Shown: positions 1-64,000 of the stretch, one piece after another
Numbering within the stretch: position 1 is the stretch's first letter
Layout of the letters: each line of letters opens with the position of its first letter
Assembly (NCBI GenBank): GCA_017479935.1
Contig: JAFVBO010000124.1
Location: 2,922 to 66,921 of the forward strand
DNA: 64,000 nt
Direction: 5' to 3'
Source of the DNA: Lachnospiraceae bacterium
GTDB lineage: Bacteria; Bacillota; Clostridia; Lachnospirales; Lachnospiraceae
Notes under the pieces: generated by a model
Seen by the model: only the letters and a program-made list of their open reading frames with translations
Told to the model about the DNA's origin: nothing
Databases searched by the model: none
Translations under genes and position numbers: made by a program

Positions 1-173
1 GGGAAACCGATATGCAGGATCGAGACCTGCTGCCTGCGCTCAACTGACGCAAACCAGAAAAAAACGACAGACACCAACCACGGCAATGTGGGCTTATGCT
101 GTTACAGCATATCTGCTCAAGTCGGAGGAGGCAACCATGAAAGCATTTGCTGGCCGGCCTCCTCTTTGCTATG

Positions 174-1862
174 CTACACCTCTTCTGTCAGAACCGAATG
201 CAACTTCACTTTAGCCTGTTTCTGGAAGAACGCGACCCCATAACATAATACCTGCTCATATCCATATAAGCCCCGAGCATATTGATTGATATCAATTTGA
301 TCAAATGCTTTAGCGCATTCCTTGTCCAATTCTGCGGCTGAGTCTGCCTTTTTTGCTTCAATGAGAATAGCCCGCCTTCCGTCATGGTCTTTCAAAACAA
401 TATCCGGCCTTCCAAGCCCACGTTCCTTATTGGTTTCCACTTCGTAGCCCATCCCGACAAAAATGCCTGCTAAGAACGCATGGTAATAGTCTTCCTTGTA
501 GTCAAAGTAACTGATAGTGCGCCACAGAAAGTCTGAAATGATCCTTGTAGCTGTAGCACTGTCACGATCCCAAAGTGCTCGCATTAGGTCTTTCTGTTTG
601 CTGGTATCGATCGTATCACGAAAATACTGGACTACCGTATCCTCGAAAATTGTTGCGATTTCCTTGTTCGGGATTTTGAGTCTTGTCATCTCGCCCGAGT
701 CATCCGGATCAATCTTGGTAACATAGCCGGTCATAAGCAATACGCTCCACAGATTGTCTTCAGAAGCGTGTAAGGTATCGTATGTTAATTCTTCTGTGAT
801 AGTCTGCTCAACGAAACCGCCATTCATCAACGCTTCAAATTTGCCTTTGACCTGGAAATCGGTCCGCTTAACGAAAGTCATCAGCACACCATTATGGCTG
901 GTGTTTTTCCAGTAGTTTTGTGGTCTGGCATCACCTGCATTATTAAGCGTGGAAACGTAGTTAATGACATCCCACGGACAATATATGTGACTATGGCCAA
1001 AGACATACCCGTCATACCAATCCTTAATGATCTGTGCGCTGGAACTTCTTCCTGCAGCTTGCAACAATGCCTGTACCTCTTCCTCTGTAAAACCGAAATA
1101 CTCGGAAAACAGGTCATCCGTCACCGAATATGCTGCGAAGTTGTTGCTGCCCGTAAATATGCTTTCTTTGGCTATGCGGAGGCATCCTGTCACAACTGCA
1201 AACCGCACATCTGTGTTGTCTTTAAGTGCGGCCTTGATCAATCCTCGGATGACATCCAGCATTTTTTCGTAGTATTGGTTTCCTGCGGTATTCTTCTCGC
1301 TGGCAATGGCTAAAGGTACATCGTATTCGTCTATAAGGACGATCACCTTCTCTCCATACACAGCTCGCATCATTCGAATGACAGTATTCATAGCATACTG
1401 TAAGTCAGAACGACTGACAGTCTGAGCTTGTAGTCGTAGAAACAGTTCTCGATCGTACGGATTAATCTTCGGACTGTCTGCCAGATCGGAATACTTTTTG
1501 CAAACATTCGCAATAGTAGCCTTCAGTTTGTCATAAGCTGTTTCAAAATCGTCTGACTCAACATCCTTAAACGATATTGAGAAAACCGGATACTTATTCA
1601 TCCACTCTTGACAAAAATCGCTATGCTTGCACACGTTAAGCCCGGCAAAAAGGCTCGCGCTGTTTTTGCGGACATCGAAAAAGTTCTCCAGTACGCTCAT
1701 CATCAGAGTCTTGCCAAAACGTCGAGGCCTCGTAATCCAGGTCACCTTATTGTTCGCACGTCTGACAATATCATATATGAACTCAGTTTTGTCGACATAG
1801 TATGCCTTCTCCGCCATCAGATCTTCAAAATCTGATTCTCCTATTCCCACCACAAACGACAT
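174..1862 (-). CDS. AAA-ATPase-like protein with C-terminal PD-(D/E)XK nuclease-like domain
   Basis: 562-aa ORF. The N-terminus has 'YYVDKTEFI...RPRRFGKTL' (P-loop-like, AAA-ATPase_like type). The C-terminus has 'RPDIVL...AILIEAKK' (D...E.K nuclease-type motif). Family recalled from memory, not searched. Confidence 0.8.
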   Translation of the reverse strand: MSFVVGIGESDFEDLMAEKAYYVDKTEFIYDIVRRANNKVTWITRPRRFGKTLMMSVLENFFDVRKNSASLFAGLNVCKHSDFCQEWMNKYPVFSISFKDVESDDFETAYDKLKATIANVCKKYSDLADSPKINPYDRELFLRLQAQTVSRSDLQYAMNTVIRMMRAVYGEKVIVLIDEYDVPLAIASEKNTAGNQYYEKMLDVIRGLIKAALKDNTDVRFAVVTGCLRIAKESIFTGSNNFAAYSVTDDLFSEYFGFTEEEVQALLQAAGRSSSAQIIKDWYDGYVFGHSHIYCPWDVINYVSTLNNAGDARPQNYWKNTSHNGVLMTFVKRTDFQVKGKFEALMNGGFVEQTITEELTYDTLHASEDNLWSVLLMTGYVTKIDPDDSGEMTRLKIPNKEIATIFEDTVVQYFRDTIDTSKQKDLMRALWDRDSATATRIISDFLWRTISYFDYKEDYYHAFLAGIFVGMGYEVETNKERGLGRPDIVLKDHDGRRAILIEAKKADSAAELDKECAKAFDQIDINQYARGLYGYEQVLCYGVAFFQKQAKVKLHSVLTEEV

Positions 1863-2016
1863 AAGTGCCCTCCTTTCTGGCTCTCGAATGTTTTATGGCC
1901 GACTGCCTTGCGTGATCATTATAGCTCATCAGCGGGCTATTCTGCAATTCTTTTGCGGAAAGTCTGCTCTTGGCTCTTTCTCTCCAATATTCTCTCAAAT
2001 TATACTACCGGTATAC

Positions 2017-2045
2017 TGGACATCCCCACCTGCCTGTGCTACAAT
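2017..2045 (+). promoter_or_regulatory. candidate sigma-70 promoter (TGGACA-N17-TACAAT)
   Basis: -35-like TGGACA at 2017-2022, a 17-nt spacer, and -10 TACAAT at 2040-2045. It points toward the terminator at 2295-2324 and the HTH/tRNA block. Confidence 0.35.
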
Positions 2046-2294
2046 ATGAACAGAAATAAACAGAACCACCCGGTTCGGAAAGAAAAGGCAATGTCGCAGA
2101 GATCATATTCGCAAAACCTCCATAGCTTATATCGTCTGCCCGAGCAGAAAAATCAGCCGTTGACCATATGTGTCGAATGGTTTGTTTCTGTGCGCTTTTC
2201 TAACCCCGGACCAAGTGGGATTCCGAATGCAGGTGTACCGTCAGAGACACCTGTGTAACCGAATCAAATTCTAAGCATATACCAGGCTCAGAGT

Positions 2295-2324
2295 ACCGCT
2301 TGTCCGTAGGGCAGGCGGTTTTTT
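2295..2324 (+). terminator. rho-independent terminator-like hairpin
   Basis: ACCGCTTG / CAGGCGGT stem (one G-U pair) with an 8-9 nt loop, followed by TTTTTT. Confidence 0.5.
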
Positions 2325-2350
2325 AGTACCATTTTGTCAGGAGAATTCAC

Positions 2351-2467
2351 ATGGAAAGTTCGATAACAGGCAACTATCCGCTTCCACTTCTGCCATTGTC
2401 GCAGAGAGAACGATTACGAAGTGAGAAGAAGGAAAGAAACACGAAAAACAGAATACAGATGGCGTAA
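2351..2467 (+). CDS. possible 38-aa small ORF upstream of HTH gene 1
   Basis: AGGAGA lies 6 nt upstream of the ATG. It translates to MESSITGNYPLPLLPLSQRERLRSEKKERNTKNRIQMA. It is below the ORF-track cutoff and I recognise no homology. Confidence 0.2.
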   Translation: MESSITGNYPLPLLPLSQRERLRSEKKERNTKNRIQMA

Positions 2468-2517
2468 CCGATTTCATCTTCTGTGTATCGGTGCGCCGAT
2501 ATAGGAGGAATGAAACG

Positions 2518-2766
2518 ATGGAGATTCCGTTTATTGATTTCGCCGCCACTGGGCAGAACATCGATACTCTGAGAAAGGCAGCCGGACTGTCTGTCAAGGA
2601 CATGCAGAAGGTGTTCGGTTTTGGCACTCCGCAGGCAATCTACAAGTGGATCCATGGGGATTCCATGCCGACCATTGACAACCTGGTTGTGCTGGCAGCA
2701 ATCCTGGGAGTTACGATGGATGAGATTGTTGTAGTAGGCAAGCGTTTCATCAGCAAGTGCGGATGA
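2518..2766 (+). CDS. XRE-family helix-turn-helix protein (copy 1)
   Basis: AGGAGG RBS then ATG at 2518 (internal Met of ORF 2491..2766). The 'AIYKWIHGDSMPTIDNLVVLAAILGVTMDEI' region is a typical HTH_XRE C-terminal half. It is colinear with, and about 35-40% identical by eye to, the 3580..3804 product. Confidence 0.8.
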   Translation: MEIPFIDFAATGQNIDTLRKAAGLSVKDMQKVFGFGTPQAIYKWIHGDSMPTIDNLVVLAAILGVTMDEIVVVGKRFISKCG

Positions 2767-2829
2767 ACGAGAACATAGAGAAAGCGGGTCGGAACGAGCC
2801 GACCCGCAGATGGCAAGATAAGTATTTTT

Positions 2830-2898
2830 GAGGATGTGGTGTAAAGGTAGCACGCTGCGCTTGGGACGCAGGGGCGCGGTTCGAATCCGACATCTTCA
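2830..2898 (+). tRNA. tRNA-Pro(TGG)-like, possibly degenerate
   Basis: Acceptor GAGGATG/CATCTTC and anticodon arm CTGCG-CTTGGGA-CGCAG. The T-loop is TTCGAAT, but the T stem has two mismatches and the gene is only 69 nt. Confidence 0.4.
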
Positions 2899-2903
2899 AC
2901 TAT

Positions 2904-2975
2904 GGGAGCATAGCTCAATGGTAGAGCATCCGGCTGTTAACCGGAGGGTTGCAGGTTCGAGCCCTGCTGCTCCCG
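2904..2975 (+). tRNA. tRNA-Asn(GTT)
   Basis: Fully canonical cloverleaf: acceptor GGGAGCA/TGCTCCC, D arm GCTC-AATGGTA-GAGC, anticodon loop CTGTTAA, T arm GCAGG-TTCGAGC-CCTGC. Confidence 0.9.
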
Positions 2976-2982
2976 CTCTTTC

Positions 2983-3055
2983 TGGGACTTAGCTCAGGTG
3001 GTGAGAGCGCTGGCCTTATAAGCCAGTGATGCGGGTTCGATTCCCGCAGTCCCGA
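2983..3055 (+). tRNA. tRNA-Ile(TAT)
   Basis: Acceptor TGGGACT/AGTCCCG (U1-G72), D arm GCTC-AGGTGGTGA-GAGC, anticodon arm CTGGC-CTTATAA-GCCAG, T arm GCGGG-TTCGATT-CCCGC. Confidence 0.7.
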
Positions 3056-3057
3056 TT

Positions 3058-3132
3058 TGCGGGCGAGTGGAACGGAGTACCATCGCCGGTCTCATAAGCC
3101 GGAAATAACAGGTTCGACTCCTGTGCCCGCTA
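3058..3132 (+). tRNA. tRNA with CAT anticodon (Met or lysidine-Ile2 type), non-canonical
   Basis: Anticodon arm CCGGT-CTCATAA-GCCGG and T arm ACAGG-TTCGACT-CCTGT. Positions 1-72 mismatch, and there is an extra nucleotide between the D and anticodon stems. Confidence 0.45.
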
Positions 3133-3160
3133 CTTAAGGTGCAATAATGCCGACCATCAT

Positions 3161-3229
3161 TTATTCAGCGGCGAACGCCAAATTGAACGCCTCACCGCTG
3201 AATAAAAAATAGTGTCCTACGCGGACACT
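3161..3229 (+). terminator. two consecutive hairpins after tRNA block 1
   Basis: TTATTCAGCGG...CCGCTGAATAA (3161-3205) and AGTGTCC-TACGC-GGACACT (3211-3229). There is no clean T-run, so a terminator role is uncertain. Confidence 0.3.
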
Positions 3230-3317
3230 TCCCACCACGCTTCGCCTGTGCTATAGTACAGACAACAGCGAAAGAAAAACGACTGCAAAAACAAGAACGA
3301 AAAGGAGAAAGAAGACA

Positions 3318-3470
3318 ATGCTTTACGCCGCAACCATGATCTTTAGACAGCATGAGCAAGAAAAAGAACGCTGCTGGCATCGCCAGGAACGTCAATTTGT
3401 CGTGCCCATGTCTGGAAAACGGATCATGACGGGAAAAGCAGAGGAAAGCCTTACACGAATACTGAGCTAA
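3318..3470 (+). CDS. possible 50-aa small ORF upstream of HTH gene 2
   Basis: AAAGGAGAAAG RBS 7 nt upstream of the ATG. It translates to MLYAATMIFRQHEQEKERCWHRQERQFVVPMSGKRIMTGKAEESLTRILS. The terminator at 3520-3555 follows it. It is below the ORF-track cutoff. Confidence 0.3.
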   Translation: MLYAATMIFRQHEQEKERCWHRQERQFVVPMSGKRIMTGKAEESLTRILS

Positions 3471-3519
3471 TGCGTTACCCAGTACGTGCGCTCTCCCACT
3501 CTTTCTTTATCGTATGACA

Positions 3520-3555
3520 ATACCGCTTTCCTGACCGGGGAAGCGGTATTTTTTG
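3520..3555 (+). terminator. rho-independent terminator
   Basis: ATACCGCTT / AAGCGGTAT 9-bp stem, 12-nt loop, followed by TTTTTT. Confidence 0.6.
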
Positions 3556-3579
3556 TGCGAAAAAAGAAGGAGAAGGAAG

Positions 3580-3804
3580 ATGAACTATCCTGTGATTGAT
3601 CCCGTGGGAACTGGAATGAATATGAAGTCGCTGATCAAGAATAGCGGGAATACAGTGGCCGGTGTTGTGCGACTGCTTGGACTAGCAGATCGAAGCACGA
3701 TGTACAAGTGGCTGCGGGGCGAGGCTCTACCTGGGATTGACAACCTGCTCGCCCTCAGTAATCTGCTCGGCGTTTCGATCAATGACATACTGGTGACGCG
3801 GTAG
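3580..3804 (+). CDS. XRE-family helix-turn-helix protein (copy 2)
   Basis: AAGGAGAAGG RBS then ATG at 3580 (internal Met of ORF 3553..3804). Carries 'TMYKWLRGEALPGIDNLLALSNLLGVSINDI'. It is a paralog of 2518..2766. Its stop codon lies 14 nt before the next tRNA. Confidence 0.8.
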   Translation: MNYPVIDPVGTGMNMKSLIKNSGNTVAGVVRLLGLADRSTMYKWLRGEALPGIDNLLALSNLLGVSINDILVTR

Positions 3805-3818
3805 CTGTCACCGCATGA

Positions 3819-3891
3819 AGGTTTGTGGTGCAAACGGAAAGCACATTGGTCTCCAAAACCGAAGATTTCGGATCATACCCGAACGAACCTG
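3819..3891 (+). tRNA. tRNA-Trp(CCA), non-canonical T-loop
   Basis: Acceptor AGGTTTG/CGAACCT, D arm GTGC-AAACGGAAA-GCAC, anticodon arm TTGGT-CTCCAAA-ACCGA. The T arm is TTCGG-ATCATAC-CCGAA and has no TTC in the T-loop. Confidence 0.6.
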
Positions 3892-3896
3892 CGCTT

Positions 3897-3968
3897 AGCT
3901 CTCTGGTGCAATTGGCAACACGCCGGATTCTGACTTCGGAATTGTAGGTTCAAGTCCTGCGGGGGCTG
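3897..3968 (+). tRNA. tRNA-Gln(CTG)
   Basis: Acceptor AGCTCTC/GGGGGCT (G-U rich), anticodon arm CCGGA-TTCTGAC-TTCGG, T arm GTAGG-TTCAAGT-CCTGC. Confidence 0.7.
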
Positions 3969-4032
3969 CTCTTCTATCTTTCTTTTCCGTCTGAACCGTC
4001 TTGTATTCAGACAGGTTGTTCTGCTTTACTTC

Positions 4033-4104
4033 GGGTCATTAGTTTAATGGCAGAACAGCGGCCTTTTAAGCCGCACGATCAGGGTTCGAGTCCCCGATGG
4101 CCCA
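4033..4104 (+). tRNA. tRNA-Lys(TTT)
   Basis: Acceptor GGGTCAT/ATGGCCC, D arm GTTT-AATGGCA-GAAC, anticodon arm GCGGC-CTTTTAA-GCCGC, T-loop TTCGAGT. The T stem has one mismatch. Confidence 0.75.
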
Positions 4105-4113
4105 CTTATATAT

Positions 4114-4187
4114 GGCTCCGTCGTCTAGTCGGGAAGGACGCTACCCATTCAAGGTGGAAATGTCGGGTTCGAATCCCGTCGGAGCTA
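4114..4187 (+). tRNA. tRNA-Glu(TTC), A at position 33
   Basis: Acceptor GGCTCCG/CGGAGCT, D arm GTCT-AGTCGGGAA-GGAC. The anticodon arm CTACC-CATTCAA-GGTGG has A33 instead of U33. T-loop is TTCGAAT. Confidence 0.6.
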
Positions 4188-4191
4188 CTTA

Positions 4192-4265
4192 CGCCCCATC
4201 CACTAATCGGCTCAGGTGGCCGCCCTCTCAAGGCGGCAATGCGGGTTCGAATCCCGCTGGGGTGA
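4192..4265 (+). tRNA. tRNA-Glu(CTC)
   Basis: Acceptor CGCCCCA/TGGGGTG, D arm CACT-AATCGGCTCA-GGTG, anticodon arm CCGCC-CTCTCAA-GGCGG, T arm GCGGG-TTCGAAT-CCCGC. Confidence 0.7.
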
Positions 4266-4272
4266 GCTCCTT

Positions 4273-4345
4273 GGACAGTTAGCTGACACGGTTGTAGCGA
4301 CGGCCTGAAAAGCCGTAGAAGTCCGTTCGACCCGGACACTGTCCA
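4273..4345 (+). tRNA. tRNA-Phe(GAA)
   Basis: Acceptor GGACAGT/ACTGTCC, D arm GCTG-...-TAGC, anticodon arm ACGGC-CTGAAAA-GCCGT, T arm GTCCG-TTCGACC-CGGAC. Confidence 0.85.
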
Positions 4346-4351
4346 CTCTTC

Positions 4352-4420
4352 GTGCGTATGATCCGGTGGTCAGATCGGTCTGCAAAATCGATCGGGGTGG
4401 TTCAGCTCCACCTGCGCACT
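4352..4420 (+). tRNA. tRNA-Cys(GCA), reduced D arm
   Basis: Acceptor GTGCGTA/TGCGCAC, anticodon loop CTGCAAA on a stem extendable to 7 bp, T arm GGTGG-TTCAGCT-CCACC. It is only 69 nt and has a poorly formed D arm. Confidence 0.6.
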
Positions 4421-4493
4421 TGCGGTCTGGTGCAATAGGTTAGCACACGGGTCTTTGACACCCGCAATGTCGGTTCAATCCCGACGACCGCCG
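4421..4493 (+). tRNA. tRNA-Gln(TTG)
   Basis: It starts directly after the Cys gene. D arm GTGC-AATAGGTTA-GCAC, anticodon arm CGGGT-CTTTGAC-ACCCG, T arm GTCGG-TTCAATC-CCGAC. Positions 1-72 are a T/C mismatch. Confidence 0.75.
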
Positions 4494-4494
4494 C

Positions 4495-4566
4495 GTCTCA
4501 TTCGTCTAAGGGAAAGGACAGGCGCCTTCTAAGCGTCCAATGCAGGTTCAAGTCCTGCATGAGATA
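4495..4566 (+). tRNA. tRNA-Arg(TCT)
   Basis: Acceptor GTCTCAT/ATGAGAT, D arm GTCT-AAGGGAAA-GGAC, anticodon arm GGCGC-CTTCTAA-GCGTC, T arm GCAGG-TTCAAGT-CCTGC. Confidence 0.8.
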
Positions 4567-4569
4567 TAT

Positions 4570-4641
4570 GTCCCCGTAGGCTAACGGATATACCGGATGG
4601 CTACGAACCATCAAATGCACGTTCGATTCGTGCCGGGGACA
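4570..4641 (+). tRNA. tRNA-Arg(ACG)
   Basis: Acceptor GTCCCCG/CGGGGAC, anticodon arm GATGG-CTACGAA-CCATC, T arm GCACG-TTCGATT-CGTGC. The D stem is weak. Confidence 0.75.
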
Positions 4642-4643
4642 CT

Positions 4644-4716
4644 GTGGCCGTGGCAGACTTGGCAATGCAGCGGACTGTGACTCCGCCCTATACGGGTTCA
4701 AATCCCGTCGGTCACC
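4644..4716 (+). tRNA. tRNA-His(GTG)
   Basis: Acceptor GTGGCCG/CGGTCAC, anticodon arm GCGGA-CTGTGAC-TCCGC, T arm ACGGG-TTCAAAT-CCCGT. No G-1 is encoded. Confidence 0.75.
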
Positions 4717-4730
4717 GCTTTTGAGCGAAA

Positions 4731-4779
4731 AGAGCAACGAGGAGCGTACCAAACTTCCGTTGCTCTATTTCATTTTTTT
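4731..4779 (+). terminator. rho-independent terminator closing the tRNA array
   Basis: AGAGCAACG ... CGTTGCTCT 9-bp stem followed by ATTTCATTTTTTT. Confidence 0.7.
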
Positions 4780-4888
4780 GTCGTGTCTGTATCTGTTCTT
4801 CTTTCTCTTTCTATGTGTACTCTGCCTCATACAAGGCATCATATAATCTGTCCATTCTTTTTCTCCATCAATTCATCATTTCCACACC

Positions 4889-5134
4889 TTACCCGGAGTA
4901 TTTCTCAAAACACCATTTCGCAATCTTTTTGATCAGCTCCTCCGGTAAAGGCTGATCATAGGGAAGCCGTATCGTGCCCTTACTTACGTCAAATTCTGCA
5001 AGATCCTCTTCAAAAGCCGCCGTCGCTTCATCACCCGGATAAATGCCCAGATGTTTCTTTGAAGCAGCAAAATGGATGATGTTCCTGCCTTTCCAGTAAG
5101 TAGGCATGGACCAGGAGATCCGGGTCCTTTGCAT
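4889..5134 (-). CDS. DUF1801 (YdhG-like) domain protein, interrupted by an in-frame TAA
   Basis: 'ISWSMPTYWKGRNIIHFAASKKHLGIYPG' matches the YdhG/DUF1801 core. The reading frame continues upstream through a single TAA (5135-5137) to an ATG at 5188 (MSELRDASYLQWLQQVR*MQRTR...). Confidence 0.6.
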   Translation of the reverse strand: MQRTRISWSMPTYWKGRNIIHFAASKKHLGIYPGDEATAAFEEDLAEFDVSKGTIRLPYDQPLPEELIKKIAKWCFEKYSG

Positions 5135-5530
5135 TTACCGCACCTGCTGCAGCCATTGCAGGTAAGACGCATCCCGCAATTCAGACATCTTGGGCCAAAA
5201 TATTTTACCGAGCAGAAAGGAGCTGCAGAGTTCCATGCCTACTTCTATCGCACGGAAGTGAAGCAGGAAGAAAAGGATATCCCAATGCGTCCGGCGGCGC
5301 TGACCAACATGCCGCTGATCGATGAGAAACTGGGAAATATCGCTGTGAACTTCTGGGATCTGACATGGAATGACGAAAACAGATATTTACCCTATGAGAC
5401 CCGGCTTCTTCTCTCTCTGACCAATTCCGCTTTTCCTAGACACGGGCGCTTTGCGTATTTCTCGCAAAGCGCCGCATCTCTTCGTTGCCATACGACACAC
5501 CTTCCGTTGCGATGCGCCGCGCCTCTACAC

Positions 5531-8047
5531 TTACTCCTTCAGCCAGTCCAGCGCATCGGTATATTCATACGGGAGCCCGTTCGCCTTGGCATACCCGGCG
5601 GCATAGCTGCCGCGGTTGACAATCAAGGATACATGGGGGCTGTCCGAGAAGACACCTTTTTCGATGGTGGTAACGCTGTCCGGCACGAAAACTTCTGTCA
5701 GTTGACTACAATTTTGGAAGGCGCCATAGCCGATCTGAACCACTTCGTCCGGCAGTCTTACCATCTTCAGGCTGTCGCATAAATCAAAAGCAAATTTCCC
5801 GATCACACGGACGCTAGACGGAATGTCCACCTTCCAAAGCTTCCTGCATCCTGAAAAGAGAGAATCGGAAAGGACCTCGACCCCATCCGGCAAAGATATG
5901 CTTTCCAGCTGCGTGCAGTAATGAAAGGCGCCTTTCTCCAGCGTGTTCACCGTTTTCGGAATCTGAATTTCCTTCAGGTTCTTACAGAAAGAAAACGCGT
6001 CTTCCCCAACGATCCGAATCCCATGCGGAATGGAATAGCCCTCCACGGGATTGGCGCGGGGATACAGCAGCAGGCGCTTATCCGGTTTGGAAAAGAGAAC
6101 CCCGCTGATCGAAGCAAACGTAGGATTGTCCGGCGAAACCCGAATTCTTGCCAGGCTATCGCAACGGTCAAATACATCTTCGCCGAGCGTTTTCAGATGT
6201 TCGGGAAGCGTGATGTCCTGCAGATCATCGCAGGACATAAACGCCTGATCCCCAAGCACTTCCAGGCTATCCGGCAGCGCAAGCTTTGTCAGCCTTCCGC
6301 AATAATCGAATGCATGAGCGCCAATCTCTTTTAGCGCGGCCGGCAGCGTGATCTTCCTGAGGTTGTTGCAGCGTTCAAAAGCAAACGGCCCAATCTTTTC
6401 GATGCTGTCGGGAAGACGCAGCTCTCGCAGATCCTCGCAGTGCGAGAACATTTTTTCGGAGAGAACCGCCAATCCGGCCGGAAGGTCCACCTTTGTCAGA
6501 TGGATACATCTGGCGAAAGCGGAGTCGCCAATCGCAGAAACGCTGTCCGGAAGATGAACACCGGTCAACCCGCTACAGCTCGAAAAGGCAGCGGATCCGA
6601 TGCTTTCCGTTTGGGTAGGCAGGGTGATTTCCGAAAGCCCGATGCAGTGCGTAAACGCCAATGCCCCGATCTCCCGGAGCTTTTCCGGAAAATGGATTTC
6701 CTCCAGGCTGCGGCAATGGGAAAAGGCCTCTTTTCCGATGACGGTCAGGTCGTCCGGCATGACGCAAATGCTTAAGTGATCACACCCCAAAAACAGGCGG
6801 TTCGGGAGTTCGCTCATGCCGTCCGGAATGCGGATTTCGGAAAGATTTTCGCACCCGTAAAAGACGCCCTCCTCCATGCCTGCCAGCTTTTCGGGCAGCG
6901 GCATCGCAACCAGGCTTTTGCATTTTCTGAAGACATATTTCCCGATCCTGGTAAGACCGGTTGGCATGCGAACGATCCGCAGACTCGAGCAAAAAGAAAA
7001 CAGGTAGTCGGAAAGCGCCGTCACCGCCTCCGGCAGATCGATTTCCAAAAGCCTTCTGCAATACGAGAAGGCGGACGGCCCGATCATCCGAACGCTCTCC
7101 GGGAGAACGATCCTTTTCAGATGACTGCAGCGCGAAAAGGCCAGTTCGCCGATCTCTGTCACACTGACCGGCAGCCGGATTTCCTTTAGGTCGCTGCACC
7201 CAAAAAAGGTGGATTTTTCAATCCGTTTCACACCCTCCGGGAGCTCAATCCGAGTAAGACCGGAGCAGGAAAACGCCGATTCGCCGATTTCTTCCACGCT
7301 GGTGGGAATTTCAAGCCCGGTCAAACGTGTGCAGTAAGAAAACGCCGAATTTCCGATCTTTTGCAGCCGGTCGGTCAGCTTCACACAGCACAGGTTCTTG
7401 CAGTCATAAAAAGCCGAGGCGCCAATCTGCTCCGTAAACTTCGGGATCTCGTACTCTTCCGCCGTAAAAGCGCACGGATACGCGATCAGCCTCCTGTCCT
7501 GGCGGGAGAAAAGGACCCCCTCCCACATCTCAAAGAACGGATTCTCCCAGACCACCTGGATATCCGTCAGATTGATGCAGCTTGCGAACGGATTCTCCCC
7601 CATCTTCCTCACGTGCTCGGGGATCGTGATTTCCGTCAGCTTTTCGCAGGCCGAAAAGGCATAATCCCCGATCTCCGTCACACCGGCCGGGATCACGACC
7701 TCCGCGAGATTCCGGCAGTTAAAGAACGCAGAGGCGCCGATGCGTTTCAGCCCATCCGGCAGATGAACGGCCGACAGCTTGCTGCACCAGTAAAAGGCGC
7801 GGTCGCTGATCTCTGCAACGCTATCGGGGATCGCAACCTCCACGAGGGCGCTGTTCTCGATGAAAGCAGCGGAAAACGCTTCCTCTCCGATTTTTGTCAC
7901 TTTCCTGCCGGCGATTTCCTCCGGGATTGTTAAAATCTTTTCCTTGCCATGATACTTTTTTAACTCAATTGTTCCGTCGCCCAGAATCTCGTATTCATAG
8001 TCCTGCCAGACATTTCCGATTTTCTCAGCTACCGTATTTTCCCCCAT
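5531..8047 (-). CDS. BspA-type leucine-rich repeat (LRR_5) protein, no signal peptide
   Basis: 838 aa made almost entirely of about 23-aa repeats of the form 'L..I.IP..V..IG..AF..C..L'. The N-terminus is not hydrophobic. Confidence 0.85.
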   Translation of the reverse strand: MGENTVAEKIGNVWQDYEYEILGDGTIELKKYHGKEKILTIPEEIAGRKVTKIGEEAFSAAFIENSALVEVAIPDSVAEISDRAFYWCSKLSAVHLPDGLKRIGASAFFNCRNLAEVVIPAGVTEIGDYAFSACEKLTEITIPEHVRKMGENPFASCINLTDIQVVWENPFFEMWEGVLFSRQDRRLIAYPCAFTAEEYEIPKFTEQIGASAFYDCKNLCCVKLTDRLQKIGNSAFSYCTRLTGLEIPTSVEEIGESAFSCSGLTRIELPEGVKRIEKSTFFGCSDLKEIRLPVSVTEIGELAFSRCSHLKRIVLPESVRMIGPSAFSYCRRLLEIDLPEAVTALSDYLFSFCSSLRIVRMPTGLTRIGKYVFRKCKSLVAMPLPEKLAGMEEGVFYGCENLSEIRIPDGMSELPNRLFLGCDHLSICVMPDDLTVIGKEAFSHCRSLEEIHFPEKLREIGALAFTHCIGLSEITLPTQTESIGSAAFSSCSGLTGVHLPDSVSAIGDSAFARCIHLTKVDLPAGLAVLSEKMFSHCEDLRELRLPDSIEKIGPFAFERCNNLRKITLPAALKEIGAHAFDYCGRLTKLALPDSLEVLGDQAFMSCDDLQDITLPEHLKTLGEDVFDRCDSLARIRVSPDNPTFASISGVLFSKPDKRLLLYPRANPVEGYSIPHGIRIVGEDAFSFCKNLKEIQIPKTVNTLEKGAFHYCTQLESISLPDGVEVLSDSLFSGCRKLWKVDIPSSVRVIGKFAFDLCDSLKMVRLPDEVVQIGYGAFQNCSQLTEVFVPDSVTTIEKGVFSDSPHVSLIVNRGSYAAGYAKANGLPYEYTDALDWLKE

Positions 8048-8121
8048 TTCGTTGTCATCTCCTTTCCGTCCTTCTGCTTTGTCAGCAGCCTTTTGATTTA
8101 CAAAATCTGTTTCGCCAGGTT

Positions 8122-8316
8122 TTATCCTAACGCCACATCCAGCACCATCATCAGCACAAAGCTCAGCGCGAAGGCGATTGTGCCGACATTGGAGTGTTCC
8201 CCTTCCGACATCTCGGGGATCAATTCTTCCACAACGACATAAAACATGGCGCCTGCCGCAAATGCCAGCATGTATGGCAAAATCGCCGTTACCATGCCGG
8301 CGGCCGCAAGCAGGCT
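8122..8316 (-). pseudogene. 3'-terminal remnant of a ZIP-family (ZupT-like) metal transporter gene
   Basis: The minus-strand frame reads ...LLAAAGMVTAILPYMLAFAAGAMFYVVVEELIPEMSEGEHSNVGTIAFALSFVLMMVLDVALG*, which is the conserved C-terminal TM pair of ZupT. The frame is closed by a TAA at 8317-8319, so about 200 codons are missing. Confidence 0.55.
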
Positions 8317-8346
8317 TTACTCTTTATGTTGCCTGGCTTCTTTTCG

Positions 8347-9357
8347 TTATGGCTCATTCTGCTTAACGATCACGTTAAACCGCCCCAGATAACGCACCTC
8401 GGGAATGGCTTCCAGTTCCGCAACGCGCGCATCCGTCATCCCCTTCTGGTCCTCTACCTCGATGATGTAGTTGTATGTTCCCAGCTGACTTCCCTCCGGC
8501 CGGTCATGAATTGTCACCAGCTCCACGCCGCTTTCATGTATGGCAACTATGATATCATCAATCCGATTGGCCTCGCACGTTGCCACAAAGACCGCGTTCG
8601 TCAGCAGCCCCTGTTCCAGTCCGGCAGCCGAAAGCACATAGAAGCGCGTCTTATTCGCATCCGTGATTTGCACATTTTCCGCCAACACGGACAGCCCGTA
8701 CAACTCTGCTGCCCCCGGCGCGGCAATCGCGGCGATGGTCTTGTCACCGCTCTCCGAAACGTAGCTTGCTGCCGCCGCCGTGCTCGCCATTTCCTGCGCG
8801 AGAGCATCCGGCAGATGCTCTTTTCTCCACACCTCGCTCTGCGCGATCCCCTGCGCATGGGAACACACCGTCCGGATATCCGCAAGCGAAGCGCCCGGCA
8901 GCCCCATCAGCGTCTGATTGATCGGAAGGATCACTTCTCCTATCACGTAGATGTTTTCTTCCTTGATCAGCGCGTCTATATAGTTTGTTACGGCACCGCC
9001 CAGCGTATTTTCCTGCGGGATCACCGCATAATCCGCCTCCCCGCTTTTGATGTCCGCGATCGCATCCGGAACCGATGCCTTCGGCTGAAAGCTTCCGCTC
9101 TCGAAAAAGAACTTGGCGGCTTCCTCAGTGTAGGTGCCCTCTGGTCCAAGGTAGCTGATCCTGGCGTTCTCGATCAGCTGCACGGGTGTGGCTGCGAGAT
9201 CGGTAGGGGTGGCCGGGGCAATTTGGTTTTCTGAGTCTGCTTGGCTTTCTGATTCAACTTGACTTTCCGGGGCAACCGGGCTGCTTCCGCAGGCTGCCAG
9301 CATAAGTCCTGTGAGCAGGAATGGCAGCAGCGCCGTGTATATTTTCTTTTTTCTCAT
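8347..9357 (-). CDS. prephenate dehydratase-like protein (PDT + ACT domains) with lipoprotein signal peptide
   Basis: AGGAAG RBS plus ATG at 9357. The N-terminus is MRKKKIYTALLPFLLTGLMLAAC|GSS (lipobox LAAC). This is followed by 'ISYLGPEGTYTEEAA...AVIPQENTLGGAV...TRFYVLS' (PDT domain) and an ACT-like C-terminus. Confidence 0.75.
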   Translation of the reverse strand: MRKKKIYTALLPFLLTGLMLAACGSSPVAPESQVESESQADSENQIAPATPTDLAATPVQLIENARISYLGPEGTYTEEAAKFFFESGSFQPKASVPDAIADIKSGEADYAVIPQENTLGGAVTNYIDALIKEENIYVIGEVILPINQTLMGLPGASLADIRTVCSHAQGIAQSEVWRKEHLPDALAQEMASTAAAASYVSESGDKTIAAIAAPGAAELYGLSVLAENVQITDANKTRFYVLSAAGLEQGLLTNAVFVATCEANRIDDIIVAIHESGVELVTIHDRPEGSQLGTYNYIIEVEDQKGMTDARVAELEAIPEVRYLGRFNVIVKQNEP

Positions 9358-9691
9358 AACATGATCTTCCTTTCGCAAAGCGCTTTCCATCTTGAACGCT
9401 TTCATATTTTTGTAGCAGCATGTCCGTAAGCCCGCGCCCGACTTTTCTGGCATGTGCAGCCGCGTTCCAAAGCCCCATGGGTTCTTTGATGTCTTAGGGC
9501 CAGACACTTTGCAATTGATATTCCAAAGCGCCCGGCCCTATAATTGTGCTGGTTTGCATCCATCCAGATATGAATTATTATAGAGCATAGCCCAAATCCC
9601 GTCAATCAATTGTGTCTCAAACGGGGAATTTCTTCTATTCTTGCTTTTTTTCCCGCATGCCGGCTTGGAAAACCTTCAAAAGAGACTTCAT

Positions 9692-9747
9692 GCAAATGGG
9701 GGCGGGCCTTTTCTGCAAGACTGCGAAAAAGGCCCGCCCCCATTTGC
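9692..9747. terminator. long perfect hairpin (bidirectional terminator-like)
   Basis: GCAAATGGGGGCGGGCCTTTT ... AAAAGGCCCGCCCCCATTTGC forms a 21-bp stem just 3' of the 9759..11141 gene. The GGGGCGGGCC core resembles the GGGGACGGGCC core of the repeat family listed below. Confidence 0.55.
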
Positions 9748-9758
9748 TATAGCTGCCA

Positions 9759-11141
9759 TCATTGGCCGATGCTTTTGGATAGCGCATTCTGTACCGCTAA
9801 AACCAAGGCTTCCGAAGTGGTAGTGGCTGTGCTCACAGCGTCCGCTTCCGGTTGGTTGTTTTCCAGGATGGCCGCAAACACTCCTTTGACGGCCCGGCTG
9901 ACATACGGTTCATCTTCCACATGGCTTTTCAAAGTGAGATCAGTGATACGTCCGTCTTCCACGGTAACGGAAACCTTCAACTTTCCATTATAGCCCAACG
10001 CAGAACCCTGGTAGGTGCCATCCTGCCACGCAGGGGTGGCAGATGTACCGCCCGCCGGGGAAGAAGCTTGTGCAGAACTCTCCTTCTCAGAAGAGCCTTG
10101 CCCGAGACCATCTTTCTCAGAAGACCCCTGCACAGAACCCTCTTTTCCAGAAGAACCCTGCACAAAACCATCTTTCTCAGAAGACCCCTGCGCAGAACCC
10201 TCCTTCTCAGAAGAACCTTCTTGCTCAAAAGAGCCCTGCATGCCACTTTCCTCCGCAGAAAGCCCCGCCTCCGCCTCACCAGGCACATCGAGTGCTCCCT
10301 CTTCCTTTTCAGCGGAAACATCCGCTGCAACACTTCCCTGCGTCTGGCCTTGCTTACCCTGAGATGCGCTGCTGACACTACAGACGCAATACCCGGTAAC
10401 CAGGGCGACCAGGCAGATGGTAATCAGCTGCACAGGAAGAAGCAGATACTCCTTTTGCGTCCGAACCGCCATGCGGTTCAGGCGCAGTGCCCCGTACAGG
10501 CAAAACAGGATCGTGTATAGAATGATGGAGATGGCCGCGTCCCGCTGCCCGGTCTGCACCGCATGAAAGCGGAAAAGCAGAATATGAAGATAAATCAGGG
10601 CATAAAACACATAGGCTGCACGCTGGATGTTCTTCCAGGTTTTGGGGTTCATCTTCCTGCGTATAAACAGGAAGGAAGTGACCCACAAAGGCATGAGCAG
10701 GCAAAGAAGAAGCAGGGAACACAGGCAGGCCCAAAAAACGGACAGTCTGAGCTCTTCCATTCCTTCTAAGAGGAGCGGAAAGTACCGATATCCATACCCA
10801 AATCCATGGCCCATCGCCAGAAATCCGGCGAGGATGGAGAGCTGTTTCCGACACGGGATCACCTTTTTGCGGAGAGCATCTCTATCCGGCAAGGCGCCGG
10901 CCAACATGACTACATAGAACAGCGCTCCGCACAAGGTTCCCTTGGTAAACACCGATAAAACCTGGTCGATGAAAGCCGGCAGGCCATAGGCCTCAGCGGA
11001 AAAACGGAAGGCTGTCAGAAAAAAGGTCACGAGCGAAAGCGCTCCGGTTATGACATAAAACCGTTTTTCCCGTTGCCGTAAGGATGCGGGAAACCAGATG
11101 ACCAGTATGAGAACCAATACCAGGGAGATAATCAGCGTCAT
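9759..11141 (-). CDS. membrane protein: ferric-reductase-like TM domain + low-complexity linker + extracytosolic FMN-binding domain
   Basis: 460 aa with an N-terminal polytopic TM region. The C-terminus 'GTYQGSALGYNGKLKVSVTVEDGRITDL...EADAVSTATTTSEAL' matches the FMN_bind pattern, with DAVSTAT in place of D..SGAT. Confidence 0.75.
   Translation of the reverse strand: MTLIISLVLVLILVIWFPASLRQREKRFYVITGALSLVTFFLTAFRFSAEAYGLPAFIDQVLSVFTKGTLCGALFYVVMLAGALPDRDALRKKVIPCRKQLSILAGFLAMGHGFGYGYRYFPLLLEGMEELRLSVFWACLCSLLLLCLLMPLWVTSFLFIRRKMNPKTWKNIQRAAYVFYALIYLHILLFRFHAVQTGQRDAAISIILYTILFCLYGALRLNRMAVRTQKEYLLLPVQLITICLVALVTGYCVCSVSSASQGKQGQTQGSVAADVSAEKEEGALDVPGEAEAGLSAEESGMQGSFEQEGSSEKEGSAQGSSEKDGFVQGSSGKEGSVQGSSEKDGLGQGSSEKESSAQASSPAGGTSATPAWQDGTYQGSALGYNGKLKVSVTVEDGRITDLTLKSHVEDEPYVSRAVKGVFAAILENNQPEADAVSTATTTSEALVLAVQNALSKSIGQ
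10075..10230. repeat. 30-bp in-frame tandem repeats (GSSEKDG/EGS.Q linker)
   Basis: About 5 copies of TC(C/T)TTCTCAGAAGA(A/G)CC(C/T)TGC.CAGAACC, encoding (Q)GSSEK(E/D)G..., inside CDS 9759..11141. Confidence 0.8.
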
Positions 11142-11154
11142 ATCGTTTTGCTAT

Positions 11155-12450
11155 TTATTTCACCGTCACGGTAAAGGTCAGGGGCGTTTCGTAACCGGTT
11201 GCCTCGACAGTCAGCGTGTACTCGCCACTCTCGCCGAAGATAGGGGTGCTGACAGCATTGGCACCGCGGCCCTGCACGGAAGCAGCTTCCAGATCAACAA
11301 CGCCATCTACATCAATGATGGCAACCGCACCTCTGCCGGAAGCCGCATACTTGGTCTCATTGACGGTGACGGAAGCCAGATTGGAGATGTACGCCGCCAG
11401 CTGCTCCTCCGAGAACCCTTCCGCAGCGACCAGCGCATTCTTTTCTGCATCGTAAGCTGCCGGCAGCTCATCCGTCGAAAGGATGAAGGTGGCCAGCAAG
11501 TCCGCATACTTGCCCATGATATCGCGAACCGTCAAGGTATAAGAACCCGCCAGGGCATTTTCCCAGGTCAGACCGCTTACCTTCAGTCCGTTGCTGACGG
11601 AGAAGGCAGGGAAGAAATCATCCGGAACATCGGTAAAGGTGATCGCCGCTTTTCCGTCCTTGGCCGGTACGCTCTCGATCTCCGCTCCGCCCACAAACTT
11701 AACCGGGACATACAGTTCGGTCTCCAGTACATGGTAGCCGTCGTTCGTAATGTAGGTGATCGCCGTGATCGTCTTGCCCATCAGGCTGACATAATTCTCG
11801 CTGCTCATCACGTTTCCGTGGGGCTCGACGGTGACAACACCGCTGGACCAGCTCAGCTCATCCATCCAGATGTTCTCCAGCTGGCGCATCGCATAAACCT
11901 CGCCATCGGAAGTGGTCAGCAGAACGCCAATAATCGGGCCGATATCAGAAGTGCCATCGTGGTTATTGATCGCGTTGACATCGATCTCATAGTCGCCCCA
12001 GCGGGTATTGGTGGTCAGGACAGCAGTGGCTTTCAAAGGAGTGGTGGCACCCTGTACCGCGGAGAAAGATGCCTTGCCCTCTTCCACCGTCACCTGCTTG
12101 TAGGCGGCGGGCTTTTCTTCCAGCGCCGTGAAGCCATAGTTATTCTCTCCTAACAGGTCCAGGTTTTCTTTGGAAATGCTGACGGGATATACGACACCCA
12201 GAATATCACCGCCATTGTCTTCTTCATGCTTCACGCTATATCCGCCCGTGGCAAGGGTTTCGCTGAACCATTTGGAAGAGGTTGCGGAAGACACGGCATC
12301 CACTTCGTACGCCGGACCTTCCTCGGCATAGAACTCAGCGTAAGGGATCTGCATGGTACCATACAGCATCTCCTCTTCAGCGGCGGCAGCAGGGCTGGCA
12401 GCCATGACAGACATAACACCGGCAATCAGCATAAGTCTCAGTTTCTTCAT
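11155..12450 (-). CDS. secreted protein of unknown function with N-terminal DAVSSAT motif
   Basis: AAAGGAG RBS plus ATG at 12450. Signal peptide is MKKLRLMLIAGVMSVMAASPAAAA. The mature N-terminus contains 'YEVDAVSSATSSKW', which resembles a flavinylation/FMN_bind motif. The gene lies 13 nt upstream of the FMN-binding membrane protein. Confidence 0.6.
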   Translation of the reverse strand: MKKLRLMLIAGVMSVMAASPAAAAEEEMLYGTMQIPYAEFYAEEGPAYEVDAVSSATSSKWFSETLATGGYSVKHEEDNGGDILGVVYPVSISKENLDLLGENNYGFTALEEKPAAYKQVTVEEGKASFSAVQGATTPLKATAVLTTNTRWGDYEIDVNAINNHDGTSDIGPIIGVLLTTSDGEVYAMRQLENIWMDELSWSSGVVTVEPHGNVMSSENYVSLMGKTITAITYITNDGYHVLETELYVPVKFVGGAEIESVPAKDGKAAITFTDVPDDFFPAFSVSNGLKVSGLTWENALAGSYTLTVRDIMGKYADLLATFILSTDELPAAYDAEKNALVAAEGFSEEQLAAYISNLASVTVNETKYAASGRGAVAIIDVDGVVDLEAASVQGRGANAVSTPIFGESGEYTLTVEATGYETPLTFTVTVK

Positions 12451-12563
12451 GAATGATCTCCTTTCAGATGCGGTCGAGCATTTGTATTCGGATGCCAGGT
12501 CCGACAACCTTGCTGGCGGCATAGCGCTCCGGATGCTCGTGTGGATTAGTTTGCGCTAACTGA

Positions 12564-13235
12564 TCAAGGAAAAGAAAAACGATCCGCAGATCGGTTAGCG
12601 TTGACTAATTTAGCACAGGTTTTTGCATTTTGCAAGAAGAATTTTTCAAAATTTGCTTTACGGTTCTGAAAACTTCGGTCTTTTCCGGCACGGTACCAAT
12701 AGGTGGAACCTGTTCCTTCATATTCATATCCAGCTTCATCAAAATACACTGTATTCAATACCGGATACTCGTGGTCACCCCTTATAGGGTCAAAGCTGCC
12801 CTCCCCATAGTATTCCTGTATCCTCACTCCTGTGCTTTCTGCAAATGGGCCTTTGTATTCGTGGTATTCCACGTATGTATCGTGAAATCCAATCACGTGT
12901 GCTACGTATTTGTTGCCATCCCGTTCGACAACATACTCTTCATCTGCAAACGCAAATAGCACAAACGGTGCCGCTGCCCTCCCTGCCATGACCGTAATCG
13001 CAACAAACCCACAGATCAGAAGGATACGCAGAACTTTCCATTTGATCTTTAGAAGCATTTGGATGACTCCGGCAAAAGTTCCCACTAATGCCAGAACCAG
13101 GAAGACGATCAACACCCATTTTCGGAAAGCAAGCCCGAAAGCATTGACTAGAACGGAAGCCAGGGCATATAATAGAATTAACATCGAAACATCCAATAGA
13201 ATAATACGTGGAATGTATCGCTTGATTATACTCAT
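12564..13235 (-). CDS. membrane protein, unknown function
   Basis: 223 aa with three N-terminal TM helices followed by a soluble domain. Its start overlaps the stop of the upstream gene (ATGA). Confidence 0.6.
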   Translation of the reverse strand: MSIIKRYIPRIILLDVSMLILLYALASVLVNAFGLAFRKWVLIVFLVLALVGTFAGVIQMLLKIKWKVLRILLICGFVAITVMAGRAAAPFVLFAFADEEYVVERDGNKYVAHVIGFHDTYVEYHEYKGPFAESTGVRIQEYYGEGSFDPIRGDHEYPVLNTVYFDEAGYEYEGTGSTYWYRAGKDRSFQNRKANFEKFFLQNAKTCAKLVNANRSADRFSFP

Positions 13236-13663
13236 ATTTTCCTCGCTTGATCCTTTAAAATCTGTAGCGTTTTCTCATCCGGTTTTCCACCGAAATACTT
13301 GTCCAGAACCTCCCGGAAAATGCCACATTCAGGGTCAGCCTCCTGAAACAGTGTCATGCAGGACCGTAATTTCAAGTCATCCGGGTACCCCATAACATAT
13401 CCGGCATCATTGGTCTCCAGCGACAACAGGGCCTCACACAGCTCGCACAAATGTGTACGCAGAACCTCATTGGCCAGGTATTCCTTTGCTTCGCCCAGAT
13501 CTTGAATCGCAAACTTTCTTGACATATACGTACTGCCAAGGCCTATGATCTGGGGGATCTCCCACCATGACCAGTGTGAGGATTTAAATCCACTCTTAAA
13601 CTCACGCAAGGCTTGGTCATGCGTGCGCTCCTGTGCCTGAATAAATCTTGCAAGATCGTACAT
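13232..13663 (-). CDS. DUF1810 family protein
   Basis: 'LARFIQAQE...AL.E...G.K.SHW.WWIFPQ'-type N-terminus (here SHWSWWEIPQIIGLG), characteristic of DUF1810. Confidence 0.7.
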   Translation of the reverse strand: MYDLARFIQAQERTHDQALREFKSGFKSSHWSWWEIPQIIGLGSTYMSRKFAIQDLGEAKEYLANEVLRTHLCELCEALLSLETNDAGYVMGYPDDLKLRSCMTLFQEADPECGIFREVLDKYFGGKPDEKTLQILKDQARKI

Positions 13664-13675
13664 TTGCTTGTCTCC

Positions 13676-14284
13676 TCATGGAAGTGGAATGGAAAATAAT
13701 TCCCGATAATCCGCTTTCAGCTTTTTCAGTTCTCCCTTCGATAGCAACTCAGTATAATCGGCCAACAGTTTATTGTACACCGACCATAGATCCCACGAGG
13801 AAACAACCTCCAGCAGCTCATCAACGCTTTCTCTGGAGTAAGGCATCTTCTCAAGATAATCATCAAGAAAAGTATCAAAGTCAGGATAATCCATGTATTC
13901 CATGATATATTTCAATGCCCCTGGCTTGTACTCTTTCGTTTTCTCTTCCAGTAAATCCTGATCATACTCTCCAGGAAGCGGAATGGAAAAGAGTTCCCTA
14001 TAATTCGCTTTCAGCTTTTCCAGTTCCTCCTGCGTTAGAAGCTTGGCATAATCAGTCAACAAGGCATTGTACACCGGCCACAGCTCCCAAGAGGAAATAA
14101 CCTCCAACATCTCATCAACACTCTCTCTGGAGTAAGGCATCTTCTCAAGATAGTCGTCAAGAATCGTATCAAAGTCAGGATCTCCCAGTAATTCGATTAC
14201 ATCTTCCAGTGCTTCGATACCGTCCAGATCTTTGAAAAGTTCATCGTTTTGCGCCTTCAATTTTGCCCCCTCCTTCTTATTCAA
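13676..14284 (-). CDS. hypothetical protein built from two ~95-aa internal repeats
   Basis: 'PDFDT.LDDYLEKMPYSRESVDE.LEV.SSW.LW.VYN.LL.DY..LL...EL.KLKA.YRELFSIPLP' occurs twice. Confidence 0.65.
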   Translation of the reverse strand: MNKKEGAKLKAQNDELFKDLDGIEALEDVIELLGDPDFDTILDDYLEKMPYSRESVDEMLEVISSWELWPVYNALLTDYAKLLTQEELEKLKANYRELFSIPLPGEYDQDLLEEKTKEYKPGALKYIMEYMDYPDFDTFLDDYLEKMPYSRESVDELLEVVSSWDLWSVYNKLLADYTELLSKGELKKLKADYRELFSIPLP

Positions 14285-14294
14285 AAGTCAGCAT

Positions 14295-15020
14295 TTAAAA
14301 CGACCAGGGCAAATATGCCGCGATGACCGCCAGTACAAGCGACGGAAGCATGTTCGCTACACGGAGCGTCTTCCCCCAGACAAGGTTTAGCCCAACACAG
14401 AAAATCAATATGGACCCGATAAGGGAAAGGTACGCGATCGCACTCTCTGTCATGATCGGGGCGACAAGTCTGGCAAGCACGGTGATCATGCCTTCAATGG
14501 CAAAAACCGGGATGGCAGAAAACGCGCAGCCTTTTCCGAGGGAGGAAGTCATGACAGCGATGATGATAAAGTCCAACACCGATTTGACGGCCAACGTTGA
14601 ATAGTCGCCCATGATTCCGTCCTGGATCGCTCCTACAATGGTCATCGCGCCGATGCACACGGTCAGTGAAGCGGTGACAAAGGCACCCACAAATTGCTTA
14701 TCGCCGCCATTTCCCGTCTTCATTTTCAGCCATTCTCCGAAGCGTTCAAATCCATCTTCGATCCCGATCAGTTCCCCCACAATCGTGCCGATCGCAATAC
14801 ATAGCACGACCAACATGGATTTGCCGCTGACAAGCGCATCGCCGTCAATCTTCATCATTCCCTGCATCGCACCGGCTATCGCAATAAATAGAACGCTGAT
14901 ACCACACGCTTTATTGATCGCTGTCTGTTGATCCTGCCTGAACAGTTTCCCCGTAAAATGGCCAATGACCCCTCCGAGGACAATGGCGACTGTGTTTATG
15001 ATTGTTCCTAAACCTATCAT
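14295..15020 (-). CDS. DUF554 family membrane protein
   Basis: AGGAG RBS plus ATG at 15020. 'MIGLGTIINTVAIVLGGVIG' is a typical DUF554 (YdfK/YqgA-like) N-terminus, and the protein is polytopic. Confidence 0.75.
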   Translation of the reverse strand: MIGLGTIINTVAIVLGGVIGHFTGKLFRQDQQTAINKACGISVLFIAIAGAMQGMMKIDGDALVSGKSMLVVLCIAIGTIVGELIGIEDGFERFGEWLKMKTGNGGDKQFVGAFVTASLTVCIGAMTIVGAIQDGIMGDYSTLAVKSVLDFIIIAVMTSSLGKGCAFSAIPVFAIEGMITVLARLVAPIMTESAIAYLSLIGSILIFCVGLNLVWGKTLRVANMLPSLVLAVIAAYLPWSF

Positions 15021-15107
15021 GTTGCTCCTATACAATTTTATATTTTTTAGAGCCAGACGTTTTATCCGTTTCAACACTATGGTTGATGTCTATATTTTCT
15101 GATGTAT

Positions 15108-15620
15108 CTATTTTAACACTGGGTTTCCCACCCCATATAAAGGGTGCTCTGTGCCTGATGGTTTCACTTGAAATTTCAGTTGACCCACACCAGTAATATC
15201 AAGCGAAACATGCTTTGGTGCCATATCGGGAGCTAATTCTATTTCTTCTTTCAGCACTCCGTCATAAAATACTTGAAGAGCGTTTTTCTCACCTACATCA
15301 GTCCCATCAACATGACAAACTGTAAATTCTAATTTTTTGTATTCACTGTTTAAATAGTACACAGCCCAACACAAATCGGCAAACACATTTACGTCGGCAT
15401 CAAATGTCATGCCGTTATAATACTTTTCCCCTCCCATAGTGAAATAGCTACTATATCCGCTATTTATTGCTGAGTACTCTGTATAAGGGTTTCCTCCGCT
15501 TTGGTAGGCAGGGAAGACATCCGTTAAATACGTTTTTGTATCACCGCTTTTATTGGAATTACTATCTACCGTCTCTGAGAAATATACTATAGGATCCCCC
15601 CAGTCCATATAACGGATCAA
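15108..15620 (-). CDS. NPCBM-like domain protein (3' half of a frameshifted two-domain gene)
   Basis: 'DVFPAYQSGGNPYTEYSAI.SGYS..FTM.G.KYYNGMTF.ADVNVF...CWAVYYLN...LEFT.CHVDGTD.GE.N.LQVFYDGVLKEEIE' is a paralog of the C-terminal domain of 15562..16464. It has only an alternative (TTG) start inside the upstream ORF. Confidence 0.55.
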   Translation of the reverse strand: MIRYMDWGDPIVYFSETVDSNSNKSGDTKTYLTDVFPAYQSGGNPYTEYSAINSGYSSYFTMGGEKYYNGMTFDADVNVFADLCWAVYYLNSEYKKLEFTVCHVDGTDVGEKNALQVFYDGVLKEEIELAPDMAPKHVSLDITGVGQLKFQVKPSGTEHPLYGVGNPVLK

Positions 15621-16464
15621 ACGTGCCAGAAGGTCTCACCTGAAATTTAAGCTGTGTAACACCGATCACATCAAGCGTAACATGCTTCGGTGCCATATCA
15701 GCAGACATTTCAATTTCTTCTTTCAATACTCCATCATAAAACACCTGAAGGACATTATTTTCACCCGCATCAGTCCCGTCAACATGGCAAAGCGTAAATT
15801 CTATTTTTCTACAATTGCGATTTAAGTAGTATACTGCCCAGCATGTATCAGTAAATACATTCACGTCAGCACTAAACGTCATGCCATTGTAATACTTTTT
15901 TCCTGCCATTGTGAAAAAGTTGCTATACCCACTTTTAATTGCTGAGTATTCTGTGTAAGGATTCCCACCGCTTTGATAAGCCGGGAATACATCCGTCATA
16001 TTATATGGCATCGTAAAATCAATTTTTGTTTCTGCTTCAGTCTCATTGTATATTTGTGTGTCTGTTTCTCTTTGATTATCATCCGACGGTGCATCTGATT
16101 TTTCATCAGAAGCGGTCGACATGGAAGAACCAGAACTTGTATCTGGAACTTGCGAGTTGCATGACTGTATCACAGAAGGAATCCCGCCAAACACAGCGCA
16201 CCCAAGAATAAATGCGCCTAAAAGAGGAATCCACGGAATGGATGTCTTATGTTCATCTCTCTCATCCGTAATTTCTTTGCCTATTGAGGTTTGTGTATTT
16301 CCTTCATACTCATCTGTCTTATCCTTAGCCTTTTGAGATAACAAATAAGACGCGATCACCGGAATGAGTGCAAAAATAAAGCCTCCTAAAAACGTATGCG
16401 GTCCCAAAAAATTGTTCAAGTAATCCAGTAGTTCCTTCATAAATGTCTCCTTTTGATACTCCAC
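15562..16464 (-). CDS. membrane-anchored NPCBM-like domain protein (5' part)
   Basis: 300 aa with two TM segments, a Ser/Asp-rich linker and one NPCBM-like domain. It ends 13 codons after a G6 run (plus-strand C6 at 15596-15601). Confidence 0.65.
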   Translation of the reverse strand: MEYQKETFMKELLDYLNNFLGPHTFLGGFIFALIPVIASYLLSQKAKDKTDEYEGNTQTSIGKEITDERDEHKTSIPWIPLLGAFILGCAVFGGIPSVIQSCNSQVPDTSSGSSMSTASDEKSDAPSDDNQRETDTQIYNETEAETKIDFTMPYNMTDVFPAYQSGGNPYTEYSAIKSGYSNFFTMAGKKYYNGMTFSADVNVFTDTCWAVYYLNRNCRKIEFTLCHVDGTDAGENNVLQVFYDGVLKEEIEMSADMAPKHVTLDVIGVTQLKFQVRPSGTFDPLYGLGGSYSIFLRDGR

Positions 16465-16768
16465 CTTTAGGTGTTCTCATTCTTTTAATGGTATTCTCAT
16501 GGAAGTGGAATGGAGAATATTTTCCCGTATTTATTAAGTATACTGTCAGGAAAAGAGCTTGTCAATGCCACCGCTATAGGAAATCATACATCCCAAGATC
16601 TAGAATTCTCCTCCCTTTCCCCTCACCGCCACGCCAGTTCCGCAGAATGCGATTGATTCTCCAGTAAAACGCAAAAGAGCCTGGATCCTAATACCTGTGA
16701 TCCAGACTCTTTGATTATTCACCTAAGCAATAGAAAAGCAGCTCAAATGACTGATATCCTACAAACCG

Positions 16769-18397
16769 TCAGATTTCTCCTGTTGCTGCCTGACGACCGC
16801 AGGAACGGCCAAAGGTAATCGCCGTGCCATGGGACGTAGCTACCACAGGCGCCACCGGGTACTGGCAGGCATATCGTCCACCGGCAACATTCCCGCAGGC
16901 CCACAGGTGAGGAATAGGATCATAATTCTCATCCAGCACTTTCAGGTTTTCGTCTACTACAACACCGGCGGTCATAACGCCTGTTCCAATCATGCTGCGG
17001 GTGGCAAAGAACGGCGGTGTTTCAATGGGGTACATACGGTCCATGCGCTTGCCGAAGTCCTCATCCTTTCCGCTGTGACACAATTCGTTATACCGCTTGA
17101 CGCTTGCAACCGCGGTATCCACAGGCAACCCCATAATCTCGAACAATTCCTCCAACGTGTTAGCACCTGCCAGAGACTGGGTCGGCTTTTCGACTGCCTT
17201 ATCAAAATTGGCCTGCATCTTTTCGAAATCAAGCTGAGGCGGGAACGGCATGCCATGGCTGATCGCCTGATGGTAAAGCATATCCTTCCAGTTGCTGTCG
17301 AAGACCTGGATGCCAACCCGGCCCGGCTGACGGCCAATCTGGTTTGTAAAGCTCTGACCATCACAGTCCTCGTTCATGTAACGCTTACCTTTCAGGTTCA
17401 GGTTCAGCGTAGCGGAATTCTTCACACCACGCATGCCGGCAAAGCTGTGATCCATGTGAGCATGAGGACCCGGTTCCATCATTGCACCGGCCCAGATAGC
17501 CATGCGATGTCCATAACCGGTGGACGTCTGGATATTATGTCCCTTGCCGCCGCAGTTCATATAGAATTCCGGACACAAAGCCTTAACCATCTCGACATTG
17601 TACCCGTAGTCACCGGTTGCCAGAATGACACCATTTTCTGCCATAACCTTCACCAGGGTGCCATCTTCTTTTTCCGCGTACACGCCTGTAATTACGCCAT
17701 CCTCCTTAATCAGCTTCTTGGCGGTCGTGTTAAAATGATATTCCGCTCCTTGCTCAACCGATTTTTCATACTGTTTGGTGATAGGCGCTACCCAATCTAC
17801 AAATTCGATACCAGTGCAGTACTGCTTTCGGAGTTCCGTGGAATTGTCATAGGCCTCCGGATTCGGCCAGAATTCCAGGAAATGCGTATCGCTTTCATCC
17901 AGTATGGATTCAAACCAATCAAAGGCGTCACCACTCTCATCCGCCCACTTCTTCCAGAGAAGTGCGTTCACACGGTTCCCCATGCTCACACAGATCTCGT
18001 TCACTACTTCCTGCGGGTCATACTCACAACCCAGTTTTTTCTGGAAAGTAGAATTCAGGCAGCCAAAGGTGTGACCGCGCATAGTGATGCTGTCAGTAGC
18101 TTCCAGGACACACACGCCTTCTTTCATGGTTTCCGTGGCAGAACGGGCAGCGGAAATGCCAGCTACACCTGCGCCAATGATGACCACTTTGACATTCCAG
18201 GTTTCACCAACCATATCATCCGTGATATCAGGTGCTTTTCCAAGCCAGGCAGGAACTTCCTCTGCTTCTTCCGGCGTCTTTTCTCCTTCTGCAAGGGCTA
18301 CTCCACCACCTGTACCTACCATGCTGACCGCACCAAGCGCTGCCGTTCCTTTTAAAAATGTACGCCGGGAAATACCACTGTTTGCCAGTTTCTTCAT
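16769..18397 (-). CDS. Tat-exported FAD-dependent oxidoreductase (fumarate reductase/flavocytochrome flavoprotein-like)
   Basis: Twin-arginine signal 'ISRRTFLKGTAALGA', dinucleotide-binding 'VVIIGAGVAGISAA', and a FAD_binding_2-type C-terminus 'LWACGNVAGG'. Confidence 0.8.
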   Translation of the reverse strand: MKKLANSGISRRTFLKGTAALGAVSMVGTGGGVALAEGEKTPEEAEEVPAWLGKAPDITDDMVGETWNVKVVIIGAGVAGISAARSATETMKEGVCVLEATDSITMRGHTFGCLNSTFQKKLGCEYDPQEVVNEICVSMGNRVNALLWKKWADESGDAFDWFESILDESDTHFLEFWPNPEAYDNSTELRKQYCTGIEFVDWVAPITKQYEKSVEQGAEYHFNTTAKKLIKEDGVITGVYAEKEDGTLVKVMAENGVILATGDYGYNVEMVKALCPEFYMNCGGKGHNIQTSTGYGHRMAIWAGAMMEPGPHAHMDHSFAGMRGVKNSATLNLNLKGKRYMNEDCDGQSFTNQIGRQPGRVGIQVFDSNWKDMLYHQAISHGMPFPPQLDFEKMQANFDKAVEKPTQSLAGANTLEELFEIMGLPVDTAVASVKRYNELCHSGKDEDFGKRMDRMYPIETPPFFATRSMIGTGVMTAGVVVDENLKVLDENYDPIPHLWACGNVAGGRYACQYPVAPVVATSHGTAITFGRSCGRQAATGEI

Positions 18398-18749
18398 CTG
18401 TTATATCCCCCTTTCTTATTGCAACCCTTTTCGATTAAAAATGGATTGCCTCTTCACGCTTTCCACGATGAAGGATGCTTTGATTATAATCCAAATCATT
18501 GTGCATGTCCACTATTGAAATCATCTTTTTTCGAGTTTTTTTGTCTATATATCCTTATGTGGTTTTATTTTGAAATATATCTTTCTACACTTATCTCCAG
18601 TTTTCACGCAATTATTTTGTCTAAGAAATCCTTGCTAAAAAACAGCGCTCCGGAGACTCATATGTCCCCAGAGCACTGTCATCTTTATGTGATCTTCACA
18701 ATCTAATCCATTTAACTCCATGCGCTACTGCTCTTCGGAGAAAAACTCT

Positions 18750-19343
18750 TTACTCCGCCCCGGAATATCCATACAGAACCGGCACCTCCCACGCCTCTCC
18801 CGGCACCACATTTGCCCTGTACACCGCACAGTTGCCAATGTATTTCGACCAGTAGCTGCCGTGGGAGTCCGGCGTCAGGTACTCTAATGCCCCTTTCATG
18901 GCAATGGCGTGCGTGGAAATCAGGATGTTCCCGCGCTCGGCCTCCGGGCGTACTTCCTGAAGAAATGCGCCGAGCCTTGCGACGATATCCTGCAACGGCT
19001 CCATTCCTTCCGGTGCGGAGTTGTGAACAAAATCCTGGAAAAACTCAAGCACCTCCGGCGCGGGATTGTTCAGGTCCATTCCCTCATACGGGCCATAATC
19101 CATCTCGATCAGCCGATCATCGACCACCAGCGGCACATCTTCCGCGATCATTTCCGCGGTCATAATAGCACGGATCAGCGGGCTTGTATAGACTTTATCA
19201 AAGTGAATTCCTTCCGCCGCAAACCTGTCCCGCACCTCGATTGCCTGCTGACGGCCGGTGTCGTTTAACGGAATGTCGCTTCTGCCCTGCAGAACGTGGG
19301 CTTTGTTTTTCGCTGTTTCTCCGTGGCGAATGATATAAAGCAT
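18750..19343 (-). CDS. histidine phosphatase family protein (phosphoglycerate mutase-like)
   Basis: N-terminal 'LYIIRHGET..N......G..D.PL...G..QA' RHG motif. Confidence 0.85.
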   Translation of the reverse strand: MLYIIRHGETAKNKAHVLQGRSDIPLNDTGRQQAIEVRDRFAAEGIHFDKVYTSPLIRAIMTAEMIAEDVPLVVDDRLIEMDYGPYEGMDLNNPAPEVLEFFQDFVHNSAPEGMEPLQDIVARLGAFLQEVRPEAERGNILISTHAIAMKGALEYLTPDSHGSYWSKYIGNCAVYRANVVPGEAWEVPVLYGYSGAE

Positions 19344-19360
19344 GGTATCTTCTCCTACTA

Positions 19361-19798
19361 TAAAATGGGCTTGCTTACGCTCACCGGATCGAGTATGATC
19401 TCATCGCGTGGGATTATGCCGGCCGCCTGGAAAAGATTGCGAGTCGGCTCGGAAGTGATCACTATGTATGGCGCCAGGCGCTTTTAGACGTTCTCATTTT
19501 CTATCAGAACGATAAAGAGTATCTGGCTAACCTTCTCCGGCACACAAGCGGCCACGATTCCTTTATCCAGTACATGACAGACATAAATATAGCGGCCCTG
19601 ACCGCCCACATCCGGGACGTATCAGGTGCCGCTGCATTCGATCAGAAAATGGAGCTTTTGATCCGATTTTACTGCATAGCTACAGTAAACTTAAGCTGTG
19701 AATGGATCTTGGGAAAGGTCGACATAAACGCAGAGGAACTCGCGCATATTTTTGAGGATGCTCTGCCCCTCCCGCTCAGGCCTTTGCTCCTGCCCTGA
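19361..19798 (+). pseudogene. TetR-family regulator remnant (C-terminal ligand domain only)
   Basis: The open frame runs from the stop at 19358-19360 to 19798 and has no start codon before Met 19574. '...DVLIFYQNDKEYLANLL...ELLIRFYCIATVNLSCEWILGK' looks like a TetR_C (DhaS/DhaR-type) domain. The N-terminal HTH is absent. Confidence 0.45.
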
Positions 19799-19812
19799 TG
19801 CCGCGACCAGGA

Positions 19813-19974
19813 TCAGTTGTCGCGTCTGTTCTCTTTGGATACCCAGAAGTGCCACTTCGGTGCCTTCGGCATGGGCTCATGATTGATCAGCGCCTTGATC
19901 ACTCTGCGGTGGGTGAAAAGGCAGCAGGCAATGAGAACTACCACAATGATTAATGCTATTGTACCAGGATTCAT
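19813..19974 (-). CDS. possible 53-aa single-TM protein
   Basis: GAGGTG RBS plus ATG. It translates to MNPGTIALIIVVVLIACCLFTHRRVIKALINHEPMPKAPKWHFWVSKENRRDN. It lies 16 nt downstream of the YegP-like gene on the same strand. It is below the ORF-track cutoff. Confidence 0.45.
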   Translation of the reverse strand: MNPGTIALIIVVVLIACCLFTHRRVIKALINHEPMPKAPKWHFWVSKENRRDN

Positions 19975-19990
19975 GTTTGTATCACCTCTT

Positions 19991-20476
19991 CTATTCGGTC
20001 ATAGCCTTGACAGGCCCTTTGCCGCCTTTAGGCGCATCCGCAGCATCTGCAGCATCTGCCACTTCTCCTTTTTTAGCAGCAGCCGCCGGCTTTTCTACCT
20101 TTGCCAGGAGGCTTACGATCGTCGCTTCCGGGGCGTTGTTCTTGACGGATTCAACGCCGCCAATGCAGCTCTTCATCGTCGTGTACGCCTGGCTGACCGC
20201 AACAATCTGGCCGTTTTTCGCTTTCAGGCGGAAGCGGAACTTCTCGGCGCTGTCCTGATAAATCTCAAACTTCGGATGCGTCAGAACCTCATAGCCTTCG
20301 ACCGTCTGATCCTCAACACCTGCCGTTGCAGCGATATTCCGAACAGACGCGATTCCTTCGCGACACGTCTTTTCACTCTTATAAATCTGAGAGGAGCAAA
20401 TAACCTGTCCGTTCGTCGCCAGTAAGTCAAACTTAGGCCCTGTCTTTGCATCCTTGATTACAAATTTTCCCATCAT
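19991..20476 (-). CDS. YegP (DUF1508) family protein, two repeats
   Basis: 'KF.L.A.NGQVI..SQ.Y.S...C..GI.SV' occurs twice, followed by an Ala/Lys-rich tail. Confidence 0.8.
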   Translation of the reverse strand: MMGKFVIKDAKTGPKFDLLATNGQVICSSQIYKSEKTCREGIASVRNIAATAGVEDQTVEGYEVLTHPKFEIYQDSAEKFRFRLKAKNGQIVAVSQAYTTMKSCIGGVESVKNNAPEATIVSLLAKVEKPAAAAKKGEVADAADAADAPKGGKGPVKAMTE

Positions 20477-20666
20477 ACACCTCCTGCTGTTTTATTTTGT
20501 GAGGAATCGCAATACCTCTGTCAATATAGTATAGTTCCTATGAGTCTCCGTCAAGAGATATTTTTGCAAAATGGTCCACACGCAAACAGGATTTGCGTAT
20601 TTAAGATGATGTAGATTGCACATGGCAGGGACGCTGTTATACCAGTTCGTGTATATCTCTTCTGAG

Positions 20667-20783
20667 GTGACAGGGGACGGGCCTGTGTCACATTGAAAAT
20701 GTGACACAGGCCCGTCCCCTGTCACCTCCCAGGCCCATCCTCTGTCACCTTCGAAATTGTGACATAGGCCCGTCCCCTGTCAC
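20667..20783. repeat. palindromic repeat cluster A (inverted pair + 1.5 further units)
   Basis: GTGACAGGGGACGGGCCTGTGTCAC (20667-20691) and its reverse complement (20701-25) form a stem of about 28 bp. A half unit at 20730-50 and a further unit at 20756-83 follow. The cluster ends 8 nt from the Rrf2 stop codon. Confidence 0.9.
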
Positions 20784-20790
20784 CTTTCCG

Positions 20791-21195
20791 TCACCCCTTC
20801 TTCAGCAAATCAACCAGCCGCTTTCCATAGAAGAAATCATGCGTCAGCTTGTTATATTCAGCCCAGAGCGGCAGGGTCTCGCAGGCCGCTGCTCTGGGGC
20901 AGGGGGCCGCCCCGTTCTCCAGGCAGGCGACCGTTGCCATCGTCCCTTCCATCAGCTCGATTATTTCTCCCACCGAATAGTCCTCCGGTTTCCGGCAGAG
21001 TTTGTAGCCGCCGCCTTTGCCGCTGGCACCGACAAGCAGTCCGCCGGCGACCATGTCTTTTACAATGATCTCCAGATATTTTTTGGAAATCTCCTGCCTG
21101 GCGGCAATATCCTTCAGCGGAATATAGCTGCCGGTATCGTTCTCGGCCAGATCGATCATGACGCGGATCGCATATCGTCCTCTCGTAGAAATCAT
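20791..21195 (-). CDS. Rrf2 family transcriptional regulator (IscR/CymR-like)
   Basis: AAGGAG RBS plus ATG at 21195. 'MISTRGRYAIRVMIDLA' is an Rrf2 HTH, and the protein carries a C-terminal Cys cluster (C..C....C). Confidence 0.85.
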   Translation of the reverse strand: MISTRGRYAIRVMIDLAENDTGSYIPLKDIAARQEISKKYLEIIVKDMVAGGLLVGASGKGGGYKLCRKPEDYSVGEIIELMEGTMATVACLENGAAPCPRAAACETLPLWAEYNKLTHDFFYGKRLVDLLKKG

Positions 21196-21370
21196 AGGAA
21201 ACTCCTTTCCTGGCATACGCCGTATCTGTTCAGGCGCCGCGCAGTTATATTGGTCCTATTATACAGTAGGCGAGTAGGCAAATCAAGAGTTTATTTTTCA
21301 ATTACCTATTGACATAGTATGCGAATGGGATTATAATGGGCCCACCAAACAGAGAAAGGAGCTTAACGCT

Positions 21371-22555
21371 TTGATATACGCGGATAACGCCGCAACTACA
21401 AAGATGAGCGATAAAGCCATACAGACGATGGCCTGTCTGCTTCAGGAAGCGTGGGGCAACCCGTCCAGCCTGTATGTACACGGGCAAAAAGCAAAGGAAG
21501 TCCTTGAACAGGCGCGGGAAGATATTGCTTCCGTCATCGGGGCGTCCGCTCAGGAAATTCTTTTTACCTCCGGTGGCAGCGAAGCCGATAACCAGGCGCT
21601 CCGGACAGCGGCAGAACTCGGGAAAAAGAAGGGAAAACGGCATATCATCTCCACGACTTTTGAGCATCATGCCATATTACATACACTGGAAACTTTAAAA
21701 AAGGATGGATTTGACATCACGCTTCTGGATGTTCACGAAAACGGCATCGTAATCCCTGCCGAGGTGGAAGCGGCCATCCGCGAGGACACCTGTCTGGTAA
21801 GCATCATGTATGCCAACAATGAGATCGGAACGATCCAGCCGATCCGGGAGATCGGGGCGATCTGTCGCCGGAAGGGCGTGCTGTTCCATGTCGATGCGGT
21901 GCAGGCCGTGGGTCATATCCCGGTCAACGTCGTGGATGACAACATCGACATGCTCTCCTCTTCCGCGCACAAGTTCCACGGCCCGAAGGGCGTCGGTTTC
22001 CTGTATGCGAAAAAAGGCATCCGCCTTACCAATCTGATCGAGGGCGGCGCGCAGGAGCACGGAAAGCGGACCGGTACAGAGAATGTGCCGGGGATCGCGG
22101 CCATGGCGGAAGCCTTAAAGGAAGCGGACGCGAACATGGCTGCCTATGCGGAACATCTCATAAAAATGAGAAACCGTCTCATCCAGGGCCTACAGGAAAT
22201 CCCGCATTCCGCCTTAAACGGCGACGCCACGCAGCGGCTTCCCGGCAATGTGAACTTCTGCTTTGAGGGGATCGAAGGCGAATCCCTGCTGCTGCTTTTG
22301 GATGACAAGGGCATCTGTGCCTCTTCGGGTTCTGCGTGTACCTCCGGTTCGCTCGATCCGAGTCATGTTCTGCTCGCCATTGGCCGAATTCACGATGTAG
22401 CCCACGGTTCCCTTCGCTTAAGTATCGGGGAGGATATCACCGAAGAGGAAGTGGATTACATCATTCAGTCGACCAAGGAGGTTGTCGCATATCTGCGCAG
22501 TTTCTCCCCGGTCTGGCGCGATCTGATGGCAGGCAAGAAGGAATTTATTCTATAA
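21371..22555 (+). CDS. nifS: cysteine desulfurase (NifS/IscS class)
   Basis: 'IYADNAATT', a 'SSAHKFHGPKG' PLP-lysine motif and a 'SSGSACTS' active-site Cys loop. The start is TTG. Confidence 0.9.
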   Translation: MIYADNAATTKMSDKAIQTMACLLQEAWGNPSSLYVHGQKAKEVLEQAREDIASVIGASAQEILFTSGGSEADNQALRTAAELGKKKGKRHIISTTFEHHAILHTLETLKKDGFDITLLDVHENGIVIPAEVEAAIREDTCLVSIMYANNEIGTIQPIREIGAICRRKGVLFHVDAVQAVGHIPVNVVDDNIDMLSSSAHKFHGPKGVGFLYAKKGIRLTNLIEGGAQEHGKRTGTENVPGIAAMAEALKEADANMAAYAEHLIKMRNRLIQGLQEIPHSALNGDATQRLPGNVNFCFEGIEGESLLLLLDDKGICASSGSACTSGSLDPSHVLLAIGRIHDVAHGSLRLSIGEDITEEEVDYIIQSTKEVVAYLRSFSPVWRDLMAGKKEFIL

Positions 22556-22569
22556 GGGGGGGTTAGGTC

Positions 22570-22965
22570 ATGGCTTTATACAGTGAAAAGGTGATGGATC
22601 ATTTCCGCAATCCTCGCAATGTCGGCGTAATTGACAACGCAGACGGTGTCGGTGAGGTCGGAAATGCCAAGTGCGGCGACATCATGAAGATGTACCTGAA
22701 AATTGATGACGACGTGGTGAGCGACGTGAAATTTGAAACGTTCGGCTGCGGCAGCGCCATCGCGTCCAGCTCCATGGCGACGGAGCTGATCAAGGGCAAG
22801 CCCCTTTCCGAAGTGAAACAACTGACAAACAAGGCGGTTTCGGAGGCGCTTGACGGCCTGCCCGCTTACAAAATGCATTGCAGCGTCCTCGCAGAGGAAG
22901 CCATTCATTCAGCTTTAGACGACTATTACAGCAAACATCCGGAGAAGAAACCAGAGGAGGAATAA
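22570..22965 (+). CDS. nifU: Fe-S cluster assembly scaffold (NifU N-terminal/IscU type)
   Basis: 'YSEKVMDHFRNPRNVG...GNAKCGD.M......FETFGCGSAIASSS'. Confidence 0.9.
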   Translation: MALYSEKVMDHFRNPRNVGVIDNADGVGEVGNAKCGDIMKMYLKIDDDVVSDVKFETFGCGSAIASSSMATELIKGKPLSEVKQLTNKAVSEALDGLPAYKMHCSVLAEEAIHSALDDYYSKHPEKKPEEE

Positions 22966-22970
22966 GACTT

Positions 22971-24260
22971 ATGGCAAACTATCAGTTCGAAACATTACAG
23001 CTTCATGTAGGACAGGAAAATCCCGACCCGGCCAGCGATGCGCGTGCGGTGCCGATTTACGCGACCACCAGCTATGTGTTCCACAATTCCGAGCACGCGG
23101 CGGCCCGCTTTGGCCTTGCCGACCCCGGCAACATCTATGGGCGACTGACGAACTCCACGCAGGGCGTGTTTGAAACGCGAATCGCAGCCTTGGAGGGCGG
23201 CGTCGCAGGGCTTGCCGTGGCCTCCGGTGCCGCGGCGATCACCTACACCATCCAGGCGCTGGCCGCCAAGGGCGAGCACATCGTCAGCCAGAAGACGGTT
23301 TACGGCGGTTCCGCGAACCTGTTGGCGCACACCCTGCCTCTGTACGGGATCGACACGACCTTTGTCGATATTCATAAACTCGACGAGGTGGAGGCAGCCA
23401 TTTTACCTAACACGAAAGCGATCTATATTGAAACGCTCGGCAACCCGAACAGCGATATTCCCGACATCGAAGCGGTCGCTGCCATCGCGCACGCGCACGG
23501 CATTCCGCTGGTCATCGACAACACCTTCGGAACGCCTTACCTCATCCGTCCGCTGGAGCACGGGGCAGATATCGTCGTCCACAGCGCCACCAAATTTATC
23601 GGTGGCCACGGTACAACCCTGGGCGGTGTGATCGTCGACGGCGGATCGTTCGACTGGGCGGCCTCCGGCAGATATCCCTGGATCAGCGAGAAAAATCCCA
23701 GCTACCACGGGGTGAAGTTCACGGAGGCGGCGGGCAAGGCCGCGTTTGCCACCTACATTCGCGCCATCCTGCTGCGCGACACCGGCGCCTGCATCTCTCC
23801 TTTTGCCGCGTTCCTGTTGCTGCAGGGCACGGAAACGCTGTCCTTAAGGATTGAGCGTCACGCGGAGAATACCAAGAAGGTGGTCGACTATCTGGCCAAT
23901 CACCCGCTGGTGGAAAAGGTCAACCACCCGTCTCTGCCTGACCATCCCGATCACGCGCTCTACGAGAAGTATTTCCCGAACGGCGGCGCATCGATCTTCA
24001 CCTTCGACATCAAGGGCGGGCAGAAGGAAGCGTTCGCTTTCATCGACGGCCTGGAGCTGTTCTCTCTGCTGGCGAACGTTGCCGATGTCAAGAGCCTCGT
24101 CATTCACCCGGCAACGACCACGCATTCCCAGCTCACCACCGAGGAGCTGGAGGCATCGGATATTCACCCGAACACCATCCGCCTCTCCATTGGCACAGAG
24201 CATATCGATGACATCATTGCGGATCTGGAGAAGGGATTTACGGCTGTTGGCAAGGGCTGA
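22971..24260 (+). CDS. metY: O-acetylhomoserine/O-acetylserine sulfhydrylase (MetY-type, PLP-dependent)
   Basis: ATG at 22971 after GGAGG. 'FETLQLHVGQE.PDP...ARAVPIY.TTSYVF' and 'HSATKFIGGHG' (PLP Lys). Confidence 0.85.
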   Translation: MANYQFETLQLHVGQENPDPASDARAVPIYATTSYVFHNSEHAAARFGLADPGNIYGRLTNSTQGVFETRIAALEGGVAGLAVASGAAAITYTIQALAAKGEHIVSQKTVYGGSANLLAHTLPLYGIDTTFVDIHKLDEVEAAILPNTKAIYIETLGNPNSDIPDIEAVAAIAHAHGIPLVIDNTFGTPYLIRPLEHGADIVVHSATKFIGGHGTTLGGVIVDGGSFDWAASGRYPWISEKNPSYHGVKFTEAAGKAAFATYIRAILLRDTGACISPFAAFLLLQGTETLSLRIERHAENTKKVVDYLANHPLVEKVNHPSLPDHPDHALYEKYFPNGGASIFTFDIKGGQKEAFAFIDGLELFSLLANVADVKSLVIHPATTTHSQLTTEELEASDIHPNTIRLSIGTEHIDDIIADLEKGFTAVGKG

Positions 24261-24266
24261 TGAAAA

Positions 24267-24323
24267 GCTGACAGGGGACGGTTCTGTGTCAGAAATTCTG
24301 ACACAGAACCGTCCCCTGTCAGC
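24267..24323. repeat. palindromic repeat cluster B (perfect inverted pair)
   Basis: GCTGACAGGGGACGGTTCTGTGTCAGAA-A-TTCTGACACAGAACCGTCCCCTGTCAGC forms a 28-bp perfect stem. It sits between the convergent stops of metY (24260) and the PrsW-like gene (24329). Confidence 0.9.
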
Positions 24324-24328
24324 TTTCG

Positions 24329-24967
24329 TCAGCTTTTTGTCATCCTCATCCATCCAAAGCGCATCCACAGCTGCAACAGGCTCAGAAGAGCCGGAAGGAC
24401 AAAGGCCCATACCCGCAGGTGCGATTGAATCAAGGTATTAAAAATCGCATGATACGTGATTGCCGTAATCAGCAAAGAAAACGTACCACAATAAAACAGT
24501 TTCCGGCGCTTTCGCACATAGCTGATGCCCAGACCGACAAGCGAGGTGCAGGTGCTGTGCATCAGCGCCGCCCCCATTCCCCGGGCAAACGCCCAGGCGA
24601 TACTGACGGTACTGATGTTCCTTGTCAAGATCACCAGATTCTCCAGCAAGGCAAACCCGAGGCCCATGGCAAAGGAATTCGCCAGAATCATGTTCCTGTC
24701 ATCCGACACGGCCTCCGCATAAAAGAGGATGGGGATCGCCTTTAAGATCTCTTCGGAAACAGGCGTGATGTTGGTCGTGACGTACAGCAGGTCATTTCCG
24801 AATGCGGCAAGAAGCAGGTCGTTTACCTCCGAGGAGATCAGGCACACCGTCGTTCCGCCCAGAAGAAACCCCAGAAACTGCCGCGACTTCTGATCCGGCA
24901 AAAGGAAAATGACCGGTAAGATTGGTATGGACACGCATAAAAACAGAATAATCGTCAGGTTCTCCAT
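24329..24967 (-). CDS. PrsW-family intramembrane protease-like protein
   Basis: Polytopic, with 'SEEILKAIP', 'GLGFALLENL' and 'HS.C...VG...YHAIFN' motifs in PrsW order. Confidence 0.65.
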   Translation of the reverse strand: MENLTIILFLCVSIPILPVIFLLPDQKSRQFLGFLLGGTTVCLISSEVNDLLLAAFGNDLLYVTTNITPVSEEILKAIPILFYAEAVSDDRNMILANSFAMGLGFALLENLVILTRNISTVSIAWAFARGMGAALMHSTCTSLVGLGISYVRKRRKLFYCGTFSLLITAITYHAIFNTLIQSHLRVWAFVLPALLSLLQLWMRFGWMRMTKS

Positions 24968-25620
24968 GCTTTCACCCCGCGATCCATCACCGGTACAACC
25001 GCTGCCGCAAGGGCAGTGATCACCATTCGCACAGCCAGCAGAAGCAGCTTGTTTCCATATGCGTCCGCCGCCATTTCCACCATCAAAAAGCCCCCCAACG
25101 CAAGCGCCAACGCGTTAAAATGCCTCAGGCAACGCACCACCCCATAGTCCACATCCGGGATCAGCAGGTGCTTAACATGGAAGTAAAAAGCAGCCGCCAG
25201 AAAAACAGTCAACACGGCCTGCGAAGCCTTGCTTCCCACGCTTTGCGGGCCAAAGGCCAGCGGCAGATACAGCAGAATAGCCAATAGCGGTCCCAACAGC
25301 GCTATCCTTCGATAGCGCCGAAAAGCCGGGCCGCCATCGTCAACCAGCGAATCAATCTGGCTATAATTGGAAGAAAAGAAAAAGGAAGACGCTCCCGCCA
25401 CTCCCAGCATGCCAATCTGAAAGCCATCCGTTTCGGGAAACCCGGCGGCAATCCTGACACATTGGTATAGCCGTCCCAGCATCAGAGACGTTATTCCGAG
25501 CACAATCATGGACGCATATAGCGGTTTTTTCGGCTGTAAATACCGCGGTCCTCCATACAGGAACCCGCTGAGCGCCCCCAGCATAACCGCCAGGTTTCCC
25601 CAAAATTGTTCCATATCCAT
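24955..25620 (-). CDS. polytopic membrane protein, unknown function
   Basis: 221 aa with about 6 hydrophobic segments. It overlaps the downstream gene by 13 nt. Confidence 0.6.
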   Translation of the reverse strand: MDMEQFWGNLAVMLGALSGFLYGGPRYLQPKKPLYASMIVLGITSLMLGRLYQCVRIAAGFPETDGFQIGMLGVAGASSFFFSSNYSQIDSLVDDGGPAFRRYRRIALLGPLLAILLYLPLAFGPQSVGSKASQAVLTVFLAAAFYFHVKHLLIPDVDYGVVRCLRHFNALALALGGFLMVEMAADAYGNKLLLLAVRMVITALAAAVVPVMDRGVKAWRT

Positions 25621-25656
25621 CCTTTTCTCCTAAGTGTTAACCGTGTGTGACTGGGA

Positions 25657-25685
25657 GTGTGACAGAGGCCCGTCCCCTGTCACAC
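25657..25685. repeat. palindromic repeat, single unit C
   Basis: GTGTGACAGAGGCCCGTCCCCTGTCACAC. The TCA at 25680-82 inside the unit is the TGA stop of the 1305-aa gene. Confidence 0.85.
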
Positions 25686-28600
25686 TTTCCGTTTTCCAAA
25701 CAGGTAACCTGCGCCAAAGCCCAGCGCTGCGGCAAGCAAAGCTACCACCACGAGAAGTCCTCCCTGGCCCATTCCGCCAAAGACACTGGCCGTTTCGCTG
25801 GGATCCTCGGAAGCCTCTGGCGTTTCCTCCGCAGGCGCAGTTTCTTCCGCTCCGCCAAACGAGCCCACTTCCTCCGGCAATTCCAGCTCTTCCGGCGCCT
25901 CTGTGGCTTCCGTTTCGGGAGCCTCCGTCTCAGGCACTTCCATTTCCGGTTCTACCACAGTTTCCGTTTCCGAAACCTCCGTCTCTGGAGTCTCCGTCTC
26001 AGGCACTTCCGTTTCCAGTTCTACCACAGCTTCCGTTTCCGAAACCTCCGTCTCAGGTACCTCCGTCTCAGGCACTTCCGTTTCCGGTTCTACCACAGTT
26101 TCCGGTTCCGAAACCTCCGTCTCTGGAGCCTCCGTCTCCAGAACTTCCGTTTCCGGTACCTCCGTCTCTGGCACTTCCGTTTCCGGTTCTACCACAGCTT
26201 CGGTTTCTGAAACCTCCGTCTCTGACACTTCCGTCTCCAGAACTTCCGTTTCCGGCACCTCCGTCTCTGGCACTTCTGTCTCTGGCACTTCTGTCTCAGA
26301 AACTTCCGGCTCCGGCACTGGCTCAGCGTGATAAACGGCCGTGTAAACAGCGGGGCCGCTCACATCCACAATCTCCGGACTCCAACCCTCGAAGGTATAG
26401 AAGAATTCAGCCGTCTGTTCCTTCATGGGTGCGGCCGGCACCGTGATCTGATCCGCCTTTGTGCCGTAGGCAAGGCTTGACTCCTGAAGAATGGTCTGCC
26501 CGTCCTCCGTCACGAACGTGACAGGATACTTGCGAACGGTCTTCCGATAGGCAGCCTTGAAGGTGAGGTCTGTCCAGACATCAATGACTCTTCGGCTCCA
26601 GCCGATGAAGGAGTTCTCATACTGGGCGTCGATGGGCTTGGCGGGCATTTCCGGGATCTCGATTTCTGAGCCGCTGGTGCCATATGGATATCTCTTCTGC
26701 AGCAGCACCGTATCATCCGAATCCAGGAACGTAACGGTGCACCAGTTCTCCGATGTCTTGCGGGTCAGCGTGCATAACAGGTTTACTTCTTCCGGAATAG
26801 GCGCATCCCCCTGCCATTCATTCTGATAGAATGCGGAACCCGCATAGATCCAGGATCCATCTGCATCGTAATGGTCCGGCTCCTGATAGCGAAGTTCCCC
26901 GCCAAACGGATCAATGGTAATGTCTCCCTTCGCATCCCAGGTGATCGGGCTGTATCCCGTCTCCGAAAATTCTCCCTCTAAGATCGAACCTTCCAGAATG
27001 TAGTCGTACTCAAAGCTTCGCGGCCGCAGGTCGGTTGAATCATAGATCAGAATCTTCAGCGTCTGATAAAGCAGACGCGGCATTCCGTACCAGTCTTCCG
27101 TCCAGTAGAACAGATCGATGCTTTGAGTCTGGCCGTTCACCAGGTTGATGTCTTCTGAAGTATAATCATTATAGTTCCGATCCTGTGTATGATACGAATC
27201 CACCTGATAGGTTTGCATATCTACAATCGCCGGAAATACCTTTTCATCTGCCCCGCCGGTCGAATCCTCGACCTGGTAGGTGATATTCACCGTGAGCTTT
27301 TTCGCGACCGGTAGCCACTTGGCATACAGAGTCGTGTTCTCAAAGACAGGCGTTTCAAAATCAAAGGGATCGCCATCCAGCCAGCGGTTCGTGTACCAGC
27401 CGCCAAAGGAGGCTCCGGTTCTCTCTGGCGTTTCCGGCTCAGGGATGCAGCTTCCCTCTTCGATCTCCAGCGGCTCCATCGGATTGCCGCCCTTCACCTC
27501 AAACTCCACGCGATAGGTGGGAAGAGGTTCCACCGGTTCGGGTGCCGGCGTCAGGGACACGTAAGCCTCGTTCCCGTCCGGAACCAGGTAGTACCCTTCA
27601 TCGCTGACAAAGCTGGACAAAGCCGCTTCATCCACAAGTCCGTTCAGGAACAGAATCGATACATCTTCTTTCGGCTTCTCATCCGTGGTAACGCCAATCT
27701 GCGACTCTTCCGATAAGTGATCCCCTACCGTAATGACACAGGGCATATACTTGGAACTGACAATGTACACGTTGTTCTCGGTTCCATCCGCCAGGGTGTT
27801 TCCGGTAATGATCGTCTTTCCGGCGATCGTCAACGTGCTGGGGCCTTCCGATCCCACGCCCGTGATGTAGATACCGGCGCCGCGCCCCTTGGCCGTGTTC
27901 CCCGTAATCGTCACATCCGTCAGGGACAGATGGCCGACCGGTGATACCCGGATACCGGCTCCGTAATCGTCGTTGCCGCCGGTGATGAGGCCGGGGCCTG
28001 TCACGTTCAAGGTACCATGAACAAAGAGAACCGGGGCCATCTTGCTCTCCCCTGCTCCTTGCAGGTGCCGGTCCAGCGTGTGTCCGTTCAGGTTCAGGTT
28101 CACCGTCGCGCCACGCGGCACTATCATAATATACGAGTTTTCATTGGCTACAATATCATCCGGCAAGGTGATATCCAGTGTGTCCCCCGCCTCTGCCCTG
28201 CTGATCAGCCTCTGCAGGCTGTACCATGTCATTTTGAAAACCGCGCGCAGGGTGGTGTCTTCCTCAAGGATCATCTTTTCTCCGGGCTGAAGCAGGTTTT
28301 CCTCATCCTCTCCCACTTGCCAGCCTAAAAACTCCATGCCTTCCGGTTCCAGGTAAAAGCGCTGCTTTACCGTAATCTCGGTTCCTCTTAACGCCAGGAT
28401 CGGCCAGTCTTCACCAGGATATTCATCCGCTGTATAGGTGATGGTGCAGAAGTCCAGCTCGGCCGGGAAATTGCTTCTCCAGATCAACCTGGACATATAA
28501 TCCGTCATGAAATCGGAATACACCCACCCATAAAAGTACTCCGGAGTCCCAAAGAAGGGCTGTAAACCATTGTACAGAACCGGATTGGCTACTTCCGCCA

Positions 28601-29597
28601 CTTCTGTCGGATTATCGCCGGTGGGAGACTTGCTGGCGCTGGTATACACCAGGCGGCCGGTTGTCAGGTGCGTGTTGGTATCCTGAGGAAGGGTATTCTC
28701 TCCCGTTTCCTCGTAAGCAGTCGAATACCGATTTTTGACACAGTCAATCTTGTTCTTTCCGTTTTCCTTCCATGAATTCTCATAATAGAAGGTAACGCCT
28801 CCAAGGTCGGCGGTCCCGCTGCCCGGATCGCTGAAATGAATGCTCATTCCGCCGCCTAAGTAGCCATGGTCATCGTCCGTCAGGATGACAGCCTTCCCTC
28901 TGACTTCCTTCAGCTGCGGCATCCGGTCTTCCATGTAGATAAAGTTATAGTTCGCCAGCTTTTTCTGTGCGGTCTTGTACAGCGTTTCTCTCCCGTTCTT
29001 GCCGCTTTTGTCTGTGTCGTCGTACTCCGCCTTGATGTTGATGATCACCGTTTCCGACGGGTTTGCCCTCAGGAAATTTTCGATGTCATACATAAAGTTT
29101 TCAAAGGAGATGATATAACCATCATCATCCTCGCAAAAATACAAAAAGTCCAGAATCTCTGCTCCGCTGGCGCCGCGGTACGCGCCATGGCACAGATACA
29201 AAGAATCTGCACTCGAATTCGTGATATGCCCATGGGAATTGGTCAAGCGCATATCAAACAAACGTATGCCGGCGTTCAGCTGTTCCGCCAGCGTCAGGTA
29301 CTGTGTGATTGCGTCCTCACTATACCAGCTCGTGTAAATATGAGATGCCCACACGCTCTTGCAACAGGTATCATGGGTGCCGGGGATATTGATCTCGTTC
29401 AGATATTTCTCTCCTGAAATGCTTGCCATCCAATTTTGACCGCTGAACCCAAACATCTCGGTTTCCCCCTGAGCAGCCTGCGCAGAGACAGGCTGTACGG
29501 CACCAAATACCATACAGATAAGGGCAAATGCAAGAAAAAGACTTGTAAAGCGTCTGCCCAGCAAAACAAATCGGTTTTCTGAATAGTTCCGGTTCAT
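25680..29597 (-). CDS. large surface protein: PI-PLC X-like domain + beta-helix + Listeria/Bacteroides-type repeats + ETEVP repeats + C-terminal TM anchor
   Basis: Signal peptide (..VQPVSAQAAQ). 'INIPGTHDTC...FDMRL' is PI-PLC X-like. 'GAGIRVS..LSLTDVTITGNTAKGRGAGIYITG' is beta-helix-like. 'FGGWYT....PFDF.TPV..NTTLYAKW' and 'F.GWS' repeats follow, then a Glu/Thr-rich region. The tail 'LLVVVALLAAALGFGAGYLFGKRKV' has no LPXTG. Confidence 0.8.
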   Translation of the reverse strand: MNRNYSENRFVLLGRRFTSLFLAFALICMVFGAVQPVSAQAAQGETEMFGFSGQNWMASISGEKYLNEINIPGTHDTCCKSVWASHIYTSWYSEDAITQYLTLAEQLNAGIRLFDMRLTNSHGHITNSSADSLYLCHGAYRGASGAEILDFLYFCEDDDGYIISFENFMYDIENFLRANPSETVIINIKAEYDDTDKSGKNGRETLYKTAQKKLANYNFIYMEDRMPQLKEVRGKAVILTDDDHGYLGGGMSIHFSDPGSGTADLGGVTFYYENSWKENGKNKIDCVKNRYSTAYEETGENTLPQDTNTHLTTGRLVYTSASKSPTGDNPTEVAEVANPVLYNGLQPFFGTPEYFYGWVYSDFMTDYMSRLIWRSNFPAELDFCTITYTADEYPGEDWPILALRGTEITVKQRFYLEPEGMEFLGWQVGEDEENLLQPGEKMILEEDTTLRAVFKMTWYSLQRLISRAEAGDTLDITLPDDIVANENSYIMIVPRGATVNLNLNGHTLDRHLQGAGESKMAPVLFVHGTLNVTGPGLITGGNDDYGAGIRVSPVGHLSLTDVTITGNTAKGRGAGIYITGVGSEGPSTLTIAGKTIITGNTLADGTENNVYIVSSKYMPCVITVGDHLSEESQIGVTTDEKPKEDVSILFLNGLVDEAALSSFVSDEGYYLVPDGNEAYVSLTPAPEPVEPLPTYRVEFEVKGGNPMEPLEIEEGSCIPEPETPERTGASFGGWYTNRWLDGDPFDFETPVFENTTLYAKWLPVAKKLTVNITYQVEDSTGGADEKVFPAIVDMQTYQVDSYHTQDRNYNDYTSEDINLVNGQTQSIDLFYWTEDWYGMPRLLYQTLKILIYDSTDLRPRSFEYDYILEGSILEGEFSETGYSPITWDAKGDITIDPFGGELRYQEPDHYDADGSWIYAGSAFYQNEWQGDAPIPEEVNLLCTLTRKTSENWCTVTFLDSDDTVLLQKRYPYGTSGSEIEIPEMPAKPIDAQYENSFIGWSRRVIDVWTDLTFKAAYRKTVRKYPVTFVTEDGQTILQESSLAYGTKADQITVPAAPMKEQTAEFFYTFEGWSPEIVDVSGPAVYTAVYHAEPVPEPEVSETEVPETEVPETEVPETEVLETEVSETEVSETEAVVEPETEVPETEVPETEVLETEAPETEVSEPETVVEPETEVPETEVPETEVSETEAVVELETEVPETETPETEVSETETVVEPEMEVPETEAPETEATEAPEELELPEEVGSFGGAEETAPAEETPEASEDPSETASVFGGMGQGGLLVVVALLAAALGFGAGYLFGKRKV
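25900..26325. repeat. in-frame tandem repeats encoding (P/S)ETEV units
   Basis: 15-bp periodicity nested in blocks of about 90 bp (..VVEPETEVPETEVPETEVSETEA..) inside CDS 25680..29597. Confidence 0.85.
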
Positions 29598-29670
29598 ATT
29601 CTACCTCCTTCATATTATTGATGAAGATAGTCTAAACCAAGCTTTCCTGAAAGTCAATAAGGCTGAGAAA

Positions 29671-29777
29671 GGAAGGGGACGGACCTGTGTCACATTTTCA
29701 ATGTGACACAGGTCCGTCCCCTGTCACCTCCAGGCCCGTCCCCCATCACCTTTTCTGACACAGAACCGTCCCCTTCC
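29671..29777. repeat. palindromic repeat cluster D (four units, nested)
   Basis: GGAAGGGGACGGACCTGTGTCACAT / ATGTGACACAGGTCCGTCCCCTGTCACC is an inverted pair. AGGCCCGTCCCCCATCACC and TCTGACACAGAACCGTCCCCTTCC follow. The outer GGAAGGGGACGG and CCGTCCCCTTCC are also mutually complementary. Confidence 0.9.
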
Positions 29778-29882
29778 AAAACCATTTGCGCTCCGCCTAA
29801 GGACATGATATAGTTAAGCTGAGTCCACAAAGGACGAGACGATACAGCGCACATGCGCACAGGAAAAGAAGGAGGAGCCGGT

Positions 29883-30638
29883 ATGTATAAACTTTGGAAA
29901 ACACTGGAAGAAGCAAAGAAACTGAAGTGGGTGGAACTGTCCCACGAGCTGACCAATGAAAGCCCTTACTGGAGCGGTATTCCGGAAGGCAGTGTGGAAC
30001 TTGGCAAGGTAGTTTACGACTGGGGAAATCCCATGCTGGAATGCGTGATTCAGACGTTTAAGTTTCCGGGCCAGTTCGGCACGCATATCGATTTCCCCGG
30101 ACACTTTGTGAAGGAAGGCGTGCGTTCTTCGGCGTTTGGTGTCAAGGATGGCGTATTCCCTCTTTGCGTGGTGGATATCACGGAGAAAGTCGCGAAAGAT
30201 CCTCATTATGCGGTGAAAGCAAAGGACATCGAGGAATACGAAGAAAAGTACGGTCCGATTCCGGACGGCGCGTTTGTGGCGCTGCGCACGGACTGGTCGA
30301 AAAACTGGCCGGATATGAACGCCCTCTCCGGCATTGCGGAGGATGGCAGTGAGAACTTCCCCGGATGGTCGTTGGAGGCGTTACAGTACATTTACGAAGT
30401 AAGACATGCGGCGGCCAACGGTCACGAAACCCTGGACACGGATGCCTCTGCGGAAGCCGCGAAAGCCGGGGATCTGGCCTGCGAGCGGTATGTACTGGAG
30501 CGGGGGAAACTCCAGGTGGAAGTCCTGTGCAACCTGGATCAGGTGCCTGCAGCCGGCGCGGTTGTCTTTGTCGCCTGGCCGCGGATCGCCGACGCCGTGG
30601 GGCTGCCGGTGCGGGTTTGGGCTGTAACGGAGGAGTAA
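29883..30638 (+). CDS. cyclase family protein (kynurenine formamidase-like)
   Basis: AAGGAGG RBS plus ATG at 29883, and a 'GQFGTHIDFPGHF' (H.GTH.D.P.H) motif. Confidence 0.8.
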   Translation: MYKLWKTLEEAKKLKWVELSHELTNESPYWSGIPEGSVELGKVVYDWGNPMLECVIQTFKFPGQFGTHIDFPGHFVKEGVRSSAFGVKDGVFPLCVVDITEKVAKDPHYAVKAKDIEEYEEKYGPIPDGAFVALRTDWSKNWPDMNALSGIAEDGSENFPGWSLEALQYIYEVRHAAANGHETLDTDASAEAAKAGDLACERYVLERGKLQVEVLCNLDQVPAAGAVVFVAWPRIADAVGLPVRVWAVTEE

Positions 30639-30798
30639 GCTGACAGGGGACAGATCTGTGTCACAAAAGATGATAGCGGGACGGGTCTGGATGACAGGGG
30701 ACGGGCCTGTGTCACAAAAGCGATCCGCTTTTGTGACACAGACCCGTCCCCTGTCATCCAGACCCGTCCCCTGTCATCTTTCAGGCTCGTCCCCTTCC
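30639..30798. repeat. palindromic repeat cluster E (compound, 45-bp stem)
   Basis: It starts at the base after the cyclase TAA and ends at the base before the acetyltransferase stop. The arms 30678-30722 and 30726-30770 are complementary with one mismatch. Extra units lie at 30639-68 and 30778-98. Confidence 0.9.
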
Positions 30799-31443
30799 TC
30801 ACTGCCAGAACAGATCCTCATCCGCCTCAGCTGTGATCTTCTGCCAGACTTCCTCGTCGATCTCCTCATCCTTGAACAGTTTTCTTCTGTCTGCTTCCGT
30901 AATCTTCCGGATCACGCGGCAGGGATTACCGGCTGCGATCACCCCGTCCGGGATGTCCTTCGTAACCACGCTGCCCGCTCCGATCACAGTGTCGTTCCCG
31001 ATATGCACCCCGGGGACAATCACAACGCTGCCGCCGATCCAGACGCGATCGCCGATGGACACGCTCTTGCCGTACTCATATCCGCTCGCCCTCGTCTTCG
31101 GGTGCACCGGATGTCCCGCGGTATAAATGGAAACATTCGGCCCGAATAAGCAGTCGTCGCCGATGGTGATGGGCGCTACGTCGATCAAAACGCAGCCATA
31201 ATTTGCGAAAAAATTCTTTCCGATCCGGATATGCGTGCCATATTCACAGTAAAACGGCGGAATGATAAACAGTTCCTCCGAATTGGGAAGCACTTCCTTC
31301 GCGGCAGCGTTCACCTGCTCATAGTCCCACGCATCCAGTGAATTTAATATCTTTAACTTTTTCTTGCACTCTGCCATTTCGGCGAACACGTCCGCGTCGC
31401 CAAAATAGGCCAATCCCAGATCTCGTCTCTCTCCGTTGGTCAT
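30799..31443 (-). CDS. sugar O-acetyltransferase (maltose/galactoside acetyltransferase family)
   Basis: N-terminal Mac-like helix region followed by hexapeptide repeats: 'IGDDCLFGPNVSIYTAGHP...IGDRVWIGGSVVIVPGVHIGNDTVIGAGSVV'. Confidence 0.85.
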   Translation of the reverse strand: MTNGERRDLGLAYFGDADVFAEMAECKKKLKILNSLDAWDYEQVNAAAKEVLPNSEELFIIPPFYCEYGTHIRIGKNFFANYGCVLIDVAPITIGDDCLFGPNVSIYTAGHPVHPKTRASGYEYGKSVSIGDRVWIGGSVVIVPGVHIGNDTVIGAGSVVTKDIPDGVIAAGNPCRVIRKITEADRRKLFKDEEIDEEVWQKITAEADEDLFWQ

Positions 31444-31571
31444 GGAATAATTTCCTCTTTTCCTCTTTTTTCGTTGGACCTTGCTCTTTCTTACCTCCCG
31501 CGTATGAACCTGGACCTTGCTCTTCTCCCCTTCAGCGTATGATCGTTCCCTTGCTCCTCAGCTCCTCCGGT

Positions 31572-32645
31572 TCATCGCTCCACCAGTTCCAATATTCGCT
31601 CCGTCTCTTTCTCGGCGTAATTCCGCGCGTCCACCTCGATGGGCTGGCTTCTATACGATTCAAAACCATATTGCTCTGCGCTTTTGTATAAATCGTAATT
31701 CTCCTGCCATACGCGGAGTTCCTTGAAATACTCCGACTGAAAGATCGAATTATCCCAATCGATGGCGTTTATTGCCCACCACTGAAAGGAATGTCTTACC
31801 TCGTGACAGATTGTATTGATGACCTCTTCGACCGGGTCGTTGCTGATATGTTCCACGTTCAATCTTATCACATTTCTTTTATCGCTGTATCCTCCGTATG
31901 TATATGGGCTGATCAGGCTGGCGCCGATGTCGATATGCGGGATGTTCAGAACCATTGTCTCATAATTGGTCAGCTGTTGCAATACATTAATTTTCCCCTG
32001 CAGTGGCAAAGTCTTCCACGTATTTTCCTGCAGGGACTGCCACAGGTGATCTTCCTCATTCAGCTCGCCCGCCACTTCGCCTGTCATTTCTTCGGATGGG
32101 TCCCCGGCAATTTCCGCATCCGAAATAATCTCCTGCCATAAATCCTGTGCCGCGTAGTAGTCCGGCGAGACGACGCCGTTTTTAAAGGCATAATATATAC
32201 TGGGACCCACACACCAGAGTACGCCAATAACAATCATTCCTCTGATGCGCAGCTTCTTAAACTCCCGCTCTTCTTTGGGGGAGTCACAGCGCTGTACTTT
32301 TGCTTTTTCCAGTCTCCAGAGAAAAAGAACCTCCAACACCGCCAGGAGGAGGCATAACACCACGAAAAGCGGGAAATTCCATTGCCCCAGATTCAAAAGC
32401 AAAACCAGAATCGTCGGGGTCAGATGATACGCCACCTCAGACCAGGTTCCATTGCAGCACATTTCCTTAAACGGTATGCTCAGCCAGAAGACGGTCATCA
32501 TAACAATTATGATCCGGACTCCAGACGGATAGAGAAAAAGATGCAGTTCCGGAATGGATAAGGACATGCCTTCTAAAAAAGCAAACCGCATCAACTGTAA
32601 GTGAAAAATAGCCGTAGCCTTGCAAAAACACCATCTCAAATTCAT
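31572..32645 (-). CDS. membrane protein with C-terminal HExxH metallopeptidase-like domain
   Basis: AGGAGG RBS plus ATG at 32645 (Met12 of ORF 31572..32678). About 5 TM segments, then 'ICHEVRHSFQ......QPIEVDARNYAE'. Confidence 0.6.
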   Translation of the reverse strand: MNLRWCFCKATAIFHLQLMRFAFLEGMSLSIPELHLFLYPSGVRIIIVMMTVFWLSIPFKEMCCNGTWSEVAYHLTPTILVLLLNLGQWNFPLFVVLCLLLAVLEVLFLWRLEKAKVQRCDSPKEEREFKKLRIRGMIVIGVLWCVGPSIYYAFKNGVVSPDYYAAQDLWQEIISDAEIAGDPSEEMTGEVAGELNEEDHLWQSLQENTWKTLPLQGKINVLQQLTNYETMVLNIPHIDIGASLISPYTYGGYSDKRNVIRLNVEHISNDPVEEVINTICHEVRHSFQWWAINAIDWDNSIFQSEYFKELRVWQENYDLYKSAEQYGFESYRSQPIEVDARNYAEKETERILELVER

Positions 32646-32781
32646 GTGCGCTCCTCCTGATGTACCCGTGCCCATCATGGTCTTCCATTAGAATCAGATT
32701 AAGCTTAACACGGGGAAAGGGAGGAGGCAATCAACGCGTAGTTGAAAGTCAGGGTTGTTTCATGAACGCTGCGATATCAAA

Positions 32782-33036
32782 GGCCTAAGACGCCGGAGAG
32801 ATTTCCGTCAGCTACGGAAGCTTCGGGGAGTACCACTAATGGCAACGGAGCGCCGCACAGACGCCGGGGCACATTTCGGAACCCCGTCTGATGACGGTGT
32901 TCCTCCGGTACCCCTGAAATCGCGGTATGGGTAATACCGCGATTTCGCGTCAATGCAGCCCTTCGCTGCCATAAGTGGTACTTTTCCCTTGCTCCCATGT
33001 AGCTGCCTTGGAAATTCTCCTCCGCCGTCTTTGGCC
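32782..33036. promoter_or_regulatory. candidate structured RNA / leader (nested long-range helices)
   Basis: Outer helix 32782-98 / 33020-36 (15 of 17 bp). Second helix 32830-44 / 32967-81 (14 of 15 bp). A 13-bp hairpin lies at 32916-46, with several smaller hairpins. On the minus strand, CUCCUCC (about 32720-28) can pair with the GGAGGAG SD of gene 31572..32645. Confidence 0.4.
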
Positions 33037-33485
33037 TTGCTTTACCTAACACCTGCTGTTCTTAGCGTATTCTGAACGTTTTTCGTTTCTTCTTTCTCAG
33101 GAAATAAAGCAGATCCACGATCCAGTCTGAATGATTTTCAATTCTAAGCCAGCTCGTCCAGACGCTTAAGATCATGATGACAAAGTAGATGGCATTCTGC
33201 AGGGCATAGCCAGAGGTGGCTGTCATCACAGCACGGCTTCGGCGCAAAAATGCTGTAGTCTGCTGTAAATCTGCTGTAACTCGTAAATTCCTGATAAATA
33301 GAGGCGGGCAGCCGCGGCAGACAGCTCAGACTTCTACAAAGCGCAAAATACTCTTCCCTGTATTCATCCGACCTCATATAATCATTGATGGAAGCAAAGG
33401 AAATCCGGGTGAGACAAAAGGACTTTGCATACGACCAAGAAATGAAAGGGATCCCACATGTCTCTTGTCAGAAAGGAGAAGGAGC

Positions 33486-34079
33486 ATGGATAACGGTGCA
33501 AGTAGCTACCGCCGTTTCCGTGAAGGTGACGATGAAGGCATCGTGCAAATTGTGCGAGATTACAAAGACGGACTGATTCTCTATCTGCGCGAATATGTTG
33601 CGTCCATTCATACGGCGGAGGAGCTAGCGGAAGACACGTTCTTCCGGCTCATGATCAAAAAGCCGAATTTTTCCGGAAAAAGCTCGTTCAAATCCTGGCT
33701 CTACGCCATCGGCCGGCATATTGCGATCGACTACGTGCGAAAAAATGCCCGGCAGGTACAGGTATCGCCGGAGGAACAGGATGCCGGCCTGCGCCGGAAC
33801 GCTGGGTCGGAACCGGCTTATCCGGAAGAGGAAGCGGATCTGGAGCGAACCTATCTGAAAAAAGAGCAAAAGCTCCAGCTTCATGAAGCCATGAAAAAGC
33901 TGTCGCCTGATTACAGGCAAATTCTTTGGCTCAGCTATTTCGAAGAGCTTTCGAACGAGGAAATCGCCGTAGTGATGAAAAAGAATTCCCGTCAGATCAG
34001 AAATCTCCTGTATCGCGCGAAAATGTCTCTCAGATCGGTTCTGGAAAAGGAGGGTTTTGATTATGAAGACTTCGGATGA
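33486..34079 (+). CDS. ECF-type RNA polymerase sigma-70 family factor
   Basis: AAGGAG RBS plus ATG at 33486. Region 2 is 'SFKSWLYAIGRHIAIDYVRK' and region 4 is 'LSPDYRQILWLSYFEELSNEEIAVVMK'. Confidence 0.85.
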   Translation: MDNGASSYRRFREGDDEGIVQIVRDYKDGLILYLREYVASIHTAEELAEDTFFRLMIKKPNFSGKSSFKSWLYAIGRHIAIDYVRKNARQVQVSPEEQDAGLRRNAGSEPAYPEEEADLERTYLKKEQKLQLHEAMKKLSPDYRQILWLSYFEELSNEEIAVVMKKNSRQIRNLLYRAKMSLRSVLEKEGFDYEDFG

Positions 34080-35631
34080 AATGGTACAGAGTTTATTAGA
34101 GCGAAGAGAAAAATATCTGCACGAGCAGGCGGAAACACGCCTGCGCCGCATGAGAATCCTAAAGCCGGTCGCCACTCTTGGCCTGGCGGTGCTCGTTTTC
34201 TTCGGATGTTGGAAGGGGGGAATCATACGCTTCGGAGAGGATGCTCCCGATACGCTCTATGTCCCGAAAGAGTATATCACGGGTGGAGAAGGTAGTTTCA
34301 TAACTACAGGAGGAGAAGCAGGTTTCGCAACCACAGGCGGGGAAGGTGGTTTCACAACCGCTGGGGGTTCGGAGTCGGGAAGCCTCCTGACAGGCGGGAT
34401 CCCAATTCTTTCCCTGTCGGGATGCATACCGAGGCCTGCCGGGAATACGGGCGAACAGGAGCCTGCGCTTTCAAATGAGGCGCCAATAGAGCCGGAAGCC
34501 TTGACAGAGGTGGCCGACCGGGACGGAAAGCACCTGGGGCAGATCGACAGCCGCGCCAATTGCACGGCCGTGGAAAATGGGATTTTTTACAGTGTCCTGG
34601 CACTGACGGATTATTCCATGTCAGGAACGGCCCAGTTTCACTTCTTCCGGCCGGACGACGGAACGGATACACTGCTTGGAACGCTTCCCGACATGAACTA
34701 TGAAGCATCCTATGCCCGCAGAGAGTTTAACGGTGTCGTCTATACGCTGGCGGTTACCGGAAATCTGTTTGACGCGGAAGCGGATCCTTTGTGGCTGCTC
34801 GCTTTTGACTGCAAAAAAGGAACTATGAAAAAGTTACTTGTCACCGATAGCGGGTTTCCGTACACAGCCATGGCGGTCGTGAACGGGAAGCTTCTGATCA
34901 TGAGCCATGATATGCCCAAAACGGGCCCTGGCAAACAGGAACCGCAGACAGATAGGGTCTATGCGTTTGACCCCGTCTCCGGAGAGATCCACGCAATCCT
35001 GTCCTTCCCGGTGGAGGATCCCGGTTCCCCCGCGAAGCGGAAAGAAAGCGACAGTCTGCGAAGCCTTTGCGCAGACGGCGATGGCTTTTGTCTGCTCCGC
35101 CTGCACATTTACGAGGACCAGCACACGGAACTGTTTCTGGACCGCTATGGGCGCGATTGCCGGAAGCTTTCCGAGGAATCTTTAAAGGACCCGCTTTACA
35201 AAGCCGCGGCAAATGAACTTCTCCCGGAAGATGTGGAAGACGACCTGGCGACGCACACGGGCGTCTTCGCCCTGGCGAGCGGGCGGTATCTGTTCTATGA
35301 AAGCTTTGGCATCACCCGCGCGCTTGTGGATCTGGAAACGAAAGAAATCCTGTTTGACAAGGGCGGCGATTACGCCCTCTCCGTTGGAAGCGGAATCCCG
35401 GCCATTTATCGGATCGATTACGGCGATCCAGACGTAAACCAAACGCCTTCCGGGGCTTTCATTTTAAGGGACGGCGCACTGGAACTTCTTCCGTTTTCTT
35501 TCCTGGACAGCGGCTCCATGGTTCGAAGCGTTTCCCGTTCCGCCACCGGAACATGGGTGTTGCGCACAGCGGAGGCGCGTGTCGACGGCAGCGCGCCGGA
35601 TGTTGTTTATTGGTGGACAGAAGAAGAATAG
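34063..35631 (+). CDS. membrane-anchored protein downstream of the ECF sigma (putative anti-sigma / sensor)
   Basis: It overlaps the sigma gene's 3' end. It has a short cytoplasmic N-terminus, one TM (LGLAVLVFFGCW), GGE(G/A)GF repeats and a large external domain. Confidence 0.6.
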   Translation: MKTSDEMVQSLLERREKYLHEQAETRLRRMRILKPVATLGLAVLVFFGCWKGGIIRFGEDAPDTLYVPKEYITGGEGSFITTGGEAGFATTGGEGGFTTAGGSESGSLLTGGIPILSLSGCIPRPAGNTGEQEPALSNEAPIEPEALTEVADRDGKHLGQIDSRANCTAVENGIFYSVLALTDYSMSGTAQFHFFRPDDGTDTLLGTLPDMNYEASYARREFNGVVYTLAVTGNLFDAEADPLWLLAFDCKKGTMKKLLVTDSGFPYTAMAVVNGKLLIMSHDMPKTGPGKQEPQTDRVYAFDPVSGEIHAILSFPVEDPGSPAKRKESDSLRSLCADGDGFCLLRLHIYEDQHTELFLDRYGRDCRKLSEESLKDPLYKAAANELLPEDVEDDLATHTGVFALASGRYLFYESFGITRALVDLETKEILFDKGGDYALSVGSGIPAIYRIDYGDPDVNQTPSGAFILRDGALELLPFSFLDSGSMVRSVSRSATGTWVLRTAEARVDGSAPDVVYWWTEEE

Positions 35632-35648
35632 ATTTTCTGAAGGGGAAA

Positions 35649-35745
35649 GGTGACAGGGGACGGGTCTGTGTCACAATTACTGACAGATGTCAGAAATTGT
35701 GACACAGGCCCGTCCCCTGTCATCTCAGACCCGTCCCCTGTCAGC
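35649..35745. repeat. palindromic repeat cluster F
   Basis: GGTGACAGGGGACGGGTCTGTGTCACAATT is followed by the mini-palindrome CTGACAGATGTCAG, then AATTGTGACACAGGCCCGTCCCCTGTCAT and CTCAGACCCGTCCCCTGTCAGC + TTTTTT. The final TCA is the stop of gene 35741..36139. Confidence 0.9.
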
Positions 35746-36139
35746 TTTTTTCATTCAGTTCCTTCTCTATCTTCCCCAAGGTTCTAAAAAACCTATAGGT
35801 AGCAACCGCAGGGCCCATCAGAAGCAAGCCAAACACATTCCAGCCGAACATATGCCACCAGGATGTATGCGGCCCTGGGATGCCCATTGCTTCCGCTTTC
35901 ACTTTCAATTCTTCGGAAATGCGTGCCATCCACACGAGCGTATAGATGAACAAGGTTGGAATGCCAAGAAGGTACGCTTTCCAGTACGGCATTACCTTGT
36001 GCCCCAGGACCGACTCAATCTCGTCCTGTAAACCACGGCGCATATAAACGAGAAAGAACAAGCCCGCCGTGAAAAAATCGATAAGCCCCAGCAAAAAGCC
36101 AGGGCGATTGGTGTTTTTATACTTCATGTTTTCCATCAT
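35741..36139 (-). CDS. small membrane protein (DUF4234-like)
   Basis: 132 aa with 3-4 TM segments and 'LIDFFTAGLFFLVYMRR'. The family assignment is tentative. Confidence 0.5.
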   Translation of the reverse strand: MMENMKYKNTNRPGFLLGLIDFFTAGLFFLVYMRRGLQDEIESVLGHKVMPYWKAYLLGIPTLFIYTLVWMARISEELKVKAEAMGIPGPHTSWWHMFGWNVFGLLLMGPAVATYRFFRTLGKIEKELNEKS

Positions 36140-36160
36140 TCCATTGCTTTCGAAATTGAA

Positions 36161-36187
36161 GCTGACAAGGGTCGGTTCTCTGTCAGC
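36161..36187. repeat. degenerate palindromic repeat unit H
   Basis: GCTGACAAGGGTCGGTTCTCTGTCAGC keeps the GCTGACA/TGTCAGC termini. Compared with cluster B the loop has 3 substitutions. Confidence 0.6.
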
Positions 36188-36193
36188 TCCCTC

Positions 36194-36610
36194 TTATCCC
36201 AGCACCATCAGCAGCGTCCCCGCTCCAATCATGATGCAACCAATCAGGCTCTTCACTGAAAAATCCTCATGAAGGAACACAAAGGCCAATACCAGCGTGA
36301 TAATCACACTCAGCTTGTCAATCGGCACCACCTTAGAGGCATCTCCCATCTGGAGCGCCTTATAGTAACAAAGCCAGGAGGCTCCTGTCGCCAATCCGGA
36401 CAGAATCAGGAAAATCCAGCTTTTGGGGCTGATATCTTTCAAGCCGTTCTGTGCGTTTGTCAAAAATACCATGCCCCAGGCCATGGCTACCACAACCATG
36501 GTACGGATTGCGGTCGCCAGATTGGAATTCACGCCCTCAATGCCAATCTTGGCGAGAATAGATGTCAAGGCTGCGAACACCGCGGACCCTAACGCAAACC
36601 AGAACCACAT
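36194..36610 (-). CDS. EamA-like (DMT superfamily) small transporter
   Basis: ATG at 36610, then 'MWFWFALGSAVFAALTSILAKIG', 4-5 TM segments, and a single EamA domain length. Confidence 0.7.
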   Translation of the reverse strand: MWFWFALGSAVFAALTSILAKIGIEGVNSNLATAIRTMVVVAMAWGMVFLTNAQNGLKDISPKSWIFLILSGLATGASWLCYYKALQMGDASKVVPIDKLSVIITLVLAFVFLHEDFSVKSLIGCIMIGAGTLLMVLG

Positions 36611-36921
36611 ACTGCGCCTCCTCAAGTTTCCTTTGATAAAAATATTGTTTTTGTCAACTGATAAACTTCATCAAAATAATCATCAATTAAGTTCAGTCAA
36701 ATCAAGGATATTATACTACCCACTCCGCTCAGCGTCAACCTTCACATCCCTATTTGATGCGGCCTTTGTCATCCATTCGCAAATAAATATTTACTTTTGA
36801 ATATTATCGTGCTAAAATGTATAAAAATACACAGTCATTCCGTGCAGAATTCCACGCACCGGCATGAATCGTTACGCACATTTCACTTTGGGCACAATGC
36901 TTACTCAGAAAGGAGGCACCT

Positions 36922-39015
36922 ATGGTTGGCTTTACAGCAATCCTATTCACTGGTATCGGCGCGCTTCTCGCCCTTGCCTTTTCACTTTGGAAATATTTCA
37001 GCGTTCAAAAACAGCCGGAGGGCACCCCGGAAATGGCCCGGATTTCGCGGTCCATTTCCGAGGGTGCAAATGCCTATCTGAAGAGGCAGTACGGAGGCGT
37101 CGGTCTTTTTATGGCTGTCGTCTTTCTCCTCATGGCTTTTCTGGCTGTTGGGGGAATGCTCACCTGGTTCACGCCGTTTGCCTTCATTACCGGCGCGTTC
37201 TTTTCAGGCCTGTCCGGATTTATTGGGATGAAAACCGCCACCATGGCAAACTGCCGCACGGCCAATGCCGCTTCGAAGAGTCTGAACGGAGGGCTGCGGG
37301 TTGCGTTCGATGCCGGTTCCGTCATGGGGTTCACCGTTGTCGGGCTCGGACTTCTGGATCTGACGCTATGGTATTTTCTTTTGAATAATGTCTTTCACCT
37401 GGAGCTAAATGAAATCACCGCTAATATGCTTACCTTCGGGATGGGCGCTTCCTCCATGGCTCTGTTTGCCCGCGTGGGCGGTGGGATCTTCACAAAAGCG
37501 GCCGATGTGGGAGCCGATCTTGTTGGTAAAGTCGAAGCCGGCATCCCGGAAGATGATCCCCGCAATCCAGCGGTTATCGCCGATAACGTAGGGGATAACG
37601 TGGGTGATGTAGCCGGTATGGGAGCCGATCTGTACGAATCGTACGTCGGTTCCATTATATCCACCGCCGCCTTAGGGGTAGCCGCCGGCTACGGTGAAAA
37701 CGGCGTCGCCCTTCCGCTTCTTCTGGCCGCCCTGGGCGTGGTGGCCTCCATCGCTGGCACCTTTTTCGTCAAAACAAAAGAAAGCGCTTCCCAGAAGAAT
37801 CTTCTGAAAGCGCTGCGCACCGGAACCTATATTTCCGCTGGTCTGGTTCTTCTCATTGCCTTGATCGCCGTACGATTGCTTTTGCCATCCCACTCAGGAA
37901 TTTACTGGTCTATCCTCTCCGGTCTGATTGCGGGTGTTCTGATCGGTGCCATTACTGAATACTATACTTCAGACAGCTATAAACCCACACAACATCTGGC
38001 GGACTCCTCGCAGACAGGCGCGTCCACCATCGTGATCAACGGCCTGTCGCTGGGAATGCTCTCCACGCTGGGGCCTGTCATCGTTGTCTGTGCGGCAGTT
38101 CTCATCGCCTTTTACTGCGCCCGCGGCGCTGATGGCAACTTCTATCAGGGATTGTATGGCATCGGGATCTCCGCGGTAGGTATGCTTTCTACACTTGGCA
38201 TTACACTGGCAACGGACGCCTATGGTCCGATCGCCGATAATGCGGGCGGCATTGCGGAGATGACCGGTCTGCCGCCGGAAGTGCGCGAACGGACCGACGC
38301 CTTGGATTCCCTTGGCAATACCACCGCCGCCACGGGAAAGGGCTTTGCCATCGGTTCCGCGGCGCTGACAGCGCTGGCCTTAATGGTTTCTTACATCAAC
38401 AAGGTGGAGACCATCTCCGCTGCCAGCCAAAGCACTTTTGTGTTCAACCTGTCCCTCACCAACCCTTCTGTACTGGTCGGATTGTTCATCGGAGGCGTGC
38501 TTCCGTTTCTGTTCGCCGCCCTCACAATGTCTGCCGTCGGCAAAGCCGCCCAGGCCATCGTCATGGAAGTGCGCCGCCAGTTCCATGAAATCACGGGCCT
38601 CCTGGAAGGCCAGGCGGAACCGGATTACCGCACCTGCGTGGACATGTGCACCAGATCCGCCCAGAAGCTGATGATCGCGCCTACGCTGATCGCCATGATC
38701 ATTCCGGTTCTTGTCGGCCTGATCCTTGGGCCCGACGCGGTGGTGGCCCTCCTTGCCGGCAATACGGTCACCGGCTTTGTGCTCGCCATCATGATGAGCA
38801 ACGCCGGCGGCGCCTGGGACAATGCCAAGAAATATATCGAAGCCGGTCATTTAGGCGGCAAAGGTTCGGACAATCATAAAGCTGCCGTCGTGGGTGATAC
38901 CGTCGGTGATCCTTTTAAGGACACCTCCGGGCCGTCCATCAACATCCTGATTAAGCTCTGTTCAACGGTTTCCATTGTATTTGCCGGGTTGACTGTGGCG
39001 ATACATATTTTGTGA
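36922..39015 (+). CDS. hppA: membrane-bound proton/sodium-translocating pyrophosphatase
   Basis: 697 aa with the hallmark H+-PPase motifs 'GGGIFTKAADVGADLVGKVE', 'DNVGDNVGD' and 'GDTVGDPFKDTSGPS'. Confidence 0.95.
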   Translation: MVGFTAILFTGIGALLALAFSLWKYFSVQKQPEGTPEMARISRSISEGANAYLKRQYGGVGLFMAVVFLLMAFLAVGGMLTWFTPFAFITGAFFSGLSGFIGMKTATMANCRTANAASKSLNGGLRVAFDAGSVMGFTVVGLGLLDLTLWYFLLNNVFHLELNEITANMLTFGMGASSMALFARVGGGIFTKAADVGADLVGKVEAGIPEDDPRNPAVIADNVGDNVGDVAGMGADLYESYVGSIISTAALGVAAGYGENGVALPLLLAALGVVASIAGTFFVKTKESASQKNLLKALRTGTYISAGLVLLIALIAVRLLLPSHSGIYWSILSGLIAGVLIGAITEYYTSDSYKPTQHLADSSQTGASTIVINGLSLGMLSTLGPVIVVCAAVLIAFYCARGADGNFYQGLYGIGISAVGMLSTLGITLATDAYGPIADNAGGIAEMTGLPPEVRERTDALDSLGNTTAATGKGFAIGSAALTALALMVSYINKVETISAASQSTFVFNLSLTNPSVLVGLFIGGVLPFLFAALTMSAVGKAAQAIVMEVRRQFHEITGLLEGQAEPDYRTCVDMCTRSAQKLMIAPTLIAMIIPVLVGLILGPDAVVALLAGNTVTGFVLAIMMSNAGGAWDNAKKYIEAGHLGGKGSDNHKAAVVGDTVGDPFKDTSGPSINILIKLCSTVSIVFAGLTVAIHIL

Positions 39016-39033
39016 TACAAATATAAAAAAGTT

Positions 39034-39056
39034 GAAGGGGACGGTTCTGTGTCAGC
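39034..39056. repeat. palindromic repeat, partial single unit G
   Basis: GAAGGGGACGGTTCTGTGTCAGC + TTTTTT lies between the hppA stop and the P-type ATPase stop. Confidence 0.75.
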
Positions 39057-39060
39057 TTTT

Positions 39061-41145
39061 TTATGTCTGCGGCAGCAGCGGCGTCAGGCAGTCCATGCTT
39101 AAGAGAAGCGTAGAGCCGTTGTGCAGAAGAGCGGACATTGCCGGCGACAACAGTCCGAAAGCGCCGAGGGCGATCAGGCTTCCGTTGAAGCCCATCACAA
39201 AGCGGTAATTCCTGTCGATACGCTTCATCAGTCTCTCGGATAGTCTCCGCAGCAGCACCAGCTCCCGCAGATCCTCCGCGGCGATCGTGATGTCCGCCAC
39301 CTCACGGGCAACGCTGGCTCCGCTTCCGATCGCGATTCCCACATCCGCCAACGACAGGGCAGGCGCGTCGTTGATGCCATCACCGATCATGGCGATAGTC
39401 TGTCCCCGTCCTTGTGCCTCGCGAATGAAAGCAGCCTTGTCTTCGGGCAGTACCTCCGCACAAAACTCATCGATCCCGAGCTCTCTCGCGATGGCGGCCG
39501 CCGTATTACGGTTGTCCCCGGTGAGCATGACGATATGGCCGACGCCGGCCTCATGCAGAAGCTCCACCATCTCCTTCGCCTCCGGGCGCAGCGGATCATA
39601 GATTCCAATGGCTGCTGAGAGGACGCCACCGATCGCCAGATAAAGCCATGAGCGGTCCGATGTCAGCGCATCGAATGCCCTCTTATCTTCGGGCAGTACG
39701 GTCGCCCCTTCATCCTCAAAGACAAAATGACGGCTGCCGATGACAACGCGCTCCTCCCCGATCCGTGAGGCGATCCCATGAGCCACCACGTACTCCACTT
39801 CCCGGTGCATCTCCTGGTGATCAAGGCCCCGTTCCTTCGCAGCCCTGACCACGGCATTCGCCACGGAATGGGGAAAATGTTCCTCCAGGCAGGCGGCGAC
39901 CCGCAGCATCTCCCTCTCGTTCTGGCCGTGGAAGGCCACCACATCACACACCGTAGGGCAGGCGTTCGTAAGCGTACCCGTCTTATCAAAAACAACCGTA
40001 TCCGTCTGGCTTAAGATCTCCATGTACTTGCCGCCCTTGACCGTGATCCTGTGTCTGCCGGCTTCCCGCATGGCGGACAGAACGCTTAAGGGCATGGAAA
40101 GCTTCAGCGCGCAGGAAAAGTCCACCATCAACACCGAAACCGCCCTTGACGCATTACCGGTCAGGAGCCAGGTAAGAAGGCTTCCGCCAAGACACCAGGG
40201 AACCAGTTTGTCCGCCAGCGTGTACGCGTGTCTCTCGGTGCCGGACTTCAGGCGTTCCGATTCCTCAATCATCCGTACAATGCGGTCATAGCGGTTTTCA
40301 CCGGCGGCATGCGTCACGCGAACCACACAGTTTCCCTCCTCCACGACCGAGCCTGCGAAAACAGCCGAGCCCGTGCGCTTCGCAACCGGAACGGATTCGC
40401 CGGTAAGGGAGGCCTGATTGACCATCACCTCACCCTGATCCAGGATCCCATCCAACGGCAGCACGTGCCCGGTATGAACCACAATCCTGTCTCCGGCCTC
40501 AATGCTTGTAAGCGGTACCAGTGCCTGCTTCCCGTCTTCCTCAAGCCGCCAGACCTGATCCACATGCAGGGACATGCTCTTCGCCAGATCGTCCACCGAC
40601 TTCTTGTGTGTCCACTCATCCAGCGTATCGCCGAGTCCTAAAAGAAAGCGCACCGATCCGGCGGTCGAATAGTCGCCGGTCAGGAGAGAGGCGCCAAGGG
40701 CAACACCGTCCAGAACCTCCACGGTAAGCTTCCTCTGCGCCAATGTTTTCGCAGCCAGCCACAGGCGGGGAATAGCGCGCAGAGTATTGATCATCCTGCG
40801 CACCGGCACAGGAAGAAACAGCCTCTTTGCGCAGTGCCCCAGCACCTGGAAAACCATTTTTTCCTTATACTCCCGGTTGATACGGCGACTGTTTACGCTA
40901 AGCACATGCGCCTCTTTCCTTGCTTCCTCATAGGAAAAGCGCGACAGCTGTCGATAAAGGGAAGCCCGGTCCCCGTGAAACAGAATGATCAGGTTTCCCA
41001 GCCTCTCGTGTACGGTCACCTGATCAACACCGGGAAGGGCCAGGATCCAGGCCTCAAGAAGATCCGCCTGTTCCATGCTTATGGAACGCTGTGCTGCTTT
41101 CAGGCGCACCCGCCCTGTGCTTTCATGAAGAATCTGAAACCTCAT
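39061..41145 (-). CDS. P1B-type (heavy-metal-like) P-type ATPase with SCA transmembrane motif
   Basis: 'DKTGTLT', 'TGDN' and 'GDGINDAP' are present. TM6 reads 'FSCALKLS' instead of CPC. The N-terminal domain lacks CxxC. Confidence 0.85.
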   Translation of the reverse strand: MRFQILHESTGRVRLKAAQRSISMEQADLLEAWILALPGVDQVTVHERLGNLIILFHGDRASLYRQLSRFSYEEARKEAHVLSVNSRRINREYKEKMVFQVLGHCAKRLFLPVPVRRMINTLRAIPRLWLAAKTLAQRKLTVEVLDGVALGASLLTGDYSTAGSVRFLLGLGDTLDEWTHKKSVDDLAKSMSLHVDQVWRLEEDGKQALVPLTSIEAGDRIVVHTGHVLPLDGILDQGEVMVNQASLTGESVPVAKRTGSAVFAGSVVEEGNCVVRVTHAAGENRYDRIVRMIEESERLKSGTERHAYTLADKLVPWCLGGSLLTWLLTGNASRAVSVLMVDFSCALKLSMPLSVLSAMREAGRHRITVKGGKYMEILSQTDTVVFDKTGTLTNACPTVCDVVAFHGQNEREMLRVAACLEEHFPHSVANAVVRAAKERGLDHQEMHREVEYVVAHGIASRIGEERVVIGSRHFVFEDEGATVLPEDKRAFDALTSDRSWLYLAIGGVLSAAIGIYDPLRPEAKEMVELLHEAGVGHIVMLTGDNRNTAAAIARELGIDEFCAEVLPEDKAAFIREAQGRGQTIAMIGDGINDAPALSLADVGIAIGSGASVAREVADITIAAEDLRELVLLRRLSERLMKRIDRNYRFVMGFNGSLIALGAFGLLSPAMSALLHNGSTLLLSMDCLTPLLPQT

Positions 41146-41414
41146 GCCTGTTCGCCATCTTCGATAAACGCAGCCTCTTCTTCCGCTTTCTTTGCGGTCC
41201 TTGCTTCGTTGATCGCCTTTGCGTCAGCCAGAATGTCCGAGCAGTTCTCCTGTACATTCTCTACATCTCGCATGATCTCGTCCTTGCAGCGAAGCACAGC
41301 CGCCGTGACATGCGTATAAACCTTGCGTGCGTCCTCACTGCCGAGCAGTTTAAGGCCAGCAGAGCCAAAAAGTGTTCCTCCGACAAATAATGCAATCTTT
41401 CCTACTGGAATCAT
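41142..41414 (-). CDS. small protein (DUF6110-like), translationally coupled to the ATPase
   Basis: GGAGGACAGGAAGG RBS plus ATG at 41414. It has one N-terminal hydrophobic segment and an acidic C-terminus. Its stop overlaps the ATPase ATG (ATGA). Confidence 0.6.
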   Translation of the reverse strand: MIPVGKIALFVGGTLFGSAGLKLLGSEDARKVYTHVTAAVLRCKDEIMRDVENVQENCSDILADAKAINEARTAKKAEEEAAFIEDGEQA

Positions 41415-41620
41415 CCTTCCTGTCCTCCTTTTTCCCGGCTTATGCCGGATTGATTTTCTTCCCGTTCTTCCTCGGGGATCGTCTTCACGCGAAAAACGAA
41501 ATAAAAAAAGTGACAGACCCATACGATGGCCAGGATCATGCAGGGAATCCAGATTCCTTTCCGTGCCATCATGAAGAAACCAAAGCCCATCAGAAGCGTG
41601 ACAGTGGCAATGATCGACAT
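41411..41620 (-). CDS. small 2-TM membrane protein
   Basis: 69 aa (MSIIATVTLLMGFGFFMMARKGIWIPCMILAIVWVCHFFYF...). Its stop overlaps the next start (ATGA). Confidence 0.5.
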   Translation of the reverse strand: MSIIATVTLLMGFGFFMMARKGIWIPCMILAIVWVCHFFYFVFRVKTIPEEEREENQSGISREKGGQEG

Positions 41621-41745
41621 CTTCGTCTGTTTGCCACTATTTGTTAGAATAAGCTAACCATTCAGGTAAAAAAAAGAGCCGGAATAAGTTATGCGCTTCT
41701 AACCGGCTCATATTATAGAACACTTTCCTCACAAATGCAAGAAAA

Positions 41746-41771
41746 TCTGACACCGAACCATCTCCTGTCGG
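41746..41771. repeat. degenerate palindromic repeat unit I
   Basis: TCTGACACCGAACCATCTCCTGTCGG resembles TCTGACACAGAACCGTCCCCTGTCAG with about 4 changes. It lies 3' of the STAND gene. Confidence 0.5.
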
Positions 41772-41849
41772 TTAGATCCTGGCCGGATCATACTGTGCTT
41801 CCTCAAGATTCATTTACAATCTTCCCTATCATTTTATCCACCTGTCAAC

Positions 41850-44800
41850 TTACACCTGTATGATCACCTGGTTTTTTAACATCCCCTCCTTGTGATACAG
41901 GTAGCTTGTGGTAATCAAGTCTCCTTCTGCCCCTGGCATTATCCGCGCCTGATAGGTAACAATGCCGTTTGCGTGCGGTCCATAGAGCCCGGTATTAAAA
42001 CCGTTTTTTGTTATGAAATCTTTCATGCGGAGTCCGTTGGGATTCGCTCCGTTCCACAATACGGTAGATCCTTCCACATAAGCCAGCTTCTCCGGCAGAA
42101 TATCTTTGAAAACCACACTTTCTATGTCTCGGCTTCCGGTATTTCTGAATTCTGTTCGAAAATATACGGTATCTCCAGGAGCAGCCTTTAACGGTCCATG
42201 TGTATAAACTTTTCCATCCAAAGATGCCTGTCTGTTCAGGTTGCAGCGCAGACAGGTAGTCCGCACCCGGAAAATAATATACCCTTGGTAGTCTTCGCCG
42301 GCGGGAAGGCGGCCATCCAGCTTGTTGACACCGATATAATGCCCTTTTTTGAATAAATCCGTGGACAGCTTCATCCCGTTCGTATTCCCCGCGTTATGAA
42401 TCTCGGCACTGGCGTTCACATACTTCAGGTCCAAGGGAAGTTCCTCTGTCTTACAGAGCAGGGAGGACCAGATCCATCCAGTCTGCATGCAGGAGAGTCC
42501 ACATACAATCTGTCCGCTTTTCTGAGGCCATATGTCCTGATTGGGAAGGACAGCAACGATCTTTACGTAATCTGCGATGCCCTTTCCGCTCGGGTTTGTA
42601 GCGGGATCTGCGGCGTTGTGATAATGGATCAGAACCTCGTACTCGCTCTGGTCTTTGAGGGTAATCTCCTGCTGCCAGTTTTTCTCTCCCACCAGGCGAA
42701 TGCGGGCAAAGCTGCGTTCGTCGCCCCAGCCCTTTAAGTCGCTCCTGCAGTTAAAGGCAACGGAGGGCGGGTAGGTTCCTGCCTGATAAGCCGCTCTTTC
42801 CGGTCCCCATGCCGTCTTCGGGAAGGCCTGAAATTTCAGGATGATATGGCCGGAGCCATCCGGAGGCACGATGCCATCCAGGGCATCTGTTCCGATCCGG
42901 GTTCCTCCTTTTTTAAAAAGCGATAGCGGCAAAGCAATCGGCGGCTGCCCTTTTTTCCTGTTGCTGTAAAGCATGGCAGAGCCCTGCACATACCGCAGCA
43001 TTAACGGGGTATCACTCCAGACAAACGCATTGCCCCAGACTTCTTTTGTTTCGGTGTTCTCCGCAGAAAGCAGAACGGATACTTTCTTTAACTCAAGGCG
43101 ATCCATTTCCTCCGGCAGAACGACTTGCGCCTTAGCTCCGCGGATCTCGCCGCTCTCCTTTTTTACACAGGCATTGTCAAACAAAATATATAATTCATAG
43201 GTTTCAAACGGATGCAATTTTCGAATACCTTCATACGTTTCGTGTATTCCTTCCTTGGCCACGCGTACGAATGCCCTTTCATCCCCGAAAATGTTGTTGT
43301 CCGTGATGGAATTAAACTCCGGGACGGGGGATGGGCTTTTCATGGTATAGGTAGGACGCACCGGACCCCAGCCGCCTCCTCTGATACCCTTCACCCGATC
43401 GTAGAATTCCTGATTTTTCCGCTCGGTTTCCTCCAGGATTTCCTTGCCTGAACTATCCTGCTTCCTTAAGTCCTCCAGGTCCTTTCTGACCCGCAGAACT
43501 TCACTCAGACCGGCATTCTTCGGGAGCGTGTACATCCTTGCCTGCACTTCTCGCACCTTCTGCACGAGATCGGCAAAACGTGCTTCCCGGGAATACGCAA
43601 GGATGACCTCCCGCACGCTTTGGTGGATGTAATAGCGTTCCTCCTTGTCCTTTCGAATGATGGTATGCTGCAGAAATTCCTGGTAATCACTGATCCGGAA
43701 GTGATTTCCCAGCACCTCCGGGAGGATCGTTTCCGCATCCTTTTTTGACCATTTATCCAGCAGCGCCAGCACGACGGCGATCTCCTGATCGTCCTTTCCC
43801 ATGTAGCGGACAAAGCGGCCAATCACATCACCCGGATTTAAGCCGATCTCTTCCGGTCTTATGATCTTCCCATCCGTTGCCTGTTCATAGTAGGTGTCCA
43901 CGCAAAGATCCAGGAAAAGCGGAACGCCGCCGGAGACCTGAATGATATGGCTTCGAAGAGCAACCGGTATGCCCGCTTTTTCCAGGAAAAAGGCGGCATC
44001 TTCCGCGGAAAACTCCTCCAGGCTGCACTCCTCCATCTCCTGATACGCTTCGTCGCTCTCTTTCCAGCCCAGCTTTTCCCGGCCGCTGATGACCCAGAAA
44101 ACTCCCGGGATACGCTTGATGATATCGCTCTTCAGCCATTCCTCCTCTGACGGGGTGTAGCCGGTATCCGCATAGCGGTTCGTGCAGCTTTCGAACGTGT
44201 CCAGGAAAATCACCAACGGGCAGGCGATTCCCATCTTTTTCAGATTCTGCGCACTCCGGCACAGGTCCTGTCGGAAGTATTCAGGCATAAACTGGCGGAT
44301 CCGCTCCGGGTCCGACTCCGCCCAGATCCGGGTCAGTTCTTTTTCTAATTCCTTCTTCTCCGGATCCCAGAGAGCGCGCAGTTTTTCCTTATAATCCAAA
44401 AGCGTCTGCCAAACCATCTTCCCGGTTCTTAAGGTACTGACCACCGCATCCGCCGCCGGGAGGATCGTCGATAAAATGTCCAGTACCGGATGGTCTAACA
44501 CATCCTGCTCTCCCATCTCCTGAAAGACCGGAAATCCACTCTTTTCCCGATAAGCCAGCTCCGCAGCCGATGTCAGCGGAAACAGCAGGCCCTTTTTTTC
44601 AAGCTGCCGGTATAAGCGAGTAATCACCTGATAAAAGTCTGCAGAATTGTTCTCATAGTCATAGGTAGCATAGATATACTTTTTCTGACTGTCCGCCTCC
44701 AGAATGGATTTGCACTCCTGCAGCAGGCGGGATTTTCCGCTCCCCGCGATGCCGTAGACAGACATCGCAAAGAATTCATCCGGCGCCTGCTGCGCCTGAT

Positions 44801-44897
44801 CCAGAATCTGTTGAAACAAAGCGCGTTCCTTGCGCCGGTCTGTAAAGGTTTTCCGATCCGCGACGGATACCTTCCTCTCTATCTGCATAACTTTCAT
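41850..44897 (-). CDS. STAND-class (NB-ARC/AAA_16-like) NTPase with C-terminal triple beta-sandwich-like region
   Basis: Walker A 'GIAGSGKS', Walker B 'LVIFLDTFE' and an NB-ARC-like 'SGGVPLFLDL' motif. The C-terminal 500 aa contain two paralogous repeats of about 185 aa ('WGP.R..Y....P....FN......GDER.F.R...') and a DUF11-like domain. Confidence 0.8.
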   Translation of the reverse strand: MKVMQIERKVSVADRKTFTDRRKERALFQQILDQAQQAPDEFFAMSVYGIAGSGKSRLLQECKSILEADSQKKYIYATYDYENNSADFYQVITRLYRQLEKKGLLFPLTSAAELAYREKSGFPVFQEMGEQDVLDHPVLDILSTILPAADAVVSTLRTGKMVWQTLLDYKEKLRALWDPEKKELEKELTRIWAESDPERIRQFMPEYFRQDLCRSAQNLKKMGIACPLVIFLDTFESCTNRYADTGYTPSEEEWLKSDIIKRIPGVFWVISGREKLGWKESDEAYQEMEECSLEEFSAEDAAFFLEKAGIPVALRSHIIQVSGGVPLFLDLCVDTYYEQATDGKIIRPEEIGLNPGDVIGRFVRYMGKDDQEIAVVLALLDKWSKKDAETILPEVLGNHFRISDYQEFLQHTIIRKDKEERYYIHQSVREVILAYSREARFADLVQKVREVQARMYTLPKNAGLSEVLRVRKDLEDLRKQDSSGKEILEETERKNQEFYDRVKGIRGGGWGPVRPTYTMKSPSPVPEFNSITDNNIFGDERAFVRVAKEGIHETYEGIRKLHPFETYELYILFDNACVKKESGEIRGAKAQVVLPEEMDRLELKKVSVLLSAENTETKEVWGNAFVWSDTPLMLRYVQGSAMLYSNRKKGQPPIALPLSLFKKGGTRIGTDALDGIVPPDGSGHIILKFQAFPKTAWGPERAAYQAGTYPPSVAFNCRSDLKGWGDERSFARIRLVGEKNWQQEITLKDQSEYEVLIHYHNAADPATNPSGKGIADYVKIVAVLPNQDIWPQKSGQIVCGLSCMQTGWIWSSLLCKTEELPLDLKYVNASAEIHNAGNTNGMKLSTDLFKKGHYIGVNKLDGRLPAGEDYQGYIIFRVRTTCLRCNLNRQASLDGKVYTHGPLKAAPGDTVYFRTEFRNTGSRDIESVVFKDILPEKLAYVEGSTVLWNGANPNGLRMKDFITKNGFNTGLYGPHANGIVTYQARIMPGAEGDLITTSYLYHKEGMLKNQVIIQV

Positions 44898-45008
44898 GAT
44901 GTCACTCCTTCCGCATTGGTGCCTGTCTCCATGAAGAGAAAATGAAAGTCATGCATTTGTTCTGGCTTCATGGTTTTTCATCTCTCTCCTTCCATTGACC
45001 CATTCATA

Positions 45009-45230
45009 TCACTTGGTACTCATCTTCTGCTCAAATGCTGTCTCTGTGATACCTGCGCGTTTGGCTGCATCCTTAACAGAAAAGGATGCCATCCTTGACC
45101 AGTGAAATAAGTGTATCTATGATACCCTCGGCACGTCCTTCTCTTCTCCCATCTTCTGAAAAAGAGTACCACAAAACGGCTACCCTTTCAACCACCTTCA
45201 TGCGGAAAAAATCCCCCTGGTTCTAGCCGG
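45009..45230 (-). pseudogene. internally deleted copy of the Rpn-family gene (5' leader fused to 3' end)
   Basis: 45009-45150 aligns with 56696-56846, the 3' end of the intact gene. 45150-45230 aligns with 57586-57660, its upstream leader. The junction is at the shared CATCTTCT. There is also a 1-nt indel in the coding remnant. Confidence 0.75.
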
Positions 45231-45338
45231 ATCAGCAACACTCGAATAAAAACACCAGTCACGCTAAACAGCATTTTCCCAGATTTTTAACCTTGTGCCA
45301 GCGGTTGCCCCGTAAAAACGCCGGGGCTTCTCCTTTTT

Positions 45339-45998
45339 TCATTCTGCAAAATAGCGAAATACGACCTCATAATCCGGCGCGCTCGCATTGCAGTCTGAAT
45401 AAGAGCGCATTTCAACAACATTCCCGTTTTCGTCCTTGACAAGCTCATTGCGATACATATAGTTGGGGTTCGTCTGACAGCCCGCCACGACCAGTTCCGA
45501 ATCCGGATCATATATAGCGATGCTCATACTCTCAAAGTTCTCGCCATTCGGATCGCTTTCTACTCTTTCCATAATGAGACGGTGTTCTGAATCATACAGC
45601 CTGTAATATTTCTTCTTCAGCTCATCCCCTTTGTAAAATAAGACAATATCCGCATTGTCTTTTTCGTTATGCGTGTACTTGCGATATCCCGTCATTTCAC
45701 CATTCGTAAAGTTGCGGACCATCTTCAGCTTGCCTTGGTCATCGTACTCGTACAGGCTGTATCGTTTAGTCTCGCCTTCCGCATCCGTTTCTGTCACGTC
45801 AATTCTTAACACTTTTCCTGCATCATCTCTTATATACAGATCTTCGCTTTTATAAGGATATACACCTCTCATATCCGTCCACTGACGTACAATTTGCCCT
45901 CGCTCATTATACTCTGATATGATATAAAACCCCTCTTTCTTGGCAGCAAAACCCTTCTGCATTTCTTCCACACGCTTATAGCCACCTTTGACCCTCAT
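45339..45998 (-). CDS. hypothetical cytoplasmic protein with YD/MORN-like repeats
   Basis: 219 aa with the repeated pattern 'Y.YD..G.L...' (YNERGQIVRQW, YEYDDQGKLKMV, YDSEHRLIMERV, KDENGNVVEMRSY). It resembles YwqK-type immunity/antitoxin proteins. No signal peptide. Confidence 0.5.
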   Translation of the reverse strand: MRVKGGYKRVEEMQKGFAAKKEGFYIISEYNERGQIVRQWTDMRGVYPYKSEDLYIRDDAGKVLRIDVTETDAEGETKRYSLYEYDDQGKLKMVRNFTNGEMTGYRKYTHNEKDNADIVLFYKGDELKKKYYRLYDSEHRLIMERVESDPNGENFESMSIAIYDPDSELVVAGCQTNPNYMYRNELVKDENGNVVEMRSYSDCNASAPDYEVVFRYFAE

Positions 45999-46107
45999 GC
46001 CAATTCCTCCTCAATCAAAATGTTTGTCTTTTAGGAAAAAACTGATGCGTTCATTATAGCAGGTCGTGTATAAAAAGGAATCAACCATTAGTTAAAAGCT
46101 TACTATG

Positions 46108-46196
46108 TCATTTGATACTCATCTGCTGCTCAAATGCCGTCTATGTGATACCTGCACGTTTTGCTGCATCCTTAATAGAGAGGATTCCATCCTTGT
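46108..46196 (-). pseudogene. 3'-end remnant of an Rpn-family gene
   Basis: About 90 nt are roughly 85% identical by eye to 56696-56785, encoding ..GILSIKDAAKRAGIT... Confidence 0.7.
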
Positions 46197-46303
46197 GACT
46201 CCGTATTCTTCCTCTTTCCTGGCAAATGCTGGATGAAAGCAAAAGATAAAAAGAAGCGAAACCACACGAGGGCGATGCCTGGCTACAGAGTAGATAGGCA
46301 GTG

Positions 46304-46336
46304 AAAAAAGCAGAGCGTTTCCGCTCTGCTCTTTCC
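46304..46336. terminator. bidirectional terminator (shared 28-nt sequence with 59374..59404)
   Basis: AAAAAAGCAGAGCGTTTCCGCTCTGCT has an 8-bp stem, an A-run upstream and a T-rich stretch downstream. It lies 3' of the last gene of the GH3 operon. Confidence 0.7.
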
Positions 46337-46388
46337 TTTCCACTATTGGTATCGTGAAGCATTCACATCCACATGCTTCATCATTGTT

Positions 46389-46775
46389 CTAGCGCACTTT
46401 CTTCAATATCGCTGTGATCAACGCAAATACGAGCGCGGCGCTGAAAAGAACCATGTCGATATAAAAGTAGATGTTGATGTCGGACAGGTTTACCTGCATC
46501 AGGTTGATGGATTCCAATCTTCCGATCAGATAATAACCGAAGCAGAATGCCGTCAACGCTGCCCCGATAATGACATCGAAGCCTTTCAAATTGAACAGAA
46601 TACCCAGCAAATAGACAGCGATGGCAATTCCACCCAGGACCGGAACCAACGACGAGTAATTCCGAAGTATAGCGGGCGCATAAAAAAGCAATGCCAACGC
46701 CAGGAGAACAGCCGTCAGACCGGCCAGAAAGCTTCCCGTACGATCCATCTTGATCGTTTCTGCAGGTGATTTCAT
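46389..46775 (-). CDS. small 4-TM membrane protein (GH3-associated family)
   Basis: AAAGGAGGTG RBS plus ATG at 46775, overlapping the upstream stop (ATGA). It is similar in length, topology and the 'GYYL' motif to 60617..61009. Confidence 0.65.
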   Translation of the reverse strand: MKSPAETIKMDRTGSFLAGLTAVLLALALLFYAPAILRNYSSLVPVLGGIAIAVYLLGILFNLKGFDVIIGAALTAFCFGYYLIGRLESINLMQVNLSDINIYFYIDMVLFSAALVFALITAILKKVR

Positions 46776-47173
46776 GATTCCACCTCCTTTGTATCTCCGA
46801 AGCACGCAATCACCGATGAGATCCCCATCAGGCATCCAAGCGTCAGGTAAAGGCACACGGAGCGGTAATCGCCGTTTCGGAAGTTTAAGTCATTGTAGTG
46901 ATCGGCCACAATAGGGGCCGCATGCATAAAGATAAAACCAAGACCCACTGCGAAAATGATTGCCGTGACAAGTGGCATCAGTTTGCTATTCGTGAAGAAC
47001 GTGATCAGCTGAGCTACAATGCCAACCACCAGGATCACGATAATCTCCGTCGCGAAGGTGCGGTCCGCAAACCCCTTCGTCATGGGGCCAACGATAACGA
47101 TGACCAGTGCCAGGATGGCGGCCAGACAGCCAAAATAGGCTGGAAATGTTTTTTTCTTCGAATTTGCTTTCAT
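46772..47173 (-). CDS. small 4-TM membrane protein (GH3-associated family)
   Basis: 133 aa, 16 nt downstream of GH3-1, with four hydrophobic segments. Confidence 0.65.
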   Translation of the reverse strand: MKANSKKKTFPAYFGCLAAILALVIVIVGPMTKGFADRTFATEIIVILVVGIVAQLITFFTNSKLMPLVTAIIFAVGLGFIFMHAAPIVADHYNDLNFRNGDYRSVCLYLTLGCLMGISSVIACFGDTKEVES

Positions 47174-47189
47174 GGATCCGCTCCTCCTT

Positions 47190-50117
47190 CTATTTATTCT
47201 TCTTATCGGACAGATTCTTGCAGAACAGGATAAGCGCTGCGGCAGTCAACAGTCCGATCACCGCATCCAGTGCGATAATAGCAGTCTTCCACCAAGGCGT
47301 TTCATCGCTTACCACGATGGTTTCCTCTGAAATCAGCCCGTTGATCAGCGTGGAGTTGACGTAATTATAGTAATAGCGATGGTTCACCTCGCGGAGCACC
47401 TCATACAGATACGTATCGTTGTTGTCCACCACCAGGCTGTTCATGGTGTTGGTTCTTCTGGCCAGGCAGAACATGCTGGTTCCGGCGATCAGCGAATCCG
47501 CTGTGGGGGTTCTGTCATTCTCCGCGCCCGACGAGTCGGTGATCAGGACGCCATTAAAGCCCCATTCTCCCATCATGATACCGCGGATCAGTGTCTGCGC
47601 CACCGGGCTCATCTTCACACCGATACGGTTCATGGCCAGCATCGAACCACGAGCGCCGCCTTCGGTAAACGCAAGTTCAAAAGCCTTTAATCCGCTTTCG
47701 CGAGCTGTCTGTTCTGTCATGAACGTGCATACACCGGAACGATTCTGTTCCTGATCATTCGCAAAGAAATGCTTCGGCCCTGCGATAACGCCTTTCGCGT
47801 TCATACCTGCCACTTCTGCCGCATTCATGATACCAGTAAACAAGCCATCTTCGGAAGAATACTCAAAGTTACGGCCACCGTAAGGCGTACGGTGAATATC
47901 CAGGCCGGGAGCAAACGCCATCTGACCTCTCGCATAAATGCAATCCTCACCGTAGAAGGATCCCAGCGTGCTCATCACGTCCGTGCTCCAGCTGCTTGCC
48001 GCCAGGTTCTGGATACAATAACAGGTAGGAGAATCCTGTTCCCCATAGCGATATGCCATACCATAACCGTCCGGGCCATCCGCGTTCTTGTTGGCTGGCT
48101 TTGCCACTGTCTGGATCGCACCCTGGCCTAAGGTATCGGAGATGATTGTGGACATATCCATTACGGAAAGCTGATCAAGGAAAGAATCCCACTTTTCATC
48201 ATCATATTCCACACCGTACATATCGGCAAAGGTAATCAACTCATCTCCGACCACACCGTTTATCTGCGCATCCGTCAGGCTGTCCGTGTTGGATTGAACG
48301 TAAATGCGGCTGACCTGCGCCTTCTTGATGGCGTCGTTCATTTCCAGCGCGGCTCCCTGCGGATAAGTGCCTTCCCAGTCGGAGCGGGACAGGTACGTCA
48401 CCACGTCATTCTCATAGAAATCATTTACGTTGATGGCATAATCGCCGGTAAACTGATTGGTCACCGCGTTTCCTGTCACGGCGGAGGATGCGTAGCTGGT
48501 TGTATCCAGCGCAGCCACCTCATACACGCCAACCTTTTCGGCGTCTCCGACTACGGCTGTTCCGTCGATATCAAACAAACCGGTTGCGCCTTTCTTCGCG
48601 AGAATGTTGTTTAACGCGTCGTGCGCATTGTCGCCTAAACCAAAGTAATAGGTTCCGGCATCCAGGATGTAAGTTTTCGCGTTCTTCCAGTCATAAGAAG
48701 CCGTGTAATAACGGTTGATCCGGATTTCCAGCGTTTCGGAGGCACCAGGAGCCAAAAGACCGGTCTTTCCAAATCCGACGATCTGTACGGCTGCCTTCTC
48801 AATGCTGTTTTCCTTATCGTACTCGGTGTAAGGGCTCTGCAGATAGATCTGCGCGACCGACTTGCCGGAGTAGGTATCGCCGGTATTGGTCACCGTCACC
48901 TTCGCCACGAATTCATCAGCATCCGCGTCATAGGTAAAGCTGTCAAGCGTCTGCGAGAAGGTGGTATAGCTTAAGCCGTAACCAAACGGATAGCTGATCT
49001 CTTCCGCATAGTTCCAGTTTCCGGAAGATGCGTAGGTGCCGGCCTTTCCGTTCGCGTTGCCCTGGCCTAAAATGCAGTCTTCATAACGGGTTTCGTAGTA
49101 CTTATATCCTACATAAATGCCTTCCTGGTAAACCAGGTAGGTGTTGCTCGCGGCGCCTTCGGTATCACCGGAGAAGGTGAAACCACCCCAGTTTGCCATG
49201 GCGGGGGAGGAAAGAGAATTGACCGCGTACGTGTCCACCAGATGACCAGAAGGAGACGCCGTGCCCTTTAACAGGTTGGCCACACCGGTAAAGCCATAAC
49301 GACCGGGCTCACCGATCCACATGCAGGCGTTTACGCCGTACTCTTCTTCCTCGATCCAAGAGAGCTCCATCGCGTTGCCGGAGTTGATCAGAACGATCAC
49401 CTTGGTAAAACCTTCCTCCTGAATCATCTTCAAAAGGTCCTTCTCTTCCTGATGCAGTGCCAGTTGCGGAAGTCCATCGGCATCCTCGGTATCAAAATCC
49501 TGGCCTTCGCCGGAATCGCGCGAGAGCAACACGATCGCCGCGTCCTTATAGCCGTCAAAGCTGGCCTTTAAGGCGTCGGTATAGAAAGCAGCATTTTCCT
49601 CGCCGATTTTGGATTTGACCGTCGTCTGGTTTCCTTTTACGCGTGCCGTGGAGCTGGACGCATAAGCATTATACAGGGTTTCGTTGATGGAATAGCCCGC
49701 TTCTTCCAGGGCCGCCTTCAGGCTGACCGCCGTTTCGGCCGATACGATACCGCCGCCGGCATGGGACTTGTAGATGGGGTCCGCGCTGGCCCGGCCAAAC
49801 AGGGTGATGTTCTTCACATCTGCCGAAAGGGGCAAAGTGCCGTCGTTCTTAAACAGCACCGAGCCTTCTTCCATTTCACGAATGGCAAAAGCGATTTCAT
49901 CCGCTACCAGTTTTGCCAGATTTTCATCCGAAAGGGGACCGTACGCGCTCTCGTATACCATTTCCTCCGACATACCGCTAACCGAGCCGGATTCAATCCC
50001 TAAAACCGCGTTGATGGAACCGTCATTTTCAAAGGCGACGGAGCTCATAAACAAAAGCAGGGTCAGAACTAGCGCCAGACCAGCCGTTATGCCGCGCCAG
50101 AATACCGATTTTTTCAT
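47190..50117 (-). CDS. glycoside hydrolase family 3 protein, domain-permuted, N-terminal signal anchor and C-terminal TM anchor (GH3-1)
   Basis: The GH3 C-terminal/Fn3-like signatures come first ('VLFKNDGTLPL', 'SVAQIYLQSPY...VGFGKT.LLAPGASETLEI'). The TIM-barrel signatures come last ('GPKHFFANDQEQNR', 'WGFNGVLITDS'). The tail is 'WWKTAIIALDAVIGLLTAAALILF'. ATG at 50117 after GGAGG. Confidence 0.85.
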   Translation of the reverse strand: MKKSVFWRGITAGLALVLTLLLFMSSVAFENDGSINAVLGIESGSVSGMSEEMVYESAYGPLSDENLAKLVADEIAFAIREMEEGSVLFKNDGTLPLSADVKNITLFGRASADPIYKSHAGGGIVSAETAVSLKAALEEAGYSINETLYNAYASSSTARVKGNQTTVKSKIGEENAAFYTDALKASFDGYKDAAIVLLSRDSGEGQDFDTEDADGLPQLALHQEEKDLLKMIQEEGFTKVIVLINSGNAMELSWIEEEEYGVNACMWIGEPGRYGFTGVANLLKGTASPSGHLVDTYAVNSLSSPAMANWGGFTFSGDTEGAASNTYLVYQEGIYVGYKYYETRYEDCILGQGNANGKAGTYASSGNWNYAEEISYPFGYGLSYTTFSQTLDSFTYDADADEFVAKVTVTNTGDTYSGKSVAQIYLQSPYTEYDKENSIEKAAVQIVGFGKTGLLAPGASETLEIRINRYYTASYDWKNAKTYILDAGTYYFGLGDNAHDALNNILAKKGATGLFDIDGTAVVGDAEKVGVYEVAALDTTSYASSAVTGNAVTNQFTGDYAINVNDFYENDVVTYLSRSDWEGTYPQGAALEMNDAIKKAQVSRIYVQSNTDSLTDAQINGVVGDELITFADMYGVEYDDEKWDSFLDQLSVMDMSTIISDTLGQGAIQTVAKPANKNADGPDGYGMAYRYGEQDSPTCYCIQNLAASSWSTDVMSTLGSFYGEDCIYARGQMAFAPGLDIHRTPYGGRNFEYSSEDGLFTGIMNAAEVAGMNAKGVIAGPKHFFANDQEQNRSGVCTFMTEQTARESGLKAFELAFTEGGARGSMLAMNRIGVKMSPVAQTLIRGIMMGEWGFNGVLITDSSGAENDRTPTADSLIAGTSMFCLARRTNTMNSLVVDNNDTYLYEVLREVNHRYYYNYVNSTLINGLISEETIVVSDETPWWKTAIIALDAVIGLLTAAALILFCKNLSDKKNK

Positions 50118-50142
50118 ATTCAATCTGCCTCCTTCCGTGATT

Positions 50143-50934
50143 TTACTGTTTCAGCGTGCCATCCGGCGCGGTGCGGTTAGAGCTGGAAAGGCTTCCGCTG
50201 GCCAGATACGCGTAGCTGGAATACTGAACTGTGTTTTCATAGTCCAGGTTGCATACAACTGATGTATTTAAGGACTGTCCCTTCTCCGTGATGTTGAAGA
50301 AGAACTGGATGACGTTGGTGAGGGAGTCCGTATAGGCGACCGGTTCTGTGGAAACCGTATACTTCTTGTACTGGATCATGTCGCCGTCAGCTGAATAGTC
50401 AAAAGAATTCTGAACATAAATCGTCAACTCTCCATCCGCTTCTTCCCAGTAACCATAGTACAGCTCTACCACTTTTGTTTTACTGTTGAACTCGTCCTCT
50501 TCCGGTGTCTCACCCGCCAGATAGTCAAACATGCTGGGGATCAGGAACGTTCCAAGCCATCCCTTGATGGAACCGTCCTCATACAGATTCATCACGTAGG
50601 CAAAGTAATTTGCCAGACCATTATTGTGGTCATCCGCCGGATAGCTGACAAACTGATAGGCCACCGGCTTTTCCGCCCAGTAATCATAGTAATCGGTCGC
50701 TTCCGGATCCAGCGTCTCCCCTTCTTTTAAGAACAAGGTGTGATAGTTCACATGATCTGCCGGTATTTCCATATCCGCATACAAAGAATGATACTCAGGA
50801 TAAATCATATCCGCCCATTCCTTCTGGTCCGTCTGCTCCTGGACTTCCGAGGAATTGCCGTCACCGCAGCCAGCTAAACTACTGATACCAAGCACCAGGG
50901 CCATCAGGCCCGCTAACAGTTTTCCTTTTCTCAT
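50143..50934 (-). CDS. lipoprotein, unknown function
   Basis: ATG at 50934 overlaps the GH3-2 stop (ATGA). The N-terminus is MRKGKLLAGLMALVLGISSLAGC|GDG (lipobox). Confidence 0.7.
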   Translation of the reverse strand: MRKGKLLAGLMALVLGISSLAGCGDGNSSEVQEQTDQKEWADMIYPEYHSLYADMEIPADHVNYHTLFLKEGETLDPEATDYYDYWAEKPVAYQFVSYPADDHNNGLANYFAYVMNLYEDGSIKGWLGTFLIPSMFDYLAGETPEEDEFNSKTKVVELYYGYWEEADGELTIYVQNSFDYSADGDMIQYKKYTVSTEPVAYTDSLTNVIQFFFNITEKGQSLNTSVVCNLDYENTVQYSSYAYLASGSLSSSNRTAPDGTLKQ

Positions 50935-53900
50935 AATTCTTTCTCCTTCCCTTCCTTCACAGTGAAATATACATACAAGAACGTCGGGATCAGAGCAGCA
51001 AGACCGATCGCAATGACGATAAACCGGATCGATTTCTCCCACCAGGCCTGTACGTGGACCAACTCCACGTTCTTGGATGTTCCATTCATGGCATTGCTGT
51101 TCACGTAGGTGTACAGGATTCGGTGCGCAGCCTGACGAAGTGCTGCGTGAAGAACCGGATCTTCTTCCAGTTTCGCTTCTTCAAAGAAACCGCCATACAG
51201 CGTCGCGTCAGTCGTATCAAAGTAATCCGTACCGGCCTTTACTGCTTCTGGCGCATGGTAATAGGTGAGAAGTGCAACCGCCATATCGGTGATGGCGCAG
51301 CCTTCAAAGCCCCATTCATTGCGGAGAATCTGCGTCATGACCGGATAAGACTCTCCCACCCAGGTGCAGCCGATACGGCTGAAGGACTCCATCACGCCCA
51401 TGGATTTCGTCTTGCCTTCTTCTTTGGCAAGAATTCCCTCAAAGGCCCGCAAAGACAGCTCTCTGGCTTCCTGCTCCGTCATAAAGATGGATCCGCCATA
51501 GCGGTTGGTCTCCTGATCGTTAAAAGCAAAGTGCTTGGTGAAAGCCACGCCGCCCTTGGAGGCGTATCCTTCGCTGACCGCCGCGCCCATGATGCAGGCA
51601 ATCATCGGCTCCTCGCCGTAATACTCTCCGTTTCGTCCGGAGAATGCGTTTCTTCCAAGATTAGCCGCGGAAATGCCCCACAAGCCCGTACGTCCCAGAA
51701 GAATGCTCTCATTTCCCATCAGCTCGCCACGCTCATACTCTAACTCTCTGTTAAACGAGGCTGCACAGACCAATGTGCCTTCGTAGCAGCGAGAAGCAAT
51801 CGCGCCTTCCGTTGTCTCGCCCTTCCAGTTGGTATAGCCCGTATAGCCGTTGTACCACTTGTCGCCGTCATACTGCAAAACAGCCGAATACCAGCCGATC
51901 GGACCATCGCCGTCCTTGGATCCGGGGTAACTGATGGACGTGCTGGCATAAGTGAAGCCGTTGCCTGCTGCCACAATCTTTGCCATATCGTCCGCGGACA
52001 TCTGGTCCAGGATCATGTCCCAGGCCTCATCATTATAATCGGCGCCCATCATCATGGACACCTGGTACTCTGTCCCAGCCCCATTCGTGATGCCAAAGGC
52101 AGCTTCCACATCCAGGCTTCCTGCCGAATAATCCTTTCCGTTCACACTTGTCTGGCCGATCATTTCCTTCAGCATTGCTTCCGTTGCTGTCAGCTTGCTG
52201 CTGGTGCGACCGTTTCCTTCGCCTTCCACGATGGTCGGGAACGTATTCCAGTCATTTCTGGTTACGTAGGTAACCTTCTCACCCTCAGACAGCCAGTAGT
52301 TGATATCGGCATCCTGAAGCTGATTGGTGATCGTCTCTCCCGTGTAGCGAGAGATGGAATAGGTTGTTTCGTCACGGGAAGACTGGTTAAACGACCACAC
52401 CTTCGCGGCATCGCCTTCCGCATCCATCTTCTCTTTGTTTACAGACACGCCGTCCTGTGCCTTCTTCGCCAGCACGTTGTTTAACGCGTCATGTGCGCCG
52501 TTTCCGAGTGCAAAATAATGTTTTCCCTCTGAAAGGATATAACCGCCTTCACCATTGTTCGCCTTGGAATCCCAACTGACAATGTCATACAAGCTCACCG
52601 TGATAGAAAGCGTCTCGCTCTCTCCGGGTGCCAGATTCTTCGTCTTTTCAAAGCCCGCCAGCTGGATCGCCGACTTCTCGCAGCCGTTTTCGATATCCGC
52701 CTGTGTATACGGCGTGGACGCATAAATCTGAACCACGTCCTTCCCGGCCACATCTCCTTTGTTTGTCACCTTTACCTGAAAGGTGTAGCTTTTCTCTTCT
52801 TCATTCCATGTAGGTTCGCCCACCAGCTCCTGGTCAAATTCGGTGTAGGAAAGGCCATAACCAAAGGTATATGCCACCTCTTCCCCATAATTCCAAAGGC
52901 CTGTGGAGGCAAATACGCCCGCTTCGGATTCCGCGTTGCCCTGACCTAAGACAACATCCTCGTACCGGGTTTCATAGTACCGATATCCTACGTAAATACT
53001 TTCCTTCTGAGAGACATACCAGATGGCCCGGAAGGGGTTTTCGCTGCCAACCGTATAGCCAGCTTCATTGGCCGCGAAATAAGCCTCCACTTCTTCCGCA
53101 TTCGCGTATGCCACACTTCCCATATCCTGTGCAGAAGGGGAAGACAGGGAATGCTCGGACCACAAATCGATCAGCTTCGCGGAAGGGTTGACCGCACCCG
53201 TCAGGACATCCACCACACCGTCAATTCCGTTGTAGCCAAGGCCGCCCACCTGGATCACCGCATCAATCTTCTCGTCGTTCTGAACGCCAGCCAGACCAAT
53301 CTGATGGTTCGTGTTCAGCATCAGGATCACTTTGCCAAACCCAGCGTTCTCGGCCATTTCAATCAGAGCCTTTTCACTCTCCGTCAATTCCAGAGAAGAT
53401 ACCCCATAAACCGCTTCGCTTGTGCCTGTCTGACCGCTTCCTGTATCATAGATCGGCTGATCCGCCTCACCAGACCAAAGGTCAAATCCTTCGCCGCAGT
53501 TCCGGCGCAGCACGATGATGGCTACATCGTTGTACTCTGCCATGGACGCCTTCGCCTCCGCAGAAATATTGTCAGGATGAACTTCGCCGATGATCAGATC
53601 GCCCACCAGGCCATAGTAACCAGCAGGGTTATTCTGGTTCACACCGCTGTTCGCATAGAAATTGTACATCGTCATGTTGACGTCAAATCCGGCTTCGGAA
53701 AGTGCCTGGTCAAAATGCTTGCAGAACGAGTTAGCATTTGCCACCTGGCCCGCTCCTGCATCCATGCCGTAGACCAGATCGGCTGATGCCTGCCCAAGAA
53801 GCGTAATCTTTGTCTTTGTTCCATCTTTTTCCGCCGCGATCGGGAGTGCTGCGTTCTCGTTCTTTAACAGCACCGTTCCCTCTCCCACCGCCTTGCGGAT

Positions 53901-54128
53901 ATGCTCAATCTTCGCCTCCATAAGCTCGGTGGTATTGGCGTAATCCGCCTTAAAGTACTGAGCGTCTGTTTCCTCGTCCAGCGACACCACTTCGGTTCCG
54001 CTTGTGTTGAAATAATCGTGAATATACGGGGAAATGCCAAAGCTGTACACGCCTATCGACATGGCAAGCGCCACGGCAAATGCGGACAGCGTAACGGCTG
54101 ACAAGGCCCGTGTTACTCGTCTCTTCAT
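50931..54128 (-). CDS. glycoside hydrolase family 3 protein, domain-permuted, doubly anchored (GH3-2)
   Basis: 1065 aa, paralog of GH3-1. Carries 'VLLKNENAALPI', 'VVQIYASTPY...LAGFEKTKNLAPGESETLSI', 'FTKHFAFNDQETNR' and 'WGFEGCAITDM'. The C-terminal TM is 'IRFIVIAIGLAALIPTFLYVYF'. Confidence 0.85.
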   Translation of the reverse strand: MKRRVTRALSAVTLSAFAVALAMSIGVYSFGISPYIHDYFNTSGTEVVSLDEETDAQYFKADYANTTELMEAKIEHIRKAVGEGTVLLKNENAALPIAAEKDGTKTKITLLGQASADLVYGMDAGAGQVANANSFCKHFDQALSEAGFDVNMTMYNFYANSGVNQNNPAGYYGLVGDLIIGEVHPDNISAEAKASMAEYNDVAIIVLRRNCGEGFDLWSGEADQPIYDTGSGQTGTSEAVYGVSSLELTESEKALIEMAENAGFGKVILMLNTNHQIGLAGVQNDEKIDAVIQVGGLGYNGIDGVVDVLTGAVNPSAKLIDLWSEHSLSSPSAQDMGSVAYANAEEVEAYFAANEAGYTVGSENPFRAIWYVSQKESIYVGYRYYETRYEDVVLGQGNAESEAGVFASTGLWNYGEEVAYTFGYGLSYTEFDQELVGEPTWNEEEKSYTFQVKVTNKGDVAGKDVVQIYASTPYTQADIENGCEKSAIQLAGFEKTKNLAPGESETLSITVSLYDIVSWDSKANNGEGGYILSEGKHYFALGNGAHDALNNVLAKKAQDGVSVNKEKMDAEGDAAKVWSFNQSSRDETTYSISRYTGETITNQLQDADINYWLSEGEKVTYVTRNDWNTFPTIVEGEGNGRTSSKLTATEAMLKEMIGQTSVNGKDYSAGSLDVEAAFGITNGAGTEYQVSMMMGADYNDEAWDMILDQMSADDMAKIVAAGNGFTYASTSISYPGSKDGDGPIGWYSAVLQYDGDKWYNGYTGYTNWKGETTEGAIASRCYEGTLVCAASFNRELEYERGELMGNESILLGRTGLWGISAANLGRNAFSGRNGEYYGEEPMIACIMGAAVSEGYASKGGVAFTKHFAFNDQETNRYGGSIFMTEQEARELSLRAFEGILAKEEGKTKSMGVMESFSRIGCTWVGESYPVMTQILRNEWGFEGCAITDMAVALLTYYHAPEAVKAGTDYFDTTDATLYGGFFEEAKLEEDPVLHAALRQAAHRILYTYVNSNAMNGTSKNVELVHVQAWWEKSIRFIVIAIGLAALIPTFLYVYFTVKEGKEKEL

Positions 54129-54309
54129 GATTCTCCTCCTTGTTCTTTCGTTTCGTCATGCCTGTAAAGGGAAAACGAATTCGTTCCGGCCGGGATCTTC
54201 CCGTATCCAGGCAACATCCGTGTCTCCAGAATAAAAAGAAGCCCCCGCAAAAGCAAGGACTCCTTCATAATTTGATTTTTGGTCGACATTTTCTGCTGGC
54301 AATTTTCTT

Positions 54310-55662
54310 TTACATGGACGGAAAAAGTATATTGACCTTAAACAATCCGTTATCCGTATCCAGCGAGAGTGATCCATCATACTGCTCTACAATACGCCGA
54401 ATACTTTTCATCCCAAACCCGTGAAAGTTAGTATCCTCCTTGCCCGTAACAGGAAGACCACCTTCCATGATAATCTTTCCTTCGTAGTAGTTCCGCACGT
54501 TCACGACCAGCATCTCATTTACCCGCTTAATATTCAAGGCAATCACGCGTTTCTCCGGGATTTCAATTTTTCTCACGGCTTCAATCGCATTGTCCAGGAT
54601 ATTCCCGAACAGAATGTACAGATCTGTGTCACGGATGAAATTCAGGCGCTCCGCTTCCGCCAGGCAGGTAAGGCGGATACCGTAGTGGGAACAGATTAAG
54701 CTCTTTTCAGTCAATATAACATCCAATGTCTCGTTTCCGGTTTTGACCACCGAATCGTAGATAGAAATTGCTTTTTCGATATCCTTCAGTTCTTGATCAT
54801 CGATGCCGCGGCCATGGCGCCAGCTTTTGACCATATGCTTTAAATCATGGCACTTCTGGTTGATGATGTCCACCGACTCCTTCGAGGCAAGGTACTGTTT
54901 TTCTTTTTCTCCCAGCAGATATGAAAATAGCAAAATCTCATCCCGCAGCTGTTCGTTTCTTAGCATGTTGAACTGTAATACCAAAGAGGTGATACAGCCA
55001 AATGCCATGAAAACCATAAAGATCACGTAGTAAACCTGGTCAAAAGCCTCCCTGCTGTGGTACACCACTACCGCGTTTAAAATGATTACCGAGATCTCTA
55101 TCAGAAAAGCATACAGGAAAAAGCTGATGTTTTGCAGATGAAGCGTTTCCTCTTTCTTCAGCCTCTCCGCAAACAATAGACCAAACACCAGATAGACGAC
55201 ACTATAGAAAGTCAGATCACTCAGAAAATAGAAAATGGAGGTGATCTGTACGGAACTGTTCCCATAACTTCCGATCAGCATATCTTTCACCGGGCTGGCA
55301 TAATCCCCTCCCCCTATGAAAAAGGAAGACGATGCAACAATCAGTTGGGAAATAGCATAGGCAATCTCTTTCACGGTGAAAGCAGCAAAACAGCAAAAGA
55401 GAACAGTCAGCCATGATTCGTCGTAGCAAAACTTCATGAACAGAACCGTGACAACAAACAAAACCAGAAATAAAAAGGATGCATAGAAGGCGTTGTATGC
55501 AAGGATGGGAAAGAAAAAAGCCACCAATATGCACACCATATACGAAAAGACCACTCGAGGCACGTAGCCTTCCTTTCTTTTCCGTGATGTCACAAACATA
55601 TGCTCCGCCACTAAAAGCTCCAGCATAAACAACATTTTATTGAGCCATAATTGCGTAAACAT
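54310..55662 (-). CDS. AgrC/HPK10-like sensor histidine kinase (GHKL)
   Basis: About 6-7 N-terminal TM segments, H-box 'CHDLKHMV', N-box 'LFGNILDNAIEA' and G-box 'GFGMKSIRRIVEQYDGSL'. Confidence 0.85.
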   Translation of the reverse strand: MFTQLWLNKMLFMLELLVAEHMFVTSRKRKEGYVPRVVFSYMVCILVAFFFPILAYNAFYASFLFLVLFVVTVLFMKFCYDESWLTVLFCCFAAFTVKEIAYAISQLIVASSSFFIGGGDYASPVKDMLIGSYGNSSVQITSIFYFLSDLTFYSVVYLVFGLLFAERLKKEETLHLQNISFFLYAFLIEISVIILNAVVVYHSREAFDQVYYVIFMVFMAFGCITSLVLQFNMLRNEQLRDEILLFSYLLGEKEKQYLASKESVDIINQKCHDLKHMVKSWRHGRGIDDQELKDIEKAISIYDSVVKTGNETLDVILTEKSLICSHYGIRLTCLAEAERLNFIRDTDLYILFGNILDNAIEAVRKIEIPEKRVIALNIKRVNEMLVVNVRNYYEGKIIMEGGLPVTGKEDTNFHGFGMKSIRRIVEQYDGSLSLDTDNGLFKVNILFPSM

Positions 55663-55663
55663 G

Positions 55664-56371
55664 TCAGGTTATCTCCCCCCAGTATTCGTTCAGTCTCTGG
55701 ATAAAATCTTTTCTCTTGGGCCGACTCATCTCTAACGTCTCCTCCCCAACCAGAACCGTATAGCCCTCTACTTTTCTGACATGACGCAGATTTACGAGAT
55801 AGCAGGCGTTGCACCGGGTAAAGGTTACCATCTTAGGATTGCTCTCCAATTGTTTTAACGATCCGTAAACTGTATACTTACATTCTCTTGTGTGGTAAAT
55901 CAGCTGATGCCCCTGCGTTTCGATATACGTGATGTCCTGCGTATTTAACCCCACAAGGCCTTTACCGGTTGTCAGAACCACTTCTACTCCCCGGCGGCTC
56001 TCAATGTACCGGCAGAGTTTATCCATCTTCATGGCGAAATCATAGTAGGAAACCGGTTTGACTACAAAATCAAAGGCATGCACCTCGTACCCTTTGATAG
56101 CCATCTGTGCCAGGTTCGTGACAAAGATTAACGGCACCTGACTGTCCAGTTCCCGCAGCTTCCGCGAAGCTTCCATTCCGTCCATGAATGGCATATCAAT
56201 GTCCATGAATACCATGTCATAGTCCGATGGATAGTTGTTCAAAAAAATCACAGCGTTTTTGTGACGGAACACCTGCAGGGGCTGATTGTTCTCTTTCTCG
56301 TACCGGTGCAGGAAATCCTCTAGTGTTCCTGCTGCATCCGCTTCGTCTTCTACAATTGCTATTTTCAGCAT
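55664..56371 (-). CDS. LytTR-family response regulator
   Basis: ATG at 56371. The receiver is 'MLKIAIVEDE...DMVFMDIDMP' and the C-terminal LytTR domain is '..ITYIETQGHQLIYHT....YTVYGSLKQLE'. Confidence 0.9.
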   Translation of the reverse strand: MLKIAIVEDEADAAGTLEDFLHRYEKENNQPLQVFRHKNAVIFLNNYPSDYDMVFMDIDMPFMDGMEASRKLRELDSQVPLIFVTNLAQMAIKGYEVHAFDFVVKPVSYYDFAMKMDKLCRYIESRRGVEVVLTTGKGLVGLNTQDITYIETQGHQLIYHTRECKYTVYGSLKQLESNPKMVTFTRCNACYLVNLRHVRKVEGYTVLVGEETLEMSRPKRKDFIQRLNEYWGEIT

Positions 56372-56502
56372 CGTTCCTGTTCTCCGTTCTGTTCTCCGTT
56401 CCAGTCCTGTAGTCCTCATTTTTCACGGCCGCTTCTCCTCATGGCACGTGAACAACCGCCCTCTTTCTTAAAGTTTTACCCTGTATGGTAAGGAAAATCA
56501 AG

Positions 56503-56534
56503 CAAAAAAAACAGGAAGCCTTATAAGGCTTCCC
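56503..56534 (-). terminator. rho-independent terminator of the Rpn-family gene
   Basis: The minus strand reads GGGAAGCCTTATAAGGCTTCCTG followed by TTTTTTTT. Confidence 0.7.
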
Positions 56535-56695
56535 GAGTACTTGATTTCCTACGGAAGATGGGACATGGACTTCATTTGGCAGGAAAAACTGATAAAGAAA
56601 GGATTCTCGGAGCCGTCAACTGCCGGGAACCCTAAAGGGAACCCCTCGATTTTCAGAAAGTGCCCCGACATTTTCCTTCAAAAACACAAAGTACA

Positions 56696-57562
56696 TTACT
56701 TGGTACTCATCTTCTGCTCAAATGCCGTCTCTGTGATACCTGCGCGTTTGGCTGCATCCTTAATAGAGAGGATTCCATCCTTGACCAGTGAAATAAGTGT
56801 GTCTATGATACCTTCGGCACGTCCTTCTCTTCTTCCATCTTCTTTGAACAGTTCCATCTGCTCAGCTTCATTATACTCAGTCAGCAACATACCCTTCACC
56901 TCCGCCCGATGTGCTTCCAGGAATGGTTTGATCAGATACTCTTTGGGCATGGTGGAAATCGCTTTGTCGATTGCGCTGCTCATTCCTTCTTCATCTTTCG
57001 TTGTATTGTTTCTGCGCACTTCTTCCACTAGCCATGCATACTCTCCAAGCGGCTTGCACGCGTTAAGCAGTTCTTTGTTCCTGCCTACGTTTACGTTCAG
57101 CATGCGAACTTTAACCTCTATATCGGGATCCGCTCCTTCCGGGAAGGATTCGCTCAGCCGTAAAATCTTCTCATCAGCTTGATCCATCGTTCCATTATAG
57201 AAAACTACCAGTTTGGGAACGGGCAATTGCAGCAATCCGCTTCCATACTTGTTCAGCTTGTTTTCTTTCACATACTTTTCATACAAATTTCCTGCATACT
57301 GGAGCAATCGTAACGGCATGTTCGGATTATACGTAGACTGCTGTTCATACAAGGCCATTTCTTCCGCAATCAAGAACGAAACGTCGTTATGCATTCCAAG
57401 ATACATGACCTCTTTGATCGTTGTGATCTGTATTGCATCCGGATCCGTATAGCTGGAGCCGTTGACTGCATTGTACAGGCTTAATGTCCATGCCTTGTTT
57501 TCTTCCGATCCAAACAGAAAGTTGAACAATCTGTCCTTATACTGCGTATTGTCGACTGCCAT
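56696..57562 (-). CDS. Rpn-family (PD-(D/E)XK, 'putative transposase'-like) recombination-promoting nuclease
   Basis: 288 aa with a 'YKDRLFNFLFG....WTLSLYNA' N-terminus, an 'IEVKVRMLNVN' core and a C-terminal '..GIIDTLISLVKDGILSIKDAAKRAGITETAFEQKM' helix bundle. Truncated copies lie at 45009, 46108 and 58075. Confidence 0.75.
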   Translation of the reverse strand: MAVDNTQYKDRLFNFLFGSEENKAWTLSLYNAVNGSSYTDPDAIQITTIKEVMYLGMHNDVSFLIAEEMALYEQQSTYNPNMPLRLLQYAGNLYEKYVKENKLNKYGSGLLQLPVPKLVVFYNGTMDQADEKILRLSESFPEGADPDIEVKVRMLNVNVGRNKELLNACKPLGEYAWLVEEVRRNNTTKDEEGMSSAIDKAISTMPKEYLIKPFLEAHRAEVKGMLLTEYNEAEQMELFKEDGRREGRAEGIIDTLISLVKDGILSIKDAAKRAGITETAFEQKMSTK

Positions 57563-57659
57563 ATCCCCTTCCTCTTTTCTTCTTCATCTTCTGAACAAAG
57601 AGTACCACAAATCGTCCATTTTTTCAACCAGGAAGCTGTCAAGTGGAAAATTCCCTCTC

Positions 57660-58140
57660 TAGCTACGCTGAGGCTTTTTGACCTGTACTGAATGTAGCGC
57701 AGGCCACTGTCCGTCATGGTCTTGATGGTGCGGTTTAGCACCTGCTCATACGAAAAGGCGCCGCTATGAATATCAATCATGGCAGCGTCTAGCGTATTCT
57801 TGTAAAATTCCTGGGTGCCCACATACGTGATCTGGGTGGATCCTTTTGACTTCGCCGCGAAGCCGGGGGTCTGGGTGATGTTTTCCAGCTGCCCGTGCGT
57901 CTGAACCTTTGTAGCCTCCACGAGCTGCTGCAGAACCGTGTTCTGCTCATATGGGATCTGCTGCATGCCCATCAGGCTATAAGCCGGCTTGTAGGTATAA
58001 TAGGCCTCGTACACGGCCGCGCTGAAGATCAGATCAAGCTGTTTATCTGATGCCTGCAGAAGTAAACTCTCTTCGTCATTTGTTGTGTTGTTCCTGCGCA
58101 CTTCTTCCACTAACCATGCATACTCTGCAAGCAGTCTTCC
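57660..58140 (-). pseudogene. chimeric remnant: phage minor-capsid-like fragment fused to an Rpn-gene fragment
   Basis: Part of ORF 57481..58233. 58075-58140 duplicates 57000-57060 of the Rpn gene (EYAWLVEEVRRNNTT). 57660-58075 encodes '...FYKNTLDAAMIDIHSGAFSYEQVLNRTIKTMTDSGLRYIQY', which resembles a phage head-morphogenesis/minor capsid protein. Both ends are truncated. Confidence 0.4.
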
Positions 58141-58192
58141 ATTGCTGCCCCCTCTGGCTCTGGCCGAATCATCCTGCAATCCCAGTATTCTC

Positions 58193-58669
58193 TTATCTAT
58201 AACACCGCATACATTCTGTTTTGCCCATTGCAATTGCCTCCTCTACAGGAACCAATATCGGGTTTTCCATATTACTGCACCTCTCATCAAGATGATACCT
58301 TTTGCTGTTTTGGGTAATCCAGACATAACCCACATGGGTCTGCGTAGGTACCGGATCCGTATTTCGAGCGATTGGTTCTTTCTGTGGAGCCGTCTCTGGT
58401 ACTGGACGTATAATCACCGCAGCAGTCGTAGGGATTTCTGTATCCGAAAGGAAATCCGCCGAAACGTATGCAATGCCGCTTAGGTATTGGATCCTTGCCC
58501 AGCCATTTTCTACAGAGCTGACATAAACAGCTTCCCCTTCCTGTAACTGACCAATGACACCAGAATCTGCCCCCGGAAGGTTCCGGACATTCAGATCGGT
58601 CTTTGAATATAACATGACCCACTGTTCTTTCGGTTCTTTTACAGGATCAGGTTCCGCATCCTGCCTCAT
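58193..58669 (-). CDS. SH3b-domain protein with C-terminal Cys/His motif (possibly 5'-truncated)
   Basis: 'LNVRNLPGADSGVIGQLQEGEAVYV..VENGWARIQY.GIAYVSADFL' is bacterial SH3-like. The C-terminus is 'YHLDERCSNM......CMRC'. No signal peptide. Confidence 0.55.
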   Translation of the reverse strand: MRQDAEPDPVKEPKEQWVMLYSKTDLNVRNLPGADSGVIGQLQEGEAVYVSSVENGWARIQYLSGIAYVSADFLSDTEIPTTAAVIIRPVPETAPQKEPIARNTDPVPTQTHVGYVWITQNSKRYHLDERCSNMENPILVPVEEAIAMGKTECMRCYR

Positions 58670-58689
58670 ATCTGCTCTCTTTGTTTCAG

Positions 58690-59364
58690 ACGTTGCCTGA
58701 TCAGGGGAAGATTTTGCATCTGCAGGCTCAAGAACCTCAGATCATTCGAGGAGGCGCAACCGAATCAGCCCTTTATTCCGTCCTCATTCCTGTTTTATAA
58801 AAATTCAGTGACGAATACCCTCACGTTAGCTTTCAAATCAAAGGTTGCTCTACTTCGGATCTAGTCCGGATGTTGGAAGACCGTAGCATCGATGTTGCCC
58901 TCGGCGTAACTCCTCTTCCTAAGGGCATTGTATTGCCGATTATTGAACTGCTTGAATTACGGGATGTGTTCTTTGCCCACAAAGACTATCCCGTTGATGA
59001 CCGTATTCCGCTTACCCCTTCATTGCTCTGTGCCATGCCGATTGTCGGAGTAGGCCCCTTAAGCAGTGCAGGCAGCCACATCGCATCCTATTTCCAAGAA
59101 CAAGGCCTTACATACAGTCCGGCGTTTACAGTAGAGACATCTACAAACGTTCTTCCTTTTGTAGAACGACGCTTGGCCATTGGCCTGGCACCCCGCTGGT
59201 GTATGAGACAAAGCCGTGCAGCGGCTGACCTGCGCGAGTTAAATACGAGTTTCTCAATTCCTACACGCAAGGTGTTTTTGGCTTCGAATGAGCGAAGAAC
59301 CCTGTCTCCCATCTGCCGAAAGTTTGTAGATGTCATTCTCGAACGCGACATGACGAATGAGTAA
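58690..59364 (+). pseudogene. LysR-family regulator remnant (substrate-binding domain only, in-frame stop)
   Basis: The frame reads ..IIRGGATESALYSVLIPVL*KFSDEYPHVSFQIKGCSTSDLVRMLEDRSIDVALGV... with a TAA at 58798-58800. The N-terminal HTH (about 65 aa) is absent. Confidence 0.55.
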
Positions 59365-59373
59365 CCTGGAATT

Positions 59374-59404
59374 AAAAAAAGCAGAGCGTTTCCGCTCTGC
59401 TTTT
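59374..59404. terminator. bidirectional terminator (shared 28-nt sequence with 46304..46336)
   Basis: AAAAAAAGCAGAGCGTTTCCGCTCTGCTTTT lies 3' of the PAP2 gene that ends the second GH3 operon. Confidence 0.7.
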
Positions 59405-59476
59405 CCGGTAATTATTAATTTTCAATCTGTAATGATTGACCGTTTGATTCTGCTTTCGTTCCTGATTAGCAGTATC

Positions 59477-60610
59477 TTAACATATGATATGCGTTCTCCA
59501 TGATTTCTCATGGTCATCCTCCTGTCTCGACCAGCTCCAAAGCTTTCGGATGCCCCATCTCGCCACCATCACAATCAGATAGGCTGCCAGGCCTCCGATC
59601 ACCACATCTGTAAGGAAGTGAGCTCCCGCCATCACTCGTCCCAGGCCCACGATCACGGTAAGGAGCGTGGGAACTAAGAAGCAGGCTGCCCTGCCGGTGC
59701 GCCTCATATCCGGAAACAGATCCGGCAAACAGAGAGCTGCATAGGAGACTGCTGCCGCATAAGTATGCCCAGAAGGAAAAGATTTGCAGGTATCCGACAG
59801 CCCAAGGAACCGTTCGGCAGCAGAAAGCGTCCCTGCTGCCAGTTCCCCGGTTCTACTGAGGACTCTGGATCCACGAAAAACATACCACGGGGTATACTCG
59901 GAAAAGTCCCCGATGACATTCATCGTTCGAAAGCGCACGCGTCCCGCCGGACCCTTGATCGCCTCGATCATCACCGTGTAGAACAGAATGGCTATCAGGA
60001 TTACCACAGCAACCTGTACCAGTCTGTCTACAACCTCTTTCCTAAGCCGGTAGAAACAAAGGATCAGCAAGACGGCCAGAAGCGCTGCCAGAACAGCCTG
60101 CAGCCACGTGGTCCCGGGAACGGACGAAACCAGTTCTTTCGTCTGGCTTGCACTTTCTATGACGTTGCCAGCCATCGGCAGGCCATTTTCTTCCATCAGC
60201 AGCGCTTCCTTCAAGAAGCGCTGTGGATAATCAAAATACTCATGCACCGTGCTGTATGCTTCATAGACGCAGCCCGCTCCGGACAACATGAGCAGCGCAC
60301 TCTTCAAAAGCTTCCAGCTCTTCCCATCCCCCGCCCGGAAGATGAACAGCCGGTCCCCCTCACGCGTCCGTGCGACAGCCACAAACAGAATGGCCGTCGC
60401 AACAGCGCCAAACAGGTAGATCAGAGAAAAACCGGACATCTCGATAAAGAGAGCGAAGCGGTTGACCGTATAATATTTTCCGGCAGGAAGCCACTTACCG
60501 GCAAGAGCCGTGGATATTTCCAGGTCATAAAACGACCCAATCGCCAGAAGCACTGCCGCCATCAGAAGGATGCTTCCTGTTATCTGATTATTTCTTTGCC
60601 CGTTTTTCAT
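59477..60610 (-). CDS. PAP2-family membrane phosphatase
   Basis: Polytopic. The C-terminal region has 'SFPSGHTYAA' and 'RVMAGAHFLTDVV' (PAP2 motifs PSGH and SR.....H...D). Confidence 0.8.
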   Translation of the reverse strand: MKNGQRNNQITGSILLMAAVLLAIGSFYDLEISTALAGKWLPAGKYYTVNRFALFIEMSGFSLIYLFGAVATAILFVAVARTREGDRLFIFRAGDGKSWKLLKSALLMLSGAGCVYEAYSTVHEYFDYPQRFLKEALLMEENGLPMAGNVIESASQTKELVSSVPGTTWLQAVLAALLAVLLILCFYRLRKEVVDRLVQVAVVILIAILFYTVMIEAIKGPAGRVRFRTMNVIGDFSEYTPWYVFRGSRVLSRTGELAAGTLSAAERFLGLSDTCKSFPSGHTYAAAVSYAALCLPDLFPDMRRTGRAACFLVPTLLTVIVGLGRVMAGAHFLTDVVIGGLAAYLIVMVARWGIRKLWSWSRQEDDHEKSWRTHIIC

Positions 60611-60616
60611 TTCTTT

Positions 60617-61009
60617 CTACTTCTCAAGACGGCAGAAGTTGGCTGCAATCAAAAGCAGGATCGATATGACAGCCGCTGCCGCGAAAAGGATAAAGGACGC
60701 CATAGTTCCCGCGTATCCCAACACTCCGGTGAAAAGATACCCCAGATAATCCGCGCTGAAGGAGAGGTAATAGCCAACAGCCGCTCCGGATGCGACGGCC
60801 GAAATCAGGATCGGGAGCCCTCCTAACGGGGCAAAGAGCGTAACCAGCTCCCCCGCAAGGGCAACACCTAACAGGATCACGACAATGGTATTGACGTTAC
60901 GGATGGCATTTCCGTTTACTGTATAAGCGATGATCGCTATCACAGTCAGAACCGCGGCAAGAAGTACCAGAACGCCGCCGGGTCCTCGTTTACTAAGCAG
61001 GTTCTTCAT
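60617..61009 (-). CDS. small 4-TM membrane protein (GH3-associated family)
   Basis: GGAGG RBS plus ATG at 61009 (Met41 of ORF 60617..61129), 5 nt after the GH3-3 stop. It is a paralog of 46389..46775. Confidence 0.65.
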   Translation of the reverse strand: MKNLLSKRGPGGVLVLLAAVLTVIAIIAYTVNGNAIRNVNTIVVILLGVALAGELVTLFAPLGGLPILISAVASGAAVGYYLSFSADYLGYLFTGVLGYAGTMASFILFAAAAVISILLLIAANFCRLEK

Positions 61010-61014
61010 ATCAC

Positions 61015-64000
61015 TTAAGCCTCCTTCTGGGATTTGTCTTTCGACAGACTTCTCACGTACAGAACGAACATCAACAGGGCAAGAGCTCCCAAAGCCGCAT
61101 CCAGGGCAAACAAGGCTGTCTTCCACCAAGGTTCGATGGTAACCACCCTCGTGTCCGCGCTGACACCGTTCATCGCCGCGCCGTTGATGAACTCATACAA
61201 CGTCTTCTTGGAAGCGACACGGCAAGCGTAGGCAAGCAGCGGATCCTTCGAAATGATCTCCGCGCTGACGGTTCCATAAAGGATCGCATCACTCTGGGCA
61301 TACTCTGTGCCCGCAAGCGGTCCGGTCAGTTCGCTGGTATATGGACCGCAGAAACCATCCGCTACGTTCGAATCCATGAATGCCGTACCTGCGAGGCAAC
61401 TCTCCGGTCCTTCCATGAAACCGGAAGCCTTGTCGGTCGATCCGCCCAGCGTATCGGTAATCGAGAAGGCATGGCTGCCCCACTCTTCTACCAACATGCC
61501 GGTCATCAGATCATATTCCGAGGAGCCGTAGGTTGTGCCGATTCGTGCAAAGGTTGTCATGGTTCCCTTGGCCTCGCCGATGGCAAACGCTCCTTCAAAT
61601 GCCCGAAGGTCATTTTCCCGGGCCTGCTGCTCATTCATGAATGTAGCCAACCCCTGTCGATTGGTCTCCTGATCATTAAACGCAAAGTGCTTCGGGCAGA
61701 GTGCGAATCCCTTGGAAGCCGCACCCGAGGTAAGGGAAGCTCCCATGTAATAATCGTGGACCGCATCCTCAGAGAGGTACTCGGTATTCCGGCCGGCGTA
61801 AGGCGTCCTCTTGTAATCCAGGCCGCAGCCCCAGGCAGCGTGACAGCCATTGTAGAAACCGTCGTTGCCGATCATCTTTCCCTGCTCCCAGGCAAGATCC
61901 TTGTTAAACGTGCAGGCCAGAAGCGTCTGCGTTCCAAACATACGGGAATTGTACTTCTGGATGGTCTCATCTTCCGCCTTCGCATAGGTCGCGTTATTTC
62001 CGGAAGGGCCGTCCAGCTGGTAAGATCCCGGATACGCGACGTTCACGCATGTGTAGGAGTGATGCTTGCCATCGCCAAAGAAATACGCCAGATCCTTATA
62101 GGTCAGCTGATCCAGGAAGTCCTCCCACAGAGGGTCGTCCCAGCTGACGCCGATCATCGTGGCAGCCGCGATGGCTGGCTTCTCGCCTTCCGCCAGGTCC
62201 TTTTCCGCCACACCAAACGCCGGCACCTTGCCGTTATCACCATAGAACGCCAGGAACTGAGCGATGGAATCGGTCGTTCCGTTCTCATATCGGAACTTGG
62301 AAAGTCCCGCGATGACAGCCGCATTGGCCGTCAGGCCTGAGTATGCCTTTGGCCAGGTGCCCTCCCAGTCGTTTCTGGAGAGGTACGTGACCGTGCCAGG
62401 CATGTAATAGTTCAGATCCGCATCATCAAACCGATTGGTGATCTCCGCACCGGTATACTCCGAGGTTGTGTATGTAACGAAGTCGGCATCCGCTTCCGTC
62501 CACGCAAAGACCTTCGAAGCATCTCCGTCATAGTCCATGCCGCCTGCGGCCGTATACCCCTTCTTCGCCAGAACATTGTTTAAGGCGTCATGGGCGCCGT
62601 TTCCAAGAGCGAAGTAATAATCGCCCGCGTCCATGAAGTAGCTTTTCGCGTTCGTATAGTCATAGCTGGCATACAAATGGCTGTCGTATTCGATCTCCAG
62701 CGTCTCCGACTCCCCGGGAGCCAGCTCTTTCGTTTTCTCAAAGGCAACCAGCGAGATGGCAGATTTCTCCACCTTGTTGTCAATGTCGTACTGTGTGTAA
62801 GGTGTCTGCACATAGAGCTGAACCACATGCTTGCCAGCCTTGTCCCCGGTATTGGTTACCTTAACCGTTGCCCGTTCGTGTTCCCGATCGACATCGATGA
62901 GTTCTTCTTTAAAGGTCGTATAGCTTAAGCCATAGCCGAAGCTGTACTCCACTTCATCCGCGTAATTCCAGGCAGTTCCACTCGTCGCTCCGTTCTTGCC
63001 CGTTGCGTTGCCACGGCCCAGAATCGTGTCCTCATAGCGGGTCTCATAATACCGATAGCCCGTGTAAATGCCTTCCGCATACACCACATAATACCCGGAC
63101 TGTGCGGCAACAACCTTGGTCTTGTCCACGATTTCATCCTGGTTAGTCCAGGCAAAGTTGCCTGCATTGATCACGGCCGGCGCAGACGCCGGATTGGCCG
63201 CGAACACTTCCTCCAGATGTCCGGAGGGTGAAATCTTTCCGGTCAGGACATCCGCCAGGCCCTGAATACCGGTATAGCCTGCGCCGGGCATGGTGATGAT
63301 GGCATCCGCATACTCCTTTAACGCACTCGTATTGCCCAGCACATAGTCGCTGTTCAGTACCACAATCACCTTCTTAAAGCCGGCTTCCTTCGCCTCCTTC
63401 GCAAGGTCCACCTCATAATCCTGGACCTGCAGATAATTGTGAATCCCATCACCGTCTCCCAAGCCTTCCGGCGTCGTGGGGATATCCGCTCCTTCCCCGG
63501 CTCTTCTTCCCAGAACGACGATGGCTGCATCCTTATAATCCTCATAGGATGCACGTACTTCCTCAGTGTACTCCGAAAGCGGAACTTCGCCAATGATGGC
63601 GGTGGGATTTCTTCTTCCTGCCGCTGCTCTGCGCAGCTCGCTCGCCTTGTAGAACTCCACCATTACGGGATTGACATTTTTCCCATTATTCGTAAGAACT
63701 TCTTCCAGCGTCAGGCAGGCGAAGTTATCCGGTTCACGCGAGGACGGAAGGCCAAAATCACCGCGGTTTAAGGAACCGCCGCCTCCCGATGTGTCGTAGG
63801 CAAAATCTACGCTGCCTCGTCCGAACAGGGAAATGTTCACTTCATTTTCCGTGAGCGGCAAGGCTCCTTCTTTATTGTAAAGAAGGACGCAGCCTTCCGA
63901 ACCTATCTGAGAAATCAAGGCTTTCTTAGCCTCCAGAAGCTCGGCAGCCGTCTGATAGTCACAACTGTAATACTGTGCATTCGTCTCATCCCCCTCCGTA
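61015..64000 (-). CDS. glycoside hydrolase family 3 protein, domain-permuted, C-terminal TM anchor (GH3-3; 5' end outside window)
   Basis: The frame stays open to the window edge (..ETNAQYYSCDYQTAAELLEAKKALISQIGSEG.. aligns with the GH3-2 N-terminal region). Carries 'CPKHFAFNDQETNR', 'WGSHAFSITDT' and the tail 'WWKTALFALDAALGALALLMFVLYV'. Confidence 0.85.
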   Translation of the reverse strand, partial: TEGDETNAQYYSCDYQTAAELLEAKKALISQIGSEGCVLLYNKEGALPLTENEVNISLFGRGSVDFAYDTSGGGGSLNRGDFGLPSSREPDNFACLTLEEVLTNNGKNVNPVMVEFYKASELRRAAAGRRNPTAIIGEVPLSEYTEEVRASYEDYKDAAIVVLGRRAGEGADIPTTPEGLGDGDGIHNYLQVQDYEVDLAKEAKEAGFKKVIVVLNSDYVLGNTSALKEYADAIITMPGAGYTGIQGLADVLTGKISPSGHLEEVFAANPASAPAVINAGNFAWTNQDEIVDKTKVVAAQSGYYVVYAEGIYTGYRYYETRYEDTILGRGNATGKNGATSGTAWNYADEVEYSFGYGLSYTTFKEELIDVDREHERATVKVTNTGDKAGKHVVQLYVQTPYTQYDIDNKVEKSAISLVAFEKTKELAPGESETLEIEYDSHLYASYDYTNAKSYFMDAGDYYFALGNGAHDALNNVLAKKGYTAAGGMDYDGDASKVFAWTEADADFVTYTTSEYTGAEITNRFDDADLNYYMPGTVTYLSRNDWEGTWPKAYSGLTANAAVIAGLSKFRYENGTTDSIAQFLAFYGDNGKVPAFGVAEKDLAEGEKPAIAAATMIGVSWDDPLWEDFLDQLTYKDLAYFFGDGKHHSYTCVNVAYPGSYQLDGPSGNNATYAKAEDETIQKYNSRMFGTQTLLACTFNKDLAWEQGKMIGNDGFYNGCHAAWGCGLDYKRTPYAGRNTEYLSEDAVHDYYMGASLTSGAASKGFALCPKHFAFNDQETNRQGLATFMNEQQARENDLRAFEGAFAIGEAKGTMTTFARIGTTYGSSEYDLMTGMLVEEWGSHAFSITDTLGGSTDKASGFMEGPESCLAGTAFMDSNVADGFCGPYTSELTGPLAGTEYAQSDAILYGTVSAEIISKDPLLAYACRVASKKTLYEFINGAAMNGVSADTRVVTIEPWWKTALFALDAALGALALLMFVLYVRSLSKDKSQKEA

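What the first reader, a model, noticed from the sequence alone, without database searches (positions are those of the whole stretch)
2830..4716. Compact 15-member accessory tRNA array with many non-canonical cloverleaves
Fifteen tRNA-like genes sit in two blocks.
- Block 1, 2830-3132: Pro-like TGG, Asn GTT, Ile TAT, CAT.
- Block 2, 3819-4716: Trp CCA, Gln CTG, Lys TTT, Glu TTC, Glu CTC, Phe GAA, Cys GCA, Gln TTG, Arg TCT, Arg ACG, His GTG.

Spacers are mostly 0-9 nt. No rRNA gene is nearby and none of the genes encodes a 3' CCA.

Several members deviate from housekeeping bacterial tRNAs:
- Trp has T-loop ATCATAC, with no TTC.
- Glu(TTC) has A33.
- The CAT and Gln(TTG) genes have 1-72 mismatches.
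- The Pro-like gene has two T-stem mismatches.
- Cys is 69 nt with a collapsed D arm.

Only 12 amino acids are covered, while Gln, Glu and Arg each appear twice. This pattern matches phage-borne or mobile tRNA arrays rather than core tRNA operons.

Inference: this is an acquired array that supplements host tRNAs. It could supply codons, or act as a backup pool against anticodon nucleases. Known nucleases of that kind (PrrC, colicins D and E5, zymocin-type) target Lys, Arg, His/Asn and Glu/Gln tRNAs, all represented here.
Basis: partly seen in the sequence, partly recalled or inferred. Interest (0 to 1): 0.7.

Follow-up and report, generated by a model that had tools for sequence, protein, structure and literature searches.

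The report
Self-sensing backup tRNA gene array
A rumen Lachnospiraceae chromosome carries an accessory cluster of tRNA genes that appears to be switched on by a tiny upstream 'leader' gene, whose codons match one-for-one the tRNAs encoded downstream, so the cell could sense a shortage of exactly those tRNAs and make spares; this control logic was not found described for tRNA genes.

Summary
There are 15 tRNA genes at 2829-3133 and 3819-4716. None encodes CCA, no rRNA gene is nearby, and every listed structural oddity is present. The array continues left of the window: the source contig adds Tyr, Ser and Ser.

The odd tRNAs are not decaying. tRNA-Trp (T-loop ATCATAC) and the 69-nt tRNA-Cys are conserved variants with many compensatory stem changes.

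Block 2 lies behind this series of elements:
- a conserved palindromic operator;
- a promoter;
- a 50-codon leader ORF;
- an intrinsic terminator;
- a small XRE-type HTH gene.

Leader codons 9-27 are all read by the 11 downstream tRNAs, and all 11 tRNAs are sampled. Real genes in the window reach a run of 6 at most. Regions 1:2, 2:3 and 3:4 of a classical attenuator are present and conserved in relatives.

Relatives in rumen and human-gut metagenomes show the same rule with different leaders and different tRNA sets, for example a Leu/Ser/Tyr leader before Tyr/Leu/Ser genes.

Best reading: a mobile accessory tRNA array induced by ribosome stalling when its own tRNA species run short. A phage origin is not supported. 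No expression data exist.

The parts
1..39 (+). 3' end of tRNA-Ser(GCT). The array continues left of the window with Tyr(GTA) and Ser(AGA), which have their own Leu/Ser/Tyr leader and terminator on the source contig L001.
   Evidence: window position = L001 position - 2973
174..1862 (-). AAA-ATPase_like + PD-(D/E)XK (PDDEXK_9) gene on the opposite strand. It splits the island and is present only in this lineage.
   Evidence: no PADLOC hit
2046..2258 (+). Upstream ORF of the HTH1 control region. Codon matching to block 1 is weak, so its role is inconclusive.
2295..2319 (+). Intrinsic terminator (11-bp stem plus T-run) upstream of HTH1. The same element is conserved in relatives.
2351..2467 (+). 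Conserved 38-aa ORF between the terminator and HTH1. Function unknown.
2518..2766 (+). HTH1, an 82-aa XRE-type helix-turn-helix protein and paralogue of HTH2.
   Evidence: 38% identity, E 3e-20; PF01381
2829..2900 (+). tRNA-Pro(TGG) with a defective T-stem.
   Evidence: (51.9 bits)
2904..2976 (+). tRNA-Asn(GTT), canonical.
   Evidence: 74.9 bits
2983..3055 (+). tRNA-Ile(TAT).
   Evidence: 70.6 bits
3058..3133 (+). tRNA with anticodon CAT and a U1.U72 mismatch (initiator-like trait). Lowest Rfam score of the 14 that pass.
   Evidence: (31.7 bits)
3211..3229 (.). Candidate HTH2 operator: palindrome AGTGTCC-N5-GGACACT abutting the -35 box. It is the only such site in the window.
   Evidence: once per locus in 33 loci; variant half-sites where the HTH is divergent
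3229..3257 (+). Promoter-like site: TTCCCA, 17 nt, TATAGT, with an extended -10 TG.
   Evidence: a constant 22 nt between palindrome and -10 in W, L010 and L014
3318..3470 (+). Leader ORF of 50 codons with an AGGAG Shine-Dalgarno sequence 10 nt upstream.
   Evidence: (called as a gene in 5 contigs)
3342..3398 (+). Regulatory core of the leader: 19 consecutive codons (FRQHEQEKERCWHRQERQF), all read by block-2 tRNAs. All 11 tRNAs are sampled.
   Evidence: (background run at most 6; P about 1e-11)
3335..3350 (+). Attenuator region 1. It pairs with region 2 when no ribosome is stalled.
   Evidence: conserved in 14 of 14 loci
3412..3429 (+). Attenuator region 2, inside the leader ORF, starting 14 nt after the last core codon. 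It can pair with the terminator's 5' arm to form the antiterminator.
   Evidence: 90% paired against 30-44% in slid controls; one compensatory pair
3519..3550 (+). Attenuator terminator (regions 3 and 4): a 14-bp hairpin followed by a T-run at 3551-3556, ending 29 nt before the HTH2 ATG.
   Evidence: (12 of 12 loci)
3499..3508 (+). CUCUUUCUUU, complementary to the HTH2 Shine-Dalgarno region (about 3562-3575) in the full-length minimum-energy fold.
3580..3804 (+). HTH2, a 74-aa XRE-type HTH protein specific to tRNA arrays. It is depleted of the codons that the leader senses.
3819..3892 (+). tRNA-Trp(CCA), starting 14 nt after the HTH2 stop. Its T-loop ATCATAC (A54/U58 swap) is conserved across the clade.
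3897..3969 (+). tRNA-Gln(CTG) with A1-U72.
4033..4105 (+). tRNA-Lys(TTT), preceded by a 63-nt spacer.
4114..4188 (+). tRNA-Glu(TTC) with A33.
   Evidence: (43.9 bits)
4192..4265 (+). tRNA-Glu(CTC).
4273..4346 (+). tRNA-Phe(GAA).
4352..4420 (+). tRNA-Cys(GCA), 69 nt, with a mini D-arm (4-bp stem, 4-nt loop) and U73 kept. A conserved variant.
4421..4494 (+). tRNA-Gln(TTG) with a U1.C72 mismatch.
4495..4566 (+). tRNA-Arg(TCT).
4570..4642 (+). tRNA-Arg(ACG).
4644..4716 (+). tRNA-His(GTG), with C73 but T at position -1.
4727..4779 (+). Intrinsic terminator ending the block-2 operon: hairpin 4727-4771 followed by a T-run.

Best explanation
This is a horizontally spread accessory tRNA island in a rumen Lachnospiraceae chromosome, and its expression appears to be gated by ribosome-mediated transcription attenuation.

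Proposed sequence of events for block 2:
1. Transcription starts at a promoter (3229-3257) next to a conserved palindromic operator (3211-3229).
2. A 50-codon leader (3318-3470) is translated. Its 19-codon core contains at least one codon for each of the 11 tRNAs encoded downstream.
3. If all those aminoacyl-tRNAs are available, the ribosome runs through. Region 2 (3412-3429) is then covered, or re-pairs with region 1. The terminator (3519-3550) forms and the array stays off.
4. If any of those tRNAs is scarce, the ribosome stalls in the core. Region 2 pairs with the terminator's 5' arm, and RNA polymerase reads on into HTH2 and the 11 tRNA genes.
5. RNase P and 3' processing release the tRNAs. 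The host or island CCA-adding enzyme completes them. The new tRNAs relieve the stall and close the loop.
6. HTH2 is made from the same transcript and contains few of the sensed codons. It probably binds the operator and feeds back on initiation. The sign of that feedback is unknown.

What is shown: the sequence features, their conservation, and the codon-anticodon match.

What is inferred: stalling-dependent read-through, HTH2-operator binding, charging of the tRNAs, and the natural trigger. The trigger could be tRNA cleavage by anticodon nucleases or toxins, or other translational stress.
For: Accessory and mobile:
- The same module occurs in at least 5 unrelated neighbourhoods.
- Block membership varies from 4 to 15 genes among HTH relatives at 69-82% identity.

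Functional RNAs:
- Trp has compensatory changes at 12 of 20 pairs, and Cys at 13 of 22.
- U73 is kept in all tRNA-Cys copies.

Leader:
- 19 of 19 core codons are cognate and 11 of 11 tRNAs are sampled.
- In 11,381 codons of the window's own genes, 26.8% are cognate, the longest cognate run is 6, and 0 of 10,922 27-codon windows sample all 11 tRNAs. The binomial probability is 1.35e-11.
- Relatives: L006 14/14, L053 12/12, L043 10/10, L015 8/8.
- Where the array changes, the leader changes. L044 gains Met/Asp/Ile tRNAs and its core becomes ...FMDIMEPLF.
- Independent leader types match their own blocks: LSSSYVLYLSLLL before Tyr/Leu/Ser; SIIWSRHDISIYHDSDDI before Asp/Ile/Arg/His/Trp/Ser/Tyr; QQFKEEQFSKQFCEKQEC before Gln/Cys/Phe/Glu/Lys.
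- In the swap matrix, block-2-type leaders score 82-100% on blocks of their own type, class-II leaders score 81-87% on a full Tyr/Leu/Ser block, and the two types score 0% on each other's blocks.

Attenuator:
- A terminator lies between leader and HTH in 12 of 12 loci.
- The antiterminator pairing is 90% conserved against 30-44% when slid, with one A-U to G-C compensation.
- The 1:2 hairpin is present in 14 of 14 loci.
- The leader region folds with z = -6.2.
- No promoter-like site lies between the terminator and HTH2.

HTH:
- Every relative at 69% identity or more is followed within about 5-15 nt by tRNA-Trp in most loci (three exceptions at 41, 135 and 185 nt).
- 12 generic XRE controls have no adjacent array.
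- The operator occurs once per locus in 33 loci and once in the window.
- HTH2 has 7 of 74 sensed codons against 26.8% expected, P = 2e-4.
Against: - There are no expression, termination or binding data of any kind.
- At equilibrium the 14-bp terminator forms in every ribosome position modelled, so the switch must be kinetic.
- The antiterminator has only 8-11 pairs, and shuffle controls are not significant because most columns are invariant.
- Region 2 is also coding sequence, which confounds its conservation.
- Trp, Cys and Lys are each sensed by a single codon, which may give weak sensitivity.
- Reduced arrays (L016, L017) keep leader codons for tRNAs they no longer encode.
- The HTH1/block-1 control region has a terminator but no convincing codon match.
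- The host's housekeeping tRNA set could not be examined, so redundancy in this genome is inferred, not shown.
- Several tRNAs (A33 Glu, His without G-1, U1.C72 Gln) may be poorly charged or decoded.
Confidence: 0.7

Rival explanations
1. The small ORF encodes a functional micropeptide, or is incidental. The hairpin is just an operon boundary. The array is controlled only by the HTH regulator at the promoter, so there is no codon sensing.
For: - The leader is conserved as a peptide family: C[KR]Q.RHE.KRFWFCQ.R.F-VMPVSEKQIM.
- Reduced arrays keep the ancestral leader.
- The operator is very well conserved.
- Equilibrium folds always keep the terminator.
Against: - Composition is conserved, not residue order. 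The window has ERCWHRQERQF where relatives have KRFWFCQERQF.
- Unrelated leader sequences in other sub-blocks and clades each match their own tRNA set.
- The terminator lies downstream of the promoter and leader, and only 29 nt before the HTH2 ATG, with no promoter in between.
- Synonymous positions in region 2 are near-invariant, and region 2 is complementary to the terminator arm.
Confidence: 0.12
2. The array is a codon-supply device. It supplements tRNAs for codons that are rare in the host but common in a mobile element or phage.
For: - Ile(TAT) reads ATA, which is 8% of Ile codons. Pro(TGG) reads CCA, at 8%. Gln(TTG) reads CAA, at 16%.
- Larger relatives of the island sit on contigs with mobile-element genes such as PcfJ, ParB-like and Dam.
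Against: - Most members read abundant codons: GAA 52%, GAG 48%, CAG 84%, AAG 63%, TTT 61%.
- The window's copy is in a chromosome with no element genes to serve.
- A constitutive supplement would not need a leader, a terminator and a repressor-like gene in front.
Confidence: 0.08
3. The array is a decaying, silent remnant of an acquired array, made of pseudogenes with degenerate cloverleaves.
For: - Rfam scores are low for several members: CAT 31.7, Glu(TTC) 43.9, and Cys fails the tRNA model.
- Glu(TTC) has A33, two genes have 1:72 mismatches, and Pro has T-stem mismatches.
- The window's version lacks the Leu genes, the CCA-adding enzyme and other island genes found in relatives.
Against: - The most aberrant members (Cys, Trp) are conserved across many loci with abundant compensatory changes and retained identity elements.
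- The regulatory region is intact, and the window has the best leader-to-tRNA match in the whole data set at 19/19 and 11/11.
Confidence: 0.06
4. This is an ordinary housekeeping tRNA operon of a Firmicute, a phylum in which long tRNA operons are normal.
For: Firmicutes typically keep tRNA genes in long operons (PMC8421152).
Against: - There is no rRNA linkage.
- The module's chromosomal neighbours differ between relatives.
- Members are lost and gained between close relatives.
- Non-canonical features include A33, the A54/U58 swap and the mini D-arm.
- A dedicated HTH gene and an attenuator precede the block.
Confidence: 0.03

Closest known systems
L-arrays: long, horizontally acquired tRNA gene arrays, such as the Anabaena PCC 7120 trn operon (Santamaria-Gomez et al. 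2021, PMC8421152) and its repressor TrcR (Wang et al. 2023, PMC10272220)
   Same: Both are long same-strand arrays with short spacers, a patchy distribution and supernumerary genes. Both are expected to be silent and induced when translation is impaired, and both are under a dedicated repressor-type control.
   Different: - L-arrays were defined outside Firmicutes.
- TrcR is a ribbon-helix-helix protein encoded elsewhere in the genome. Here an XRE-type HTH is encoded inside each sub-operon.
- That paper mentions no leader peptide, attenuator or terminator.
- Here the island is split into sub-operons, each with its own sensor.
Leader-peptide transcription attenuators of amino-acid operons (trpL, hisL, pheL, thrL, ilvL) and of pheST (own knowledge; pheL in PMC3082878)
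   Same: All have a short leader ORF with a run of regulatory codons, alternative 1:2, 2:3 and 3:4 pairings, and an intrinsic terminator before the regulated genes. Leaders that sense several amino acids exist (ilv, thr).
   Different: - The regulated products here are tRNAs, not biosynthetic enzymes or a synthetase.
- The core samples 8 amino acids and 11 anticodons, one-for-one with the downstream genes.
- The leader is long. About 23 codons follow the core, and region 2 lies inside the ORF.
- No Rfam leader family matches.
T-box riboswitches of Firmicutes (own knowledge)
   Same: Both are cis-acting read-through control in Firmicutes that responds to the state of a specific tRNA and regulates translation-supply genes.
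   Different: A T-box binds one uncharged tRNA directly through a specifier codon, with no ribosome involved. It controls synthetase, transporter or biosynthesis genes. No T-box was detected here.
Phage tRNA arrays proposed or shown to counter tRNA-targeting defences (PMC10264068, PMC11555353, PMC11464382)
   Same: Both are spare tRNAs with variant sequences that could replace host tRNAs destroyed by anticodon nucleases. The represented species (Lys, Arg, His, Asn, Glu, Gln, Tyr) overlap known nuclease targets.
   Different: The array here is in a bacterial chromosome or a non-viral element. It is inducible through a sensor, not expressed as part of an infection programme. Resistance to nucleases is untested.

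Membership tests
Bacterial tRNA genes (Rfam RF00005 / cloverleaf) | Scores above the family gathering threshold and folds as a cloverleaf | tested here: met
   14 of 15 pass (31.7-74.9 bits). ARAGORN draws all 15 as cloverleaves. Cys fails RF00005, but its fold is supported by covariation at 13 of 22 pairs.
L-array (accessory long tRNA array) | Many same-strand tRNA genes separated by short intergenic distances | tested here: met
   15 genes in the window and 18 on the contig. Spacers are 0-8 nt within blocks. Relatives have up to 29 genes in 6 kb.
L-array (accessory long tRNA array) | Patchy distribution and horizontal transfer | tested here: met
   The module is found in at least 5 unrelated neighbourhoods and in MAGs binned to several families.
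L-array (accessory long tRNA array) | Genes are supernumerary, meaning redundant with a housekeeping set | not testable with these tools
   The rest of the host genome is not available. Redundancy is inferred indirectly from gene loss in relatives.
L-array (accessory long tRNA array) | Silent under standard conditions and induced under translational stress | not testable with these tools
   No transcript data are available. The attenuator architecture predicts this behaviour.
Ribosome-mediated (leader-peptide) transcription attenuator | Short translatable leader ORF with a run of regulatory codons | tested here: met
   SD plus ATG at 3318, and 19 consecutive cognate codons at 3342-3398.
Ribosome-mediated (leader-peptide) transcription attenuator | Intrinsic terminator between the leader and the regulated genes, with no intervening promoter | tested here: met
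   Terminator at 3519-3550 plus T-run. Present in 12 of 12 loci. No promoter-like site lies after it.
Ribosome-mediated (leader-peptide) transcription attenuator | Mutually exclusive antiterminator (2:3) and 1:2 hairpin positioned relative to the stall site | tested here: met
   The 2:3 pairing is 90% conserved against 30-44% when slid, with one compensatory pair. The 1:2 hairpin is present in 14 of 14 loci. Statistical power is limited, and the equilibrium fold favours the terminator.
Ribosome-mediated (leader-peptide) transcription attenuator | Read-through rises when the cognate aminoacyl-tRNA is limiting | not testable with these tools
   This requires reporter assays or Term-seq.
XRE-family HTH autoregulator | Cro/C1-type HTH domain | tested here: inconclusive
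   HTH2 scores 22.9 bits on HTH_3 against a cut-off of 23, and 22.3 bits on HTH_26 against a cut-off of 22. The family profile hits only XRE-type PDB chains, weakly. HTH1-type relatives pass clearly at 35.7 bits.
XRE-family HTH autoregulator | Palindromic operator at its own promoter, bound by the protein | tested here: inconclusive
   A conserved 7-5-7 palindrome abuts the -35 box in 33 loci and varies with the HTH clade. Binding and the sign of regulation were not tested.
Phage-borne tRNA array | Located in a phage or prophage genome with structural and replication genes | tested here: not met
   The only phage DNA hits are single tRNA genes. PHROGs and Pfam show cellular genes around the array. 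One IMG/VR contig carries the module but has no structural genes.
T-box riboswitch | Match to the T-box covariance model | tested here: not met
   No Rfam hit other than tRNA in 1800-5600 at E <= 1.
Known anti-phage defence system | Protein match in PADLOC-DB | tested here: not met
   No hits for the island proteins, apart from marginal RmrA matches (E about 1e-3) for HTH1.

The most novel reading that the evidence does not exclude
Gut and rumen Firmicutes carry a mobile, modular 'tRNA insurance' system. Each sub-operon's leader peptide reads out the availability of exactly the tRNA species it encodes, and switches on spare, sequence-variant copies when those species are depleted, for example by anticodon nucleases, tRNase toxins or phage attack. 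This would be a homeostatic feedback loop in which the tRNA is both the signal and the product. It would be the first case of leader-peptide attenuation controlling tRNA genes.
Probability: 0.5. Interest if true: 0.92.

Novelty: new variant of a known kind. Interest (0 to 1): 0.85.

Why it matters
What accessory tRNA arrays are for, in bacteria and phages alike, has been an open question for decades. A leader whose codons mirror the downstream tRNA genes amounts to a written specification of the inducing signal: shortage of those very tRNAs. That turns the 'backup tRNA' hypothesis into a simple reporter experiment.

It would also:
- extend classical attenuation from amino-acid supply to tRNA supply;
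- reveal a family of array-specific HTH regulators with a defined operator;
- show that strange-looking tRNAs (A54/U58 T-loop, mini D-arm Cys) are maintained by selection, perhaps to escape tRNA-targeting enzymes.

The codon-matching rule could be used to find such sensors genome-wide, and to build synthetic circuits that report the level of chosen tRNAs.

Tried and rejected
- **Phage and plasmid DNA similarity.** Searches for the window and for relatives found only single tRNA genes.
- **CCA-adding enzyme in viral contigs.** Nothing found.
- **Equilibrium folding with ribosome masks.** The terminator always forms, so thermodynamics alone does not show a switch. I moved to co-transcriptional folds.
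- **Shuffle-based covariation for the attenuator helices.** Not significant, because the columns are nearly invariant.
- **Codon-matched leader for block 1/HTH1.** The upstream ORFs show only weak matching in the window and in L127. Left as inconclusive.
- **Operator palindromes upstream of the HTH1 module.** None found in the ranges scanned.
- **The 63-nt spacer (3970-4032) as a tRNA remnant.** No similarity to any tRNA.
- **My earlier reading that the Trp T-loop is specific to the window.** This was wrong and was corrected.
- **Early literature search on 'tRNA array' plus Lachnospiraceae.** Returned only CRISPR papers.
- **Whole-genome tRNA census of the host.** Not possible.

Full report
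**1. The observation**

ARAGORN finds exactly 15 tRNA genes on the + strand, in two blocks:
- 2829-3133: Pro TGG, Asn GTT, Ile TAT, CAT.
- 3819-4716: Trp CCA, Gln CTG, Lys TTT, Glu TTC, Glu CTC, Phe GAA, Cys GCA, Gln TTG, Arg TCT, Arg ACG, His GTG.

Rfam's tRNA model passes 14 of them at 31.7-74.9 bits. Cys reaches only 30.8 bits on the tRNA-Sec model, below that model's threshold. There is no other tRNA and no rRNA in the 64 kb. Spacers are 0-8 nt plus one of 63 nt, and none of the genes encodes CCA.

I add that tRNA-His has T, not G, at position -1. I also note, from textbook knowledge, that a 1:72 mismatch in a CAT tRNA is an initiator-like trait.

The array is cut by the window edge. The identical source contig (L001; window position = L001 position - 2973, verified) carries Tyr GTA, Ser AGA and Ser GCT just upstream. 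The last of these ends at window position 39.

**2. Genomic context**

The window is a bacterial chromosome, not a phage. Its neighbours are an AAA-ATPase/PD-(D/E)XK gene, a BspA-type LRR protein, prephenate dehydratase, FMN-binding and flavoprotein genes, and MurJ upstream on L001. DNA searches against phage and plasmid collections hit only single tRNA genes. The identical HTH2 protein is named in a public source as coming from a Lachnospiraceae MAG. The closest relatives are from rumen MAGs and metagenomes.

**3. Two small HTH genes belong to the array**

Each tRNA block follows a small XRE-type helix-turn-helix gene: HTH1 at 2518-2766 and HTH2 at 3580-3804. The two are paralogues with 38% identity, E 3e-20.

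HTH2 has 122 relatives (E <= 0.001), mostly at 66-82% identity.
- In every locus where the HTH is at least 69% identical and the contig continues, tRNA-Trp(CCA) and an array follow it, usually within 5-15 nt of the stop codon. The gap is 14 nt in the window.
- More distant clades (about 50-57% identity) either precede Gln- or Glu-led arrays, or sit at the 3' end of arrays in human-gut contigs.
- Twelve generic XRE hits from lactobacilli, enterococci and others have no adjacent array.

This is therefore an HTH family specific to tRNA arrays.

**4. The island is mobile and variable**

The same module lies in at least five unrelated neighbourhoods:
- MurJ/PDT (the window).
- The trp operon with MatE and MarR.
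- TetR, LysR and Fic.
- LexA-like, WYL and a transposase.
- Contigs carrying PcfJ, Dam and SpaA.

Larger versions have up to 29 tRNAs. They also carry a CCA-adding enzyme, an RNaseH-like protein, a DUF2828/DUF7788 protein (a PHROG annotated 'RNA-binding protein'), a release factor and an AlaX-like protein.

Block 2 ranges from 4 to 15 genes among close relatives. These genes are therefore dispensable in those genomes. This fits the published concept of horizontally acquired, supernumerary L-arrays (PMC8421152).

Only one IMG/VR contig carries the module. Its flanks are ParB-like and unknown genes, with no phage structural genes.

**5. The odd tRNAs are conserved variants, not pseudogenes**

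- The Trp T-loop ATCATAC (A54/U58 in place of T54/A58) is shared by about 20 distinct Trp genes. Across 21 sequences, 12 of 20 cloverleaf pairs show compensatory double changes.
- The 68-69-nt tRNA-Cys with a 4-bp D-stem and a 3-4-nt D-loop is also conserved. 13 of 22 pairs show compensation, and U73, a major CysRS identity element in E. coli (textbook knowledge), is present in all copies.

My earlier impression that the Trp T-loop was specific to the window was wrong, and I corrected it.

**6. A codon-matched leader peptide**

A 41-50-codon ORF is called upstream of HTH2 in the window and its relatives. In the window it runs 3318-3470, with an AGGAG Shine-Dalgarno sequence.

Its residues 9-27 read FRQHEQEKERCWHRQERQF. 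They use only the eight amino acids served by block 2. At the codon level, all 19 codons are read by the downstream tRNAs, and each of the 11 tRNAs has at least one cognate codon.

The null model uses 11,381 codons from 17 long ORFs of the same window:
- 26.8% of codons are cognate.
- The longest cognate run is 6, and the best 19-codon window has 13.
- None of 10,922 27-codon windows samples all 11 tRNAs.
- The binomial probability of 19 out of 19 is 1.35e-11.

In contrast, HTH2 itself has only 7 of 74 such codons, P = 2e-4.

**7. The rule holds elsewhere, with different content**

Relatives with full arrays show 16-18 of 19 core codons cognate and nearly all tRNAs sampled: L006 14/14, L053 12/12, L043 10/10, L015 8/8.

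Where the array differs, so does the leader:
- L006-type arrays contain Ile GAT, and their leaders carry Ile codons.
- L044 and L045 have Met, Asp and Ile tRNAs, and their core reads ...FMDIMEPLF.

Between the window and its relatives the core keeps its composition but not its residue order. This argues for a codon sensor and against a structural peptide.

Unrelated leaders precede other sub-blocks:
- On the window's own contig, MITITRANMLSSLYSLSYSLLYLS... and a terminator precede Tyr-Ser-Ser. The same leader family precedes Tyr, four Leu and two Ser genes in L014, L048 and L127.
- In L091, SIIWSRHDISIYHDSDDI precedes Asp, Ile, Arg, His, Trp, Ser and Tyr genes.
- In L080, QQFKEEQFSKQFCEKQEC precedes Gln, Cys, Phe, Glu and Lys genes.
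- In the human-gut contig L065, KRQCEQKQERACKKQR precedes Lys, Glu, Cys, Gln and Arg genes.

A swap matrix of every leader against every block is specific to block type. Block-2-type leaders score 82-100% against blocks of their own type. Class-II leaders score 81-87% against a full Tyr/Leu/Ser block. Class-II and block-2 types score 0% against each other.

**8. Attenuator anatomy**

- *Terminator.* Between the leader stop and the HTH2 start lies a 14-bp hairpin with a T-run (3519-3556), 29 nt before the ATG. No promoter-like site lies in between. A terminator is present at this position in 12 of 12 loci, with a different but still pairing stem in the paralogous L023 module. On a 20-locus alignment it is 91% paired, against 50-61% when the partner strand is slid.
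- *Antiterminator.* The terminator's 5' arm can instead pair with a segment inside the leader ORF that begins 14 nt after the last core codon. In the window this is 3412-3429. In relatives it is CAGAAAAGCAGAUCAUG, the S-E-K-Q-I-M codons. Between 8 and 11 arm nucleotides pair in all 12 loci. The pairing is 90% conserved against 30-44% when slid, with one A-U to G-C compensation in five loci and a G-U intermediate.
- *Region 1:2 hairpin.* With no ribosome, region 2 pairs back onto the codons at the start of the core (3335-3350). This encloses the whole core in a hairpin, and it is conserved in 14 of 14 loci.
- *Overall fold.* The leader region folds far better than shuffled sequences, z = -6.2.

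So the three classical pairings (1:2, 2:3, 3:4) are all present and correctly placed. A ribosome stalled anywhere in the core would free region 2.

*Caveats.* At equilibrium the terminator always wins, so the switch must be kinetic. Shuffle controls are not significant because the set is closely related. Region 2 is also coding sequence.

**9. Operator**

A 7-5-7 palindrome, AGTGTCC-N5-GGACACT, lies about 100 nt upstream of the leader ATG and abuts the -35 box. Its half-sites are invariant and its spacer is free. In the three loci inspected it sits a constant 22 nt from the -10 hexamer. It occurs once per locus in 33 loci. In the window it occurs only at 3211-3229, with no other site even at two mismatches. 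In L023, where the HTH is 50% identical, the half-sites differ: TGTCAT-N3-ATGACA. This is the expected signature of an operator for a dimeric HTH protein. Whether HTH2 represses or activates cannot be told from sequence.

**10. Block 1**

HTH1 is preceded by an ORF, a conserved terminator (2295-2319) and a conserved 38-39-aa ORF. None of these ORFs shows convincing codon matching to the tRNAs behind HTH1, either in the window or in the complete island L127. I leave block 1's control as unresolved.

**11. Rival readings**

- *Rare-codon supply* is unlikely, because most members read abundant codons.
- *Known defence system:* none was detected by PADLOC.
- *Housekeeping operon* and *decaying pseudogenes* are contradicted by sections 4 and 5.
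- *Micropeptide with no sensing* is the main residual rival. It does not explain why unrelated leaders each mirror their own block.

**12. Comparison with the literature**

L-arrays and their induction by translational stress are known in Anabaena. Their repressor, TrcR, is an RHH protein encoded elsewhere in the genome (PMC8421152, PMC10272220). The L-array paper contains no mention of a leader, attenuation or a terminator.

Full-text searches pairing 'tRNA array' or 'tRNA gene cluster' with 'leader peptide' returned no papers. 'Leader peptide' plus 'attenuation' plus 'tRNA operon' returned nothing relevant. The library is incomplete, so prior description cannot be excluded.

Phage tRNAs as counter-measures to anticodon nucleases are an active topic (PMC10264068, PMC11555353, PMC11464382). 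They provide a plausible natural trigger, which I did not test.

**13. Verdict**

The important result is a new variant of leader-peptide attenuation, in which the regulated genes are tRNAs and the leader's codons match them one-for-one, coupled to an array-specific HTH regulator and its operator. All mechanistic steps beyond the sequence features are inference.

My confidence in the attenuation-sensor reading is about 0.7. My confidence in the specific 'backup against tRNA depletion' role is about 0.5.

Noticed in passing
window 174-1862 (-): A 562-aa AAA-ATPase_like + PDDEXK_9 nuclease-family gene sits on the opposite strand, between the Tyr-Ser-Ser block and HTH1. It is present only in this lineage. 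Where relatives have four Leu tRNA genes after Tyr, this contig has none, so the gene may have arrived with a deletion. It has no PADLOC hit.
   Followed up: partly
L001 2836-2922; L014, L048, L080, L127 (Leu AAG); L010 (Pro AGG): The arrays contain tRNAs with A34 anticodons: Ser AGA, Leu AAG and Pro AGG. From own knowledge, these are unusual for bacteria, where normally only Arg ACG carries A34 (deaminated to inosine).
   Followed up: no
window 4643-4716; L010 11732-11807, L065, L091: No array tRNA-His encodes G-1 (T is at position -1), although C73 is kept. In some relatives His alone carries an encoded 3' CCA.
   Followed up: partly
L006 7279-9589; L045 3715-10925; L127 6348-7850: Larger versions of the island carry translation-related genes between tRNA blocks: a CCA-adding enzyme, an RNaseH-like protein, a DUF2828/DUF7788/VWA protein (PHROG 850, 'RNA-binding protein'), a class-I release factor, an AlaX-like editing protein and a SEC-C protein. 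The window's copy lacks all of them.
   Followed up: partly
window 3580-3804: HTH2 has no Phe, Cys, His or Gln. Only 7 of its 74 codons are read by block-2 tRNAs, against 26.8% in background genes (P = 2e-4). It looks built to be translatable when those tRNAs are scarce.
   Followed up: yes
L065-L068, L070-L075, L083, L091: In human-gut contigs, a clade of this HTH family at about 50% identity sits at the 3' end of tRNA arrays, not the 5' end. A clade at about 45% identity mostly has no adjacent tRNAs.
   Followed up: partly
window 2351-2467 (+): A 38-aa ORF between the HTH1-region terminator and HTH1 (MESSITGNYPLPLLPLSQRE...) has a conserved counterpart in relatives (MNRYLRDYSIMNLLPSGEMREKK...NKAA). 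Its function is unknown, and it is not convincingly codon-matched.
   Followed up: partly
window 3970-4032 and 4033-4105: The single long spacer (63 nt, with a small hairpin GTCTGAA...TTCAGAC) shows no similarity to any tRNA. The Lys(TTT) gene after it is closer to the positional Lys(CTT) of relatives (77%) than to their Lys(TTT) (71%), which hints at an anticodon shift.
   Followed up: partly
window 3499-3508 with about 3562-3575: In the full-length minimum-energy fold, a CUCUUUCUUU tract pairs with the HTH2 Shine-Dalgarno region, extending the terminator stem. This may be a second, translational layer of control on HTH2.
   Followed up: no
window 3153-3200 and 2784-2807: Two further hairpins lack a downstream T-run on the + strand. 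One follows block 1 (TTATTCAGCGG...CCGCTGAATAA followed by A-rich sequence). The other lies between HTH1 and tRNA-Pro (GCGGGTCGG...CCGACCCGC). Block 1 has no obvious + strand terminator, so its transcripts may run into the block-2 control region.
   Followed up: no
window 3897-3969 and 4421-4494: Both tRNA-Gln genes have lost the U1-A72 pair that their relatives keep. Gln(CTG) has A1-U72, and Gln(TTG) has U1.C72. From own knowledge, the first pair is an identity feature for the Gln amidation pathway, so this could affect charging.
   Followed up: no

Follow-up and report, generated by a model that had tools for sequence, protein, structure and literature searches.

What are the short palindromic units that recur in the intergenic DNA of this locus, and what placed them there? 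The window analysed here, i.e., the whole stretch of 64 kb, derives from an uncultured Lachnospiraceae MAG.

Repeat units and their sites in the window

The units are about 25-27 nt long and occur in the window as singles, head-to-head doublets and clusters. The 25-mer GTGACACAGGCCCGTCCCCTGTCAC has nine matches with at most 3 mismatches, against 0.00 expected from 100 dinucleotide shuffles of the window. In total, the window holds 19 units and about six partial units at nine intergenic sites, where chance expectation is 0. A position-weight scan and a 23-mer search with up to 4 mismatches, both run over the whole window, located all 19 units inside 20666-41772 and none outside 20.66-41.77 kb. 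The core 8-mer (CCGTCCCC/GGGGACGG) occurs 17 times in the window, always within 20.67-39.04 kb. Real units reach position-weight scores (PWM) of 15-45 compared to a shuffle maximum of 12.6, which is still exceeded by the degenerate or truncated copies at 36161-36187, 39030-39056 and 41746-41772. All nine sites listed in the original prediction are real. Its count of at least 20 units or half-units in 21 kb, with none in the remaining 43 kb, is correct as well, because the partial units add to the 19 units. The units are clustered in 21 of the 64 kb of the window, with a local density of approximately one unit per kb across these 21 kb.

Doublet A consists of two full units, the left arm at 20666..20692 on the minus strand (plus strand GGTGACAGGGGACGGGCCTGTGTCACA; PWM 45.3, 0 mismatches) and the right arm at 20700..20726 on the plus strand (PWM 45.3), which form a perfect 31-nt inverted repeat (20664-20694/20698-20728). 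It is followed in tandem on the plus strand by a partial unit at 20728..20750 (loop and 3' arm, CCAGGCCCATCCTCTGTCACC), assigned to the family from its sequence, and by a full single unit at 20758..20784 (PWM 42.7, 1 mismatch), whose degenerate tail overlaps the Rrf2 stop codon at 20791-20793. As single-stranded DNA, the stretch 20658-20792 folds at -49.1 kcal/mol (z = -11.7). Doublet B carries the GAACC/CTGACA variant in its left arm, a full unit at 24267..24293 (minus strand, PWM 39.4); its right arm, also a full unit, was placed at 24297..24323 (plus strand) by the position-weight scan and the gene map. With perfect 31-nt arms (24264-24294/24296-24326) and a single-stranded fold of -40.5 kcal/mol (z = -15.1), it fills the junction of the convergent genes for the PLP enzyme and PrsW, leaving gaps of only 3 and 2 nt. 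A single unit at 25658..25684 (plus strand, PWM 40.3; fold -10.6 kcal/mol, z = -3.2) contains the stop codon (25680-25682) of an ORF for a 1305-aa surface protein.

Doublet D lies between divergent genes. Its left arm (29668..29694, minus strand, PWM 31.6) is degenerate in the outer part, its right arm is a full unit (29702..29728, plus strand, PWM 43.7), and the 23-bp stem folds at -32.1 kcal/mol (z = -7.1). Two plus-strand copies follow, a tandem partial unit at 29724..29750 (CCAGGCCCGTCCCCCATCACC; PWM 9.9, with a core match) and a single unit of the GAACC variant with a degenerate 3' arm at 29754..29780 (PWM 28.4, 2 mismatches).

Site E spans the entire 160 nt that separate two stop codons. 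According to the gene map, a single unit on the minus strand (30639..30665, PWM 37.2) starts 1 nt past the cyclase stop codon. The arms of doublet E (30678-30722/30726-30770) are 45 nt long and 98% complementary; they comprise the full units at 30690..30716 (minus strand, PWM 45.0) and 30732..30758 (plus strand, PWM 44.0), and the outer part of the left arm is a partial unit of 5' arm and loop at 30669..30689 (minus strand, core match 30677-30688). Two tandem partial units at 30752..30798 (plus strand, PWM 29.7; 30752-30778 and a degenerate one at 30778-30798) stop 1 nt short of the hexapeptide-transferase stop codon. The site folds at -70.5 kcal/mol (z = -18.2), and an independent metagenome contig of the same strain begins at 30721, between the arms of doublet E.

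In doublet F, the full units at 35649..35675 (minus strand, PWM 44.4) and 35698..35724 (plus strand, PWM 45.0) lie in 38-nt arms that are 92% complementary (35648-35685/35688-35725; fold -42.5 kcal/mol, z = -10.9). The partial unit in tandem after it, at 35719..35745 (plus strand, PWM 15.3), overlaps the DUF4234 stop codon by 5 nt. The remaining sites are singles. A degenerate unit lies between the DUF4234 and EamA genes at 36161..36187 (minus strand, PWM 23.3, 3 mismatches; fold z = -2.8), and a unit whose outer arm has diverged, with A6 on one side and T6 on the other, lies between the convergent pyrophosphatase and P-type ATPase genes at 39030..39056 (minus strand, PWM 22.8). The most degenerate copy is found downstream of the AAA_16 gene at 41746..41772 (plus strand, 4 mismatches); it scores 18.3 against the shuffle maximum of 12.6, and its fold is not significant (z = -1.1).

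The original prediction placed every site in intergenic DNA and at the 3' end of a gene. The former holds for the site midpoints, which are intergenic at all nine sites; as the intergenic fraction of the region is 0.106, this corresponds to a P of about 2e-9. At three sites the ends of ORFs are overlapped by 5-10 nt. The latter holds for eight of the nine sites and fails for one: site 29668-29780 is located between the 5' ends of two divergent genes. All convergent junctions of the region (4 out of 4) are occupied. The occurrence of units inside conserved coding sequence, which had been named as evidence against this reading, was not observed. Four ORFs of the 'MTGDGSVSQK' type had been suspected to be spurious. 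All four exist, and units indeed seed spurious ORFs. Three of the four overlap Pfam-supported genes on the opposite strand (Rrf2, hexapeptide transferase and cyclase), and in the case of ORF 30539-30802 only the last approximately 100 nt of the cyclase gene are affected.

A scan for hairpins with an adjoining T-run is passed by one of the nine sites, the doublet 29675-29721 on the minus strand, which sits in the promoter region of divergent genes and has no gene upstream of it. Partial T-runs are present at sites B, F and H and absent at the other sites. With no T-run at most sites, a general role as intrinsic terminators is unsupported. A6/T6 runs border site 39024-39062, and T-rich sequence follows site B; hairpins flanked by A/T runs may be bidirectional terminators. 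Once in place, the hairpins may act as barriers or stabilisers at transcript 3' ends. At gathering thresholds, an Rfam scan of the sequence yielded only tRNAs, and at E <= 1 only sub-threshold eukaryotic miRNA-precursor models, which are generic long hairpins.

Hairpin architecture and copying of doublets

The unit is a short hairpin whose stem ([G/C]TGACA...TGTCA[C/G] here) is free to vary while pairing is kept. The window genome has a loop of about 13 nt, GGGGACGG(N3-4)CTG. In its general form, the element has a 7-bp stem, covarying from lineage to lineage, that closes a conserved loop of 13 nt made up of GGGGACGGTTCY and one variable base. It is the loop that represents the conserved part of the element. 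In relatives, the seven stem positions are each paired in 60-75% of cases and use several Watson-Crick combinations; these values were not reached in any of 2000 shuffles, and shifted registers yield 19-62%. The two outer pairs covary among members of the window-type family (TA 44 / AT 33 and AT 42 / GC 20 / CG 11). The covariation of the stem indicates a folded single-strand substrate. A GT[AG]G tetranucleotide is absent from the foot of the hairpin, and the columns beside the stem are not conserved.

Five sites are doublets with hairpins of 23-57 bp. Their order is head-to-head in all five cases, their arms are 92-100% complementary, and their single-stranded folds range from -32 to -70 kcal/mol (z = -7 to -18). 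The perfect 28-bp stems reported for the inverted pairs are even surpassed, as two doublets have perfect 31-nt arms. Both arms carry the identical loop variant in doublets A, B and D (GGCCC, GAACC and GGTCC, respectively), while the arms of doublets E and F differ at one loop base (GGCCC versus GACCC). The 57-nt stretch 29674-29730 of doublet D is 96% the reverse complement of 20664-20720 in doublet A, the asymmetric spacer included, and therefore the doublet was copied as a unit. Inspection of the flanking sequence revealed no direct repeats or target-site duplication around any element in the window; the flanks are inverted.

A transposase bracketed by the unit in related genomes

In agreement with the original prediction, no Y1 transposase was found in the 64 kb, and we infer a cognate gene elsewhere in the source genome. 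The search for RAYT genes that had been suggested as a check was productive in relatives. When fetched loci were searched with phmmer, L009 and L023 each proved to carry a Y1 gene framed exactly by a pair of inverted units. The two encoded proteins match Pfam Y1_Tnp (3e-14 and 1.5e-14), pass the NCBIfam model NF047646 for REP-associated tyrosine transposases (87.7 and 84.1 bits; cutoff 80) and have E. coli TnpA-REP as top PDB match (4ER8, 6e-10). Independently retrieved homologues, which are 44-49% identical, share the geometry in four out of four cases: one unit lies about 47-70 nt before the ATG, and an inverted unit lies 0-9 nt past the stop codon. A bracketed RAYT gene, encoding approximately 250 aa, is present at all six individually checked loci. 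Bracketing was observed in L009, L023 and L034-L042, and additionally at 47 of 66 metagenome loci with both flanks.

Among 80 metagenomic homologues, GGGGACGG occurs upstream in 63 of 72 and inverted downstream in 57 of 74, compared to 14 of 72 and 17 of 74, respectively, for the opposite-orientation controls. Approximately 22 of the 80 loci carry the exact window-type stem. At 24 of 64 loci the upstream repeat continues into a TTGAC box resembling a -35 element. Many homologues stand alone on contigs of about 1 kb, which is what flanking repeats present in multiple copies would lead one to expect. The proteins comprise 247-259 aa. Their alignment exhibits the motifs NH[VLI]H, GHLFQDRF, YIH[QYN]NP and YSSY as well as a C-terminal, helix-turn-helix-like G[LIV]S[IV]RQI; the C-terminal segment is weakly matched by Pfam HTH_38. 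N59, H60, H62, Y119, I120, H121, N123 and P124 are invariant, representing the HUH motif and the catalytic tyrosine in Y-x3-NP.

Confinement of the motif to the window, which had been named as contrary evidence, was not observed, and matches occur in species-representative genomes. Among the matches listed (at least 32), there are many Clostridia and a few other taxa. L036, L038 and L040 hold 8-10 units per 20 kb, and the 2.6-Mb replicon of Acetoanaerobium noterae has units in at least 29 places. The distribution is patchy, with zero units in 61 kb from three Lachnospiraceae relatives. L033, the sole second copy of the locus, is 99.98% identical, and the relatives are not syntenic; presence/absence polymorphism was not observed in the comparison with this one copy.

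Interpretation and significance

From these results we conclude that the units are very probably REP-like miniature hairpin repeats, whose cognate enzyme is a REP-associated tyrosine (HUH/Y1) transposase of the Clostridia type, named TnpA-Y1 subclass 2.1, RAYT Group 1 or 'TIRYT'. The bracketed RAYT in relatives supports the original suggestion of a dispersed REP/BIME-type family with a mobilising RAYT outside the window. The locus adds a new case, from Lachnospiraceae, to an already known type of miniature repeat in bacteria. By analogy, a single-copy transposase, encoded elsewhere in the genome and itself bracketed by two inverted units, would mobilise them. Like E. coli TnpA-REP and IS200/IS605, it would recognise the folded single-stranded hairpin via the loop, and would cut and rejoin single-stranded DNA, with replication forks as the probable place. 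In this way units, and whole doublets in particular, would be copied into intergenic DNA without target-site duplication, and the surviving insertions would be mainly those right after stop codons, above all between convergent genes. In the cited literature, cleavage and rejoining of REP single-stranded DNA is known only for E. coli TnpA-REP.

The closest parallel is found in the TIRtron/TIRYT systems of Di Nocera, De Gregorio & Rocco (2013, PMC3733652). TIRYT corresponds to TnpA-Y1 subclass 2.1 (Quentin et al. 2018, PMC6006769) and to RAYT Group 1 (Bertels et al. 2017, PMC5581495). Group 1 has been noted in Clostridia; Clostridia and Firmicutes are not mentioned in the text or supplements of PMC3733652. 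Subclass 2.1 proteins have a median length of about 238 aa and a helix-turn-helix at the C-terminus; their motifs are NHVH/NH[YF]H, W[EQ]/FQ, the Y[IV]HLNP type and SS (PMC6006769, Table 1). In both systems we find a RAYT-like protein of approximately 250 aa with NHVH, FQ, Y-x3-NP and SS motifs and a C-terminal helix-turn-helix, a gene between inverted repeats with a GGGG-A-C core, and repeats dispersed as singles, dimers and clusters (PMC3733652). The TIRYT flanking repeats are reported to have GGGGWSAS in common (PMC3733652). In a comparison with this published motif alone, GGGGACGG fits at seven of eight positions, and the GGGGACAG variants of L091, L077 and a second UBA4348 family fit exactly. 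The family described here differs in being a defined hairpin with covarying stem and conserved loop, and in its local density.

Canonical REP/BIME/REPIN elements (E. coli TnpA-REP, PDB 4ER8; Pseudomonas REPINs) are likewise short, extragenic, imperfect palindromes that prefer gene 3' ends and convergent junctions, form clusters, and are copied as head-to-head doublets with long hairpins. They share the single HUH/Y1 gene bracketed by inverted units, with TnpA-REP as best structural relative. Here, however, the 5' GT[AG]G foot is absent, and the conserved determinant is the large 13-nt loop instead of foot and stem. The host belongs to the Bacillota and not to the Proteobacteria, the transposase is extended at the C-terminus by a further domain of about 110 aa, and the loop core is common to several orders, whereas canonical REPs are largely genus-specific. 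With the CGTC-tagged REPs (Neisseria dRS3, Rickettsia RPE-4/6), the units have in common a CGTC, the small palindrome and the prevalence of head-to-head dimers. Those elements, however, show an unpaired terminal CGTC, an 8-9-bp stem starting with A/T pairs, a 4-5-nt loop, a CCA tail and no associated transposase. This class was ruled out, as here the CGTC lies inside the 13-nt loop, the stem is of the 6-7-bp GACA type, the CCA tail is missing and a transposase is associated.

The location of eight sites after a gene 3' end, the occupation of all four convergent junctions, the A6/T6 flanks and T-rich run described above and the very stable hairpins are also in agreement with host-selected transcription terminators or RNA-stabilising hairpins, which would be alike by common function or local gene conversion and not mobile. 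We consider this unlikely: function alone would not keep a 13-nt loop across Clostridia orders while the stem varies, and it leaves unexplained both the transposase gene bracketed by the same unit and the copy of a whole doublet with its spacer. Moreover, the only hairpin to pass the T-run scan lies in a promoter region without an upstream gene. It is very unlikely that the doublets are Correia/RUP/BOX-type MITEs, i.e., internally deleted IS moved by a DDE transposase via terminal inverted repeats. They do resemble two such repeats with a short spacer, ordered as around the autonomous gene, and Di Nocera et al. (PMC3733652) named the flanking repeats of these transposases 'TIRs'. However, the flanks are inverted, not direct, and without target-site duplications, 25-nt units often occur singly and partial ones in tandem, the only consistently bracketed gene encodes an HUH/Y1 enzyme rather than a DDE transposase, and stem covariation points to a folded single-strand substrate. 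MITEs of Firmicutes and Neisseria (BOX, RUP, Correia/NEMIS) are similarly intergenic, repeated and hairpin-forming and affect neighbouring transcript ends; they measure 70-300 bp, carry target-site duplications or modular boxes along with terminal inverted repeats, and depend on DDE transposases. With units of 25-27 nt, no flanking direct repeats and an associated HUH/Y1 gene, membership in this class was ruled out, and the BOX, RUP and Correia alternatives of the original prediction find no support.

Neisseria DUS often occur as inverted pairs after genes. Inverted pairs downstream of genes, together with a short core conserved over many taxa among the matches listed, could thus suggest DNA uptake sequences or sites for a chromosome-organising or regulatory protein. 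The helix-turn-helix at the RAYT C-terminus and the run-in to TTGAC at 24 of 64 loci imply that some copies may be protein-binding operators. As an explanation of the family this is nevertheless the least probable. No competence link was found, the units are patchy even among Lachnospiraceae (none in the 61 kb of three relatives), and a variable stem with a conserved loop suits an element recognised as a hairpin better than an uptake signal read as duplex.

Returning to the RAYT-cognate repeats, Quentin et al. found no REP-like sequences adjoining subclass 2.1 genes, and this largest class of RAYT-like transposases was reported to be without REP partners (PMC6006769). Possible, though still doubtful, is a wider proposal: subclass 2.1 / Group 1 / TIRYT would have its REP partner in a pan-Clostridia hairpin superfamily, specified by its loop and not by a foot and reaching into Coriobacteriia and Bacteroidales contigs. 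The 13-nt loop with its one variable base would be the invariant recognition element, the 7-bp stem would drift by compensatory change, and the -35 box of the transposase would be built into the upstream repeat, giving autoregulation. If true, recognition would follow another logic than in GTAG-guided REPs, and a very common, unannotated repeat of gut and rumen Firmicute genomes, one that fragments metagenome assemblies, would be accounted for.

In practical terms, the units seed spurious ORFs and abut or overlap real stop codons, as with 25680-25682, and they break metagenome contigs, as illustrated by the same-strain contig that ends inside doublet E. To our knowledge, nearly all documented REP/RAYT systems are from Proteobacteria. 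A well-defined family from Clostridia, with its conserved loop and covarying stem, provides a tractable comparative data set on hairpin recognition by HUH/Y1 enzymes, and cultured carriers are available in Acetoanaerobium noterae DSL2, Porcincola intestinalis and Lachnospiraceae bacterium NE2001. The finding bears on the question whether the largest RAYT class is truly without REP partners.

Units and doublets in the window

The palindromic unit described in the original prediction is indeed repeated: its 25-mer matches the window nine times at up to 3 mismatches, where dinucleotide shuffles predict 0.00. A position-weight scan combined with a mismatch-tolerant 23-mer search locates 19 units, all of them between 20666 and 41772. 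The unit scores in the position-weight scan range from 15 to 45, against a shuffle maximum of 12.6, and approximately six partial units, consisting of one arm and the loop, lie in tandem to full units. All 17 occurrences of the core 8-mer CCGTCCCC/GGGGACGG in the window fall within 20.67-39.04 kb.

At five sites the units form head-to-head inverted pairs, here called doublets, located at 20666-20726 (A), 24267-24323 (B), 29668-29728 (D), 30690-30758 (E) and 35649-35724 (F). Their order is constant, with GGGGACGG first and CCGTCCCC second on the + strand. Four doublets have arms of 31 nt (100% complementary), 31 nt (100%), 45 nt (98%) and 38 nt (92%); in the fifth, the outer arm is degenerate. 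Folding of the doublet sites as single-stranded DNA gives -32 to -70 kcal/mol (z -7 to -18). By orientation, judged against transcription or GC skew, the single units split 4 versus 3, which is uninformative. Within doublet F, the spacer (35676-35697) carries a mini-palindrome of its own, CTGACAGATGTCAG, made of the TGACA/TGTCA arms seen in the units, which may be a collapsed inner doublet.

The loop variant is identical in both arms of doublets A (GGCCC), B (GAACC) and D (GGTCC) and differs from site to site, while in E and F one loop position is not the same in the two arms (GGCCC versus GACCC). Read as its reverse complement, doublet D (29674-29730) reproduces doublet A (20664-20720) at 96%, with the asymmetric spacer TTGAAAA/TTTTCAA retained. 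Since the spacer was copied as well, it was the doublet, not the single unit, that got copied, in which the family resembles REPINs. Direct target duplications flank none of the sites in the window, a finding that is compatible with a Y1 enzyme and speaks against DDE-type MITEs. The tandem copies of arm plus loop recur in the clusters of the window as well as upstream of the RAYT genes (REP-associated tyrosine transposases) described below, and they may reflect the position of strand cleavage, for which they would predict a site close to where the loop meets the 3' arm.

The gene map of the window, obtained from Pfam scans, leaves an intergenic share of just 10.6% between 20.5 and 41.8 kb, and all nine site midpoints are intergenic (P ~2e-9). 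Occupied are 4 of 4 convergent, 4 of 11 tandem and 1 of 4 divergent junctions. Site E fills the whole 160-nt gap between two stop codons, and another unit includes the stop codon (25680-25682) of a 1305-aa surface-protein ORF. The original prediction placed every site at a gene's 3' end, but 29668-29780 is an exception, located between the start codons of this surface-protein gene and the cyclase gene. Only one site passes a scan for a hairpin followed by a T-run, and the units are therefore not ordinary intrinsic terminators; the hairpins may influence transcript 3' ends. Rfam at gathering thresholds reports only tRNAs in the window. Matches to miRNA precursors in an Rfam E-value scan were sub-threshold and are taken as artefacts of long perfect hairpins.

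Distribution in the window and across genomes

All units are confined to 21 of the 64 kb. On either side, the repeat-free DNA is somewhat lower in G+C (44-49% in parts versus 50-59%), and among its genes, nearly all co-directional, are an RHS fragment, three GH3 paralogues and a tRNA cluster. Such a composition would fit a restriction of REP families to older core regions. The strain is also represented by an independent metagenome contig (L033, 99.98% identical). It starts at 30721, between the arms of doublet E, and runs across the right-hand boundary of repeat-rich and repeat-free DNA, which is thus not an assembly chimera. This contig, the sole other copy of the locus, has no indels, and no presence/absence polymorphism was observed. 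The window stems from an uncultured Lachnospiraceae MAG; an NCBI MAG protein matches its pyrophosphatase at 100% identity, with the next relatives at 84% and 79%. The loci of its three nearest relatives, all from Lachnospiraceae, are not syntenic and hold no unit in 61 kb, so the distribution is patchy.

Several other features were recorded in the window. The tRNA cluster (2829-4716) comprises 15 genes, among them a tRNA-Ile with a UAU anticodon (2983-3055, ARAGORN), which is uncommon in bacteria, adjoining a low-scoring tRNA-Met(CAU) at 3058-3133. In-frame tandem coding repeats occur with a 30-nt period in an FMN_bind/ferric-reductase ORF (10060-10217) and with 15/69-nt periods (ETEVP-type) in the C-terminal part of the 1305-aa PI-PLC/Flg_new surface protein (25863-26342). 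The GH3 glycosidase paralogues (47190-50123, 50931-54128 and 61015-63918; ~1000 aa each) have DNA segments in common that are 69-87% identical, and all three show a permuted order, with the C-terminal GH3 domain before the N-terminal one. An orphan copy (45008-45157) of 56695-56843, the 3' end of ORF 56696-57562, is 94-95% identical to it and adjoins the RHS-repeat fragment (45339-45998); it possibly represents a toxin or immunity module that was displaced.

Beyond the window, one genome per species was scanned with the exact pattern GACAGGGGACGGNNCTGTGTCA, whose 20 specified bases lead to an expectation of about one chance match in 596 Gb. The unit was found in at least 32 loci of species-representative genomes, in many taxa; the 32 listed loci all come from genomes other than the source of the window. 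The motif is therefore not confined to the window, and the proposal of a dispersed family rather than a local duplication holds. Among the matches listed, Lachnospiraceae UBA4348 accounts for 17 of 32 loci; further carriers are Porcincola, Lachnospiraceae NE2001, Acutalibacteraceae, Clostridiaceae, Gracilibacter, Thermoanaerobacterales, one Eggerthellaceae MAG and two Bacteroidales MAGs. Several of the fetched genome loci contain 3-6 units per 8 kb. The IMG/VR viral contigs gave 0 exact matches to the unit, and the window doublet was unmatched in PLSDB plasmids.

Some of these loci show particular arrangements. In UBA4348 (L010, L014, L015, L030 and L032), a second, nested palindromic element of ~250 nt has window-type units as its outermost arms; its own outer motif is GACAGGGGGACAGTCCT, in which GGGGACAG matches GGGGWSAS exactly; this nesting suggests that one repeat family was inserted into the spacer of another. 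The Eggerthellaceae MAG (63% G+C) carries, at the 3' end of an MFS transporter gene on an actinobacterial contig, a compound doublet plus partial unit (L016, 1053-1134) that is 90% identical to window positions 29674-29749 (77 nt), which points to spread across phyla or, alternatively, to a binning error. In the Prevotella/Bacteroidaceae MAGs, two units of the same orientation bracket a two-gene cassette inserted after ribD (L001, 4395-5872, and L008), consisting of an unknown 139-aa ORF and a RhuM-family gene. The flanks in these two Bacteroidales MAGs are near-identical, with 3 differences in the ~105 flanking nt compared.

RAYT genes bracketed by the units

As the original prediction stated, no mobilising transposase is present in the window: neither a phmmer search nor Pfam scans revealed a Y1 gene. 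One phmmer match (55614-55832, E = 0.036) was rejected as a RAYT: Pfam does not support it, and its frame is that of a LytTR response-regulator region. For the other loci, an E. coli RAYT sequence served, as a lead only, as query against six-frame translations of all fetched loci, and matches were then tested independently. Two RAYT ORFs were found (L009, 1187-1930; L023, 6367-7119). Both are exactly bracketed by the unit: the upstream copy carries GGGGACGG on the coding strand, and an inverted copy directly follows the stop codon. A RAYT flanked by inverted units thus exists in relatives, which supports the suggestion of a REP/BIME-type family with its RAYT outside the window.

The two proteins are 45% identical to each other. 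They match Pfam Y1_Tnp with 3e-14 and 1.5e-14, pass the NCBIfam equivalog 'REP-associated tyrosine transposase' with 87.7 and 84.1 bits (cutoff 80), and have E. coli TnpA-REP (4ER8, 6e-10) as their best PDB relative. The RAYT family comprises 1336 clusters at E <= 1e-10. Four homologues (44-49% identical), selected solely for long contigs, show the same bracketing geometry in 4/4 cases, with 4-10 additional units per 20 kb in their neighbourhoods. Many RAYT homologues (among P0001-P0120) sit on contigs of just 0.9-1.5 kb, hardly longer than the gene, which is consistent with assemblies breaking at multi-copy flanking hairpins. In cultured Acetoanaerobium noterae DSL2, a RAYT that is 36% identical and encoded at NZ_CP154629.1 421884-422633 is flanked by AATCA...AGGGACGGTTCT...TGATT hairpins, which match in at least 29 places of the 2.6-Mb replicon. 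A RAYT-like 'transposase' of Collinsella aerofaciens (30% identical) was assigned to a different lineage, because no such hairpins occur near its gene. We infer that a RAYT is present in the source genome of the window, and that it would move the units via single-stranded intermediates.

The general hairpin and its classification

A metagenome scan with the family alignment provided 80 RAYT loci (L043-L122), ~22 of which carry the window-type unit with its GACA/TGTC stem. At up to one mismatch, GGGGACGG occurs upstream on the coding strand in 63/72 loci, its reverse complement downstream in 57/74, and both in 47/66; the opposite-orientation control gave 14/72 upstream and 17/74 downstream. The loop GGGGACGGTTCY is nearly invariant. 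The seven positions on each side of the 13-nt loop, not selected for pairing, are paired in 60-75%, with several Watson-Crick types per pair. Slid registers give 19-62%, and 0 of 2000 shuffles reach the observed value at any of the seven pairs. In the window-type family, the two outermost pairs covary as well (TA 44 / AT 33; AT 42 / GC 20 / CG 11). Accordingly, the element is a hairpin whose loop is conserved and whose stem covaries freely, the pattern expected when a protein recognises a folded single strand as its substrate.

In the same loci, the 3' arm of the upstream hairpin leads directly into a TTGAC(A) -35-like box in 24/64 cases, versus 0/59 downstream copies, and the loop lies 59-67 nt from the ATG in 43/64. 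The transposase promoter thus seems to be embedded in its own upstream repeat, an arrangement that hints at autoregulation.

The protein motifs NH[VLI]H, GHLFQDRF, YIHxNP and YSSY and the C-terminal helix-turn-helix match TnpA-Y1 subclass 2.1 (Quentin et al. 2018, PMC6006769). These authors equate it with RAYT Group 1 of Bertels and with the 'TIRYT' of Di Nocera et al. 2013, and report that REP-like sequences were not found for this subclass. RAYT Group 1 is found in Clostridia, with modest counts of flanking 16-mers (Bertels et al., PMC5581495). The 'TIRs' flanking TIRYT genes have GGGGWSAS in common and in some cases build families of moderate abundance, made up of singles, dimers and clusters (Di Nocera et al. 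2013, PMC3733652); GGGGACGG fits this motif at 7/8 positions. Clostridia are mentioned neither in the text nor in the supplements of that study, and our literature search returned no relevant paper with GACAGGGGACGG, GGGGACGGTTCT or their complements. The units differ from canonical GTAG REPs in having no foot. Membership in the CGTC-REPs was considered because the unit contains CGTC, but its architecture rules this out. From these comparisons, the kind of element is therefore known, and the units are best filed as REP-like repeats associated with subclass 2.1 RAYTs (TIRYT); the Lachnospiraceae/Clostridia family and its loop and stem architecture appear to be previously undescribed.
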